From positions 1 to 45,953 of IMG/VR virus record IMGVR_UViG_3300030117_007041: a stretch of DNA of 45,953 bases, one strand, 5' to 3'. Below are positions 1 to 45,953 of this stretch, piece after piece. The stretch is from a virus (taxonomy: Duplodnaviria > Caudoviricetes). Positions within the stretch are counted from its first letter, which is position 1. Each line of letters begins with the position of its first letter. The translations under genes were made by a program, and so were the position numbers. A model generated the notes under the pieces. The model did not search any database. It was not told the origin of the DNA and worked only from the letters and a program-made list of their open reading frames with translations.

Positions 1-270
1 TTGATTATCTAAATCATTTATTTCTTTGGTCATAGCGTCAAATTTTCTATCTAGCTTATCATCCGACTGATTCCATCTATTAATAAGCTTGATTACCATA
101 CCCTCCATGTTTTCAAGCGTTTCACTTTGACCTTTGTTTTCAACTTTTAAATTTTCTAATGTTTCTTGTTGCTTCGCTGATTTATTAGATAAAGAAACAA
201 CGAGATAAACAAACATAGCACCTACTACGCCTATCATTCCCGCTTCGCCATATATTTCCATAAAATCCAT
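1..270 (-). CDS. Membrane-anchored coiled-coil protein of the lysis region (holin/spanin-like), 5' part; runs off the window start
   Basis: Not in the ORF track. ATG at 270 overlaps the upstream stop (TAATG). Reads MDFMEIYGEAGMIGVVGAMFVYLVVSLSNKSAKQQETLENLK...KEINDLDNQ: one hydrophobic segment, then coiled coil, open to position 1. Confidence 0.7.
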   Translation of the reverse strand, partial: MDFMEIYGEAGMIGVVGAMFVYLVVSLSNKSAKQQETLENLKVENKGQSETLENMEGMVIKLINRWNQSDDKLDRKFDAMTKEINDLDNQ

Positions 271-566
271 TATTTTTTCTTCTTCTTACTTAGCTTTTGG
301 TACCATTTTAATTCTTCTTCCATCTCAGCAAATCTCTCTTGTTCTTCTACTATATGTTTTTCAACAAGTTCTGTAATTGTTTTATTAGCTTGTTCAAAAT
401 TTGTCTCAAGATTTTGTATACGAATTTCAATTTGCCAATAGCCATAGACCAGCATTCCAATAAGAACAGCGATTTGACCGAGCCATTTAAGGTTAATACT
501 AACAATGGCGTTATCATCAAGAACTGTAGCACGATAACTTCTGGCGGTATCAGGTTTTTCACTCAC
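270..566 (-). CDS. Single-TM coiled-coil protein (possible i-spanin/holin-associated)
   Basis: 98 aa; TM segment WLGQIAVLIGMLVYGYW followed by a coiled coil; coupled to both neighbours; lysis-region context. Confidence 0.6.
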   Translation of the reverse strand: MSEKPDTARSYRATVLDDNAIVSINLKWLGQIAVLIGMLVYGYWQIEIRIQNLETNFEQANKTITELVEKHIVEEQERFAEMEEELKWYQKLSKKKKK

Positions 567-661
567 TTAACCTCCCAGCCGCAAACCGACCAACCGGAAT
601 CACACCCTGTCAATATAAATATAATTAACAGTAATACTATAAGATGTGCTAATGCTTTCAT
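563..661 (-). CDS. 32-aa putative lipoprotein
   Basis: Not in the ORF track. MKALAHLIVLLLIIFILTG-CDSGWSVCGWEVK has a signal peptide and LTGC lipobox, fills the gap exactly and overlaps both neighbours (ATGA, GTGA). Confidence 0.7.
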   Translation of the reverse strand: MKALAHLIVLLLIIFILTGCDSGWSVCGWEVK

Positions 662-1200
662 TCTTCATTTTCTTTCCATTTGGATGACCCTGCAATGTAC
701 TCTTTGACTTCTTCATTCGTATAAACTGAAAATCCACTTAATGCCTCTACTGCCTTTAGTTCTGCTAATGTACAATCTGTCTTGATACATAACTCACTAC
801 CATCTGCTGACACTCTTTGTGCGAAATATAATGGATGCCTTTCTAGCATATCAGATAATTTTGCTGAATGGTCTGTGGTTACATCCACTTCTTGAGCGGT
901 ATAAGTATACTCTACCTCTTCTGTTGGTATACCATTCTCCATACAATGTTCGTCTATCTTTGTAAGTAGTTCTGCTTTAGTATCTGAAGAGCTATAGTCA
1001 ATAGAGTGAGTATCCATAAAACTTTTAATTTCTGTTTTGGTATTATCATCTGTAGGTAGGGTTACACTTTGTGTTTTCTTACCTGTCTTTTCCACATCCT
1101 TGTAAGTAAAAGTTTGCCAATCATACCTTGTTGTTATCTGTTTTGCCTTTGCAGTATCTGTGTTAGGCATAATGATATAGTGTGTGTATTGTCCTTCCAT
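658..1200 (-). CDS. Hypothetical virion/assembly protein with inserted HeH/LEM-like motif
   Basis: 180 aa; motif TKTEIKSFMDTHSIDYSSSDTKAELL resembles HeH/LEM; directly follows the fibre gene. Confidence 0.6.
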   Translation of the reverse strand: MEGQYTHYIIMPNTDTAKAKQITTRYDWQTFTYKDVEKTGKKTQSVTLPTDDNTKTEIKSFMDTHSIDYSSSDTKAELLTKIDEHCMENGIPTEEVEYTYTAQEVDVTTDHSAKLSDMLERHPLYFAQRVSADGSELCIKTDCTLAELKAVEALSGFSVYTNEEVKEYIAGSSKWKENEE

Positions 1201-1209
1201 AATTAGTTC

Positions 1210-4200
1210 CTATTGATGGGCTGATTTGCCATTGTTATAATTCTTTAATACCTCTGATGCTGATAAAACTTTATGATATATTCTAATTTCATCTATTAAA
1301 CCTTTTTTATAAGATGTATTATATCTGCCTATATGTAGGTCGGCTCCACCATTCACCATAGATACATAAGTTCCAGCATCGTCTAAAGTAACCGATTGAC
1401 TTACTCCATTGACATAAAGACTTATACCAGCATTTGCTGATGTACCACCTCTTCCGTCATAAGTAGCACATAAGTGAACCCATTGACCTTCGTAGGATGT
1501 TAATGCTGATGATGTGTATGCTCTTTCATAGGTAGAATCAACATCTTCATCATACAATTCTAATCCAAACTTATCCGATGAAAAAGTACCAAAGAAATAT
1601 TCGTAGTTCGTATTATATATACCCTTGCTAAATATAATAAAATCTGTAGCATCATCCATCTTTACCCACGCTTCAAAAGTAAGTGGTTTATCATCGGTAC
1701 CATCACCAAAACTCAACACCTCTGAATCTTGAATACTGACATACTCACCACTACCATGTAACCTTATTCCATTACTTATTGAGGTTGTATCTGATAGTAA
1801 GAATCCTTGATTATCTCTGCCACTTGTACTTCCTTCTGGGATGACTATACTTACTGGTGAGCCAGATGCAGTACCATCGTTGCCACCTCTGTATCTTTTT
1901 ATTGAAACATCATCAACATATACAGTTGTATTAGCACTTGATGTCCATATTCGAGCAGTAACAGATGTGCTTTGTGCAGTTTTTATATGCGTAATAGTAT
2001 GCCAAGTATTTAAGGCTTCATAACCAGTAGAACCACCAGTTCCTACATAGGTTTGACCATCATCAGAACCATTATCAAATATAATTCTTGCTCTACCCCC
2101 AGTTACATATACTTTTGCACTAAATTGATATTTTTTACCAGCAACAGTTGTTACAGCTTGGTCAATACCATTATTGCCAGAACTACCCATAAATATTTTT
2201 TGAGATGAGCCAGATTGTACTATTGTGGTTTCTTCACTTAATGTAGGACTACCAGTTGTTGTCCAACTTGTTGCCTGTCCACTACTAAAACTGCTGAAAT
2301 CTCCATTTGTAAGTAATTCACTTCCATAAACACCTAAAGGCGTTCTATCTGTCCAAGTAGCAATCCCATCATTCCGCCAGTATCCTTGTAAATCGCCAGA
2401 ATTATCGTAGTTACCAGAATCAGATGTTGGTAGTAAAGGTGTACCAGAACCATAGAGGGCAGTTACTGCATCGGCATCGAGAGCCACATCCCAGATAGCA
2501 ACTTCGTTGATAATCCCAGGAAAGTAATCGGTTGCCCAAGTACCAGATGCTCCACCAATATCTAAAGCAGTAGCATTATTAATACCACTTCCATCCGAGC
2601 CTGTAATATCTACAGTTGAACTTGATTTAACTCCATCAAGATAAGCACTGAATGTAGAACTTCTATCCCATACACCAACTATATGATGCCATTGACCATC
2701 ATCCCAACCAGTCATATCAATAGCACCAGCAGATTCAGAACCATCGTGAGTTACTTGATACCAATTATTACCTGTAGTTGGTCTAAAATACCACCCTGTG
2801 CTTCCATCGAATTTTTGTATTCCACCTACACTATCATCAGAAGCAGAACCTCTTTCCCATTTAAACCAACCAGACACGCTAAAATCACTCGTACCAAAAT
2901 CAAGAGTCGAATTATCTGAAACTGCCACATAATCATCGCTCCCATCAAATATCATCGGAGTATTAGAGCGTACTAAACTGGATTGATAGCCATCTGATTC
3001 ACCAGTTGCCCAAGTTGCTCCAGTAATGGTTCCGTGATTTCCATTGCCTGAACCATCATATACAGTAGAACCAGAACCTTCTTGCATTGGTAGGTCTAAC
3101 TTTAGATTAGATGAAGATACTCCAGTAGCAAGTTGTTGCTCTGGATTACTGTATAATTCCTGTATTTGAGATTGTGTAAGTGCAATATTGAATACTTTTA
3201 TATTAGAGATTGAACCATCAAAATATTCTCCCGGTGAAGAATCATAACTATTAGCACCAATACGGCAAAAATCAGCAACTGTAGAAAGAGTCTTACTATC
3301 TGTATGGTCAAGAACTCCATCGATATAAATAGAAACTGTAGAACCATCGTGAGTCGCACAAAGATGTCTCCATACACTTTGTCCTAAATTTGTAGTACCA
3401 CCGCTACTCCCACTTGCATAGTGTACTCTAATGCCAGAATTATCATTGTAAAATTCAAACGTTTCACTTGCTTCAGAGCCACCAGTTTCTCCAAATCCAA
3501 AGATACCTTCATTGCTACCAGTTGCTTGGTCTTGCTTAACCCAAAGCATCATAGTTCTTGCTGAATTTCCCGAAGGTATATCAGATACTCCACAAGATAC
3601 ATAATCATTACTACCATCAAAACTCAATGCCCTTCCAGAGTACACCTCGCCATAGTTCAATGGGTCTACTACCCCGTGAGGTGATGATGTGTAGCCTGTA
3701 GTGGTTGTGGCTCCATATACTATTCCAGCATTACCAGATACTTTTTTAACTGAAACATTATCCCATACTGAATTTGAACCAGCACCTTGCGATTCTTGAA
3801 TTGCAATCCATGTAGTAGTTGCTGTTGCTACGAATGATAATGCATTTGTTGCACCAGCAGTTACATAACTATAACCAGAACTTTTAACTTGAGAACCATT
3901 TTGAGAAGTTCCAGCAAGAAGTTTTATCCATGTAGTGCCAGATGAAGAAACTAAATCAACAGTAAATTGATAAGTTGCACCTACTTCAGTTGTAAAGTCT
4001 TGTGATGCATAAAGAGAAGATGATGAACCGCCTTGCAACATTTTTAATTGATTACTTACAAGAGATATACTTCCTCCACCACCACCAAGTGTCAAATCCC
4101 ATTCAGAACCAAGTGCTGAACTAAAATCTCCATTAACTATTAATTCATCACCTAATGTAGCATTTGTTTCATCGTAAACTACATCAGAACCAGTTTGAAC

Positions 4201-6063
4201 TCTTGCACCCAAGTCATACCAAGATACCAGATTGGTCTTTAGGTCTGATGACAAGCCAGAGTATTTCTCTGTAAACATCAACTCTTGTACTTGAGTCTGG
4301 GTTAATGCAGTTCCTTTATATATTGCTAAATTTGCCATTTTCATTGATGTATAATGCAGACTTGATACATAGCCACGACCAATTTCAATATCATAATTAG
4401 TATCTACATCATTTGAGTTTGATGCAGTTTTAACAAGGCTACCATCAACATAAATATTTGATGTTGAGCCACTTCTAACTGATGCAATGTGTTGCCATTT
4501 TCCTACTACCAATGTCCCATTTCCTGATTCTCCAGCACCCCATCCATTTGAGCCTATTACACCATTAGCATCTGAATAAATTCTCCAATCTCCAGAATTT
4601 GCCCCACCTTGATACGATTGAACAAAAACGTGATAATTGCTTAATGAATTTTGGTAAACCCAGAAAGAAACTGTTACATTGCCAGTACCAAAATCAAAAT
4701 CTGAATTACTTGAACTTCCCCCAATAGATATATAATCATCTGTACCATCAAACGAAGTAGAACCATCGGCTAATTGAACTGCCATCTTTGGAGCCGCCTT
4801 ATCTTGAATACGAGGCTTAAATGGTGATTCTCCAGAGTAGGAGTCAGAGTTTGTGGTTGCACCAATTATTGAGCCTTCGTTAGAACCTTGTTTGTCCTCT
4901 GCTTGAACTTCCTTAACTGATATACTATCAATATACCAATAGTTATTTTCATAACTACCACTTGCACCACCTATGGTAAAATATGAATAACTTGCATTTG
5001 CTGGTACATCTACCTCAAAGGCAACCCAACTATTAGTAGTTGATATTGTATATTTTAAAAATTGATTGTCTCCACTATTGTCGTAGCCAACTTTTAAAGA
5101 TGATATTGTTTGCCCACTTGGTAAATAAGCATATCCAGTTACTTTATGAGATTTGTTTGCAGTTAATGACACTCTTGAGTAATGTGTATCAGTAGCGGAA
5201 TTAGCAACTACTTTATACGAATATGTACCAGACTGTGCCTGTTCATTAGATTGCGATGAACTTGCCCTTATATCTGAAAGACCAGCCTTTGCACTTTCAT
5301 TATCTCCATTAGTAATTAACTCGCTACCTAAAGATGTACTATCTAAATCATACCAAGATACAAGGTTGGTTAGTTCTGTATCTTTTAATTCAGAGTAAGA
5401 ACCTCGCCAATAGATAGATTCGATTTCTGATGCGGATAAGGCTCTATTCCAGATGCCGACATTTGCGATACTACCATTTGCATATGAAGAATCCGACCTA
5501 CCGATATGAACATTCCCACCAAGATTTTCCATTGCTACATAAGTGCCATTATCTTGTGCAGTAGTTGCAACCAATGAACCATCAATGTATAATTTTAATC
5601 CACCATTGGCAGAAGTGCCACCAGTACCATCGTATGTTCCAGTTATGTGAGTCCATTTATTTTCGTAAGATGTAACAGTTGAATCAGTTACTATACGTTC
5701 ATAGGTATCAGCAACACTTTCATCCATAAGCATAAAGTATATTTTATCATCTCCACCAGAAACAATATTCCATTCTCCATCCGTATTGTAGACACCTTTT
5801 GATGCTATTGCAAACCCAGTCGCATCGTCCATCTTAACCCAAGCAGATATTGTAAAAGCAGAATCAGTTGAACTATCTCCAAACGATAGATTATTTGCAT
5901 CTGCTATAGATATATAATCATTAGTACCATCAAAGGATGTGCTACCATCTAATAGGAAGTCTGGAGTAGTATCGTAAAAACGAAAATATGCCTTTAAGCT
6001 ATCTTTAACATAGCTAAATACCTTTGCCGTTTGTCTGGCAAATGATAAACCTAGTCCTAGCAC
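1210..6063 (-). CDS. Large tail fibre/adhesin with five LamG (concanavalin A-like) domains and three carbohydrate-binding-like domains
   Basis: 1617 aa; repeated (S/I)FDGxxDY...(F/V)T(I/V)SxW...WxH...Y(I/V)DG...IG units, and ELIxNGD...DxVS(I/V)K units. Confidence 0.85.
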   Translation of the reverse strand: MLGLGLSFARQTAKVFSYVKDSLKAYFRFYDTTPDFLLDGSTSFDGTNDYISIADANNLSFGDSSTDSAFTISAWVKMDDATGFAIASKGVYNTDGEWNIVSGGDDKIYFMLMDESVADTYERIVTDSTVTSYENKWTHITGTYDGTGGTSANGGLKLYIDGSLVATTAQDNGTYVAMENLGGNVHIGRSDSSYANGSIANVGIWNRALSASEIESIYWRGSYSELKDTELTNLVSWYDLDSTSLGSELITNGDNESAKAGLSDIRASSSQSNEQAQSGTYSYKVVANSATDTHYSRVSLTANKSHKVTGYAYLPSGQTISSLKVGYDNSGDNQFLKYTISTTNSWVAFEVDVPANASYSYFTIGGASGSYENNYWYIDSISVKEVQAEDKQGSNEGSIIGATTNSDSYSGESPFKPRIQDKAAPKMAVQLADGSTSFDGTDDYISIGGSSSNSDFDFGTGNVTVSFWVYQNSLSNYHVFVQSYQGGANSGDWRIYSDANGVIGSNGWGAGESGNGTLVVGKWQHIASVRSGSTSNIYVDGSLVKTASNSNDVDTNYDIEIGRGYVSSLHYTSMKMANLAIYKGTALTQTQVQELMFTEKYSGLSSDLKTNLVSWYDLGARVQTGSDVVYDETNATLGDELIVNGDFSSALGSEWDLTLGGGGGSISLVSNQLKMLQGGSSSSLYASQDFTTEVGATYQFTVDLVSSSGTTWIKLLAGTSQNGSQVKSSGYSYVTAGATNALSFVATATTTWIAIQESQGAGSNSVWDNVSVKKVSGNAGIVYGATTTTGYTSSPHGVVDPLNYGEVYSGRALSFDGSNDYVSCGVSDIPSGNSARTMMLWVKQDQATGSNEGIFGFGETGGSEASETFEFYNDNSGIRVHYASGSSGGTTNLGQSVWRHLCATHDGSTVSIYIDGVLDHTDSKTLSTVADFCRIGANSYDSSPGEYFDGSISNIKVFNIALTQSQIQELYSNPEQQLATGVSSSNLKLDLPMQEGSGSTVYDGSGNGNHGTITGATWATGESDGYQSSLVRSNTPMIFDGSDDYVAVSDNSTLDFGTSDFSVSGWFKWERGSASDDSVGGIQKFDGSTGWYFRPTTGNNWYQVTHDGSESAGAIDMTGWDDGQWHHIVGVWDRSSTFSAYLDGVKSSSTVDITGSDGSGINNATALDIGGASGTWATDYFPGIINEVAIWDVALDADAVTALYGSGTPLLPTSDSGNYDNSGDLQGYWRNDGIATWTDRTPLGVYGSELLTNGDFSSFSSGQATSWTTTGSPTLSEETTIVQSGSSQKIFMGSSGNNGIDQAVTTVAGKKYQFSAKVYVTGGRARIIFDNGSDDGQTYVGTGGSTGYEALNTWHTITHIKTAQSTSVTARIWTSSANTTVYVDDVSIKRYRGGNDGTASGSPVSIVIPEGSTSGRDNQGFLLSDTTSISNGIRLHGSGEYVSIQDSEVLSFGDGTDDKPLTFEAWVKMDDATDFIIFSKGIYNTNYEYFFGTFSSDKFGLELYDEDVDSTYERAYTSSALTSYEGQWVHLCATYDGRGGTSANAGISLYVNGVSQSVTLDDAGTYVSMVNGGADLHIGRYNTSYKKGLIDEIRIYHKVLSASEVLKNYNNGKSAHQ

Positions 6064-6067
6064 GTTA

Positions 6068-6394
6068 CTATCCTAAGTAAGCTATACAAAGACCAGCGTT
6101 TACTGTGATTGCACTCCAATTTCCATATATGGTCACACCAGCAGGAAATACATCTGTATTAACTACAGAGTTTCCATGAGTAGATGTACCCGTACCAGTT
6201 ATTTTAGCATCAGACTGTGTCAGAGTAGTAAACGTAGTATCTTCTAGCATAGTTATAGCAACTACTGTATCAGTTCCTAAGCTAGCAACAGATTCTCCGT
6301 CATCTAAAACCGCTGAACCTACTTGACCTAGTCCTATGTTATTAGCAGCAACTACAGAAAATTTACTTGTACTTGGAAGGCTATAATTAGCCAT
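6068..6394 (-). CDS. Small beta-rich virion protein
   Basis: 108 aa ending FPAGVTIYGNWSAITVNAGLCIAYLG; AAGGAG RBS; lies just upstream of the fibre gene. Confidence 0.65.
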   Translation of the reverse strand: MANYSLPSTSKFSVVAANNIGLGQVGSAVLDDGESVASLGTDTVVAITMLEDTTFTTLTQSDAKITGTGTSTHGNSVVNTDVFPAGVTIYGNWSAITVNAGLCIAYLG

Positions 6395-6397
6395 AAT

Positions 6398-6452
6398 ATT
6401 CTCCTTGTTTTTTTGTGCGCCTTACCGCCCGAGAATGGCTGACATGGACGCA
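6398..6452 (-). promoter_or_regulatory. 5' leader hairpin / possible RBS-sequestering pseudoknot
   Basis: GC-rich imperfect hairpin at 6416-6452; its loop AUUCUC is complementary to GAGAAU overlapping the SD. Confidence 0.45.
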
Positions 6453-6517
6453 TCAATTATTAAATGTGCTAGAATATAAGAACGAATGAACCAATATTCT
6501 TATAGTAAAATTAAAAA

Positions 6518-9500
6518 TTACTGCTTTACTTCAATTTTTTTAAATATTTCTATAAGTTCCTCTTGCGTTGAATCCATAACAGATTCAACGGTTTTAATAC
6601 TTCCATCTTTCCACCTTCCAATTACCAAGGGACCATAATGTTTTTTATAAATTTCTGTTATTTTAATCTGTTTATCGCGCATTAATTCTTTATATTCTTC
6701 GGTCTCAACAAAAACCTCGCCTGTCATTTTTGATTTTTTTATTAATTTCTTTTCTTTTAAAGCGTACTCTTTTCCTAAAGCAGATAATTTAGCATTGGCT
6801 ATTTTTACAGCGCGTTGATAACCTTCGTCCGTAATTGGCTTAATAGTGTATGCGCTAAACCTTGATAAATCTTGCCCTAAAGTAGTTTCTGGTTTACCTA
6901 CCTGCGTAGTTCCTTCAATTAAATTTGCTATTGGTCCTCTTGGTCCAAATGTACTTGGCAATGACATATCCCATAAAAAGGTCATCAATGCTTCAGATTT
7001 TTCTGCTGGAGTTGATTGCGAGTTCCATAACTCGATATAGCCGCCATCTTGAGTTGGTATTGTGCCTGTATAGGCTGCTGCCATAGCAGTAAAAATAGGA
7101 GCTACGCCCATATTATTTCTTAATTGAGTTATATCCCCATTTATTGCATTTTCTCCAAATTCAACCCAAAACTCCCAAGGCAAACCATACTCCATGTTTG
7201 TTACTTGAACCCTGCCTTTACTATCTTTAAATGGTAAAACAAGTAAAGCTTTTGAGTTAGCCATTTCTGTACCCATAGCTACTTGCATTTCTCCAAATTC
7301 TTCTTCATTTATGTCAAGTTTATTTAGTGAATGATTGGTTGCCATTTGAGTTAAAAGATAAGGCATCAATACTGTCCAAGGTCTTTTAGTTGCTGCTTCT
7401 GTGGCGAGTGGTAATATTTTAGCTTGATATGTGATAAAAGGAACCCCAATAAAATGTTCTCTTAATCCACGAACAGCTGGACTTACTAAAGAATAGTCCA
7501 TAACCCATTTTTGCGCTTCTATTGTCGCTTCAGAATCTGACAAACCTTTATTTTTTCCATCTAAATATTTAACAAATTTATAAAATTCATCTATCTTAGA
7601 ATAAGCACCCGCTACTTTACCAAACCCATTTTTAATTGCCAAATTAATGTTGTTTGTTGTTTCAAATTCTTTTTCAACTGCACGCATTGTTTTTAATATT
7701 GACTGTATTTCCGCCTGTGACCATGTCCCGCCAAACACACCGCTTTTTCCTGCATTAATAAAGTCAGGATGATTTGTAGACATTTTATAAGCCGCATTAA
7801 ACATTGTTGTTGGTATATCTGAATAACTCATTCCAGACATAGAAAGTTGCCAAGGATTTGATAATACGTTTCTTAGTACCGTTGGGGGGTTAAATGCAAC
7901 CTTTCCTGTTTTCCACATTGCTGTTACATTTTTTTCTGCTTTAACAAGATTATCATACCAATTACGATATTCTGAACCTTCTGTAATTTGAAACATAGAA
8001 ACAATATCATCATGTATTGCTCTATTTACATAAGCACCAGAAAGTGGACCATACCCCTCATGAATTGGAACTTGTTTAAAATTTTCAGGAGCCTGACCCA
8101 TTGTTTCTGAAACTTCTAGCAATTTTGATTCTAATTTTTTTATATATTCTGTTATATATGCTTTTTGAGAATCTTCTGCCCTTGGTAACATTTGCCTGTA
8201 AACTGTAAGTTCGTGCTGCATTTGTCCAATGCTTAGCATTTTTCCATCTACTTCTGCTCTTGCAGGTTGAAAAACAAATCTCCCATCTTCTGCTAAAGAT
8301 TTAAAAAAATCATATTTAGCTATATCTCCAAACTCTCTTGTCAATCCAACTGTAATTGGAAGCTCGGGAGTCCTAATTTCACCTAATCTAGCTCTCATTT
8401 CAGGCGTCATTTCTTTTCTTACGTTATTATACACGCCAGACATTTTACTTCTACCGCCCAACTGCGGTCCTTTATCTAGCATATATCTTAAATATATTCT
8501 TGTTATGTATTGACCTTTTAAATCGTTGTATGCTTCTTCAGATAACAACCCTCTTTCTACTAGCCCCTTACCAGCTACATCAAACAGTCTTCTTGTCTTT
8601 TTGGTTATCCGTCTTAATTTAGGGTCTTTAATAGAGTTAATATCGGCTTCTCCGGTTAAGACAAGGTAACTTAATACACGTTCATTTTCTGTGTAATTTT
8701 TATATCCAGAGACCAATTCTTCTAAGCGCTTTGTTAAGTTCCACTGCGTTCCTAAAAACTGATACCTATACCCCAAATATGCATCTCGTTGTTCTTTTGG
8801 AATATCTGCTAAAGGATTAAATACCTTTCTAATTTCTTGAATTACGTTTTTAAGTCCATCTGCTCCCATGCTTTTTGTCATTGGTTTTTCTTTCATTGCT
8901 GTATATGCAATAGCAAGTTTTTCATCTGTCATCTCTTTACCAGACATAAAACTATATAAAGCATCTACTTCTTCATCTGTTAATGGTTTTCTAGCGTCTT
9001 TATATTGTTTTTTAGCGCGAAAATAATCAACTATAATGCTAATTCCCGGAAAAATATCTACTTTTGTTTTATCAAGACCAGTTAGGTCATATTTATTTTC
9101 TAAAGCATCAACTAATTCCTTTGCTTTTCTTATTGACGCTCTTTTTCTTTGTACGCTTTGAGATTTTGAAGTTTGACCTTCTTTTAAATCTTTTTTTATT
9201 TGATTGCGCATATTTTCAATGTTTTCTTTCAATAAAGAATATTCAGCTTCTTTTTCAATCGGCAATGGGTCTTTTACTACCTTGCCATCAGCATCTGCCC
9301 TTACAATAGCATCAATTAATTTTAATCGACTTAATTTTTTATCGTATACCCCAACTTTTTTTGCAACCCTAACCACTTCGTCATAGCTATATATATCCAT
9401 TTTCATTTTACCTTGGTTATCATAGGCTATTTTTAAACCATCTATAACTTTTGGTGGTTTTTGTGATTTAATTTCTGGGTTTTTATACGAATCAATTAAA

Positions 9501-11968
9501 GCATCTACAATAGATTCTCTACTATTATTTTTTGAATCATAAACACCTCTTTCCTTTGCTAGCTCAACCAAAGCATCGTATCTATACGATGATTTATCGT
9601 TTTTTAAATTATCAATAGATTTGTCATACCTATAGCTAGCAGATGGCTCATTAACCCCGTCTAAAAGAGCTTCGATTTTTCTTTTAGATTCTTTTCTGTC
9701 AATTTTTGGCTTTTCTTTTTTGCTTATTTTATCTTTTTTAGCTTTGGTTTCAGGCTTAAGTGTTACTTTTTCAACAAGTTTACCATCCTTGTTTATATAA
9801 AAAACTGGGTCAAGTCCTTTAGCCCCCATATGTCTTTTATGAATTGTTTTTTTAAGACCTTTATTTGGACCATCTAAAACTTCAACAGCAAAAGACTTTG
9901 ATGTTTCTTTTATAATTTTAACGCTAGCTCCTCCATCAGATTTAACAACTTTACCCTCTAAACCTGCAACGTCATACATAGCTTGACTAAAAAAATCTCT
10001 TTCAGCAATAGTACCATCTGGCTTTCTAGGAAGTTCAGGTTCTACAGAAACATCCTTTTTTAAAGGTTTTTCTACTTTAGCTGGAGGTTCAGGTGGAACG
10101 TCTCTGTCTAGGTTTAATTCGCTTTCTAATAATGCTTGTTCTACTTCTTTTGGCGCTGGTTCTTCTTTTGGAGTAGGTTCTTTTTTACTTTTTTCAACCT
10201 TATCTAACGCTATTTCTTCCTTTAATTGTTTTATATTTTCAAACAATTCCATTTGATGAGATTTGCCAACTTTTACTTTTGGAGCAGGGACCTCTGATGT
10301 AATTAACGGCTCTGGTTTAAAGTCTTTAAATCCTTCATACATATTTAATGATAATTTTAAAAAATCAGGATTTGCTGCTGATGTTTCTAATGATTTTAAA
10401 ATCATTTTATTTTTTGAGGATTTAGAAATATTTGGCATAAAAGCGTCTAAATATTCTCTCATTCCTTCTACTCTAGTTCCACTTGATGTTCTGTGAAACG
10501 TCATTAACATTAACCCACTTGCAATAGATTGAACTTGAGCTATTTGCATTGCTTGTTGTTTTTCTTTTTCGCTTAAAAATTTATAATTTGGGTCATCTTC
10601 TGGACTCGGAGTAAGGCTATATCCTATTGCCCCTACAGTTGGGTAAGACGCAAGTCTCGCTAGTTTTCCAAATTCTTTCATAGCTCCCGCCGTACTAAAC
10701 ATTGCGGCGTGCCAAGTAGATTCAGGAATAGCCTCTATTCTTTCTATAATACTAGACTCAACTAAGTCTGAGCCTAATTGAGTATGTATATTAAATCCAT
10801 AAATATTTGCAAGTGTTCCTTCTGCTATTCTTTTAACCTTTGGAGATTGTTTAGCGGTCTGCTCAATTACCTTAGAAAGTGATTTAATTTTTTTTATTGA
10901 ACTTGTCGTAGCAACTACGCCAACCTGACCAACTTTCATAGACTGACTAAAAGGAATTAACATCCCAATAAAGTTTCCAGCAACATCTGCTATTGCTTCA
11001 GAATTATCTTTTGGGGCTGGCGAAGGTCTTGTTGTTGTATAGCCCATAGTAGCAGATTGCTCGAAAGCGTTATACATTCTTCCTAAAAATTTATCTTCAG
11101 GCGCAACAGGCTCTGTATAATATTCTGGGACTTGTATTCCTAGCTCTCTTCTTATAGCAGGAGCATTGAATATTGGGCTTCTTATTAACCCCTCAGCCAT
11201 TTGCTTTGGATTTTCATACATAGACAATAGAGGATTATTTAAAATTAATTCAGGTTTAGTTTCTAGCACCCCATATATTTGCTGTTCAACACTTGAAAGA
11301 GCTTGTTGATATGGAACTGGCTGCATATCTTGTTCTGGTAAAGACATTTTGCTTTCTACGTTTTTTGCTATTTCAGATTCTAATAACTCTTCAGGGTTTG
11401 CGTTTGCTAAGCTAGCACCTAGACCAAGTCCAAACGAACTTGAATTAACAATATCATCGGATGTGGGATGCACTTTGTTTCCAGCGGTGTCTTCTGTTGC
11501 TGGTTGCATCCATTCTTGGGGTACATTTTCCTTCCAACTACCTTCTGCGTGAGCAATGGCTTCTTCTTCAGAGCTAAATTCAAATACCTCACCTCTTTTT
11601 TTAGCTTCTTCAAAAGCAGCATCACCCTCTAACTCTATCCAGTCGCTAGGGTCGCTACTTGGGTTTGTAGGGTCTTTAGGAAATAAAGTTGGAAAAGCAA
11701 AGTTATCCGCTTGAGCCATGATTACGGTTGACTCTGAACCATCTGGATTTTGCCTAGCAACAGGTCTAATTTGTTTAGTTATACTCGCATGGTCAGTTTT
11801 TATTGTCGGTAAATCCTGTATGTTTTCCTGAGTTTCTTCTGGAAATAAATCTGCCGCTGTATACTGAGTAAAACCAGATTTTTGACTACTTACTGGCTCT
11901 ATTACAATATTATCTTTTTCTTCTTCTGGAAATAAATCTGCCGCTGTATACTGAGTGGTTGTAGACAT
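6518..11968 (-). CDS. Large internal virion (DNA ejection) protein
   Basis: 1816 aa, mostly helical/low complexity; last and largest gene of the post-nozzle cluster, as is typical of podoviruses; C-terminal region with NPPTVLRNVLSN...DYS...PFITY. Confidence 0.65.
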   Translation of the reverse strand: MSTTTQYTAADLFPEEEKDNIVIEPVSSQKSGFTQYTAADLFPEETQENIQDLPTIKTDHASITKQIRPVARQNPDGSESTVIMAQADNFAFPTLFPKDPTNPSSDPSDWIELEGDAAFEEAKKRGEVFEFSSEEEAIAHAEGSWKENVPQEWMQPATEDTAGNKVHPTSDDIVNSSSFGLGLGASLANANPEELLESEIAKNVESKMSLPEQDMQPVPYQQALSSVEQQIYGVLETKPELILNNPLLSMYENPKQMAEGLIRSPIFNAPAIRRELGIQVPEYYTEPVAPEDKFLGRMYNAFEQSATMGYTTTRPSPAPKDNSEAIADVAGNFIGMLIPFSQSMKVGQVGVVATTSSIKKIKSLSKVIEQTAKQSPKVKRIAEGTLANIYGFNIHTQLGSDLVESSIIERIEAIPESTWHAAMFSTAGAMKEFGKLARLASYPTVGAIGYSLTPSPEDDPNYKFLSEKEKQQAMQIAQVQSIASGLMLMTFHRTSSGTRVEGMREYLDAFMPNISKSSKNKMILKSLETSAANPDFLKLSLNMYEGFKDFKPEPLITSEVPAPKVKVGKSHQMELFENIKQLKEEIALDKVEKSKKEPTPKEEPAPKEVEQALLESELNLDRDVPPEPPAKVEKPLKKDVSVEPELPRKPDGTIAERDFFSQAMYDVAGLEGKVVKSDGGASVKIIKETSKSFAVEVLDGPNKGLKKTIHKRHMGAKGLDPVFYINKDGKLVEKVTLKPETKAKKDKISKKEKPKIDRKESKRKIEALLDGVNEPSASYRYDKSIDNLKNDKSSYRYDALVELAKERGVYDSKNNSRESIVDALIDSYKNPEIKSQKPPKVIDGLKIAYDNQGKMKMDIYSYDEVVRVAKKVGVYDKKLSRLKLIDAIVRADADGKVVKDPLPIEKEAEYSLLKENIENMRNQIKKDLKEGQTSKSQSVQRKRASIRKAKELVDALENKYDLTGLDKTKVDIFPGISIIVDYFRAKKQYKDARKPLTDEEVDALYSFMSGKEMTDEKLAIAYTAMKEKPMTKSMGADGLKNVIQEIRKVFNPLADIPKEQRDAYLGYRYQFLGTQWNLTKRLEELVSGYKNYTENERVLSYLVLTGEADINSIKDPKLRRITKKTRRLFDVAGKGLVERGLLSEEAYNDLKGQYITRIYLRYMLDKGPQLGGRSKMSGVYNNVRKEMTPEMRARLGEIRTPELPITVGLTREFGDIAKYDFFKSLAEDGRFVFQPARAEVDGKMLSIGQMQHELTVYRQMLPRAEDSQKAYITEYIKKLESKLLEVSETMGQAPENFKQVPIHEGYGPLSGAYVNRAIHDDIVSMFQITEGSEYRNWYDNLVKAEKNVTAMWKTGKVAFNPPTVLRNVLSNPWQLSMSGMSYSDIPTTMFNAAYKMSTNHPDFINAGKSGVFGGTWSQAEIQSILKTMRAVEKEFETTNNINLAIKNGFGKVAGAYSKIDEFYKFVKYLDGKNKGLSDSEATIEAQKWVMDYSLVSPAVRGLREHFIGVPFITYQAKILPLATEAATKRPWTVLMPYLLTQMATNHSLNKLDINEEEFGEMQVAMGTEMANSKALLVLPFKDSKGRVQVTNMEYGLPWEFWVEFGENAINGDITQLRNNMGVAPIFTAMAAAYTGTIPTQDGGYIELWNSQSTPAEKSEALMTFLWDMSLPSTFGPRGPIANLIEGTTQVGKPETTLGQDLSRFSAYTIKPITDEGYQRAVKIANAKLSALGKEYALKEKKLIKKSKMTGEVFVETEEYKELMRDKQIKITEIYKKHYGPLVIGRWKDGSIKTVESVMDSTQEELIEIFKKIEVKQ
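11834..11956. repeat. Exact 36-bp direct repeat (11834-11869 and 11921-11956)
   Basis: TTCTTCTGGAAATAAATCTGCCGCTGTATACTGAGT occurs twice; encodes TQYTAADLFPEE twice. Confidence 0.95.
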
Positions 11969-11975
11969 AATGCTA

Positions 11976-12923
11976 TTATTTTAAATTTTTAAAATTTTCC
12001 ATCATAGTTGAGAAAGCCGATTCGTTACCAAATGCTGTTTCATGCAAGATAAACATGGGCTTTTTTCCTGTTGATATACTCTTATCAAGTTGTTCTTGAA
12101 CTCGCTGCCTAATTTCATCGTCAGTTTTTTTTGCTAATTCTGGCATAGCATCTTTCATAGCTTTCACTGAAGTAAATACATCAGTGTCTCCTTCAAAATT
12201 ATTTCGTATCCATTGCGCTTCTTTGTTTAGCATTTCTGGGTATTTTGCCCAGCTTACACCTTGTGCAAAATTTGTTTGGTCAGAAAATTCATTATATATT
12301 GGTCTCAATTCTTTATTTATAAAGTTCTTTAAAGCTGTTCTTGTTTTTTTCTCTGTTTTTTCGTCTCTATCATCTTTTTGTAAAGTAAAATTAGCCCATT
12401 CAGTATTTAAAACGGGTTTATTTGTATCAAGCCAAGTCCATTTGCCATTTCTCATATCAAACTCTCTACTTGTACCATCAGAAAAAAATGCTGTTTTTAA
12501 ATTTTTAGGGTCTTTTGCAGCTGCGGTAGAGGGGGCTTTTTTTGTAAGGTTAGCAAATATAGCAGGGTCTACTGGGTCTCCTGTATCCGCGTGAAAATAC
12601 TGTCCACCTTTCTTTTGAAATAAAACAGATTGACCTGCTTGATTTTCATCGCTTCCGGGTTTATAAAAGAATTCTTCAGTAGTAAGCCCTTGACCACTTG
12701 TTTTTGGCGGTTTTTTAACATCTGGAAAAACTCTTTGACCAAAATCACCTTTGTTTTTATCAGCATAATATAAATACCCGTCTGCCGCTTGACGAATCAT
12801 TGGCTTGTCGGCTTTTACTTCTGCATCATAATATTTTTCACGCTCTTGAGCCTTATGTGTTAAATATGTGCTTAATAAATCAGTTAAAACATTTGCATTA
12901 AATACTTTTTCTCTATACGCCAT
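11976..12923 (-). CDS. Putative internal virion/ejection protein
   Basis: 315 aa; position in the ejection cluster; AAGGA RBS. Confidence 0.5.
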   Translation of the reverse strand: MAYREKVFNANVLTDLLSTYLTHKAQEREKYYDAEVKADKPMIRQAADGYLYYADKNKGDFGQRVFPDVKKPPKTSGQGLTTEEFFYKPGSDENQAGQSVLFQKKGGQYFHADTGDPVDPAIFANLTKKAPSTAAAKDPKNLKTAFFSDGTSREFDMRNGKWTWLDTNKPVLNTEWANFTLQKDDRDEKTEKKTRTALKNFINKELRPIYNEFSDQTNFAQGVSWAKYPEMLNKEAQWIRNNFEGDTDVFTSVKAMKDAMPELAKKTDDEIRQRVQEQLDKSISTGKKPMFILHETAFGNESAFSTMMENFKNLK

Positions 12924-12932
12924 AATAATCCT

Positions 12933-13523
12933 TTATGTATATTGGGTTAACGCTTCTTCTAACTGGAATAATTGGTCTTTAAGGTCTTGCATTGCCCTTG
13001 TTTCTTCCATTCCTAATTGTAATTCAGCTCTATCAAACCCTAGTCTTTTTTGTCTATACCCTAAATTTGCATCTGCTACATCTAGCCCCATAGACCTATC
13101 TTTTAGTCTTTGAGCTTCTTCTCCACTTTCTATTTGGCGCCTTCTTGACATCAGCTTAAACTGCTCTGCCGGGTCAGTAAGTGTAGCTAAATCCCTTTTA
13201 GAAACCATTGCGTCTGATTCAGCCCCAATATTATAAGAATCCATAAGAAAGTTTTCAAGACTTGATAAATAACCTGCTTCACTTGCATCTTTTGCAGTTC
13301 TTGTTTTTTCAAGATTAACGTCTACTCCCTGCTCAAATAATTCTCTTTCTGCCCCAGAGAGGTCCCTAAGACCGCTAAAATAATCTTGAATTCCTTGTTC
13401 TCTTCCTCGAACATCTTGCATTTGCCTATATATTCTTGAGCGATTTTCTCGAGCTTGGTCTGCTCCTTCTGTAGAGCCAAATACTCCCCAGTCTCCTGCC
13501 ATTGGATGCCATTTACTTGCCAT
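12933..13523 (-). CDS. Putative internal virion/ejection protein (coiled coil)
   Basis: 196 aa, helical and charged; AGGAG RBS; cluster position. Confidence 0.5.
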   Translation of the reverse strand: MASKWHPMAGDWGVFGSTEGADQARENRSRIYRQMQDVRGREQGIQDYFSGLRDLSGAERELFEQGVDVNLEKTRTAKDASEAGYLSSLENFLMDSYNIGAESDAMVSKRDLATLTDPAEQFKLMSRRRQIESGEEAQRLKDRSMGLDVADANLGYRQKRLGFDRAELQLGMEETRAMQDLKDQLFQLEEALTQYT

Positions 13524-13526
13524 AAT

Positions 13527-14375
13527 TTATCTCCTTCTTCCAAGCATGCTTAATCCTCCAAGCCCTAACCCTACTAATGGATTAACGGCTCCTATAACCC
13601 CCAAAGACGACAAGGTACCTAAACCACCAGCGGCGGTTCTTGCAACAGTCGATAAATCACCCCTACCTTTTTTTATATCTCTTAATCCAGTCCCTAAACC
13701 ATATAAACTACCTGCAAGCCCCAGTGCTTTCATCGCACTTCCGCCTGCGCTTGGTGCTTGACTTGTTGTTCCAATTCTTTCTTTAGCAGCTTGCATTGCC
13801 GCATCAAGCTGTTCTTGAGTTGCGCCTTTTTCAAGGCTGATTACGTCAATTCCTTTAGGCGCCCTTCCAACGGCAACCCCACTTTCTTGTTTGGCTAATG
13901 ATGGGTCTATGGGAGTTCCCTTAGGTATTTCTTTTTTAACATATTCTTTTTTTATGGGAGTTCCCTTAGGTATTGAATCATCCGTTTTTGATTTAAAACT
14001 AGGTACTTTTATTCCTTTTAATCCAAATGTTTCTGCTAATCCAATTTTTTCTGCTTTTCCACTTGCTATCATATCTGATGCGTCTTTCATGTATTTTGCG
14101 CCTGTTCTTGGGTCAGCTAAAAAATCTGACACTGTTAAATCAGGGTTGGCTCTTTTTGCCAACAAAAAATCTCTTCTAAGTTTATAAGTGTTTAACCCAG
14201 CCTTGCCAAGTGATTCCCAATTTTTTGCTGTAGCAGCGTCTTCTTGCTCAGCCATAGTTTGGCGATTTCTCAACGCTTGCAATAACATGTTTGTATTAAC
14301 TCCACCAGCACCTATGCTAGTTTTATAGTCTGATAAAATGTCTTGTATTGATGGGGTTGTTGTTTCTGTTGCCAT
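13527..14375 (-). CDS. Putative ejection/pilot protein with Gly-rich hydrophobic C-terminus
   Basis: 282 aa; C-terminal GGLGTLSSLGVIGAVNPLVGLGLGGLSMLG is like membrane-inserting segments of ejection proteins. Confidence 0.55.
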   Translation of the reverse strand: MATETTTPSIQDILSDYKTSIGAGGVNTNMLLQALRNRQTMAEQEDAATAKNWESLGKAGLNTYKLRRDFLLAKRANPDLTVSDFLADPRTGAKYMKDASDMIASGKAEKIGLAETFGLKGIKVPSFKSKTDDSIPKGTPIKKEYVKKEIPKGTPIDPSLAKQESGVAVGRAPKGIDVISLEKGATQEQLDAAMQAAKERIGTTSQAPSAGGSAMKALGLAGSLYGLGTGLRDIKKGRGDLSTVARTAAGGLGTLSSLGVIGAVNPLVGLGLGGLSMLGRRR

Positions 14376-14386
14376 TTTAATATCTC

Positions 14387-15145
14387 CTAAATCTGTGAAA
14401 AATATGCTGTTGCTTTAGACGGCTTTGTTCCTGCATTATTGCTTGGAAATCCGGTTTGTCTTATTGTTACAAGATATAAAGATGAAATATCCATTGTGGT
14501 ATTTAATGTTACATCGACATACCTAATTGATTGTCCAGAGGGTGTACTTGCAGTAAAAGTTGTTGTTGAATCAGTAGTTATACTTCCAGAATTTTGTGTA
14601 TAATGTTTAACTATTAACTCAAATACATAAGCTGATTCACTTGCATCTGCAACTGTTATCGCAAAATTTATATTTTTTAAAATACAATTTCTTGGGACAA
14701 GAAAAGATTTATCTGTAACGGTTGCAGAACCACCAGAAGTTGCTGAATTAGTATTAAAAGTTAAATAATTAATTATTGTATCATCAGTGTGGGCATAGTT
14801 TATTTCAAAATTACACCCCACTGCCCAAGAACCAGTAAGTGTGTTTACCATATCGGTAATATCTGTTCTAAATTTATCTAAATAAAAATTTAATTGAGAA
14901 ACAAATGAACCGTCTATTGTTTTTGATTGAGATATTTGTTCTCCTTGTGTAAAAAAATCAAACTTTGATGTAATTGGTATCCAAGCATTGTCTTTTTTAA
15001 CATATTGAACTGTTCCTATTCCAGAAAGGTCTACATAAGCTACATCGCCATCTGCGCCCTCTCTATTATCGGGTACTCCTTTTGTAAATATTGGAGCGCT
15101 TGATTTTTTTGCGCTAAGAGTTCTTTCGTGTCTATTAAAAGCCAT
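14387..15145 (-). CDS. Tail-associated protein (needle/short fibre-like)
   Basis: 252 aa; N-terminal GVPDNREGADGD...YVK...W motif, short helix, then beta-sandwich C-terminus; coupled to the nozzle gene. Confidence 0.5.
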   Translation of the reverse strand: MAFNRHERTLSAKKSSAPIFTKGVPDNREGADGDVAYVDLSGIGTVQYVKKDNAWIPITSKFDFFTQGEQISQSKTIDGSFVSQLNFYLDKFRTDITDMVNTLTGSWAVGCNFEINYAHTDDTIINYLTFNTNSATSGGSATVTDKSFLVPRNCILKNINFAITVADASESAYVFELIVKHYTQNSGSITTDSTTTFTASTPSGQSIRYVDVTLNTTMDISSLYLVTIRQTGFPSNNAGTKPSKATAYFSQI

Positions 15146-18100
15146 TATTTTACACTTTTCATTCTATATACTATAGTAATATCATTTATTTCAAAACCAG
15201 AAGGAACAAGACCAACTATAAACTTTGTAGTGCCATCTGCTAAGGGACTAAAGCCGGGAGTGAATGTCGCTACTTTTGTTGAGCCATTATAATCTGTAAT
15301 TCTTGCCGTTTGATTTAAACCAGCGCCACTCCATGTTTGTATTCTCATATTATTATAATAATCATCAATAGCAGATGCGCCACTATCCAAGGTTACATTA
15401 GTTGAATTTAGACTTGATTGAAGTGTATTTGAGCGAATATTTGTATTAATAGCAAGCTTTAACGCAAAAGACTTAATATTATTAGACTGAGAACTTGTAG
15501 TTGGTTTTAATTCAGCTACCGCCCAATCCGTAGAAGGGTCTAATGAAAAAAATGAACCTGTTTGACCGCTAAAATATTCAGAATAGTTTGTTCCAGCCGC
15601 AAATGTTTTATCATAAGCAGTGCCACCATTTGTGTCAAAAGAGCATGAAACATTAGGTAAATTGCTAGCGCCAGTTCTATATGTTATATAAACTTTATAT
15701 ACTTTTTTTCTTATTGACGGGTCTCCAAAATCAATATCTTTTGTAGTGTATGTAAAGTCATGAGTAGGGGAAGAAACGTGTGTATATTTAGATATTTGCG
15801 ATTTAGTTCCGCCAATTAAAAACATTTCATTGCTTCCATTAACGCCAAACTTAGTTACTTGCCTACCATCAAAATCATGGTAATCCATTAAATTATCACC
15901 AATATGCCAAGAACCTAGTTTTAAATTGTAAACATATATATCTGCAAATTTATTCATAAATACTATTTGATGTTTTTTAGGAGCATACCCAACAGAAGCT
16001 AGCGCAATATTGTCACTTGCATCTATAAAGTCAAACCATGCATCCTCGCTTATAACTACTTGCCCATTTCTTTCTAATAGGTCTATTACGTTATTTCCGT
16101 CATATAAATACGCACCATACTCATTAAAGAACGCTATTCCTTTGTCGGTTTTTGTGCTATGAAATTCATGAGATATACCTTTAAATGGGTGAATATGTTC
16201 TAAAAACTCAGAATTTTGAGCTACGTTTATAATATATAATGTTTTTTCTTTAAATTGCAGTATTCTATCAGCAAACGCTTCTAATTTGACTATACTTTCT
16301 CCGTCCCTAACTGCGACATCAACAATACTGTCTTTATTTGGAAATGTGTCAAAGCGATTGACCATACTTTTTAACATTCTATCTGGATAATTAACATTGT
16401 CTTGCTGAACATTTCCAATATAAGCCCTTCTTCCTTGAACCACTCCAGTTTTCCATCTAGCTTCTAAAGTATCAACCTTTTGAAAAAAACCATTTAAACT
16501 TTTCCAGCTATCAACAACATTTGCTGACTCAGGAGTAATATTTAAAACTACTACTGCTTCATCTAAATTAGATGTTGTATCAGTAACATCAGTAAAAGAA
16601 TAATCATAAGTTTCGGCTTCAGGAAAAAATTTAAACCCCTTATCTATAAAATTAGTTTCGCCAATAAGATAATAATTGTCATCATCAGTTTTTTTGTAAT
16701 ATATCCTAGAGCCAATAATTCTTTTGTTTAGCCCATATGTACCGCTTGGCTTTGGATTCATATAAATATCAAAATTAAATAATAATGGAGCGCCTACTAT
16801 TGTAACTTGATTTAATTCTTTAGCATAACTATCGCTTGCATCAGTGTCTTGCATTGTAAACAGCATAGATTCTTGTTTTGTATCATCGTACAGCCAAGTA
16901 TAGGCAAAGCTATAAGTACCCTCAGTATATCCAACGCTTCCAACATTGTCTACTACAACTGGTCCGCTAATATAAAATTTTGGAACATCTGTATTTGCAT
17001 TCCCATTTGTGGCGTTTATTTGCGTAACTGTAATACTAAAATGAACATGGCTATTTCCATATATAGGTGGGGTGCCAGTTTCTGAGGTGTGCCTACCTTG
17101 CTCGCATACAAGAATATTCCACCCAACGGCTATTTTTGATGACGGAACCTGCCATTCTCTATAATTACTTGAATCTGTTCCGAGTTGAACAGTTATGAAA
17201 TCAAGCCTGTCTAATTCTTCTTGCCAAAAATATACGCCTACCGCTACAGATTTTTTATCATTTATAGTATAACTAAGGTTTGATACTGAACCGTCATCTT
17301 TTACTTCATTTGATGCTCCATTATATGCATTAAAGCCTTCCTTTCCACCCATCATAATGTTATTATCCAAAAATAAAGGATAAACATCTTCAGCATTTGC
17401 GTATGTGTCGCTACTGCCTCCAGTATAATTTTTATAGTCCGTCATGTAATTAGCAGCTTCATTTGGAACTTTTGCAGTATCTGACGTTGCATTAATTGCA
17501 GTTCCATCTGTTTTTACAGAGGAAACACTAGCAACACCAACTCTTAAATTAACAGCATTTGTGTCTAACAGCGCACTTCCGATTGCCCCTCTGTATTCAC
17601 CTCTTGCAGAATTTGGTCCAGTAGTATCATCTGCTTTATACGGAGTGCTAATTAAACAGTTTCCAGCAGCGGGAGTTGCGGGATAAGCGTTTGTATCTAT
17701 CCAGTCATCTATAGCTTGCGATGAACCTAAAGATGCAAATACAGTCCTATTTATATACCCATACCACCGACCTAATCCGCCTAAATTAACATCGTTAATT
17801 CTTAGCACTCCATCAGCAGAATAATATACAGGCTTAGCGCTAGAAGGTGTTGTTATTTCGCTAGCGTGCCATCCGTCACTGTCATAAACATCTATATTTG
17901 TACCAAAATCATAATGGAAAATAAGCGTTTCGTCAGCAGCGCTGTTGTCAATTTGCCTGTCGCTACCCATCACAAACAAACCATGTTTATGAGTTATTGT
18001 AGAAGTAGAATTATTACTTGCGTCCCCTTTATCGAATGCGCCTATTGTTCTTAATTTTCCAAGGTTATCTATAGAAGCAGAAACATTAGGGGATTCACCT

Positions 18101-18177
18101 TTTTGGATGTCTCTTGGGTCTGAGTTAGAGTTTAGACCCCCATGAAACTCGTTAATTACATAGGTTTGTTTTGCCAT
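15145..18177 (-). CDS. Tail nozzle / DNA-stabilization protein (P22 gp10-like)
   Basis: 1010 aa; starts INEFHGGLN...DPRDI; beta-propeller-like; ends TKDIDFGDPSIRKKVYKVYITY...FEINDITIVYR. Confidence 0.7.
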   Translation of the reverse strand: MAKQTYVINEFHGGLNSNSDPRDIQKGESPNVSASIDNLGKLRTIGAFDKGDASNNSTSTITHKHGLFVMGSDRQIDNSAADETLIFHYDFGTNIDVYDSDGWHASEITTPSSAKPVYYSADGVLRINDVNLGGLGRWYGYINRTVFASLGSSQAIDDWIDTNAYPATPAAGNCLISTPYKADDTTGPNSARGEYRGAIGSALLDTNAVNLRVGVASVSSVKTDGTAINATSDTAKVPNEAANYMTDYKNYTGGSSDTYANAEDVYPLFLDNNIMMGGKEGFNAYNGASNEVKDDGSVSNLSYTINDKKSVAVGVYFWQEELDRLDFITVQLGTDSSNYREWQVPSSKIAVGWNILVCEQGRHTSETGTPPIYGNSHVHFSITVTQINATNGNANTDVPKFYISGPVVVDNVGSVGYTEGTYSFAYTWLYDDTKQESMLFTMQDTDASDSYAKELNQVTIVGAPLLFNFDIYMNPKPSGTYGLNKRIIGSRIYYKKTDDDNYYLIGETNFIDKGFKFFPEAETYDYSFTDVTDTTSNLDEAVVVLNITPESANVVDSWKSLNGFFQKVDTLEARWKTGVVQGRRAYIGNVQQDNVNYPDRMLKSMVNRFDTFPNKDSIVDVAVRDGESIVKLEAFADRILQFKEKTLYIINVAQNSEFLEHIHPFKGISHEFHSTKTDKGIAFFNEYGAYLYDGNNVIDLLERNGQVVISEDAWFDFIDASDNIALASVGYAPKKHQIVFMNKFADIYVYNLKLGSWHIGDNLMDYHDFDGRQVTKFGVNGSNEMFLIGGTKSQISKYTHVSSPTHDFTYTTKDIDFGDPSIRKKVYKVYITYRTGASNLPNVSCSFDTNGGTAYDKTFAAGTNYSEYFSGQTGSFFSLDPSTDWAVAELKPTTSSQSNNIKSFALKLAINTNIRSNTLQSSLNSTNVTLDSGASAIDDYYNNMRIQTWSGAGLNQTARITDYNGSTKVATFTPGFSPLADGTTKFIVGLVPSGFEINDITIVYRMKSVK

Positions 18178-18830
18178 TATTCACCACGAGACACAAACGG
18201 CGCTAACGCAGAATTGTACTCTGCTAGCAATTCCTGATATTGAGCGCGATGTAAAGATACTAGCTCTGGGTCTTCATCCTCGTTATAAAACGTAATTGTT
18301 CTTAATTTTAACTTTGCGCTAGCACCAAGAACTAGCGCATGTTCTAGCTCATCTGGAAACTTAGTAACAGAACTAGCATTATGTTCTATGGTTGGGTTAT
18401 CCATAGAATAATACCTTGTTGGATTTCCAGCGGCTGGTTCTGGGTAGACATAAATATCATTATCATTAAATGTCCACCTAGGTGATTCGTCTGTTGCAAA
18501 ATATATACTATGCGGATTTTGCAATTTCCCCTGCAATGTAGTATCTGCAAAAACACAAGAAACATATAAGCTTGTCGTATCGTCATCTTCTCTTCTTTCA
18601 ACTAACAATATTCTTGAACTTTCAACATTACTTGCGATTGGATTTGAGGTCACATTAGAAGATTTTGTTGCAAATTGAATTAATATATCAGGTCTTACTT
18701 TATTTATAATGTCGCTTGCAGTGTCTTGAAGCGCATCTTGTATAGCCTGTTCATTTGCGGCAGTATCATCTGAACCTAAAGTTGATGTTGCTCCAATTAT
18801 ATCTTCTATTCTTACCTGAAAAGTAGCCAT
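18177..18830 (-). CDS. Head-tail adaptor-like protein
   Basis: 217 aa; IYVYPEP...FPDELEHALVLGAS motif of podovirus adaptors. Confidence 0.6.
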   Translation of the reverse strand: MATFQVRIEDIIGATSTLGSDDTAANEQAIQDALQDTASDIINKVRPDILIQFATKSSNVTSNPIASNVESSRILLVERREDDDTTSLYVSCVFADTTLQGKLQNPHSIYFATDESPRWTFNDNDIYVYPEPAAGNPTRYYSMDNPTIEHNASSVTKFPDELEHALVLGASAKLKLRTITFYNEDEDPELVSLHRAQYQELLAEYNSALAPFVSRGE

Positions 18831-19747
18831 TAATCATCAGCCCCTGTTAAATTACCAATCGAACCATTTCTAGTAGTAACAAAAGTTTGCATTGGATTTG
18901 GAACCATATGTGGCATTGGTTCTTTTGCGCGTGATGTTTCTATATATTCTTGTTCTATCTTTTTAGATAATCCCATATGCCCGCTACCAACTTGAAGATT
19001 TCCTCCAAGATTTAAAAAATGACCTAAAGTGTTGTGAATTGCCGCTGGTATTAACTGCTCAGGCAGGTCAACCCGACTAGCAACACTTGACTTTGCTTCA
19101 GGTTTTGCATAATAAAAAACCTTTAACGTATCTCCAGAATCAGGAGTTTTTGTTAAATAAAGCTTATGAGTATCTTCTTGCCAAAATCCTCCACTTGAAT
19201 AGCTGGTTGTTCCACTTGAAGAGTCAACTGCTACAGTAAAGGCATTGTCAGAAGTTTTAGTAACTGCTAGTCTTTTTCCATTTAAACGCGAAATTTTTGT
19301 TGCCGTAACATAGTGACCAACTATTTCACTAAAAATAACATAATCACCTGTGGCTAAGCCGTGCGATGCAGATGTCACCTCCGAAGGAGAAGCGCTTGTA
19401 ATTCCAGTTATTGAACCAGTTGACGTATCTGTTTTTATGTAGTATCCAATCTTAGAAACATCATCATCTGCTATATCAGATATTATCGCAGACTCATCAA
19501 CAAAAGGCACATCTACCTTGTCTAATTCTACTTTATAAATTTGTCCTGAGTAATTAGTATTTGTAAAGATATATTCTTTGCTACTTGTAGTAAAAGATTC
19601 CGAGTCTTTTTTTCTTACTGCTCGCATAGCAATATCTTTAATGGCTTGGTCAAAATATATCTCAATTAAATTATGAGATACAGGTAATTCAATGCCACCA
19701 GCAATCACACCTGCGTCAATAAGTTCATATGCTTCTTGATAGCGCAT
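18830..19747 (-). CDS. Second adaptor-like protein with an inserted E1-FCCH-like beta domain
   Basis: 305 aa; KLYLTKTP...LKVFYYAKP...DLPEQLIPA flanks an ITGITSASPSEVTSASHGLATGDYV...LNGKRLAVT...FTV insert. Confidence 0.6.
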   Translation of the reverse strand: MRYQEAYELIDAGVIAGGIELPVSHNLIEIYFDQAIKDIAMRAVRKKDSESFTTSSKEYIFTNTNYSGQIYKVELDKVDVPFVDESAIISDIADDDVSKIGYYIKTDTSTGSITGITSASPSEVTSASHGLATGDYVIFSEIVGHYVTATKISRLNGKRLAVTKTSDNAFTVAVDSSSGTTSYSSGGFWQEDTHKLYLTKTPDSGDTLKVFYYAKPEAKSSVASRVDLPEQLIPAAIHNTLGHFLNLGGNLQVGSGHMGLSKKIEQEYIETSRAKEPMPHMVPNPMQTFVTTRNGSIGNLTGADD

Positions 19748-19749
19748 TG

Positions 19750-19848
19750 TTATTTTCTTTTATTTTTATTGTATTTTTTTCTAGCCCTACTTGCTTTTTT
19801 TACACCTTCAGGCGTGTAGGGATATTTTACTCCATTAACATAAGGCAT
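19750..19848 (-). CDS. 32-aa basic peptide
   Basis: Not in the ORF track: MPYVNGVKYPYTPEGVKKASRARKKYNKNKRK; AAGGA RBS; fills the gap. Confidence 0.65.
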   Translation of the reverse strand: MPYVNGVKYPYTPEGVKKASRARKKYNKNKRK

Positions 19849-19850
19849 AG

Positions 19851-19973
19851 TTAATATCCTTTTCTTTTTTTACGTTTTTTGCGAACACGAGATTTCTTTT
19901 TTAGCGTTGTTATTAAACGCGTAGAGCCATCGCTAAACGATGTTGCCCCTGTTCCGTATGTTATTTCTTTCAC
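19851..19973 (-). CDS. 40-aa peptide: capsid N-terminus-like motif plus polybasic tail
   Basis: Not in the ORF track; GTG overlaps the upstream TAG. MKEITYGTGATSFSDGSTRLITTLKKKSRVRKKRKKRKGY. Confidence 0.65.
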   Translation of the reverse strand: MKEITYGTGATSFSDGSTRLITTLKKKSRVRKKRKKRKGY

Positions 19974-20449
19974 TATGCAATTACAAATTCAGCAGTCCCT
20001 GTAACTTCTCCAAGAACTTGCCAATTTGTACCATCAAATATCAACATTACTCCTCTTGAAGCAGCGTCTGATGTCAGTGTTGAACCTGCTGCAAAATTTG
20101 CAGGGGTTACAACAAGAGAAACTGTATTTGCAAGCACCTTGTGAAAAATAATTTTTAATTGACCCGCTGTACCATCTGCAAGGCTAACATGACTTTTGCT
20201 TGTAGCTGTATTAACAAACGATGTTAATGTATTTAACGAAAGCGCTGTCGCGTTTCCTGAGCCATTACCGGCATCGACAGTTTCTACTCCAGCAATAATA
20301 CCACCAACAACACCTATATTTCCGGTTGTACCATCTTCTAGTTGCAGTCCGGTAGTATCGCCATCGCCAGAAACAACAGTTCTTAGTGTTGAGTCAACGC
20401 CCTGATTGTTATTATTTATTCTTAATGAATCTTTATATGATTCTGCCAT
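19973..20449 (-). CDS. Capsid decoration/head fibre-like protein
   Basis: 158 aa beta-rich (SLADGTAGQLKII...LIFDGTNWQV); immediately after the major capsid gene. Confidence 0.55.
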   Translation of the reverse strand: MAESYKDSLRINNNNQGVDSTLRTVVSGDGDTTGLQLEDGTTGNIGVVGGIIAGVETVDAGNGSGNATALSLNTLTSFVNTATSKSHVSLADGTAGQLKIIFHKVLANTVSLVVTPANFAAGSTLTSDAASRGVMLIFDGTNWQVLGEVTGTAEFVIA

Positions 20450-20468
20450 TTTTTATTCCTTTATCAAA

Positions 20469-20494
20469 CTTGAGGGCGGTTGCCCGCCCCCAAG
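20469..20494 (-). terminator. Probable intrinsic terminator after the major capsid gene
   Basis: Minus strand CTTGGGGGCGG-GCAA-CCGCCCTCAAG followed by a short T run. Confidence 0.7.
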
Positions 20495-20507
20495 CGATTA
20501 TTTGGTT

Positions 20508-21962
20508 TTAGACCAGCTTTAAGATAGCGTGAGTCTGTTCATTACGAATCTCAACGCCAACTTCCATTAGCCATTCATCAGTTTGACCATCACGACCATC
20601 CTTAACAATGTCTTTACGAAGTTGCATATCGCGACCAGCCAAAGGACGAATTGAAAAATTCGCAGGGTCAATCGCAACAGCGTAATCTTCTAAAGAACCA
20701 TTTAGGTATGGATGAGGAACAAAGTCTAATTGACCAACTGGACCCATATAAGAACGAACCCTTAGACCAGTTGCTGTTTTTTCACCAGTGTCGTAAAAAC
20801 CGGTATCAGCAGTTCTTGTAGCCGCAACAAGTTGCACAAGCCACTTATTAGAACAAAATACGGTTTTTCTCATTGAACCTGAAACCATATCATGGAATAG
20901 ATACTCTGAAACACCATCTAGGTTAGAAAGACCCTCACTGTAATCCCATTGCATATTGGTATTGCTAGCGCCATTCAAGGATGTAACCGCTCCATTAGAA
21001 GCGCTAACATCAAAACCTTGAAAGGTACGTTTTGGGTTTTCAGCGGTTGCATCAAGAGAGATTGCGCCATTTGTTAAAATAGCCCATTCAACATCGCCTT
21101 TGATTTTTGCTAGTTTTCTAGCTTGCAACCTTGCTAACTCCGAACCACCATAATGCTTCGCAGCTTTTGCAGTTCCAGTTACTGTGTATGGCTCGCGAAA
21201 AATTTGCGTACAGTTTTTCAACCTACGAACTTTTTTACGAGTTTCAGTTCCTACTGCTGAACCTTCAGCAATACCTGCTACGCCATTTTCACGCATAAAA
21301 TAATCAGCGTCAGCAAAAGTAATTTCACCAAAACCGCTAGTTGCGCTATGTGTTTGATAGCCATAGTATGATGTTGCGGTTCCATTGTCGTAAAATAACC
21401 CTGCATTAGCAACATATTCTAAAGTTAAAACACCAGATGCGTCTGCTGTTATTAGGTCTGAACCGTCTGCACAAGCTTCTACGTTATAAGCATCGAGGCT
21501 AGAATGAGCATGCGCTCCAAGAAACTGAGCCATTTTATCGGTTGCACTGCCATGATTCACATCTTTACCAACTGCGATACAAATAAAATGAGTAACATCA
21601 GTTTGTAAAGCCGCAGAGCCACCAGCAACACTTGCGCTGTAAATACCACCAACCTCAAACATTTCCATTTGAGCTTGTCTTTCAGCTATTAAGATTGTGT
21701 GATGACCGTTTATACCACCTGTTGCTGTGTCAGCAACATCTGAAGAAGTTATGTTAAACTTCTCACTTTTTTTAATCATATACTCGTCTTCCATCCACTC
21801 GAAAATAGGGACTGGAGTCACTACTGACTTCATTCCAAACAGAGAGAAAATGGGAGTCGCGTTAGGATTATAGTAATGGATTTTAGACCCTAGCTCAAGG
21901 ACTTGTCTTTGTGTCGAGTCCGAGAACTGAAGGGCGGTACCAGTACCGTAACTTGTAGGCAT
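20508..21962 (-). CDS. Major capsid protein (HK97 fold, DUF5309/SU10-like) with insertion domain
   Basis: 484 aa; FEWMEDE, AEGS, NCTQIFR, DVEWAIL, YMGPVGQLDFVPHP, EWLMEVGVEIRNEQTH motifs; follows portal and scaffold; GGAGG RBS; downstream terminator. Confidence 0.9.
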   Translation of the reverse strand: MPTSYGTGTALQFSDSTQRQVLELGSKIHYYNPNATPIFSLFGMKSVVTPVPIFEWMEDEYMIKKSEKFNITSSDVADTATGGINGHHTILIAERQAQMEMFEVGGIYSASVAGGSAALQTDVTHFICIAVGKDVNHGSATDKMAQFLGAHAHSSLDAYNVEACADGSDLITADASGVLTLEYVANAGLFYDNGTATSYYGYQTHSATSGFGEITFADADYFMRENGVAGIAEGSAVGTETRKKVRRLKNCTQIFREPYTVTGTAKAAKHYGGSELARLQARKLAKIKGDVEWAILTNGAISLDATAENPKRTFQGFDVSASNGAVTSLNGASNTNMQWDYSEGLSNLDGVSEYLFHDMVSGSMRKTVFCSNKWLVQLVAATRTADTGFYDTGEKTATGLRVRSYMGPVGQLDFVPHPYLNGSLEDYAVAIDPANFSIRPLAGRDMQLRKDIVKDGRDGQTDEWLMEVGVEIRNEQTHAILKLV

Positions 21963-22020
21963 ATTATACCTCCTATTTATGTTACAATAGCGCTACAATC
22001 CATCTTATAGAACTATAACA

Positions 22021-22935
22021 CTATGTATTCGTATTATTGTATTCCATAATTCCCTTCCAAAAATCATCAACAACTTTTTCTTCTGGCTCAACAGCTTGAG
22101 GAGCATTACCGCTAACAGCGGCAGCGCTATTCTGCTTGTTTTTTGCTTTTGGAGCTTGTTGCGAAGTTCCGGATTGAGAATTATTCCCTTTGTTCGATAA
22201 AGTTTTCCATATTTGAACTAAGTTCTCCTGAGATACATTATTTGGGTCAGCCATAAACTGCCTATATTCGACAATATCTGTATCACTTAACCCCATTTTC
22301 TGTAACTCTGCGGTCTCTGCATCAAACGCCTGAGACTCTGAAAGTTCAGACTTTAGCTTTTCGACCTCCAACATGGCTTGAGTAGCGCCTTGATTAATAA
22401 GCCACTTATCATGCTCTGCTCTCCAATTTGCGGAGCTAGAGTTTTCAATGCTTTCATCAAGAATATCGTAATCATCCGGCTTAACTGGCGGAGCATTCAA
22501 ATCTTTTTGTTTTTCTTGAACTGATTCTGTCAGTTTTTGAACCACATCAGGATTATTTGAGAGAAAATCATCTAATTGCGCTAATTTTTCATACTTTTGC
22601 TTTTCACCACTCCACTCATTACGTTCTTTATCAGACTTTGATTGAAGTTGCTTATAGGCATCTGCTAACGCTTTTTTTCCTTCCTCATCATTTGCGAATT
22701 TATTCTCGATAAGCCATTGCTCAACCTTAGATTCTTCATTGGGTTGCTCTTCATCGACTTTCTCATCAGATTGAACATCTTGAACTTCTTCAGCTTCTGG
22801 AGAATTTTGTTGGGTCTCAACTACTTCTTCCTGTTCAGCTTCTGGAGAAGAGCCTTCGTTAAACTCATCGAGTTCAGCCATAAGGTTATCTTCGTTCATT
22901 TCTTCATTCTGGTTTTTCTGGTCTTCATTTGTCAT
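22021..22935 (-). CDS. Capsid scaffolding protein
   Basis: 304 aa; acidic N-terminus, LADAYKQLQSK helix, coiled coils; between portal and capsid genes. Confidence 0.75.
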   Translation of the reverse strand: MTNEDQKNQNEEMNEDNLMAELDEFNEGSSPEAEQEEVVETQQNSPEAEEVQDVQSDEKVDEEQPNEESKVEQWLIENKFANDEEGKKALADAYKQLQSKSDKERNEWSGEKQKYEKLAQLDDFLSNNPDVVQKLTESVQEKQKDLNAPPVKPDDYDILDESIENSSSANWRAEHDKWLINQGATQAMLEVEKLKSELSESQAFDAETAELQKMGLSDTDIVEYRQFMADPNNVSQENLVQIWKTLSNKGNNSQSGTSQQAPKAKNKQNSAAAVSGNAPQAVEPEEKVVDDFWKGIMEYNNTNT

Positions 22936-22959
22936 ACGATGCTCCTTTTAAGTTATCCG

Positions 22960-24966
22960 CTATGCTTGCGGAGCTTTAGGTTCTGAGTTAATCGTTTGTT
23001 TTGCAATAGACAATTCCTCGCCGACCATGCGAGTCTTGTCTCTTTGTCGTGCTTGTTCCAGCTTTGCATTGGACTTAATGTTACTTACCGCTTCAGAAAC
23101 TGGTTTGGTAGCTTCACTTATTTCAGCCCTCATATTTGCATGGAATACTTCACGCTCTCTAGTTTGCAGGTCTCCCTGCATTCTCTTGAGTTCTTCCTGC
23201 GCTTGTTGCAACTGCGCCTGTAAATTTGTTATTTCTCCCATTCTTTGCATTAGTGATGCTTTGTCTATATCACCTTTCATATTCATGATTACTTGCGTTT
23301 TATCATAAATACCTGCATTTAAGAGAGTTAAATCTTTTTGTAATTCAGCCATTGGAGACTTACTACGAGTAGAACCAACTACTACTCTTACATCAAATTG
23401 CGATGTTTGCATATCATATAATTTTTTAACCGCACCTGTTTTATCGTCAATAACGGGTATATTTAAATTAACTTCATTTTCGTCGCCAACCGGACTTACA
23501 ATCCTCAAAGTTCTTTGTTGGTCATAAACGCTAGGCATCCATTGAGTAACAACCTTAGCTGTTCTTGTTAGCATGTCATATATAGGAAGAATTTTCCAAT
23601 TTTGTTTTCTCGAAGAAGATTCGTCCATGATTTGCGCTTCTCCAACAGTTCCGGGCGCACCTTGTGAATTTCCTTGTAAAAATTTATATGCCCCAAAAAC
23701 TGTTTCAATATCTACTTCATATCTTCCTTTTTCAGCATAAAGACTTGAAGATACTGCTGGCGGAGCAAATTCTTTGATTTTCCCTGTTGCTAATGCACCC
23801 GGATTAGCCCGTATTATAGCGTTTGGTATGTGCCATTTTTGTATTTCGCTAGCATCTATAGCCCCATCTTCGTATAGAAGTTTAAAATTTGTTGTAGCAT
23901 TTGTATGTGAAATAATTAAAGCTTCGGTCCTGTTCAGCATACGCTGAGGTGTCTTAGCATGCCTAACATCTCCACTCGGGAATGGATTGCCAGCATGCTC
24001 ATTACATGCGACAGCAATAGGATACTCAGAGATGGGGAGTATCTCATCATACAGGACCGTATCACCAACAACAAACACTTCCCTAATTCTTGTCTGATAC
24101 GCTAATTGCTCTGTAATTACCCCTTCTTTTAAAAAATCTTCATATTTATTATCTGAAATAAGCTCTTTATATTCATCTTTTGTGTATAATTGATTTTTTC
24201 CAGTATTAGTATCAAGTATCAAAGCATGTGGAATATTTACTTTTACAAAATAACAATATTTTCTTACCCTACTTTGATGGTCAAGGTCATGGCTTCCTCT
24301 TGTTTCTATATGGTCTCTTGAATACTTTCCACTTTCCATTTCATTTCTTTGGTGATTTTCTTCGGCATCATCAATTTCTTTTGCGTATTGAGGAAAAAGT
24401 ATTTTAAGATGTTCTTTTGTATGTAAATCTGAATATATAATAGCGCTAGCATCTGAAAAGTCTGGCATAGAGCTATTAGGGTCTACAAAAATAGATTCAG
24501 GTGGCATTCTTTTTACTTTTATAGTACCAAGACCACTATCCCCCTGCCAATCGGGATATATATACATATAAGCTAAACCTTTGACAATAAAATCTTTACA
24601 TGCCTGTCTAAAATGAACATCGGCGTCCGACTCGTACCAAATCTTATCAAGTAATTGGTCAAAAACGAACGCCGCATCATTATCGGTCTTGCCCACAGCG
24701 TGAACATCCCATTCAGGAGCAGATGCGGCGATATTCGCTAATACCTGCTCTACAGCGGGACGTATTTTATTGTTAGCTTCGGGGGGTTGCCCCACACTGA
24801 GCAAGTAATTCTTTTGTGCCTTTGTCAGTTGTGAACCGAGATAAAACTCATGGTCTTCCGCCATTTGATAGCGGTATTCGCTAGAAGAGCTTTCAAAATG
24901 CAGATAGTCTGCTCTTACCTCTTCTGCCGAAATCTTTTTAGTTTCAAGCTGACGTAAGTTTAACAT
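22960..24966 (-). CDS. Portal protein (P22-like)
   Basis: 668 aa; FYLGSQ, NKIRPAVEQV, IFVDPNS...DFSDA, PQRMLN, C-terminal coiled-coil barrel. Confidence 0.9.
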   Translation of the reverse strand: MLNLRQLETKKISAEEVRADYLHFESSSSEYRYQMAEDHEFYLGSQLTKAQKNYLLSVGQPPEANNKIRPAVEQVLANIAASAPEWDVHAVGKTDNDAAFVFDQLLDKIWYESDADVHFRQACKDFIVKGLAYMYIYPDWQGDSGLGTIKVKRMPPESIFVDPNSSMPDFSDASAIIYSDLHTKEHLKILFPQYAKEIDDAEENHQRNEMESGKYSRDHIETRGSHDLDHQSRVRKYCYFVKVNIPHALILDTNTGKNQLYTKDEYKELISDNKYEDFLKEGVITEQLAYQTRIREVFVVGDTVLYDEILPISEYPIAVACNEHAGNPFPSGDVRHAKTPQRMLNRTEALIISHTNATTNFKLLYEDGAIDASEIQKWHIPNAIIRANPGALATGKIKEFAPPAVSSSLYAEKGRYEVDIETVFGAYKFLQGNSQGAPGTVGEAQIMDESSSRKQNWKILPIYDMLTRTAKVVTQWMPSVYDQQRTLRIVSPVGDENEVNLNIPVIDDKTGAVKKLYDMQTSQFDVRVVVGSTRSKSPMAELQKDLTLLNAGIYDKTQVIMNMKGDIDKASLMQRMGEITNLQAQLQQAQEELKRMQGDLQTREREVFHANMRAEISEATKPVSEAVSNIKSNAKLEQARQRDKTRMVGEELSIAKQTINSEPKAPQA

Positions 24967-24979
24967 ATGTTACATAATA

Positions 24980-25008
24980 ATCTTACAAAACAGTTATACA
25001 ATAATCAA
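24980..25008 (-). promoter_or_regulatory. Sigma70-like promoter upstream of portal
   Basis: Minus strand TTGATT-17 bp-TAAGAT. Confidence 0.4.
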
Positions 25009-25385
25009 AATTTTTTATTTAATAAAATTAAAGTAGATATTGGCACTAATAATAATTCAGATGTATTGTCATCGCCACCTTTTACCATGTGCGCTAAGTC
25101 GTTTAAATACATATACTTAACTGCCTTACGAAGTTTATCAACTCGAAAAATAAGCATAAACTTTACATCACCTTCAATAGTAAAGACCTGTATCCACCAT
25201 TTTGCATCCGTAGTTGAAATACCAGAAGGCTTTCCCCTTGACCTTATTTCAATCGCTATATTTCCAGTGTCAGCCCATATATCTCTTTCGGTCTTGACCT
25301 CAATAGAGCCTTCACCTTCAAATAGTTTTCTTACTTTTTCTTCGTATATCTGACCAAAATCTAGGTCAATGTCAAAATTTCCCAC
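25005..25385 (-). CDS. PD-(D/E)XK nuclease-fold protein
   Basis: 126 aa; G..YEE...IEVKTER...TGNIAIE...PSGISTTDAKWW; between terminase and portal. Confidence 0.6.
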   Translation of the reverse strand: MGNFDIDLDFGQIYEEKVRKLFEGEGSIEVKTERDIWADTGNIAIEIRSRGKPSGISTTDAKWWIQVFTIEGDVKFMLIFRVDKLRKAVKYMYLNDLAHMVKGGDDNTSELLLVPISTLILLNKKF

Positions 25386-27025
25386 TACGCTTCAACAAAA
25401 TCTACTGCACTGAACATTTGACCCGTTTCCCAATCTACCTCTGTAATTGGTGGTGGTGCTAACCATTCTCCTTTTTCATTTTGCTCAACATCAGGCGCCC
25501 ATATATCATCTATTGCCCAACGAAGTGCATCTAATGTATCTTTTTTAAAAGTTCCATGTTCTTTAAAGTTTAAAAGCTCTGTTTCTAGCTCTTCATGTGT
25601 TTCTTTTAAAAATACAGAATGAGATGCAAAATGAGGTTGCATTTGCTTTATTCGATAATATTTTGCTTTAATAGCTTTTCTTGTATTTATATTATAAAAC
25701 CTTCCAGTTTCTTTTGAATGTCTTCGTACATAGTCTGCTAGCATTACATGACCTGTTTCTTCAATTTTAATATCTCTTGGATGATACATGTCTGCTAGCT
25801 CAAATAATTTATCAGCACCGTCCATAGGAGCTACTTGACCGCGAAAATAATCAAGAACATATATATTATATTCTTTATCTACTGCTATAACCATTATAAC
25901 CGTATAATCTGCTTTTACATTTTCACTTGACGCAGGGTCAACGCCTATAAATATATTTACAGGTAATTTAACTCTCCTACCCTCATCTGTTCGCATAATA
26001 AAGCTTTGCTCATCTTCATACATGTACCTACCTTCCCAATATCGCATATCTTTTTGTTTAAATATACGAAAACTATCATCTACTGGAATATTTTGATATT
26101 CTTGATAAAAATATGCTATATCACCTTCTGACTTCAATCTTTCTCTTTCTCCCATCAGCCATGAATATGGTCTTCTATCTTCCCATAAAACTTTAACATT
26201 GCCTTTTTTATCTGTAAATTCATTTCCAGAAGTAGCAAATTTACCTTTAGGTAGGTCTTGCGGTACTGCTTGAAAAAATAACGACCTCCAACCCTTGACC
26301 TTATAATTCCCCTCTTTATCATAAGCAAGAGGACCAGCAATTCTATTCAAATAAGCATCTGTATCTACAATAGTACCGATAAATACAAGCTTTGCATCGC
26401 CAGAACCCGGTATAACTGCTGCGTTTAGCCATCTTCTAAATTTATCTCGAGCTGTAGGGGTAGTGCTGTTTGATTCTCCCTCTCCATCGTCAATTATTGT
26501 TAAAGTTGGGCGATATGCTCCATATTTTAATCCACGAACCTTTTGACCAGTACCTCTAATAAGGCATTTACACATAACATTTGGTTTGCCGTATTCATCA
26601 AACCCGCCAATAACTTCTTTTTCTTCTTTTCCCCAAATAGCGCCTTTTCTATCGCCAAAAAAATATTTTATCTTAGGATTAAACTCAATTTCATTGCCTA
26701 TTGCTTCTAAATTGTACTTAGATTGCATTTCAGATTCAGAAATAAGCAATAAAAAGCGCTCTTCTCCAAACAAAATACGATGTAATGGATAAATTAAATT
26801 GATAAAGGTCGATTTTGCGTGGTCTCTTGGAGCAACAACAGCTAATTTGTCCCCACCATTCATATCTATTAGCGTTTTTGCTATTTCTTTATGAAAATCT
26901 GGCGATTTTGACCTACAATGATAATGCATAGAATTATCAGGGTCTCCAAATAAAATATCAGCAAATGTAAATATATCAAGATACATAGCTTCAAGCATTT
27001 TTTGTTTATTTTCAGCTTTTCCCAT
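25385..27025 (-). CDS. terL: Terminase large subunit
   Basis: Walker A APRDHAKST, Walker B TIIDDGEG, FIGTI, YQEYQN, RNase H-like GVDPA...DYT, final DTLDAL. Start at 27025 or 27034. Confidence 0.92.
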   Translation of the reverse strand: MGKAENKQKMLEAMYLDIFTFADILFGDPDNSMHYHCRSKSPDFHKEIAKTLIDMNGGDKLAVVAPRDHAKSTFINLIYPLHRILFGEERFLLLISESEMQSKYNLEAIGNEIEFNPKIKYFFGDRKGAIWGKEEKEVIGGFDEYGKPNVMCKCLIRGTGQKVRGLKYGAYRPTLTIIDDGEGESNSTTPTARDKFRRWLNAAVIPGSGDAKLVFIGTIVDTDAYLNRIAGPLAYDKEGNYKVKGWRSLFFQAVPQDLPKGKFATSGNEFTDKKGNVKVLWEDRRPYSWLMGERERLKSEGDIAYFYQEYQNIPVDDSFRIFKQKDMRYWEGRYMYEDEQSFIMRTDEGRRVKLPVNIFIGVDPASSENVKADYTVIMVIAVDKEYNIYVLDYFRGQVAPMDGADKLFELADMYHPRDIKIEETGHVMLADYVRRHSKETGRFYNINTRKAIKAKYYRIKQMQPHFASHSVFLKETHEELETELLNFKEHGTFKKDTLDALRWAIDDIWAPDVEQNEKGEWLAPPPITEVDWETGQMFSAVDFVEA

Positions 27026-27236
27026 ATTCCCCAATATAACTTTCTAACATATCTAGTTGTTGTTTATATGAATCAACCTCATCAAGCAATTCTAAAATAA
27101 ATTTAGCTACTACTCCATCAACAAAATAAGGTTCATTATCTATATGAATCAATCCCGGTTGAGATACATCTATATCTTCACTCTTGGACTGTTGCTGATG
27201 TGTGAACTTCTTCGTTTTTATCGTTTTTTGCGCCAT
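27012..27236 (-). CDS. Hypothetical protein
   Basis: Part of ORF 27012..27251; likely start MAQK; overlaps both terminase genes. Confidence 0.5.
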   Translation of the reverse strand: MAQKTIKTKKFTHQQQSKSEDIDVSQPGLIHIDNEPYFVDGVVAKFILELLDEVDSYKQQLDMLESYIGEYGKS

Positions 27237-27987
27237 ATGTGGTCTCTGCAATGGTTTTGCGTACAGATGACAATTTTTTTATATCACCATCTGATAAAGC
27301 AAATACGCCTTCAATCTGTTCTTCTTTTTTCTCTTTGGTCAAATGTCCAAGCATGTCACTTACTCTATTTAAAGCATTAAGTTTTGTCGCAGGTGGGGTT
27401 TCAATATCTTCAATCATATTTTTGTATTGATTTGCAACGTAATCATCGTCCATTCCCATTGCGGCTAATTTATCTCTCATATTCATGGCAATATATTCCC
27501 TAATATGTTTTCTTTTAAGTATCCCCATACCTCGCCTAAGTGCTTGTTCGGGGTTATTGTCTTTATATATTGATTGATAGGCAAGTATTATAGATTCTGA
27601 ATCCCACATGCCCAACTTATCTGTTTTTCCATGTAGGAATAAAGCGTCTACAAATGTTCTTTGTTTTGCGGTAGGTCGTACATTTTTTACTAAATCTTTT
27701 CCAAAATAGTATTTATCACGATAATAATTTGGTTGTTCTTGAGCATAAACGTGTTTCTTATGAACACCGCATTCTCCGTAACCAGTACGGATGAAAATAT
27801 AAGGTTTTTTAGAATTTGCGTGATTTTCTGTACGCCTGCCAATAACCTGTATAACTTTTCCATCTTGCGTCTGTATCCAATCTCCTACCTCAGCTTTTCT
27901 CCAGTCATCTACAGGTGCTATATTTAGACCTTTCGATTCTTCTTTAGTATAAACATCAAATGTTTTACCTCTACATTCAACTTTCAT
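27178..27987 (-). CDS. Terminase small subunit-like protein with N-terminal extension
   Basis: 269 aa; PTAKQRTFV...ILAYQSIY...ILKRKHIREYI...KLNALNRVSDMLG matches the TerS HTH plus oligomerisation pattern; upstream of terL. Confidence 0.65.
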   Translation of the reverse strand: MKVECRGKTFDVYTKEESKGLNIAPVDDWRKAEVGDWIQTQDGKVIQVIGRRTENHANSKKPYIFIRTGYGECGVHKKHVYAQEQPNYYRDKYYFGKDLVKNVRPTAKQRTFVDALFLHGKTDKLGMWDSESIILAYQSIYKDNNPEQALRRGMGILKRKHIREYIAMNMRDKLAAMGMDDDYVANQYKNMIEDIETPPATKLNALNRVSDMLGHLTKEKKEEQIEGVFALSDGDIKKLSSVRKTIAETTYGAKNDKNEEVHTSATVQE

Positions 27988-28132
27988 CTTTCATTTCAAA
28001 GAACCTACAACCCTTATCAACAACATTTGAAGGAATATGTTCTTTTTCCTTGCCTAATTTTTCAAAATATTTACAAAACCCCAAAAATGTCATTCCACCT
28101 AATTGTTGATACTTACAATTCCAACAATTCAT
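27977..28132 (-). CDS. 51-aa Cys-rich (CxxC...C...C) protein
   Basis: Not in the ORF track: MNCWNCKYQQLGGMTFLGFCKYFEKLGKEKEHIPSNVVDKGCRFFEMKDES; fills the gap. Confidence 0.55.
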   Translation of the reverse strand: MNCWNCKYQQLGGMTFLGFCKYFEKLGKEKEHIPSNVVDKGCRFFEMKDES

Positions 28133-28322
28133 TATTTTCTCTATCATCTACATAGGTAATCATACAATCCCCATTAAATTCATCTGCTGTTGTAGGCTCT
28201 CCATCAAGATATGATTGAGCGATGTCTCTTACTTCTTTTGGCACTGTATTATAACTGTAGTGATTAATTAATTTATTCAATCCTTCTTCTAACCATTTAA
28301 TACGTTCTTGTAAATCTTTCAT
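28113..28322 (-). CDS. Hypothetical protein
   Basis: 69 aa; TAATG-coupled to the upstream gene. Confidence 0.55.
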   Translation of the reverse strand: MKDLQERIKWLEEGLNKLINHYSYNTVPKEVRDIAQSYLDGEPTTADEFNGDCMITYVDDRENNELLEL

Positions 28323-29224
28323 TAAACATACCTATCTTGAGATTCTTCTAAATTTGAATCATGAACAAGATTATTTAAAAACCATAGTATATCTTTATCG
28401 TCGTAATCCCCTCTAGCCTTTAAATCAAAATAAGGTGCTATACTAGCAGGGTCTTTTCCAGTTTTTTCTTCATAATCTTCGTATAGTCGGGTTTGCCAAT
28501 CAACTTTATCTTCTTTTGGTTTTTTTGGTGAATAATTATCTTTTAAAAACTGCAATTTATCTTCTGTTACTTTTTCTCCCGGCTCAATATCAAGAATTTT
28601 TCTTAATTGCATAATTCTTGACCTGATTTCATTTGGGCTTGTAATATACCTTTTATCACTCGCATCCAGACTACCTCCCATATATCTTGTATTTATACCA
28701 TGAACAAAAGGCATGGTCATAGGAACTCCTCTTGTATATTGTGCCTCACGACCAAATTTTTCATCAAGACGTTTAAATTCTAATATTGGGAATCTATTGG
28801 CATAATGTTCCGCTTCATGAGCCGCTATACTTTCATAAGATTCAGGGGACTGTCTTGCAGCCATTGTAATATCTCCAAAAGTAGGCGAATGACTTCCCTT
28901 CACGCCTTGCGGTATTAGAGTAGGCGTCCCATGCCTTAGGGTTTTTCCAGCTCGGTTTAGATGATGCGTTGGGTGCATATCATTAGCTCTACCAAAAAAA
29001 GCAGTATATAGATTTTTTAAACCACTTTCGATATATGGCACAGATGGGCGCATTTTTAGTTTTTGTAATTTTTCTATACGACTTTGTATATCTTCTATTT
29101 CTTCAGGCTGTAAATTAGCCTGCATTTTTTCTACAGTAGATGGATGACCATACCAGTCAGCAAGCCAATCACTTGCACTTTTAAATAACTCTCTACCCTG
29201 AGGATATGTTACGCGAGGTGGCAT
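28322..29224 (-). CDS. Zincin-like metallopeptidase-domain protein
   Basis: 300 aa; HExxH (AHEAEH) and a downstream YITSPNEIRSRIMQLR third-ligand motif. Confidence 0.6.
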   Translation of the reverse strand: MPPRVTYPQGRELFKSASDWLADWYGHPSTVEKMQANLQPEEIEDIQSRIEKLQKLKMRPSVPYIESGLKNLYTAFFGRANDMHPTHHLNRAGKTLRHGTPTLIPQGVKGSHSPTFGDITMAARQSPESYESIAAHEAEHYANRFPILEFKRLDEKFGREAQYTRGVPMTMPFVHGINTRYMGGSLDASDKRYITSPNEIRSRIMQLRKILDIEPGEKVTEDKLQFLKDNYSPKKPKEDKVDWQTRLYEDYEEKTGKDPASIAPYFDLKARGDYDDKDILWFLNNLVHDSNLEESQDRYV

Positions 29225-29419
29225 TTAAAATGGATTACTGACCTTATCTTCAACTTTAAACGAAATATATTGCTTACCAGATTGCCCAACCTTTTTCCAG
29301 CCTGCTATCTTAACTTCCCTACCGCCTATCTTACCTTGTCCTGTATAATCTGGTTGTTTTTCGTTCTTCTTTTCATTCTCAAATATTGAAAATGTGTCAT
29401 CTTTTTGTTCGTACGGCAT
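29225..29419 (-). CDS. Small ssDNA-binding-like protein (DUF736-like)
   Basis: True start MPYEQKD after AGGAG; K..EKQPDYTG...IAGWKK...GKQYIS...PF pattern. Confidence 0.65.
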   Translation of the reverse strand: MPYEQKDDTFSIFENEKKNEKQPDYTGQGKIGGREVKIAGWKKVGQSGKQYISFKVEDKVSNPF

Positions 29420-29514
29420 TTTTACTCCTGAATTGGTTAAAAAAATAATTTCAAGCCCCGCAACAAATATAATCATAATCGAATCATAGTTAAAAGAAAA
29501 AAGGTTGAGTAGTT

Positions 29515-29645
29515 AACCTAAGGTTTTTTAAACCTAAGGTATATAGTATATATACTTCTACTTCTACTTCTATATGCATGGCATTGCCATAGCAAAGCCA
29601 TTTTAAAAAAATGGCAAGGCTATAGCTTGGCTATTTAAGTATAGC
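29515..29645. promoter_or_regulatory. Putative replication origin: four ATRGC-N3-GCYAT palindromic iterons with an adjacent AT-rich segment
   Basis: Copies at 29578, 29589, 29611 and 29622; the same motif occurs twice inside the initiator gene (40420-40443). Confidence 0.6.
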
Positions 29646-29763
29646 AATATGTGAGGTTATAAAGAATTAAGTATTGAATAAACAGTGATGTAAACACCCT
29701 TTAAAGTAAAAAATTGTGCAAAAAATGGATGGGATGCACCTTACATATACGCACCCCCCTCAC

Positions 29764-29811
29764 TACGCGTTTCGCGTTCGGGAATCACGTTGAGTACGCG
29801 TTTCGCGTTCG
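29764..29811. repeat. 17-bp direct repeat TACGCGTTTCGCGTTCG x2
   Basis: Copies at 29764-29780 and 29795-29811. Confidence 0.9.
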
Positions 29812-29897
29812 CGCAAGGCTTGGTTCTCTACGCGTACGCAGACCATATTTACTTGCCTTGTTTACCTTGCTTTATCGACGGTAAAGTCTTTTTTCCC

Positions 29898-29926
29898 TTG
29901 TTTGTGCTAGCTTTCATTGGTAAGTT
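29898..29926 (+). promoter_or_regulatory. Sigma70-like early promoter
   Basis: TTGTTT-17 bp-TAAGTT with an extended -10 TGn. Confidence 0.4.
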
Positions 29927-29956
29927 TGGGTTCTGCCGACGGCAAGAGGCTGACGG

Positions 29957-29984
29957 CTGACAAACGGCGCTTATGCGCTATAAT
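29957..29984 (+). promoter_or_regulatory. Sigma70-like early promoter
   Basis: CTGACA-16 bp-TATAAT, about 40 nt upstream of the first early ATG. Confidence 0.6.
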
Positions 29985-30023
29985 AACACGCGAAGGAAGC
30001 ACCCTTCGCGAAGGAGAAGAACC

Positions 30024-30416
30024 ATGAGTATTTCTATTATCACACTAACCGACGGCGTAGTAACCAAAGGCGATGTAAACACCCAAACTAGCACCGAACG
30101 CGTAGATATTCCTACGCATGAAGAAGAGCTTGCTCTTCTCGTGTACGAAGAGGATTTCCGTCAGCCCGAGCTAGCAAAATTCCTCGTGTCCGCGAAGAGT
30201 CGCGAAGAGGAGATTTGGGAAGAGGAAGAGTTCCGTGCGCAAGACCGCGCGGTAATTACACCCGCCGTCTATGACTTCGAGGATGAACTACAGCGCCGAG
30301 AGGAATCCGACGTACCGAACGCGCAAGACCACGCGATGAAAACCGCGCTGTCTAACGGCTTTACTATCGACGAGAGTAGCGACGGAATCACGCGTTGGGA
30401 GCATCTCAACGCGTAG
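30024..30416 (+). CDS. First early protein, strongly acidic
   Basis: AAGGAG RBS before ATG 30024 (the track start 29973 lies inside the promoter); 130 aa with 31 D/E versus 12 K/R by hand count. Confidence 0.75.
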   Translation: MSISIITLTDGVVTKGDVNTQTSTERVDIPTHEEELALLVYEEDFRQPELAKFLVSAKSREEEIWEEEEFRAQDRAVITPAVYDFEDELQRREESDVPNAQDHAMKTALSNGFTIDESSDGITRWEHLNA

Positions 30417-30443
30417 ACTGTAGCCGACGAGATACACAACGAA

Positions 30444-30500
30444 ACCCTAGACGGTCTATCCCTTCGGGATAGGTAGGTTCGAGTCCTACCTAGGGTTCAA
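30444..30500 (+). ncRNA. D-armless tRNA-like element
   Basis: 7-bp acceptor-like stem, 5-bp/7-nt arm, canonical T arm GTAGG-TTCGAGT-CCTAC, ends T-CAA. Confidence 0.55.
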
Positions 30501-30660
30501 TGCGCCTTATTCCCTTCGGGAATAGACCACCCTAGGGTAATCCCTAGGAACGCGTAGAATAGGAGTAAACACCCTATGTGCTAGCATGTCCTATAGTGAC
30601 GGCATAGAACACCCTAGCAAGAATAAAAACCATAGCCGTCGAAATGGAGTAAACACCCAA

Positions 30661-31008
30661 ATGGGTATAATTGACCAAATAACAAAGTGCATTATCGACA
30701 CGAATGGAGCCACTATTCAGGGATGGGAACTGTTCCAAGGGAACAGAGGGTTTGTTGTAGGATGTGGTAATATCGAGACAATTACTGTCAATGGCAGGCA
30801 AGAAATATGGCATATAGTGGAAAAACACTATATGGAGAACGTAGGTTTTTGGATGGACGAAGGGAAACTGTATATTGACAGAATACAGATTGTAGATGAT
30901 GTAAAAAGAGCCATTAGCCTTGCTAATGACAACAATGAACTTGCTATATGGGATATAGCAAACCAACAAGAGATACGAACCAATAATAATTCTAGCATTG
31001 AACTATAA
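30661..31008 (+). CDS. Early hypothetical protein (GxWxD...YxD...AIWD family)
   Basis: GGAG RBS before ATG 30661 within track ORF 30586..31008; 115 aa. Confidence 0.7.
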   Translation: MGIIDQITKCIIDTNGATIQGWELFQGNRGFVVGCGNIETITVNGRQEIWHIVEKHYMENVGFWMDEGKLYIDRIQIVDDVKRAISLANDNNELAIWDIANQQEIRTNNNSSIEL

Positions 31009-31029
31009 GTGAAAATGCTAGAATTATTA
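30984..31029 (+). promoter_or_regulatory. GTGAA-loop hairpin, copy 1
   Basis: 16-bp perfect stem TAATAATTCTAGCATT; loop GAACTATAAGTGAA. Confidence 0.75.
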
Positions 31030-31047
31030 AAAGCAAGAGAGGAGTAA

Positions 31048-31680
31048 ATGAACGAGATTCAAAAATTGAAATCAGCTAAACTACCATTCATCCTATTGGA
31101 TGAGAAATTACCATGCCATATTCAGTTGGCATTTAATCTATGCGAGGGCAAAGATGTGATATTAACTACTTTTGCCGAGGATAAAAGAACGAGAGATAGG
31201 CTAAAAAAGGACGTTATTTACGTTGCTGATAGTGAGAGGTATCATATCAAACAAGGAACGGCTCTTTATAACCTAGCAAATATTTTGCTAGAAAACCACC
31301 TAGATAGCCATAATTATGAAGGGAATTATGTTAGTGATATGGACACAATAATCAATATCCAAAAATGTGATATTTGGGATATAGATGCCGACGAGTTCTA
31401 TCTTAAAAACTCTGTAACTTACATGACAAGCCATTGGACGATAGTAAATGAACAAGGGCAAAGAGTTGCGCTTCACAATAAAGATTTGCCGTATGCGGAA
31501 TCGGATAAATTCTTTGGATATGAATTAACTTGGTCAAGACATAACATAACCGACGAAGATGGAAAATCGGATTATTTTTCGCATAAATATGATTTTAATG
31601 ACCTTGTTGACTCTCCTATAGAGAGTCAATGGGGAAAGGGTTCTGATGTCTTTATCGTCGGAAAAGGAAAAGACTATTAA
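31048..31680 (+). CDS. Hypothetical early protein
   Basis: 210 aa; GAGGAG RBS. Confidence 0.75.
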   Translation: MNEIQKLKSAKLPFILLDEKLPCHIQLAFNLCEGKDVILTTFAEDKRTRDRLKKDVIYVADSERYHIKQGTALYNLANILLENHLDSHNYEGNYVSDMDTIINIQKCDIWDIDADEFYLKNSVTYMTSHWTIVNEQGQRVALHNKDLPYAESDKFFGYELTWSRHNITDEDGKSDYFSHKYDFNDLVDSPIESQWGKGSDVFIVGKGKDY

Positions 31681-31952
31681 TGCTAAAACCTAACGAATTA
31701 AAGAAGGGAATTGTTAATTTGCGAGACTTTCTAAAGAAAGTTGCAAAAAAGATGCCCGACAAAGAAAATCGTGGTTTTATAGACCATATGGTCTACTTAA
31801 ACCAAGTTTTAGATAGCTTGGATAAGGTTCTAGACTATACAGATAACCCAAGATTGGATTATCTGATGAGATTAGAACAGAAATACAATAAAATAAATCA
31901 ACTTTTAAAGAAAAAATTGGGGGCGAAGAATGCTAACGACACTAAGCAGTAA
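31680..31952 (+). CDS. Hypothetical protein
   Basis: 90 aa; TAATG coupling. Confidence 0.65.
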   Translation: MLKPNELKKGIVNLRDFLKKVAKKMPDKENRGFIDHMVYLNQVLDSLDKVLDYTDNPRLDYLMRLEQKYNKINQLLKKKLGAKNANDTKQ

Positions 31953-32169
31953 GGAAATAGCCGAACTAGAAAGGAAGATAAATCTTCCTGTGACTAGGTC
32001 GGGAAAGCGAAAAAAGGTTGTTCCAACACGATTTACCGACAGAGAAATACACCATATAGTATTCGTTCGCTTGGCAAAGCTACGCGAAGAGAATAGAAAA
32101 CGCTTTAAAAACAATGCCGTACAAAAACATTGGACAAAAATGTCCAAAAAACAAAGGAGAAAACAATGA
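31930..32169 (+). CDS. Basic hypothetical protein
   Basis: 79 aa, K/R-rich; overlaps both neighbours. Confidence 0.55.
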   Translation: MLTTLSSKEIAELERKINLPVTRSGKRKKVVPTRFTDREIHHIVFVRLAKLREENRKRFKNNAVQKHWTKMSKKQRRKQ

Positions 32170-32285
32170 TACGATTTATTGAACGCGTAATAGATATATT
32201 ATCCTCGGATGAGTTTGGGTTTTTTATCATAGCGCTTGTAGTATTAGGGTTAATAGCGCAAATAATAAGAGCCGTCATTTCTTAA
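32166..32285 (+). CDS. 39-aa membrane peptide
   Basis: Not in the ORF track; AAGGAG RBS; MIRFIERVIDILSSDEFGFFIIALVVLGLIAQIIRAVIS. Confidence 0.65.
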   Translation: MIRFIERVIDILSSDEFGFFIIALVVLGLIAQIIRAVIS

Positions 32286-32300
32286 AAAGGAGAAATCAAT

Positions 32301-32465
32301 ATGCAGAATTATTACGAACACTTAGGATATTTCTTTTGCGAAATATCATTTAGAATAAGTCGGGAAATCCCAAGCGCTGAAAGTGGCATACTTAATTTTA
32401 TAGCCGATAAGCTATATCACATAGGAACCTACTACTATAACAAGGGAGCATAATATTATTTCTAG
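32301..32465 (+). CDS. 54-aa hypothetical protein
   Basis: Not in the ORF track; AAGGAG RBS; MQNYYEHLGYFFCEISF...NKGAYNYF. Confidence 0.6.
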
Positions 32466-32498
32466 CATTTGAGCATTAGTGAAAATGCTAGAAATAAT
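32455..32498 (+). promoter_or_regulatory. GTGAA-loop hairpin, copy 2
   Basis: 15-bp stem ATTATTTCTAGCATT; loop TGAGCATTAGTGAA. Confidence 0.75.
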
Positions 32499-32542
32499 AA
32501 AACAATCATCAACCAACCGCCGAAATCGGCAAAAGGAAAACC

Positions 32543-33763
32543 ATGTATAACAGGAACGAACTTGAATCAATGGCTCATGGCAGAGTCAAAAAGTTGGCTA
32601 TTGCTAAAGCAAGGCAAAATGGTCATAAAAGGAGTTGGGTACAGACCACTCCAAAAAGTCAATTAATCGACTACATATTGGGGGGAGAATTGCCAAAAGA
32701 AGACACACAAATACCCACACCTCAACCTACTCCTCTCCCACATACACCCCGCCCTGCTAGCACAGAGCAAACTACCGTCGGTGGTTTAGAGGAGATAATC
32801 GTAAATGGAGTGCTTACCAAGGTTCAGCCTTTTATAGAGGAAGGCATTGGTAACGCGGTCAAAGAGACCGAGGACACTCTTATATCTACATTCCACGAAG
32901 AGACAAATAAGCTAGCTGAAAAGGTAGATAAGAAAATCGAGGGTTTACAACGTCCTATAAAAGTATACATCAACGACGTAGAGACTAAAGAGGTGTCAGG
33001 TCTTAAACATGAAAAATTCGCTGAGGTTTTGGAGTGTTTAAAGCTTTTTGGTCGCGTTTGGACCTTCGGTCCAAGTGGCACAGGAAAATCATTTCTGATT
33101 GAGCAGTGTGCTAAGGCTTTAGGGTTCGATAAAGAAGAAGGCACATATGAGTACCTAAAAGGCTCAGCGGGAGTGACGGAATCACATATGACAGGAAGAA
33201 TGACGTTTGATGGCACATTCATAGACGGCTCCGTAGCAAGAGCGTTCAGAAATGGAACTTTCTTATGTCTTGACGAATTTGACGGATTCGATGCTAATGC
33301 GGGATTAGTGTTCAATAGCGTACTAGATAACCAAGGTGTTCTATCCACGCCGAACGATAAAGATAATCCACACGTTCTTAAAAAGGACGGCTTTAATGTA
33401 GCGGTTGCTAGCAATACTCTTTGTGACGGACAAGACTTTGAATATGTCGGCAGAGGTCAAATTGATGGTGCTACGCTAGACAGATTGCAAGCCGTTAAGG
33501 TTTATATCGACTATGATAAAAACATCGAAAGAGCGCTCTCGGGGGATTTCATAGACATGGCTGAATGCTTGTGGGAATTAAGAAATCGCATACAAAAGAA
33601 TCACTTGAAGAGGATTATCAGCACTAGGCTTTTTGTCGACGGTCAAACATGGAGACTTGCGGGTAAATCAAATAAGGTGTTACTCGACAAAATAACCTGC
33701 GGTTGGACAAAGGAAGAACTTGATAAAATCAACTACACCGAACTCAAAAGGGAGTATAAATAA
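32543..33763 (+). CDS. MoxR/CobS-like AAA+ ATPase
   Basis: Walker A GPSGTGKS, Walker B LCLDEFD, sensor ASNT, YVGRGQIDGATLDR, ISTR. Confidence 0.88.
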   Translation: MYNRNELESMAHGRVKKLAIAKARQNGHKRSWVQTTPKSQLIDYILGGELPKEDTQIPTPQPTPLPHTPRPASTEQTTVGGLEEIIVNGVLTKVQPFIEEGIGNAVKETEDTLISTFHEETNKLAEKVDKKIEGLQRPIKVYINDVETKEVSGLKHEKFAEVLECLKLFGRVWTFGPSGTGKSFLIEQCAKALGFDKEEGTYEYLKGSAGVTESHMTGRMTFDGTFIDGSVARAFRNGTFLCLDEFDGFDANAGLVFNSVLDNQGVLSTPNDKDNPHVLKKDGFNVAVASNTLCDGQDFEYVGRGQIDGATLDRLQAVKVYIDYDKNIERALSGDFIDMAECLWELRNRIQKNHLKRIISTRLFVDGQTWRLAGKSNKVLLDKITCGWTKEELDKINYTELKREYK

Positions 33764-34665
33764 TGGACGAACTTTACAAGAACATACTAAACCCAAAAAT
33801 CGTCGACGATGAATTTGAGGGTAGGCATGCCATTATTCACATGCCAAACATGAGAACCATGCTAGAAGGCATATATGATAACGAGATATTTTGGCATGAT
33901 GCAGGCGAAAATGGTTCTAGTCGCGAAGAGTGGACTTATGGAAAAAGCGTTGTTGGTCGAGAAAACCTGCGTAGGGCGCTCGTACAAGGCAGAACGTCGG
34001 AAAAAATGATAAAACTCTACAGAAAGTTGCGAAATGAGATGGATATGGATGCTAGAATATCTAAGTTTGTAGGCACAGGGTTGTCCTGTAAGCGTAAACG
34101 CGTAATTAGGGATGACGGAGATGACCTAAGCATGTCTAGGCTCATGGGCGGTAGCGACGAGTATTGGTCAGCTACTGAGCGTAGGTCTCAGAGAGCGAAT
34201 GTGAGAATAGGCATGAACATGGGGATTGCATACACTCATAAAGAAAAGGATTTTGCTAGGCTAGGAGCCACGCTAGCACTGATTAGTGACGTCCTAACTA
34301 AAATGGGATATGCGGTCGAGGTGGTAGCTTACAATTTTGTGAAATACAGAGGAGAAAATGATTGGAAATACTTTGGAATGTCGATACCAATCAAAATGCC
34401 TAACGAACCATTAGACATACATAGGCTGATGAGCGCAGGCTTGCAAGGTTTGTTTAGGGATTTCTGCTTTGGATTGATGGATATAGAATACAAATTCTAT
34501 AGCGGGATGGGGCATCAATGCGAAACAACAGATGCATACAAAAAAGAACTTAATCTTCTCCATGTAGTAGAGCAAAGGTTCTGCCGAACAACTGACGAGG
34601 CTATCGACGGACTATCGAAAACTCTTCAAAAGCTAGCAGATAAACCAAATTGGTTTAGGGGGTAA
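33763..34665 (+). CDS. Putative vWA-like partner of the AAA ATPase
   Basis: 300 aa; coupled to the ATPase; DGDDLSMSRLMGG...GA...ISDVLTKMGYAVEV...IKMPNEPLD...LFR pattern; canonical MIDAS DxSxS absent. Confidence 0.6.
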   Translation: MDELYKNILNPKIVDDEFEGRHAIIHMPNMRTMLEGIYDNEIFWHDAGENGSSREEWTYGKSVVGRENLRRALVQGRTSEKMIKLYRKLRNEMDMDARISKFVGTGLSCKRKRVIRDDGDDLSMSRLMGGSDEYWSATERRSQRANVRIGMNMGIAYTHKEKDFARLGATLALISDVLTKMGYAVEVVAYNFVKYRGENDWKYFGMSIPIKMPNEPLDIHRLMSAGLQGLFRDFCFGLMDIEYKFYSGMGHQCETTDAYKKELNLLHVVEQRFCRTTDEAIDGLSKTLQKLADKPNWFRG

Positions 34666-34666
34666 T

Positions 34667-34948
34667 ATGGACGAATATACGCTAAGGGAAATAAAAAGCG
34701 TTGGTATTGACCATACCAAACTAATTGACGATTATTGCGAAGAGTGGTATGGTCACCGAAATTGGGAATATAGCTTAATATCAGATAATAACGAAGACAT
34801 TAAATACATAGCTAAAGTGCCACTAAGCGAATTTCATATATTCCACAATAACATATATGATTCAATAGGAATTTTTAAAGAACCGCACAACGAAGATGGA
34901 GATTGCCTGTGTAAAGAACAAATTTGCGCAGGCGAAAGCTATAAATAA
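34667..34948 (+). CDS. Hypothetical protein
   Basis: 93 aa ORF in the operon. Confidence 0.6.
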   Translation: MDEYTLREIKSVGIDHTKLIDDYCEEWYGHRNWEYSLISDNNEDIKYIAKVPLSEFHIFHNNIYDSIGIFKEPHNEDGDCLCKEQICAGESYK

Positions 34949-34989
34949 ATAATTATTACTGAAACGTTAGTGAAAGTAATAATTATTTA
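34946..34989 (+). promoter_or_regulatory. GTGAA-loop hairpin, copy 3
   Basis: 15-bp stem TAAATAATTATTACT; loop GAAACGTTAGTGAA. Confidence 0.75.
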
Positions 34990-35005
34990 AAAAGGAGAAG
35001 AGCCA

Positions 35006-35293
35006 ATGACCGTAATTAGAACTGAAAATTTTGTAGCGTGTGATTTTTGCAACGAAGGCGCAGACTCATATGGTGGTGTGCTAGTAGGTAGCGGTACTGC
35101 CGTATGCGGAAATTGTAGCGAAAAAAACGAGTTTACCCACAAAGGCATACCTAACCAAGCCTATGAACATAAAGACGAAATTTCGGAGTATTTTGATAAA
35201 GATAAAACATTCCAAGAAAATGTAGAACAGTATAGGCTTGAGAAATACGGAACCAAATATGCTACAACCATCATAACCGATTGGGATATATAA
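35006..35293 (+). CDS. Small zinc-finger protein
   Basis: CDFC...CGNC (ClpX-like C4 pattern); AAGGAG RBS. Confidence 0.7.
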   Translation: MTVIRTENFVACDFCNEGADSYGGVLVGSGTAVCGNCSEKNEFTHKGIPNQAYEHKDEISEYFDKDKTFQENVEQYRLEKYGTKYATTIITDWDI

Positions 35294-35297
35294 ACTA

Positions 35298-35344
35298 TTA
35301 TTTAATTATTGTTTGTTTTTTTTGTGAAAACAATAATTAAATAA
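35298..35344 (+). promoter_or_regulatory. GTGAA-loop hairpin, copy 4 (degenerate loop)
   Basis: 17-bp stem TTATTTAATTATTGTTT; loop GTTTTTTTTGTGA. Confidence 0.6.
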
Positions 35345-35364
35345 ATAACTAACAAGGAGCAACC

Positions 35365-35826
35365 ATGAGCCAAAGTAAAGAAATGGATAGGTTTATGAAG
35401 AGATTAAAGTCCGCAACTAAGGGCAACGAAGAAATCTCTGAACTAATTCTTGACACGATGACGGTAGTAACAAACGTAATTTTACATGCCCTAAGTAAAG
35501 GGATAGGTAAAAAACCGCTAGATGAACTTAGTCGTGAACTAAGAATTGAAATTGCAAGTAAAATATGTGCTGATTTAGATGAGACCATTATGCCAATCTA
35601 TAAAGCTTTAGATGGTATTTCTGACGCGTCATTTGATGTCACCTCTTTGGCAAGGCACATAAACGCTATTTCAGACGATATGGAAATGTTTGTTAAGTCA
35701 TCGACCAATGATAAAGGTGTTCAAAGCATAGAGACGTCAGTAGGAAGGCGCATAGACGATATTGAAGAGGACTTTAAAGATGCAATGAAGAGCATGATGC
35801 TCGAAAATCAAGTAGGCAAAGCCTAA
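35365..35826 (+). CDS. Hypothetical helical protein
   Basis: 153 aa; AAGGAG RBS. Confidence 0.7.
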   Translation: MSQSKEMDRFMKRLKSATKGNEEISELILDTMTVVTNVILHALSKGIGKKPLDELSRELRIEIASKICADLDETIMPIYKALDGISDASFDVTSLARHINAISDDMEMFVKSSTNDKGVQSIETSVGRRIDDIEEDFKDAMKSMMLENQVGKA

Positions 35827-35840
35827 AAGGAGTTAACATA

Positions 35841-36518
35841 GTGGGATATACACATTATTGGAAAAATAAACCATCGTTTAGCAAGCACAGTGTTGCTTGG
35901 AATAACTTTATTAAAGATGCTGAGGACATCTTGCTCGTAACTGAGTCTCTTCAGTTGGTTCGTGCGGAGTTTGACCAACTTGACATGATTCCCGAGGTAG
36001 GAGAAAACCGAATAAAATTTAACGGAATAGGCGAAGATGGGCATGAGACGTTCATAATAAACAGAGAAGACGATGAAGATTTTGAATTTTGCAAAACCGC
36101 AAGAAAACCATATGACAAGATTGTAACTGCCATACTTGCGCTAGCAAAGCATCACTTAGTCATACCCAATATTTCATCAGATGGCACCTCAAACGATTGG
36201 GATGAAGGGGTTGACTATGCTAGTAAAATTCTTAATAAAAATATCAAACATCCATTTAACCCTCAATATAAACACAAAAACACAACAGGAGAAAGCATGA
36301 CACTACATGAAATACCTTTAAGCGAAACAACAAAAATCCTTGTAACCAAGGACACAATAAACGAAAAGACCTTTGGTCAGATTCGTGTATGGACAAAGCC
36401 GAAGGACAAAGAGGATTACATACCCACAAAAAAAGGCATAGCGTTTGACCTGTCTAAAACAGGCGCTATTGTTGCAGGTCTTCTGACTCTCGAAGACCAA
36501 GAAGGTGTAAAAGCCTAA
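35841..36518 (+). CDS. MGYTHYW-family protein fused in frame to a PC4-like domain
   Basis: N-terminal GYTHYW...FNG...HETF...FCKTARKPYD...SSDG...W; C-terminal IRVW...YIPTKKGIAF. Confidence 0.7.
   Translation: MGYTHYWKNKPSFSKHSVAWNNFIKDAEDILLVTESLQLVRAEFDQLDMIPEVGENRIKFNGIGEDGHETFIINREDDEDFEFCKTARKPYDKIVTAILALAKHHLVIPNISSDGTSNDWDEGVDYASKILNKNIKHPFNPQYKHKNTTGESMTLHEIPLSETTKILVTKDTINEKTFGQIRVWTKPKDKEDYIPTKKGIAFDLSKTGAIVAGLLTLEDQEGVKA
36297..36518 (+). CDS. PC4-like ssDNA-binding protein from an internal start
   Basis: AGGAG-6 nt-ATG at 36297, in frame; 73 aa with the PC4/YdbC-like motif. Confidence 0.65.
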   Translation: MTLHEIPLSETTKILVTKDTINEKTFGQIRVWTKPKDKEDYIPTKKGIAFDLSKTGAIVAGLLTLEDQEGVKA

Positions 36519-36534
36519 GCTAGCACACCACGAA

Positions 36535-36568
36535 GGGGGCGGTTTTCATGGTTCCGCCCCCGAGTTTT
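36535..36568 (+). terminator. Probable intrinsic terminator
   Basis: GGGGGCGG/CCGCCCCC stem, then GAGTTTT. Confidence 0.6.
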
Positions 36569-36592
36569 AAATAAATAATAAAGGAGCAAATT

Positions 36593-36856
36593 TTGACAAA
36601 ATTAAACATAAGAACCAAAGACGAAATAATTATAAAGCTTGTTAGTAAGCTAGAAGAAAAACACAGGAGCGTTAGCACTGAGTCTCGGGCGGTAAATCAT
36701 GGTTGGGTGTTGGCGCTAGAATGGGTGTGTGGCATGATTGATACCATTGCAGGCGGTAAGGAAAAATCTGAAAAAGGGTGGAGCGTAGTTGAGGAAATAG
36801 TAGATAATGTACAAAGAAGAGTGGAAGAAAAAGTTGATGGAGATGAAAAAGAATGA
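36593..36856 (+). CDS. Hypothetical protein
   Basis: 87 aa; AAGGAG plus TTG start; GWVLALEWV motif. Confidence 0.65.
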   Translation: MTKLNIRTKDEIIIKLVSKLEEKHRSVSTESRAVNHGWVLALEWVCGMIDTIAGGKEKSEKGWSVVEEIVDNVQRRVEEKVDGDEKE

Positions 36857-37119
36857 GCGAATTAATAACGTATAACGGAAACTTTAATAATAAAAACTCA
36901 ATCGCGCTTATATGGCATATTGATGATGTTAAGTTTACACTAAAAGATATGCAAGAGCGTGAATGGTTTAAAAAGAAATACGGAAAATCTATTGAATTAA
37001 CAGACGAAGATTGCATGGATATACTTGTCGAGATTAAAGACAACCACGATGCTAGCTTGGGAGTTTGCTGGGAAACAATAGAGCATTACATTGATAGATT
37101 CCTAGAAGAGAATAAATAA
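36853..37119 (+). CDS. Hypothetical protein
   Basis: 88 aa; W.IDDV...LTDEDC..IL...HDASLGVCWETI, a pattern common in phage early genes. Confidence 0.7.
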   Translation: MSELITYNGNFNNKNSIALIWHIDDVKFTLKDMQEREWFKKKYGKSIELTDEDCMDILVEIKDNHDASLGVCWETIEHYIDRFLEENK

Positions 37120-37131
37120 AAAGGAGATGTT

Positions 37132-37335
37132 GTGGAAAAAATAAAAGAACATATTAACAAGATGTTACACTCAATACAAAACGACCTAGATAATGACTAC
37201 GCGGATGGTAAATCTTTTGATACAGATTCTTGGGAAACAAATAACGACGGAGAAATAATATCATATGACGTAGGCTATATGAACGCTATGAAATACATTC
37301 TTAAAAATATAGATTCTTGGAAAACAAAAAAGTGA
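37132..37335 (+). CDS. Hypothetical protein
   Basis: 67 aa; AAGGAG plus GTG start. Confidence 0.6.
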   Translation: MEKIKEHINKMLHSIQNDLDNDYADGKSFDTDSWETNNDGEIISYDVGYMNAMKYILKNIDSWKTKK

Positions 37336-37344
37336 GGATAAAAA

Positions 37345-37524
37345 ATGAAAAAGTATAAATACATGTTACGAGTAAAAGCTTATTATCTATACGAAATAGA
37401 AGCAGATAGCGAAAGAGAAGCTATGGATATATTTAAAGAAGATAATAGCATAGATGTATCAAAAATCATAATGGAAGACTATGATAAAGCTCATTGTCTC
37501 ACGAGGGAGAAAAACAAAAAGTGA
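37345..37524 (+). CDS. 59-aa hypothetical protein
   Basis: Not in the ORF track; GAGGA RBS; MKKYKYMLRVKAYYLYEIEADSEREAM... Confidence 0.6.
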   Translation: MKKYKYMLRVKAYYLYEIEADSEREAMDIFKEDNSIDVSKIIMEDYDKAHCLTREKNKK

Positions 37525-37700
37525 AATGTAATATATGTAATAAGTATAAAGCGAAAATAAAAGACTATCGATTTATTGATAGCGTCGGTCTTCAAGGTAG
37601 CGTGCTAGCTTGTAAATTTTGCTTTAATTTAAACGACGTCGCTATTGTGGATATAAAAAAGAATAGCTTAGACCCAAAAGTATTTTTTAAGGAGAAATAA
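37521..37700 (+). CDS. Small zinc-finger protein
   Basis: GTGA-coupled start within track ORF 37494..37700; CNIC...CKFC. Confidence 0.6.
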   Translation: MKCNICNKYKAKIKDYRFIDSVGLQGSVLACKFCFNLNDVAIVDIKKNSLDPKVFFKEK

Positions 37701-37702
37701 AA

Positions 37703-38224
37703 ATGAAAAATGGATTTATAGAAATTGCCAATAAAACATTGCTTGGCAGGAAGATTTCTAGCATAAAATATATGTCAACTGAAGAGGCAGTGGATTTTGG
37801 GTGGTACAAGCGCCCAATGGTAATTGTTCTTGATGATGGTACGGAAATATACCCACAGATGGATGAAGAAGGTAATGAGGGAGGCGCGCTAGCGCTTTAT
37901 AATGCCGACAAAGAAGGTCAATCTATGTTTAGCGTTATGCCAACCCTCACCCTTGGAGAAAGCGAGGTTGATTATAAAATGGAAATATTCACAGACAAAG
38001 AACCTACGCTAGAAACTCTTCAAAGCAGTGTCGGCGGTCATATACAGGTGGTAACCTCTAAAGATGGAAAGGCGGATATTGTCATGGATGAAGATGGTAA
38101 GAACAAAGGCAAGGGTATCAATTATCTTGCTACTGAAATGTGGAAAGGTGTTGACAGGAATAAGTGGGATGATGTAATTGTGGGCGATGTTGCCGTATGT
38201 ATGAAAAAGGCTAGACTTACTTAA
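37703..38224 (+). CDS. Two-domain protein with C-terminal DUF3846-like domain
   Basis: PTLETLQSSVGGHIQVV...MDEDGK...IN..AT...IVGDV at the C-terminus. Confidence 0.7.
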   Translation: MKNGFIEIANKTLLGRKISSIKYMSTEEAVDFGWYKRPMVIVLDDGTEIYPQMDEEGNEGGALALYNADKEGQSMFSVMPTLTLGESEVDYKMEIFTDKEPTLETLQSSVGGHIQVVTSKDGKADIVMDEDGKNKGKGINYLATEMWKGVDRNKWDDVIVGDVAVCMKKARLT

Positions 38225-38226
38225 TA

Positions 38227-38261
38227 TAAAAAAGAAAGGGGAGTTAGCACGCTCCCCTTTC
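38227..38261. terminator. Terminator between the converging blocks
   Basis: GAAAGGGGAG/CTCCCCTTTC stem; the upstream A run gives a U tract on the minus strand. Confidence 0.75.
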
Positions 38262-38345
38262 ACAACCAACAACTACCACTTAGATATAGAGAGAAGAACC
38301 ATAAAAAGAGTGGGTTGTTACTTAATAAGTTAAGTATTTACACGC

Positions 38346-38705
38346 TTAACTCGCTAATACATTTTTAATATCGTTTAACGTAGGATATATTTTATTATCC
38401 GCATCATCTTTTGAAAGTATATATTTTTTTGAACTTTCTTTTTCTTTATTCCATTCTTCTTTTCTATCCATAACACCTAAAGGAGAAAATTTATAACTAA
38501 TATTCGCAGGCACATCATTCCAATGGCGTAGTTCTAGTGCAAGTTTTTCTATCTCTTTAAACGCCTTTCCCTTCCCTATAGTTCCTTTTCTAGCATGTTT
38601 TGATATTGATATTATCCCATCTGTGATTTGATACACTTTACTCGCGCTATTTTTCAAATGCGCGCCAAGATGGTCTCTTTGTTCTTTGTAATCTTCTTTA
38701 AGCAT
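38346..38705 (-). CDS. Hypothetical protein
   Basis: Track ORF 38346..38711; likely ATG at 38705. Confidence 0.65.
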   Translation of the reverse strand: MLKEDYKEQRDHLGAHLKNSASKVYQITDGIISISKHARKGTIGKGKAFKEIEKLALELRHWNDVPANISYKFSPLGVMDRKEEWNKEKESSKKYILSKDDADNKIYPTLNDIKNVLAS

Positions 38706-38835
38706 CGTCAATTTTCCTTTCTATTCTATGCAGTCTCCATAGTTGACTGAGTTGCAAAGCTAGCATCATCAACATCGTAAACTCCCAGTAAGGGAAATAC
38801 TCCACGCTAAATAAAACTTCCCAGTAGTGTCTCAT
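38698..38835 (-). CDS. 45-aa hydrophobic peptide
   Basis: Not in the ORF track; AAGGAG RBS; MRHYWEVLFSVEYFPYWEFTMLMMLALQLSQLWRLHRIERKIDDA. Confidence 0.6.
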   Translation of the reverse strand: MRHYWEVLFSVEYFPYWEFTMLMMLALQLSQLWRLHRIERKIDDA

Positions 38836-38857
38836 TTGGTTTCTCCTTTTATTTTAC

Positions 38858-39100
38858 CTATGAATATTCCGCTTCTGCTAATAGTATTTGACTAATATTT
38901 CCAACAACTCTCAATGACCTTTGTCTACCTAATTCATCAGCCTTTACTCTTAAGCACCAAGCGGAAAAATACTGCGGTTTTCTACCAAAATTCCCAGTTA
39001 TTTCTAAACTACCATTAATTTCATACCATTCATTGTCTGCTAGATATATATAGTTTATATCCTTAACTGGAACTCCAAATAATTCTTCTATTTGATTCAT
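38858..39100 (-). CDS. Hypothetical protein
   Basis: 80 aa; ATGA coupling. Confidence 0.6.
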   Translation of the reverse strand: MNQIEELFGVPVKDINYIYLADNEWYEINGSLEITGNFGRKPQYFSAWCLRVKADELGRQRSLRVVGNISQILLAEAEYS

Positions 39101-39225
39101 CCTATATCCTTTGAGTGCTTAGAGGCGGGTGCTAGAAAACGAAGTAGACCTTTTCTTATTTTTGTAAAAAATAAGTCCTCTTTGCCTTTAAAGTTATTTG
39201 GTATATTTTTCTTTTTTCTAGGCAT
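39097..39225 (-). CDS. 42-aa basic peptide
   Basis: Not in the ORF track; GGAGG RBS; MPRKKKNIPNNFKGKEDLFFTKIRKGLLRFLAPASKHSKDIG. Confidence 0.6.
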   Translation of the reverse strand: MPRKKKNIPNNFKGKEDLFFTKIRKGLLRFLAPASKHSKDIG

Positions 39226-39370
39226 CGTCGCCTCCTATTATCTGTTTAATGTATTTTTTATAAAGCTCAAGCAACATAAGAATCATAAATAACCCTAAGC
39301 ACCAAACCACAATCGTGGAACCTAATAAAAATAGGTTAATTATCCAATCTGCTAAGTCCATTACTATCAT
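39218..39370 (-). CDS. Small membrane protein
   Basis: Likely start MIVMDLADW after GGGAG; one long hydrophobic segment. Confidence 0.6.
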   Translation of the reverse strand: MIVMDLADWIINLFLLGSTIVVWCLGLFMILMLLELYKKYIKQIIGGDDA

Positions 39371-39395
39371 AATTACTCCCTTATTTTTAATTAAA

Positions 39396-39471
39396 GGCGC
39401 ACATGGGAGATTGCTGATGCGGAGCAACTAGGTTTTTTGTAGTTGTGAGTAACCTAGGAGACATGCGCGCC
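39396..39471 (-). ncRNA. Possible three-way-junction RNA element
   Basis: 10-bp closing stem enclosing two hairpins (CTAGGTT/AACCTAG and TTGCT/AGCAA). Confidence 0.35.
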
Positions 39472-39666
39472 TTGATTATTTTTGCAAATTGAACATACTT
39501 GTCTTTCTTTCTTATATGTTGGAAAGTCTTTATAGTGTATAACATTTCCAATAAAGTCCATTTCCCAACATCTTTTACACTTTTTGCAAAATTTTATATT
39601 CTTGTCTGTTTTTTTACCGTCAAAATAATTATGCCTTTTATTTTTTCTTTTAGGGGCGCTTGTCAT
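39454..39666 (-). CDS. Small zinc-finger protein
   Basis: CKKC..CWE...YKDFPTY...CSIC. Confidence 0.65.
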   Translation of the reverse strand: MTSAPKRKNKRHNYFDGKKTDKNIKFCKKCKRCWEMDFIGNVIHYKDFPTYKKERQVCSICKNNQGAHVS

Positions 39667-39769
39667 TCTTTCTTCTTAAAACCTTCTTTTCAAAAAGACA
39701 AACAAAAAAAGAAGTTAAACAACGAAAATAATATCGTTGGCGCCAACCTACGATTAACATTTATCATTA

Positions 39770-40786
39770 TTAATGCGCCCCTAAAGATGTTACAAGATTT
39801 TTAAATGTTTTATCGAATTTTTCCTTTTCTAGCTTTGATGATTTTTCATCTGAGCTGGCGTCATTCACAGCATCGTCGACAGCAACTGAGCTAGCATCTT
39901 TACTCGCTGCACCTGAAACTTTAGTTTCAGGTTGCAGTTTGCTGGTTGTATTTTTATTAATAGCAATTTGTTGCATCACCATATTTTTGGACTCATAATA
40001 TCCATCGCCACACTCACATAGTTTATCAGCAGTTTTTAACTCTACTTCGGTTGTTTTTTCTTTTCCGCACTCTATACACATCCAATCATATGATTTTTTT
40101 ATGGATAGATTCTGTATAACCTTTGAACTGCTTATAAGCTCATCATCATATCTTTCTTGATTAAGCCATGTGCTAGCCATTGGTATGAATTCTGACTCAG
40201 TTCCTGCTTGTTTCCATTGCTTAATGTAAGCCTTTAAGCCATTAATTATATTGCTTTTATCAACCCCGCCATTTCTAAGCTTAACATACTTGTCTTTAGC
40301 TCTTTTTTTATTATCTCTTCTAGGATATATTGCCCAAAAATCACTTTCAAATTCATCTTCATAAACCTTTTCTTTAACTGCTTTACTTTTATTTACTTTA
40401 TTTTCAACTTCTTTATTGGATGGCTTTGCCATAGCTTTGCCATTCCACCTAGCATTAGCGCCCTTTTTCCCATTATTACTCATTCTCTCCCTGTAACTAA
40501 TCAAGTTACTTCTTTCAGCCTCTAGCCTTTTATTATAAAGCCTACCGCCGTCCTCATAAAAGCAATTCTTAACTACATTCCAATCGCTATTGAAATTCGG
40601 GTGTTTTCCGCATAATATATTTAAATGCCTTGTGTCCGTCGGTAAACTGCCCTCAATCCATTCGTGTGCTAGCAAAGTTATATATATTCCACGCTGCGCC
40701 ATCGTCATTATCTGCACATCTATATCAGATAAAAAATCTCCTGCATAAAATTGGAATGCGGGAGCTTTGTTCATTTTGTTTTGCAT
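39770..40786 (-). CDS. Replication initiator (YdaU/DUF1376-like, lambda O analogue) with C-terminal Zn ribbon
   Basis: PAFQFYAGDFL...RGIYITLL...LYNKRL...GKKGANARW; FWAIYPRR..K..A...FIPMASTWLNQERYDDE; CIEC/CEC. Confidence 0.85.
   Translation of the reverse strand: MQNKMNKAPAFQFYAGDFLSDIDVQIMTMAQRGIYITLLAHEWIEGSLPTDTRHLNILCGKHPNFNSDWNVVKNCFYEDGGRLYNKRLEAERSNLISYRERMSNNGKKGANARWNGKAMAKPSNKEVENKVNKSKAVKEKVYEDEFESDFWAIYPRRDNKKRAKDKYVKLRNGGVDKSNIINGLKAYIKQWKQAGTESEFIPMASTWLNQERYDDELISSSKVIQNLSIKKSYDWMCIECGKEKTTEVELKTADKLCECGDGYYESKNMVMQQIAINKNTTSKLQPETKVSGAASKDASSVAVDDAVNDASSDEKSSKLEKEKFDKTFKNLVTSLGAH
40420..40443. repeat. Two overlapping ATRGC-N3-GCYAT iterons within the initiator gene
   Basis: ATGGCTTTGCCAT and ATAGCTTTGCCAT in the inter-domain linker. 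Confidence 0.7.
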
Positions 40787-40978
40787 CTATTCTCCTTTGT
40801 TTACTATGTCTTCTCTTTTTACAGAAAAATGCTCTGTTCTTGGAAATTTTTTTGTAATAAATATATTATCTCCGCTAATAGAGGATATTTCTCCACTCAC
40901 ATATGTAGCATCACCATCTCTGTTAATGGTTTTTGCGGTAACTATATCGCCTAATTTAAAGTCTTTCTTTAATTGCAT
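40787..40978 (-). CDS. Small SH3/KOW-like protein
   Basis: 63 aa; FKLGDIV...GEISSI pattern. Confidence 0.5.
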   Translation of the reverse strand: MQLKKDFKLGDIVTAKTINRDGDATYVSGEISSISGDNIFITKKFPRTEHFSVKREDIVNKGE

Positions 40979-41390
40979 CTTCTATTTCATTATATCTTTC
41001 ATTGTAAATTCTAATTTCGTCTTTATTTCTATCATCTTCGCTATCTTTGTACTCACTAGAGTTTTCCAATAATGCGTCTCTATCTGATATTAAATCTACA
41101 AACTCCTTATAGGGTAGTATTGCATATATTTCACCCCTATCTTCTTTAACTACTTGCAAATCAACAACGCTTGGGTCGGGTTTTATCCAACTTGCTATTT
41201 TTTTTCTTACCTTGCACTGTATTCGCCATTTTTTTAATCTTGAATCAATAATAACATCCACTTCTTTATTCTCTCCTAGCGCCCTACCATCACTTCCGTA
41301 CGCTCGCTCTGAATACAGACCGTATTCTTTTGTTAGGTTCACAACCTCACGTTCAAACCTATTTCCTTTTTGCTTGCTCCTACTTGGCAT
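40956..41390 (-). CDS. Holliday junction resolvase-like PD-(D/E)XK nuclease (Hjc type)
   Basis: SKQKGNRFEREVV...EVDVII...IQCKVRK. Confidence 0.75.
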   Translation of the reverse strand: MPSRSKQKGNRFEREVVNLTKEYGLYSERAYGSDGRALGENKEVDVIIDSRLKKWRIQCKVRKKIASWIKPDPSVVDLQVVKEDRGEIYAILPYKEFVDLISDRDALLENSSEYKDSEDDRNKDEIRIYNERYNEIEDAIKERL

Positions 41391-41406
41391 ATTTACTCGC
41401 AAGAGA

Positions 41407-41450
41407 GGGGGGTAGGCGAAACAGGATGATATAATAAAGACCTACCCCCC
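41407..41450 (-). terminator. GC-rich hairpin (possible terminator or processing site)
   Basis: GGGGGGTAGG/CCTACCCCCC 10-bp stem, 24-nt loop; weak U tract. Confidence 0.4.
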
Positions 41451-41465
41451 ATTGGAGACATCAAA

Positions 41466-41744
41466 TTAGTTAAGAGAAAGCTCATAATTACCGCCAATAT
41501 CAACATTGTCCAAGAGTGTGTACAATGCATAATTAGAGGTTTTTCCTGTTGTGCTACTTTTATGGGTTTTCATTGTGGTTGTTATATGATAACCTTCTTT
41601 TTTTAGCCTATGTATCACATCAGAAAGCCTAGTTATCCTATATTTTGTTATAGCATTCCATGAGCTAATCTTTTTATTTTCTTTTAAGTGCCTAAGCACA
41701 ACGTCTTTTTGGGTTATTTTTTTAGAATGGCAAATCATCGTCAT
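41466..41744 (-). CDS. Winged-helix HTH protein (HTH_39-like)
   Basis: TQKDVVLRHLK...ISSWNA...ITRLSDVIHRLKKEGYHI; start uncertain. Confidence 0.75.
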   Translation of the reverse strand: MTMICHSKKITQKDVVLRHLKENKKISSWNAITKYRITRLSDVIHRLKKEGYHITTTMKTHKSSTTGKTSNYALYTLLDNVDIGGNYELSLN

Positions 41745-42558
41745 CGTCTCCTGCTATTTTCTTGCCAAATTCCTTCATTAACTCCTCACCTTCCTGTACT
41801 TGGTCTTCTTGCTTGGGTGTAAGCTCATCATTGCTCAGTAAACTCTGTTGATTTGTTTCTGAGCTAGCACCACCAGAATTATCAGTTGTCTGGGTAGGTT
41901 GTTCCGATTCCGACTTTACCGCTTTTTCTGCCATACGAGAAACAAGTTCTGCATTAGCCATAGTTCTCCAATTAGGATTGTCGCTCTTTTCAATAATCCA
42001 GCCTATGTAATCTTCGGGTACATCTCTCCAAGGAGTTCCTTTATATTTGCCAAAAGGTATTCCTGTGTTTCTTGATTCTTCGTTCCACTCATCTGAAGCT
42101 TGTTTTATTTCTTCGTTTGGCTTTTTACTGACCGAGGGGGTAGGGATAATTGTTTTATGCTCTCTATTGTCCATGCTATCAGCATCTTGTGTGTCATCAA
42201 TAGCGAACAATCCATTTAATGCATATTTTCTAGCATAAGAAGATGTAGCACCTGTTATTTGGCTATCGTCCATCCCTTTCTTTTGAACAGACTCCCTTGC
42301 CCATCCTGTGGTAACTATTGATTCGTTACCGTCGCTAAACGTAGCGGTTGCCTTAATATAGTTAAATTCATTTATACATATTATTTCATCGCTAACCGTT
42401 ACAAAGCACCCATTTTCCTTTAGTAAAGGTTTTAACCCTTCAAATATATCGGAAAGATTTCTGTAATTATAGCTACCAAATTCGTTTCGATGCCCCTTAC
42501 CGACCTTTAGTCGCGTCTGAACATCATTCAGTTTTTCGATTATGTTTTTTTGTTTCAC
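41722..42558 (-). CDS. erf: ERF-family single-strand annealing protein
   Basis: YNYRNLSDI...KPLL...GWARE...KGMDDSQITGATSSYARKYALNGLFAIDD; extra PFGKYKG...VPEDYIGW motif; DDDDLPF tail. Confidence 0.9.
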   Translation of the reverse strand: MKQKNIIEKLNDVQTRLKVGKGHRNEFGSYNYRNLSDIFEGLKPLLKENGCFVTVSDEIICINEFNYIKATATFSDGNESIVTTGWARESVQKKGMDDSQITGATSSYARKYALNGLFAIDDTQDADSMDNREHKTIIPTPSVSKKPNEEIKQASDEWNEESRNTGIPFGKYKGTPWRDVPEDYIGWIIEKSDNPNWRTMANAELVSRMAEKAVKSESEQPTQTTDNSGGASSETNQQSLLSNDELTPKQEDQVQEGEELMKEFGKKIAGDDDDDLPF

Positions 42559-43055
42559 TTTATCTCCTTGTTGTTGGTTGTTTTGTAGGAAAAGGTCGTA
42601 TCCGTTGTTTCTGTGTACCCCATAGGCACATCTCCGCTAGTGCTTATGTATTTTAGTATCTCTTTTTTATCTGGCTTTTCCGTAACTCTTGTTGGAATGT
42701 TGTTGTCATAGCAAAATTTTATAAGTTCTTTTTCATCTCCAAATTCCCTACTTGTTCTAGTGGTCATCTTCAATGTTCCATTGGGCATCTTTAAGGTTTT
42801 TTTGCCTGTTTTTTGTAACTCACTCTGCATAAAGCTTTCTAATAAGTTCCTTCTGTATGTTATCTGTTTATTAACGGACTCTATCCTTCGGTCATAGAAC
42901 TCTTTTGATTCTGCTTGTTTATATCTTATATCATGAATCTCATTCTCTAGTTGGCATATTTTCCATAATATTTGGTCTACATGAACGTCTAAGATGTCAG
43001 AATCTTCCATTTCCCCATGAAGCTCTTCTAATTTTATTTCTCTTTCATCACTCAT
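42555..43055 (-). CDS. Mu Gam / Gp157-like host-nuclease inhibitor
   Basis: Coiled coil, then KKTLKMPNGTL...KPDKKEI...G.VP.G; next to ERF. Confidence 0.7.
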   Translation of the reverse strand: MSDEREIKLEELHGEMEDSDILDVHVDQILWKICQLENEIHDIRYKQAESKEFYDRRIESVNKQITYRRNLLESFMQSELQKTGKKTLKMPNGTLKMTTRTSREFGDEKELIKFCYDNNIPTRVTEKPDKKEILKYISTSGDVPMGYTETTDTTFSYKTTNNKEIK

Positions 43056-43209
43056 CTTCCATTTTCTCCTTCATCAGTTTAAGCTCTTCTTCTAGGTATG
43101 TTAGCCTAGTCGCAATCTCAAGCATTATTTCTGTAAGTGATTTTGTAAAGTCAGCCAATGATGTGGTTATATTAGCTATTTCATCAAAAAGTTTACCTAT
43201 TGACCTCAT
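43048..43209 (-). CDS. 53-aa coiled-coil protein
   Basis: Not in the ORF track; GAGGAG RBS; MRSIGKLFDEIANITTSLADF...KEKMEDE. Confidence 0.6.
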   Translation of the reverse strand: MRSIGKLFDEIANITTSLADFTKSLTEIMLEIATRLTYLEEELKLMKEKMEDE

Positions 43210-43387
43210 TTGATTCTTCTCCTCTATTTATTAGGTGTTGATTGTTTTGTTGTGGTGCGATAACATTAAACCCTAAGTTTTCTGCCATTCTATATATTCT
43301 TGCATAAAACTCCCTAACGTCTTTTTCGGTTGTTTTATCCGTCCTCTCTATTCTCATCTTTAATAACTTATCATCAAACGTTTGCAT
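43193..43387 (-). CDS. Hypothetical protein
   Basis: 64 aa, overlapping neighbours. Confidence 0.6.
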   Translation of the reverse strand: MQTFDDKLLKMRIERTDKTTEKDVREFYARIYRMAENLGFNVIAPQQNNQHLINRGEESNEVNR

Positions 43388-43580
43388 TATGAACGCCCCT
43401 TACAACTACATGATTAAAGTATCCACATTTACTAGAATTTGCTATGCATTCTTTTCCCGCAAAATCACCATCAACCTTAATGGTTAGTTTTCCGTTTATG
43501 CGAGCAAACATTACACCTAGGCATTTGCCCCCATTATAGTTAGCACATTCTCTTCTTGCTAGTGTTTCTGCTTTTTTCAT
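43374..43580 (-). CDS. Cys-rich small protein (VLP-domain-like)
   Basis: ARRECANY..GKC...C....KCGYF...V pattern. Confidence 0.6.
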   Translation of the reverse strand: MKKAETLARRECANYNGGKCLGVMFARINGKLTIKVDGDFAGKECIANSSKCGYFNHVVVRGVHNANV

Positions 43581-43588
43581 TGCATCCT

Positions 43589-43634
43589 TTTAATTATTAG
43601 TTCTTTCACTAAAGTTACAGAACTAATAATTAAA
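43589..43634 (-). promoter_or_regulatory. GTGAA-loop hairpin, copy 5 (minus strand)
   Basis: 16-bp stem TTTAATTATTAGTTCT; minus-strand loop GTAACTTTAGTGAA. Confidence 0.75.
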
Positions 43635-43818
43635 GGTGTGCTAATGGCTTGTATTCGGTCTTAGAAATAAAATTTAGAAGCTCGGTCTTCATTATAATAA
43701 AATTTTTACCGTTTGGCTTGCTTGCCTTGAGCTTTCCTCTTTGTATATACTGCCTTATTGTACCTTTTGAAACCTTTAATTCTTCAGCGACTTGAGAAAC
43801 TGTTAAAAAATCTTGCAA
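43630..43818 (-). CDS. Excisionase/MerR-like HTH DNA-binding protein
   Basis: FLTVSQVAEELKVSKGTIRQYIQRGKLKASK; TTG start with AAGGGG. Confidence 0.8.
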   Translation of the reverse strand: MQDFLTVSQVAEELKVSKGTIRQYIQRGKLKASKPNGKNFIIMKTELLNFISKTEYKPLAHL

Positions 43819-43871
43819 TTTTGCCCCTTTTATTGTTGTTTTGTTTGTATATGTTTGTATGTGGTTGGGGT

Positions 43872-43900
43872 AACTTATGAAAGTTTACAACAATAGGCAA
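43872..43900 (-). promoter_or_regulatory. Sigma70-like promoter of the recombination/replication block
   Basis: Minus strand TTGCCT-17 bp-TAAGTT, followed by ATACAAAC x2 (possible operator). Confidence 0.55.
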
Positions 43901-43905
43901 ATGCT

Positions 43906-44958
43906 TTATTTTTTATTTCTTTTTCTTTTCCATGTTAAATACTCTGCCGCCTCGCGTGGATTAAAAATTGTTGTAATAAGTCTATTGTCATCATCGTCAT
44001 ACGATGGGTCAATAATAGTAACTGGCGCATTAAAAATGTTTTTATCATCCAGCCCTAATTTATCTGCATAATTATCTAATATTTTAAAGCTAGCAACTTG
44101 CAATGCGTGCGAAATAAGACCAGATGCGGGGTCTTTTAAAACTTGATACCCTGAAACGTGAGTATGACCGCAAGTTAAAATATGGTCTTTCCATCCCATT
44201 TGCGCAGCTTTGGCAACACCATGAGCAGTATTCCACATGGAATTTCCTTTAAAAGTATGCCTTGCGTTAATTCTAATATTTTTTTTGTTTGGAAATTGTA
44301 AATTTAACCTAGCACCCCATTTTTCATATACGCCCTTATGGTCTCTCATTATGAAATCTAAGGGGTCACCATCACCAGACCAAACATCGTGGTTTCCTGC
44401 TATCAAATAGAGCCAATTAACGCTATTTACAAAATGCTCTGTAAGTCTCCATGACTCTTTTGCGGTTACTGACTGCTGTCCATGTAAAAATGCAAGTCTT
44501 CCTATCCAATTATTTTGAACGTCTCCAAGATTTCCTGCAAACATTCCATCTGTATTATTAATTAAGTTACATAAAGAATATATTTCTGCAATATCTGTAC
44601 CATCATCGTCTATATGAGGGTCTCCAAAATGGCAAATACCAATAGGACCATCAGTGTTAATCTTAATATTGATTAATTGTCGGGACTCTTTGCCCTTAAT
44701 TTTTATAGAATATTTCTTTTTTCTGTGTTCTATTAATTCCTGAATAGGAATATAGTCAGGGTCAAGAGTTTCTTTTACAAACTCTGCTTTTTCTAAAATA
44801 CTTGGATTGACAGTTCTTTTACCACAGGCATTGCACATCCACTGTTGTCTTTTGCTATTTGCTCTATATAAATAGCCAAACTTTCTTACCGACCTACTAC
44901 CGCAATACCTACAACCTATTATATTACCATCAACATCCTTAACAATGGAATTATCCAT
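43906..44958 (-). CDS. Calcineurin-like metallophosphoesterase with N-terminal zinc ribbon
   Basis: GDPH, LGD, GNHD, RH, GHTH motifs; CRYC...CNAC. Confidence 0.85.
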   Translation of the reverse strand: MDNSIVKDVDGNIIGCRYCGSRSVRKFGYLYRANSKRQQWMCNACGKRTVNPSILEKAEFVKETLDPDYIPIQELIEHRKKKYSIKIKGKESRQLINIKINTDGPIGICHFGDPHIDDDGTDIAEIYSLCNLINNTDGMFAGNLGDVQNNWIGRLAFLHGQQSVTAKESWRLTEHFVNSVNWLYLIAGNHDVWSGDGDPLDFIMRDHKGVYEKWGARLNLQFPNKKNIRINARHTFKGNSMWNTAHGVAKAAQMGWKDHILTCGHTHVSGYQVLKDPASGLISHALQVASFKILDNYADKLGLDDKNIFNAPVTIIDPSYDDDDNRLITTIFNPREAAEYLTWKRKRNKK

Positions 44959-45439
44959 ATTTCATGACAAGTTCTTTAAAATGGTCAACGGTACCAGCTC
45001 CCTTTGAGGTGTTATACCATTGTTTCCAATAAGAAGCTTGGTCATCCAATGTTTTGGGCATAGGCTTTGGAACTCTCCAATAATGAAGTCTACAAACAAC
45101 TATTTGAGCAATAATATTTGTAGTTAAGACCTCTCTCCATACATCTTCATCTGGACTTGTAAAATAGCTCCAATCCAAATGACATACGCTAGCAACCTTT
45201 TTTAAAAGCTCTTTTCGATATTTTAAATAGTCATTGCAAAGAGAAACAGCTACCCAAGGTTCGCATTGCCAAAAGCCTCTGGCGATATTATTGCCGCCTT
45301 TTTGCATTAGGTATTGGTATTTAGACTCAACTAACCCTGTCCTATAAATAAGCATCATGGCGTCGTGACTAGAGTATTTAGAACCCATTTTTTGAAGAGT
45401 TTCCTTAATAACTGTCATCATCTGTAAAGAATTGACCAT
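44951..45439 (-). CDS. Putative endolysin (lysozyme-like/transglycosylase fold)
   Basis: TGLVES...ARGFWQCEP...CRLHYWRVP.P.P...YWKQWYNT.KGAGT; follows small TM genes. Confidence 0.65.
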   Translation of the reverse strand: MVNSLQMMTVIKETLQKMGSKYSSHDAMMLIYRTGLVESKYQYLMQKGGNNIARGFWQCEPWVAVSLCNDYLKYRKELLKKVASVCHLDWSYFTSPDEDVWREVLTTNIIAQIVVCRLHYWRVPKPMPKTLDDQASYWKQWYNTSKGAGTVDHFKELVMKYG

Positions 45440-45702
45440 TATTTAGCTTTAAGAAGTTTTGACATAATACCAGCAACAATGTCAGTTCCTTTATCAATCA
45501 TTTTTTCAAATAATACTTGTTCTGCACGCTCATTCAACCCCGGCAAATTAATTTTTTTATTTATAGCAGTCGCCCACTCTTTTTCAAACTCTTTTGATTG
45601 GATTCTATCAATAACTAAAGCCTCTATTCCTTTTTGAAGTTCTGGAATTGAAGCCTCTACTTGCTTTGTTATTTCTCCCAATACTACTGATTTAATATTC
45701 AT
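45439..45702 (-). CDS. Hypothetical lysis-region protein
   Basis: 87 aa; INKKINLPGLNERAEQVLF motif. Confidence 0.6.
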   Translation of the reverse strand: MNIKSVVLGEITKQVEASIPELQKGIEALVIDRIQSKEFEKEWATAINKKINLPGLNERAEQVLFEKMIDKGTDIVAGIMSKLLKAK

Positions 45703-45711
45703 TGTGATTCC

Positions 45712-45915
45712 TTATCTTGTTATTGTAAATAAAAATGTAATTATCCCCATGCCCCCAAGAATGTAATTCCTCCAATTCTCAAGTGACCTAGTTCTACCAT
45801 TAGAAATTCTAAGCTGGTCTTTAATATCTGGAAGTTCTCTGTGTAGAATTGTTTCAATCCTAGTTAGTCTTTCTTTAATATCAAGCCTATATTTATCAAT
45901 CGGTTCGTAATCCAT
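45712..45915 (-). CDS. Small coiled-coil protein with C-terminal TM (XhlA/holin-like)
   Basis: ERLTRIE...NGRTRSLENWRNYILGGMGIITFL. Confidence 0.6.
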   Translation of the reverse strand: MDYEPIDKYRLDIKERLTRIETILHRELPDIKDQLRISNGRTRSLENWRNYILGGMGIITFLFTITR

Positions 45916-45953
45916 TAATGCCTACCATTGATTCTGCTCATAGAGCCCTTTAA
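45915..45953 (-). CDS. 3' end of a gene entering from beyond the window end (likely the gene at 1..270)
   Basis: LKGSMSRINGRH-stop, TAATG-coupled to the 45915 start. Confidence 0.6.
   Translation of the reverse strand, partial: LKGSMSRINGRH

What the first reader, a model, noticed from the sequence alone, without database searches (positions are those of the whole stretch)
30984..43634. Family of five long hairpins with variable stems and a conserved oriented loop, each just upstream of a gene
Seen: 30984-31029, 32455-32498, 34946-34989, 35298-35344 (+) and 43589-43634 (-). Each has a perfect 15-17 bp AT-rich stem whose inner sequence differs (TCTAGCATT, ATTACT, ATTGTTT, AGTTCT) yet always pairs. 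Loops are GAACTATAAGTGAA, TGAGCATTAGTGAA, GAAACGTTAGTGAA, GTAACTTTAGTGAA (all 14 nt) and degenerate GTTTTTTTTGTGA(A). The loop flips with the coding strand. Every copy is at or over a stop codon and shortly before the next RBS; I saw copies only in the two non-structural blocks. They lack GC stems and U tails, so they are not intrinsic terminators. Inference: a structure-plus-loop recognition element defining a phage regulon: RNA processing or stabilisation sites (like T7 RNase III sites), boxB-like antitermination signals, or extruded hairpin promoters (like N4), perhaps read by one of the phage's ssDNA-binding or HTH proteins. This is my best candidate for an undescribed system here.
Basis: partly seen in the sequence, partly recalled or inferred. 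Interest (0 to 1): 0.85.

Follow-up and report, generated by a model that had tools for sequence, protein, structure and literature searches.

The report
Capped hairpins punctuate marine phage messages
Several unrelated marine phages, including the cultured phage HMO-2011, place a long A/U-rich hairpin with the same G·A-capped tip between their early genes; it is likely an RNA signal that a host enzyme (probably RNase III) cuts to split the early message, though no cut or RNA has been observed.

Summary
Confirmed: the five hairpins are the window's only perfect inverted repeats of 12 bp or more. The "loop" is structured: stem, G·A/A·G mismatches, a covarying 2-bp stem and a 3-5-nt loop, about 21 pairs in all. 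The conserved letters are a 3'-strand UGA(A), and wobble pairs favour the coding strand. By position the hairpin precedes the AAA gene in 24/24, gene F9 in 10/10 and gene F17 in 28/28 distinct relatives, and none was found on the structural-gene side. The same cap occurs in a distant clade, in an unrelated HTVC023P-like lineage (1 of 113 ORFs shared), and twice in the cultured SAR116 phage HMO-2011. Head-gene relatives include a Marinisomatota prophage. No shared phage gene was found, so a host reader is likelier than a phage regulon. Best reading (0.5): host RNase III processing sites laid out as in T7 early mRNA, but conserving the tip instead of the stem. Studied RNase III enzymes do not need such a tip, so the cap remains unexplained. 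No Rfam match, no paper found, and the scan had not noted this element on other DNA. No RNA evidence.

The parts
30984..31029 (+). Hairpin 1: 16-bp stem plus capped tip; the upstream ORF reads through the 5' arm and stops in the tip; ends 18 nt before the ATG of gene F13. Variable among relatives.
32454..32499 (+). Hairpin 2: 17-bp stem, 2x2 G·A/A·G cap, G·U + C-G inner stem, AUUA loop; ends 43 nt before the AAA+ ATPase start. Present in 24/24 distinct relatives.
32519..32530 (+). Small G/C hairpin after an A/C-rich tract, between hairpin 2 and the ribosome site; present in most clade-1 AAA leaders. A similar small hairpin follows both HMO-2011 copies.
34946..34989 (+). Hairpin 3: 15-bp stem starting on the upstream stop codon, 3x3 purine cap, GUUA loop; ends 16 nt before gene F25. 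Absent at this position in 98%-identical strains.
35298..35344 (+). Hairpin 4: 17-bp stem with a U-rich degenerate tip that keeps the 3' UGAA; ends 20 nt before gene F9. Present in 10/10 distinct relatives tested.
43589..43634 (-). Hairpin 5: 16-bp stem overlapping the stop of the HTH gene; ends 8 nt before the ATG of gene F17 and abuts the Shine-Dalgarno. Present in 28/28 distinct relatives.
29898..29926 (+). Putative host sigma-70-type promoter (TTG..17..TAAGTT) heading the + strand early block; a second candidate lies at 29957-29984. Consensus match only.
43872..43900 (-). Putative host promoter of the same form heading the - strand recombination/replication block. Consensus match only.
38234..38261 (.). 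G/C hairpin with U tail where the two blocks converge; likely intrinsic terminator.
32543..34665 (+). MoxR/CobS-like AAA+ ATPase and DUF7192 partner gene; mark the early block that carries the hairpins in clades 1 and 2.
35365..35826 (+). Gene F9: conserved, mainly helical protein (model pLDDT 87) that follows a hairpin; no informative fold match.
43374..43580 (-). Gene F17: small Cys-rich protein, first gene after hairpin 5, upstream of the Gam-like and ERF genes.

Best explanation
The five elements are conserved ~45-nt A/U-rich hairpins with a G·A-capped tip that lie between genes of two early gene blocks, and they are likely RNA sites that the host's RNase III cuts to split and tune the long early messages, as in phage T7. 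Shown: the fold (long stem, G·A/A·G cap, 2-bp inner stem, short loop; about 21 pairs), its conservation on the coding strand, its place between a stop codon and the next ribosome site, and its spread over unrelated phages. Inferred: host RNA polymerase transcribes each block from a sigma-70-type promoter; the hairpin folds in the mRNA; RNase III binds the two-turn helix and cuts about 13-16 pairs below the loop; the downstream gene is left with a short A/U-rich single-stranded leader before its Shine-Dalgarno. The conserved 3'-strand G, mostly in a non-Watson-Crick pair, may be a distal-box-like contact that sets the cut; that step is speculative.
For: Helix length about 21 pairs in clade 1; 15-19 bp below the cap in clade 2 and 14-26 bp in lineage 3; the ideal RNase III substrate is 22 bp (PMC3867540, passages). 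Compensatory change at 16 of 17 stem pairs. The inner stem, not selected for pairing, is 80.5% paired against 19.5-44% when slid, with C-G/U-A/U·G and A-U/G·U exchanges. The coding strand folds 1.4-4.2 kcal/mol more stably as RNA. The layout matches T7's early region, where hairpins precede 5 of 6 early genes folded and five RNase III signals are known (PMC3867540). The element spans phages with no shared gene found, which points to a widespread host factor. Full-length RNase III was found in 4 of 5 Marinisomatota genomes tested. All 18 clade-2 copies carry one bulge or mismatch 6-12 bp below the cap, near the predicted cut. A register with A-U/U-A at both proximal-box positions 2 and 4 exists in 54 of 59 copies. 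U-G wobbles are enriched in the distal box of B. subtilis and E. coli sites (bioRxiv 2023.03.12.532304, passages). A modelled cut opens the ribosome site of hairpin 5 (unpaired 0.30 to 0.81) and hairpin 3 (0.60 to 0.77).
Against: No RNA end, transcript or cleavage was seen. E. coli and Aquifex RNase III do not need a particular loop, and the Aquifex enzyme ignores the distal box (PMC1540722, PMC3074117, passages), so RNase III does not explain why the tip is what is conserved; T7's hairpins conserve the stem and vary the tip. The proximal-box test is weak: six registers pass in 50 or more of 59 copies because the stems are mostly A/U, and the register that would put the conserved G in the distal box passes in only 37 of 59. 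A modelled cut barely changes ribosome-site access for hairpins 1, 2 and 4. No similar hairpin was found in 151 genomes of the presumed host phylum or in 800 kb of their DNA. Tandem G·A pairs and GNA/GTTA/TTTA loops are also stable in single-stranded DNA (recalled).
Confidence: 0.5

Rival explanations
1. The hairpin is an RNA site that a conserved host protein binds without cutting (or RNase III in a non-catalytic mode), setting translation of the next gene or shielding message segments from decay.
For: The conserved letters sit in the tip, as expected for a binding site, and the 3'-strand UGA(A) persists whether it faces A, U or C. The stem ends 8-24 nt before the start codon in 42 of 59 copies. 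Non-catalytic RNase III binding is documented (PMC3867540, passages).
Against: A binding site would not obviously need a helix held near two turns. No candidate protein was identified. A K-turn-type 3-nt bulge is absent from the consensus.
Confidence: 0.2
2. The element acts as single-stranded or cruciform DNA on the coding strand, during DNA entry, replication or recombination.
For: Clade-1 arms are near-perfect inverted repeats with few G·U pairs (6 of 35 non-Watson-Crick cells in the long stem). If the origin lies in the initiator gene (repeats at 40429-40443), the capped strand is the leading-strand template for all five copies, so orientation alone cannot separate RNA from DNA. The phage encodes PC4-like, DUF736, ERF and RusA proteins.
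Against: Placement is between a stop codon and a ribosome site in 55 of 59 copies. The strand preference is larger as RNA than as DNA (1.4-4.2 against 0.3-0.8 kcal/mol). Lineages with other gene sets carry it. Palindromic DNA can be a liability for phages (PMC11707656, passages).
Confidence: 0.12
3. A phage-encoded protein reads the hairpin as a regulon signal (N/boxB-like antitermination or translational control).
For: The temperate head-gene relative in G187 lacks both the lytic early block and the hairpins. 18 of 20 hairpin-forming pattern matches in the metagenome scan belong to this phage family. U-rich tip variants resemble the boxA of Marinisomatota rRNA leaders.
Against: 1 of 113 lineage-3 ORFs matched any clade-1/2 ORF, and HMO-2011 carries the element. 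F9 shows no informative fold. Most tips lack the U-rich core of boxA. Lineage-3 contigs are fragments of 12 kb or less, so a shared reader elsewhere is not excluded.
Confidence: 0.1
4. The hairpins are recombination sites that shuffle gene cassettes, like integron attC sites or PeSLs.
For: Single variable genes often sit between two hairpins, and hairpins 1 and 3 come and go among close strains.
Against: Breakpoints between close strains fall at start codons, inside genes, or 11-15 nt upstream of hairpin 2, not inside the hairpins. Many variable genes have no hairpin. No tyrosine recombinase in the genome. Homologous exchange between copies may still occur as a by-product.
Confidence: 0.04
5. 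The hairpins are promoters or terminators.
For: Hairpin 2 contains a 9/12 sigma-70-like match on each strand.
Against: The promoter scan found 70 sites against 56.9 +/- 8.2 by chance, with no match common to the five copies. None of the five is among the 23 terminator-like sites. The 3' arm is A-rich on both strands.
Confidence: 0.04

Closest known systems
T7 early-mRNA RNase III sites (five signals in the ~7,000-nt early transcript; PMC3867540 passages; T7 leaders folded)
   Same: About five long hairpins between early genes transcribed from host-type promoters, each ending shortly before a ribosome site; helix of roughly two turns, often with one internal defect.
   Different: T7's hairpins share their stem sequence and vary at the tip. 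These vary the stem, are 75-95% A/U, and conserve a G·A cap with a 3' UGA(A). Clade-1 stems are mostly perfect. Cleavage is proven for T7 and untested here.
B. subtilis phage SP82 early-mRNA RNase III sites (seen only as a citation in PMC4838370; details recalled)
   Same: Host RNase III targets in the early message of a lytic phage.
   Different: I did not see their sequences; no comparison was run.
PeSL cassettes of T4-type phages RB49/phi1 (PMC2839356, passages)
   Same: Repeated intergenic stem-loop before a Shine-Dalgarno in hypervariable early regions.
   Different: PeSLs contain a sigma-70 promoter and polyG/polyC terminator stems and are crossover sites. These have no common promoter match, are A/U-rich, and breakpoints fall outside them.
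Hammerhead ribozyme domain II (core recalled)
   Same: Tandem G·A pairs next to a short stem, followed by GAAA.
   Different: No CUGANGA core within 60 nt in 58 of 59 copies; no stem I; no Rfam match.
TIGR-Tas stem-loop arrays (PMC12045711, passages)
   Same: Phage RNAs with variable palindromic stems and short conserved motifs.
   Different: TIGR units are tandem arrays with two spacers and a Nop-domain partner. These are dispersed, have no spacers, and the genome has no Nop match.
N4 virion-RNA-polymerase hairpin promoters (PMC4496689, search listing only; features recalled)
   Same: Hairpins with a conserved tip before early genes.
   Different: N4 hairpins are short, on the template strand, and need a virion polymerase. 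Here stems are 15-17 bp, the favoured strand is the coding strand, and no polymerase was detected.

Membership tests
Bacterial RNase III processing site (T7 type) | RNA helix of at least 11 bp, ideally about 22 bp | tested here: met
   About 21 opposed positions, 17 of them canonical stem pairs, 94.7% paired; PMC1540722, PMC3867540
Bacterial RNase III processing site (T7 type) | A-U/U-A at proximal-box positions 2 and 4 | tested here: inconclusive
   Best register 54 of 59; six registers reach 50 or more, so the test does not discriminate. Box spacing partly recalled.
Bacterial RNase III processing site (T7 type) | Distal box U-A/U·G (E. coli rule) | tested here: inconclusive
   U-A or G·A then U-A in the best register; Aquifex ignores the distal box (PMC3074117)
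Bacterial RNase III processing site (T7 type) | Intergenic, on the coding strand of a polycistronic early block | tested here: met
   no model match on the structural-gene side in 78 terminase loci
Bacterial RNase III processing site (T7 type) | Host encodes RNase III | tested here: met
   4 of 5 Marinisomatota genomes; one read in full has the nuclease motif and a C-terminal extension. The host of the window's phage is inferred, and the SAR116 host was not checked.
Bacterial RNase III processing site (T7 type) | RNase III-dependent cleavage | not testable with these tools
   No RNA run holds the stretch
Hammerhead ribozyme | CUGANGA core with three stems | tested here: not met
   1 of 59 copies has the motif within 60 nt; Rfam negative
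TIGR-Tas | Nop-domain protein | tested here: not met
   PF01798 0 of 1 genome; control rings in 4 archaea
TIGR-Tas | Tandem array of dual-spacer units | tested here: not met
   Copies are dispersed, 0.35-8 kb apart, with self-complementary arms
Integron attC / site-specific cassette site | Tyrosine recombinase, and crossovers within the site | tested here: not met
   PF00589 0 of 1, control 14 of 14; breakpoints outside hairpins. A host integrase was not tested.
PeSL | Built-in sigma-70 promoter and G/C terminator stem | tested here: not met
   model matches are 10-23% GC
N4-type hairpin promoter | Virion RNA polymerase | tested here: inconclusive
   No PHROGs or Pfam match for the 1,816-aa and 1,010-aa virion-region proteins; they were not folded
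N4-type hairpin promoter | Hairpin formed on the template strand | tested here: not met
   18 G·U/U·G cells in the inner stem on the coding strand would be A·C on the template strand
Intrinsic terminator | G/C stem followed by a U run | tested here: not met
K-turn / K-loop | 3-nt bulge next to tandem G·A | tested here: not met
   Cap is a 2x2 or 3x3 loop, at most a 1-nt bulge; definition recalled
nut site (boxA-boxB) | U-rich single-stranded boxA plus a 15-nt boxB read by an N protein | tested here: inconclusive
   A minority of tips resemble Marinisomatota rRNA boxA; no N-like gene shared across lineages

The most novel reading that the evidence does not exclude
A tip-directed RNA processing code shared by unrelated marine phages across host phyla: the G·A-capped tip with its 3' UGAA is the recognition element from which a host nuclease measures its cut down an interchangeable A/U helix, as yeast Rnt1p measures from a tetraloop. 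Studied bacterial RNase III enzymes do not work this way, so it would be a new specificity mode or an unrecognised host RNA-binding nuclease, testable in the cultured HMO-2011/SAR116 pair.
Probability: 0.3. Interest if true: 0.8.

Novelty: new variant of a known kind. Interest (0 to 1): 0.62.

Why it matters
It is an undescribed cis element, absent from Rfam, that recurs in at least three unrelated marine phage lineages whose hosts appear to lie in different phyla. It offers a natural mutational series of about 100 variants for how phages of uncultured ocean bacteria process early messages. Two copies sit in a cultured phage (HMO-2011, host Ca. Puniceispirillum marinum IMCC1322), so the function can be tested directly. 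If the tip directs the cut, it would change what is known of bacterial RNase III specificity; if it is an ordinary RNase III site, it extends the T7 strategy to phages without their own RNA polymerase.

Tried and rejected
Rfam: no credible match in window 28000-45953 (6 hits, all far below gathering score) or in three relatives. Model R1: 0 of 151 genomes of the presumed host phylum, with only 40 candidates scored per genome; best E=8.6 in 800 kb of host DNA; none in the G187 prophage or the G004 contig. RNA runs: no RNA holder listed; laying three runs gave only short contig pieces, mostly of relatives, which cannot show RNA ends; a narrower second look was not obtained. Phage reader: F9 folded well but gave no Foldseek hit at E<=0.001 and best Z 6.0 to cullin helices; Atlas searches for F9 and F13 were uninformative; the DUF7192 protein has no PDB match. 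Coordinated change of tip type within a genome: not significant (49 of 63 pairs concordant, 1,342 of 5,000 shuffles as high). Invariant U-A/A-U at stem columns 11-12: partly built in by my selection pattern and not kept in clade 2, so dropped as a defining feature. Host pre-16S stalks: boxA's UGA lies 9-13 nt before a conserved UAUG in 16 of 20 operons, a loose parallel that I do not count as evidence. Look-alikes set aside: a single hit in Bacillus-like prophages (L607 group) and a single hit in large A/T-rich phages (L485 group), neither placed before a gene on the capped strand in the one locus of each group that I read. Cultured phages without the element in the parts read: HTVC023P (40 of 61 kb), HTVC027P (26.5 of 57.6 kb), CRP-901 (22 of 53 kb), DSL-LC04 (24 of 61.5 kb), ICBM1 (9 of 40 kb). 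One search had a slicing error at contig edges; its counts are replaced. Paper searches found no description of the element; none named HMO-2011, and no supplements were opened.


Full report
OBSERVATION. They are the only perfect inverted repeats of 12 bp or more in the window; 30 shuffled genomes held 4 such repeats in all. A covariance model finds no sixth copy. Each overlaps or directly follows a stop codon and ends 8-43 nt before the next ATG.

CONTEXT. The window is a 45,953-nt virus record rated complete: a podovirus-like phage with a P22-like portal, SU10-type capsid and terminase, and no detected DNA or RNA polymerase. Four copies lie in the + strand block (30.0-38.2 kb; AAA+ ATPase, DUF7192 partner, PC4-like and many small genes). 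One lies in the - strand block (HTH, Gam-like, ERF, RusA, initiator). Each block starts at a TTG-17-TAAGTT promoter-like site, and the two meet at a terminator-like hairpin at 38234-38261. That the blocks are long early transcripts is inferred.

ANATOMY. I aligned 59 distinct copies: 5 from the window, 51 others from the 72 rows and 3. The 19 rows dropped were 5 from three unrelated contigs, 1 reverse-strand duplicate, 4 near-duplicates of window copies, 1 copy without TGA, 2 clade-2 copies and 6 further variants. The long stem is 94.7% paired, with compensatory change at 16 of 17 pairs, but my selection required core pairing and a TGA, so this figure is inflated. The inner 2-bp stem was not selected for pairing: it is 80.5% paired against 19.5-44% when slid, with C-G 29, U·G 10, U-A 9 at one pair and A-U 38, G·U 8 at the other. 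Between the two stems sit A·G (44 of 59), G·A or A·A (49 of 59) and U-A or G·A (55 of 59). The whole is a helix of about 21 steps with a purine-rich cap and a 3-5-nt loop. The constant letters are the 3'-strand UGA(A), kept even where the 5' side has become U-rich. Wobble pairs and folding energy favour the coding strand.

CONSERVATION WITHOUT SELECTION. Taking the 125 nt before a gene regardless of content, an A/U hairpin is present before the AAA gene in 24 of 24 distinct sequences (23 with TGA), before F9 in 10 of 10 and before F17 in 28 of 28. It is present in 3 of 5 before F13 and 3 of 10 before F25, and in none before F7, the DUF7192 gene, ERF, F14, the initiator, terminase or SSB. 22 of 44 capsid leaders and 3 of 52 RusA leaders have a different hairpin without TGA. 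All model matches in 78 terminase-centred loci fall on the early side. In a loop-blind scan the YGA cap is on 5 of 5 long A/U hairpins in the window's early half, 0 of 4 in its late half, 35 of 50 in ten clade-1 loci, 15 of 21 in six clade-2 loci and 15 of 22 in four lineage-3 loci, against 12 of 59 in host DNA.

RANGE. Clade 2 (AAA about 38-39% identical) keeps the cap on unrelated stems. Of 20 distinct rows, 18 are family copies (2 set aside as look-alikes with a different tip); all 18 begin the tip with G, which the scan did not require, and carry one bulge or mismatch 6-12 bp below the cap, whereas 0 of 11 chance hits in host DNA begin with G. Two pattern scans of viral contigs (191 loci; 21 hairpin-forming matches, 14 without a close family protein) led to lineage 3: fragments of an HTVC023P/CRP-901-like phage (portal 41% identical) with 5-7 capped hairpins in its small-gene block, most before a ribosome site. 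Only 1 of its 113 ORFs matches a clade-1/2 ORF. A cobavirus-like contig has two (L602). The cultured SAR116 phage HMO-2011 has two, at record 3-43 (E=0.0037) and 1199-1248 (E=0.31), with the same tip as a clade-1 copy. Each is followed by a small G/C hairpin, a ribosome site and an unannotated ATG; 9 of its 55 kb were read. Five other cultured relatives lack it in the parts read. In the metagenome scan, 18 of 20 hairpin-forming matches among 118 belong to the window's family, but that pattern was family-specific.

HOST. The only terminase relatives in the GTDB scan were two contigs of a Marinimicrobia MAG. Among 401 genomes of that phylum, 3 match. One is a prophage inside a 2.14-Mb contig with terminase 61%, portal 56% and capsid 45% identity; it has a temperate control region, no AAA block and no hairpins. 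So Marinisomatota is the likely but unproven host of the window's phage; lineage 3's host is unknown; HMO-2011's host is an alphaproteobacterium. Full-length RNase III occurs in 4 of 5 Marinisomatota genomes tested. The element was not found in host chromosomes.

MECHANISM. An element shared by phages with no common gene found, and apparently different host phyla, points to a widespread host factor. A two-turn RNA helix between early genes is the form of T7's RNase III signals (PMC3867540, passages). T7 leaders folded here show such hairpins before 5 of 6 early genes, though the record does not annotate the sites. I therefore favour host RNase III cutting 13-16 pairs below the loop. A modelled cut opens the ribosome site of hairpins 5 and 3 but hardly those of 1, 2 and 4. 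Against this: E. coli RNase III needs no particular tetraloop sequence or position (PMC1540722, passages and figure legends); the Aquifex enzyme ignores loop and distal box (PMC3074117, passages); the proximal-box test is met by several registers and so proves little; and T7 conserves stems, not tips. The cap is therefore unexplained. It may be a distal-box-like contact (U-G wobbles are enriched there in B. subtilis and E. coli; bioRxiv 2023.03.12.532304, passages), a way to extend an RNA helix without lengthening a DNA palindrome (palindromes can trigger defence; PMC11707656, passages), or the site of another protein. DNA-level action is not excluded, since coding strand and leading-strand template coincide if the origin lies in the initiator gene.

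RIVALS TESTED. Phage reader: no RNase III, Nop or integrase match in the genome; F9 folds confidently but matches nothing informative. Cassette recombination: breakpoints lie at start codons, inside genes or just upstream of hairpin 2. Hammerhead, a lead from an earlier scan note: core present near 1 of 59 copies. TIGR (PMC12045711, passages) and PeSL (PMC2839356, passages): defining features not met. Promoter or terminator: not supported.

NOVELTY. No Rfam family. Ten paper searches found no description; the library lacks most subscription journals, and I did not search on HMO-2011. The scan's own index holds no look-alike by sequence or place, only hairpin families of other phages with different loops. 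It works most likely like T7's RNase III sites but is not shown to be one, and it differs in conserving its tip. New variant of a known kind; interest 0.62.

Noticed in passing
window 1-45953: No GATC and no GGCC anywhere in the genome, and no CCGG in the + strand early block. Clade 2 and lineage 3 loci also lack GATC, whereas the G187 prophage and host DNA keep it: probable restriction avoidance, perhaps a shared host.
   Followed up: partly
window 29690-30660: GTAAACACCC occurs four times, with repeated ACGCGT and a duplicated 17-mer at 29764 and 29795, in a G/C-richer stretch at the divergence point between late and early blocks; possibly the genome end or packaging region.
   Followed up: no
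window 29578-29636 and 40429-40443 (-): The same GCAAAGCCAT motif lies in inverted repeats left of the early promoter and as repeats inside the initiator gene; candidate initiator-binding sites.
   Followed up: no
window 24974 and 21986 (-): TGTAACA just upstream of both the portal and capsid genes; 22 of 44 capsid leaders in relatives carry a separate A/U hairpin; candidate late regulatory motif.
   Followed up: no
window 41407-41450 and about 36535-36562: A second class of G/C-rich hairpins with long loops (24 nt at 41407-41450), with counterparts in relatives.
   Followed up: no
L005:2466-2494, L023:9348-9378, L026:9472-9502, L027:9732-9760: Shorter CTAGC-armed hairpins with 7-nt loops stand where other relatives have a capped hairpin; possibly eroded copies.
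   Followed up: no
G187:C1:197800-239000 (L456-L458): Apparently intact temperate prophage in a 2.14-Mb Marinisomatota contig, sharing head genes with this lytic family.
   Followed up: partly
L686:96-255 and from about 1287 (HMO-2011, GU557055.1): Two unannotated ORFs with ribosome sites follow the two capped hairpins in HMO-2011.
   Followed up: partly
L685:830-1535 (ICBM1, MF431617.1): Long intergenic hairpins before the first three early genes, two sharing a GGGTGCA stem and none with the cap: candidate T7-type RNase III sites in a cobavirus.
   Followed up: no
L263-L285 (Marinisomatota rRNA leaders): boxA reads about G-N-N-N-TTTGAAAA, and the pre-16S stalk has a conserved UAUG/CAUA core that fits an RNase III proximal box.
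   Followed up: partly
window 34667-35012: A contig in run X1 joins the DUF7192 gene straight to gene F25, lacking the 93-aa gene and hairpin 3, as relatives L035 and L194 do.
   Followed up: partly
window 6518-11968 (-): 1,816-aa virion-region protein with no PHROGs or Pfam match; probably an ejection protein; not folded.
   Followed up: no
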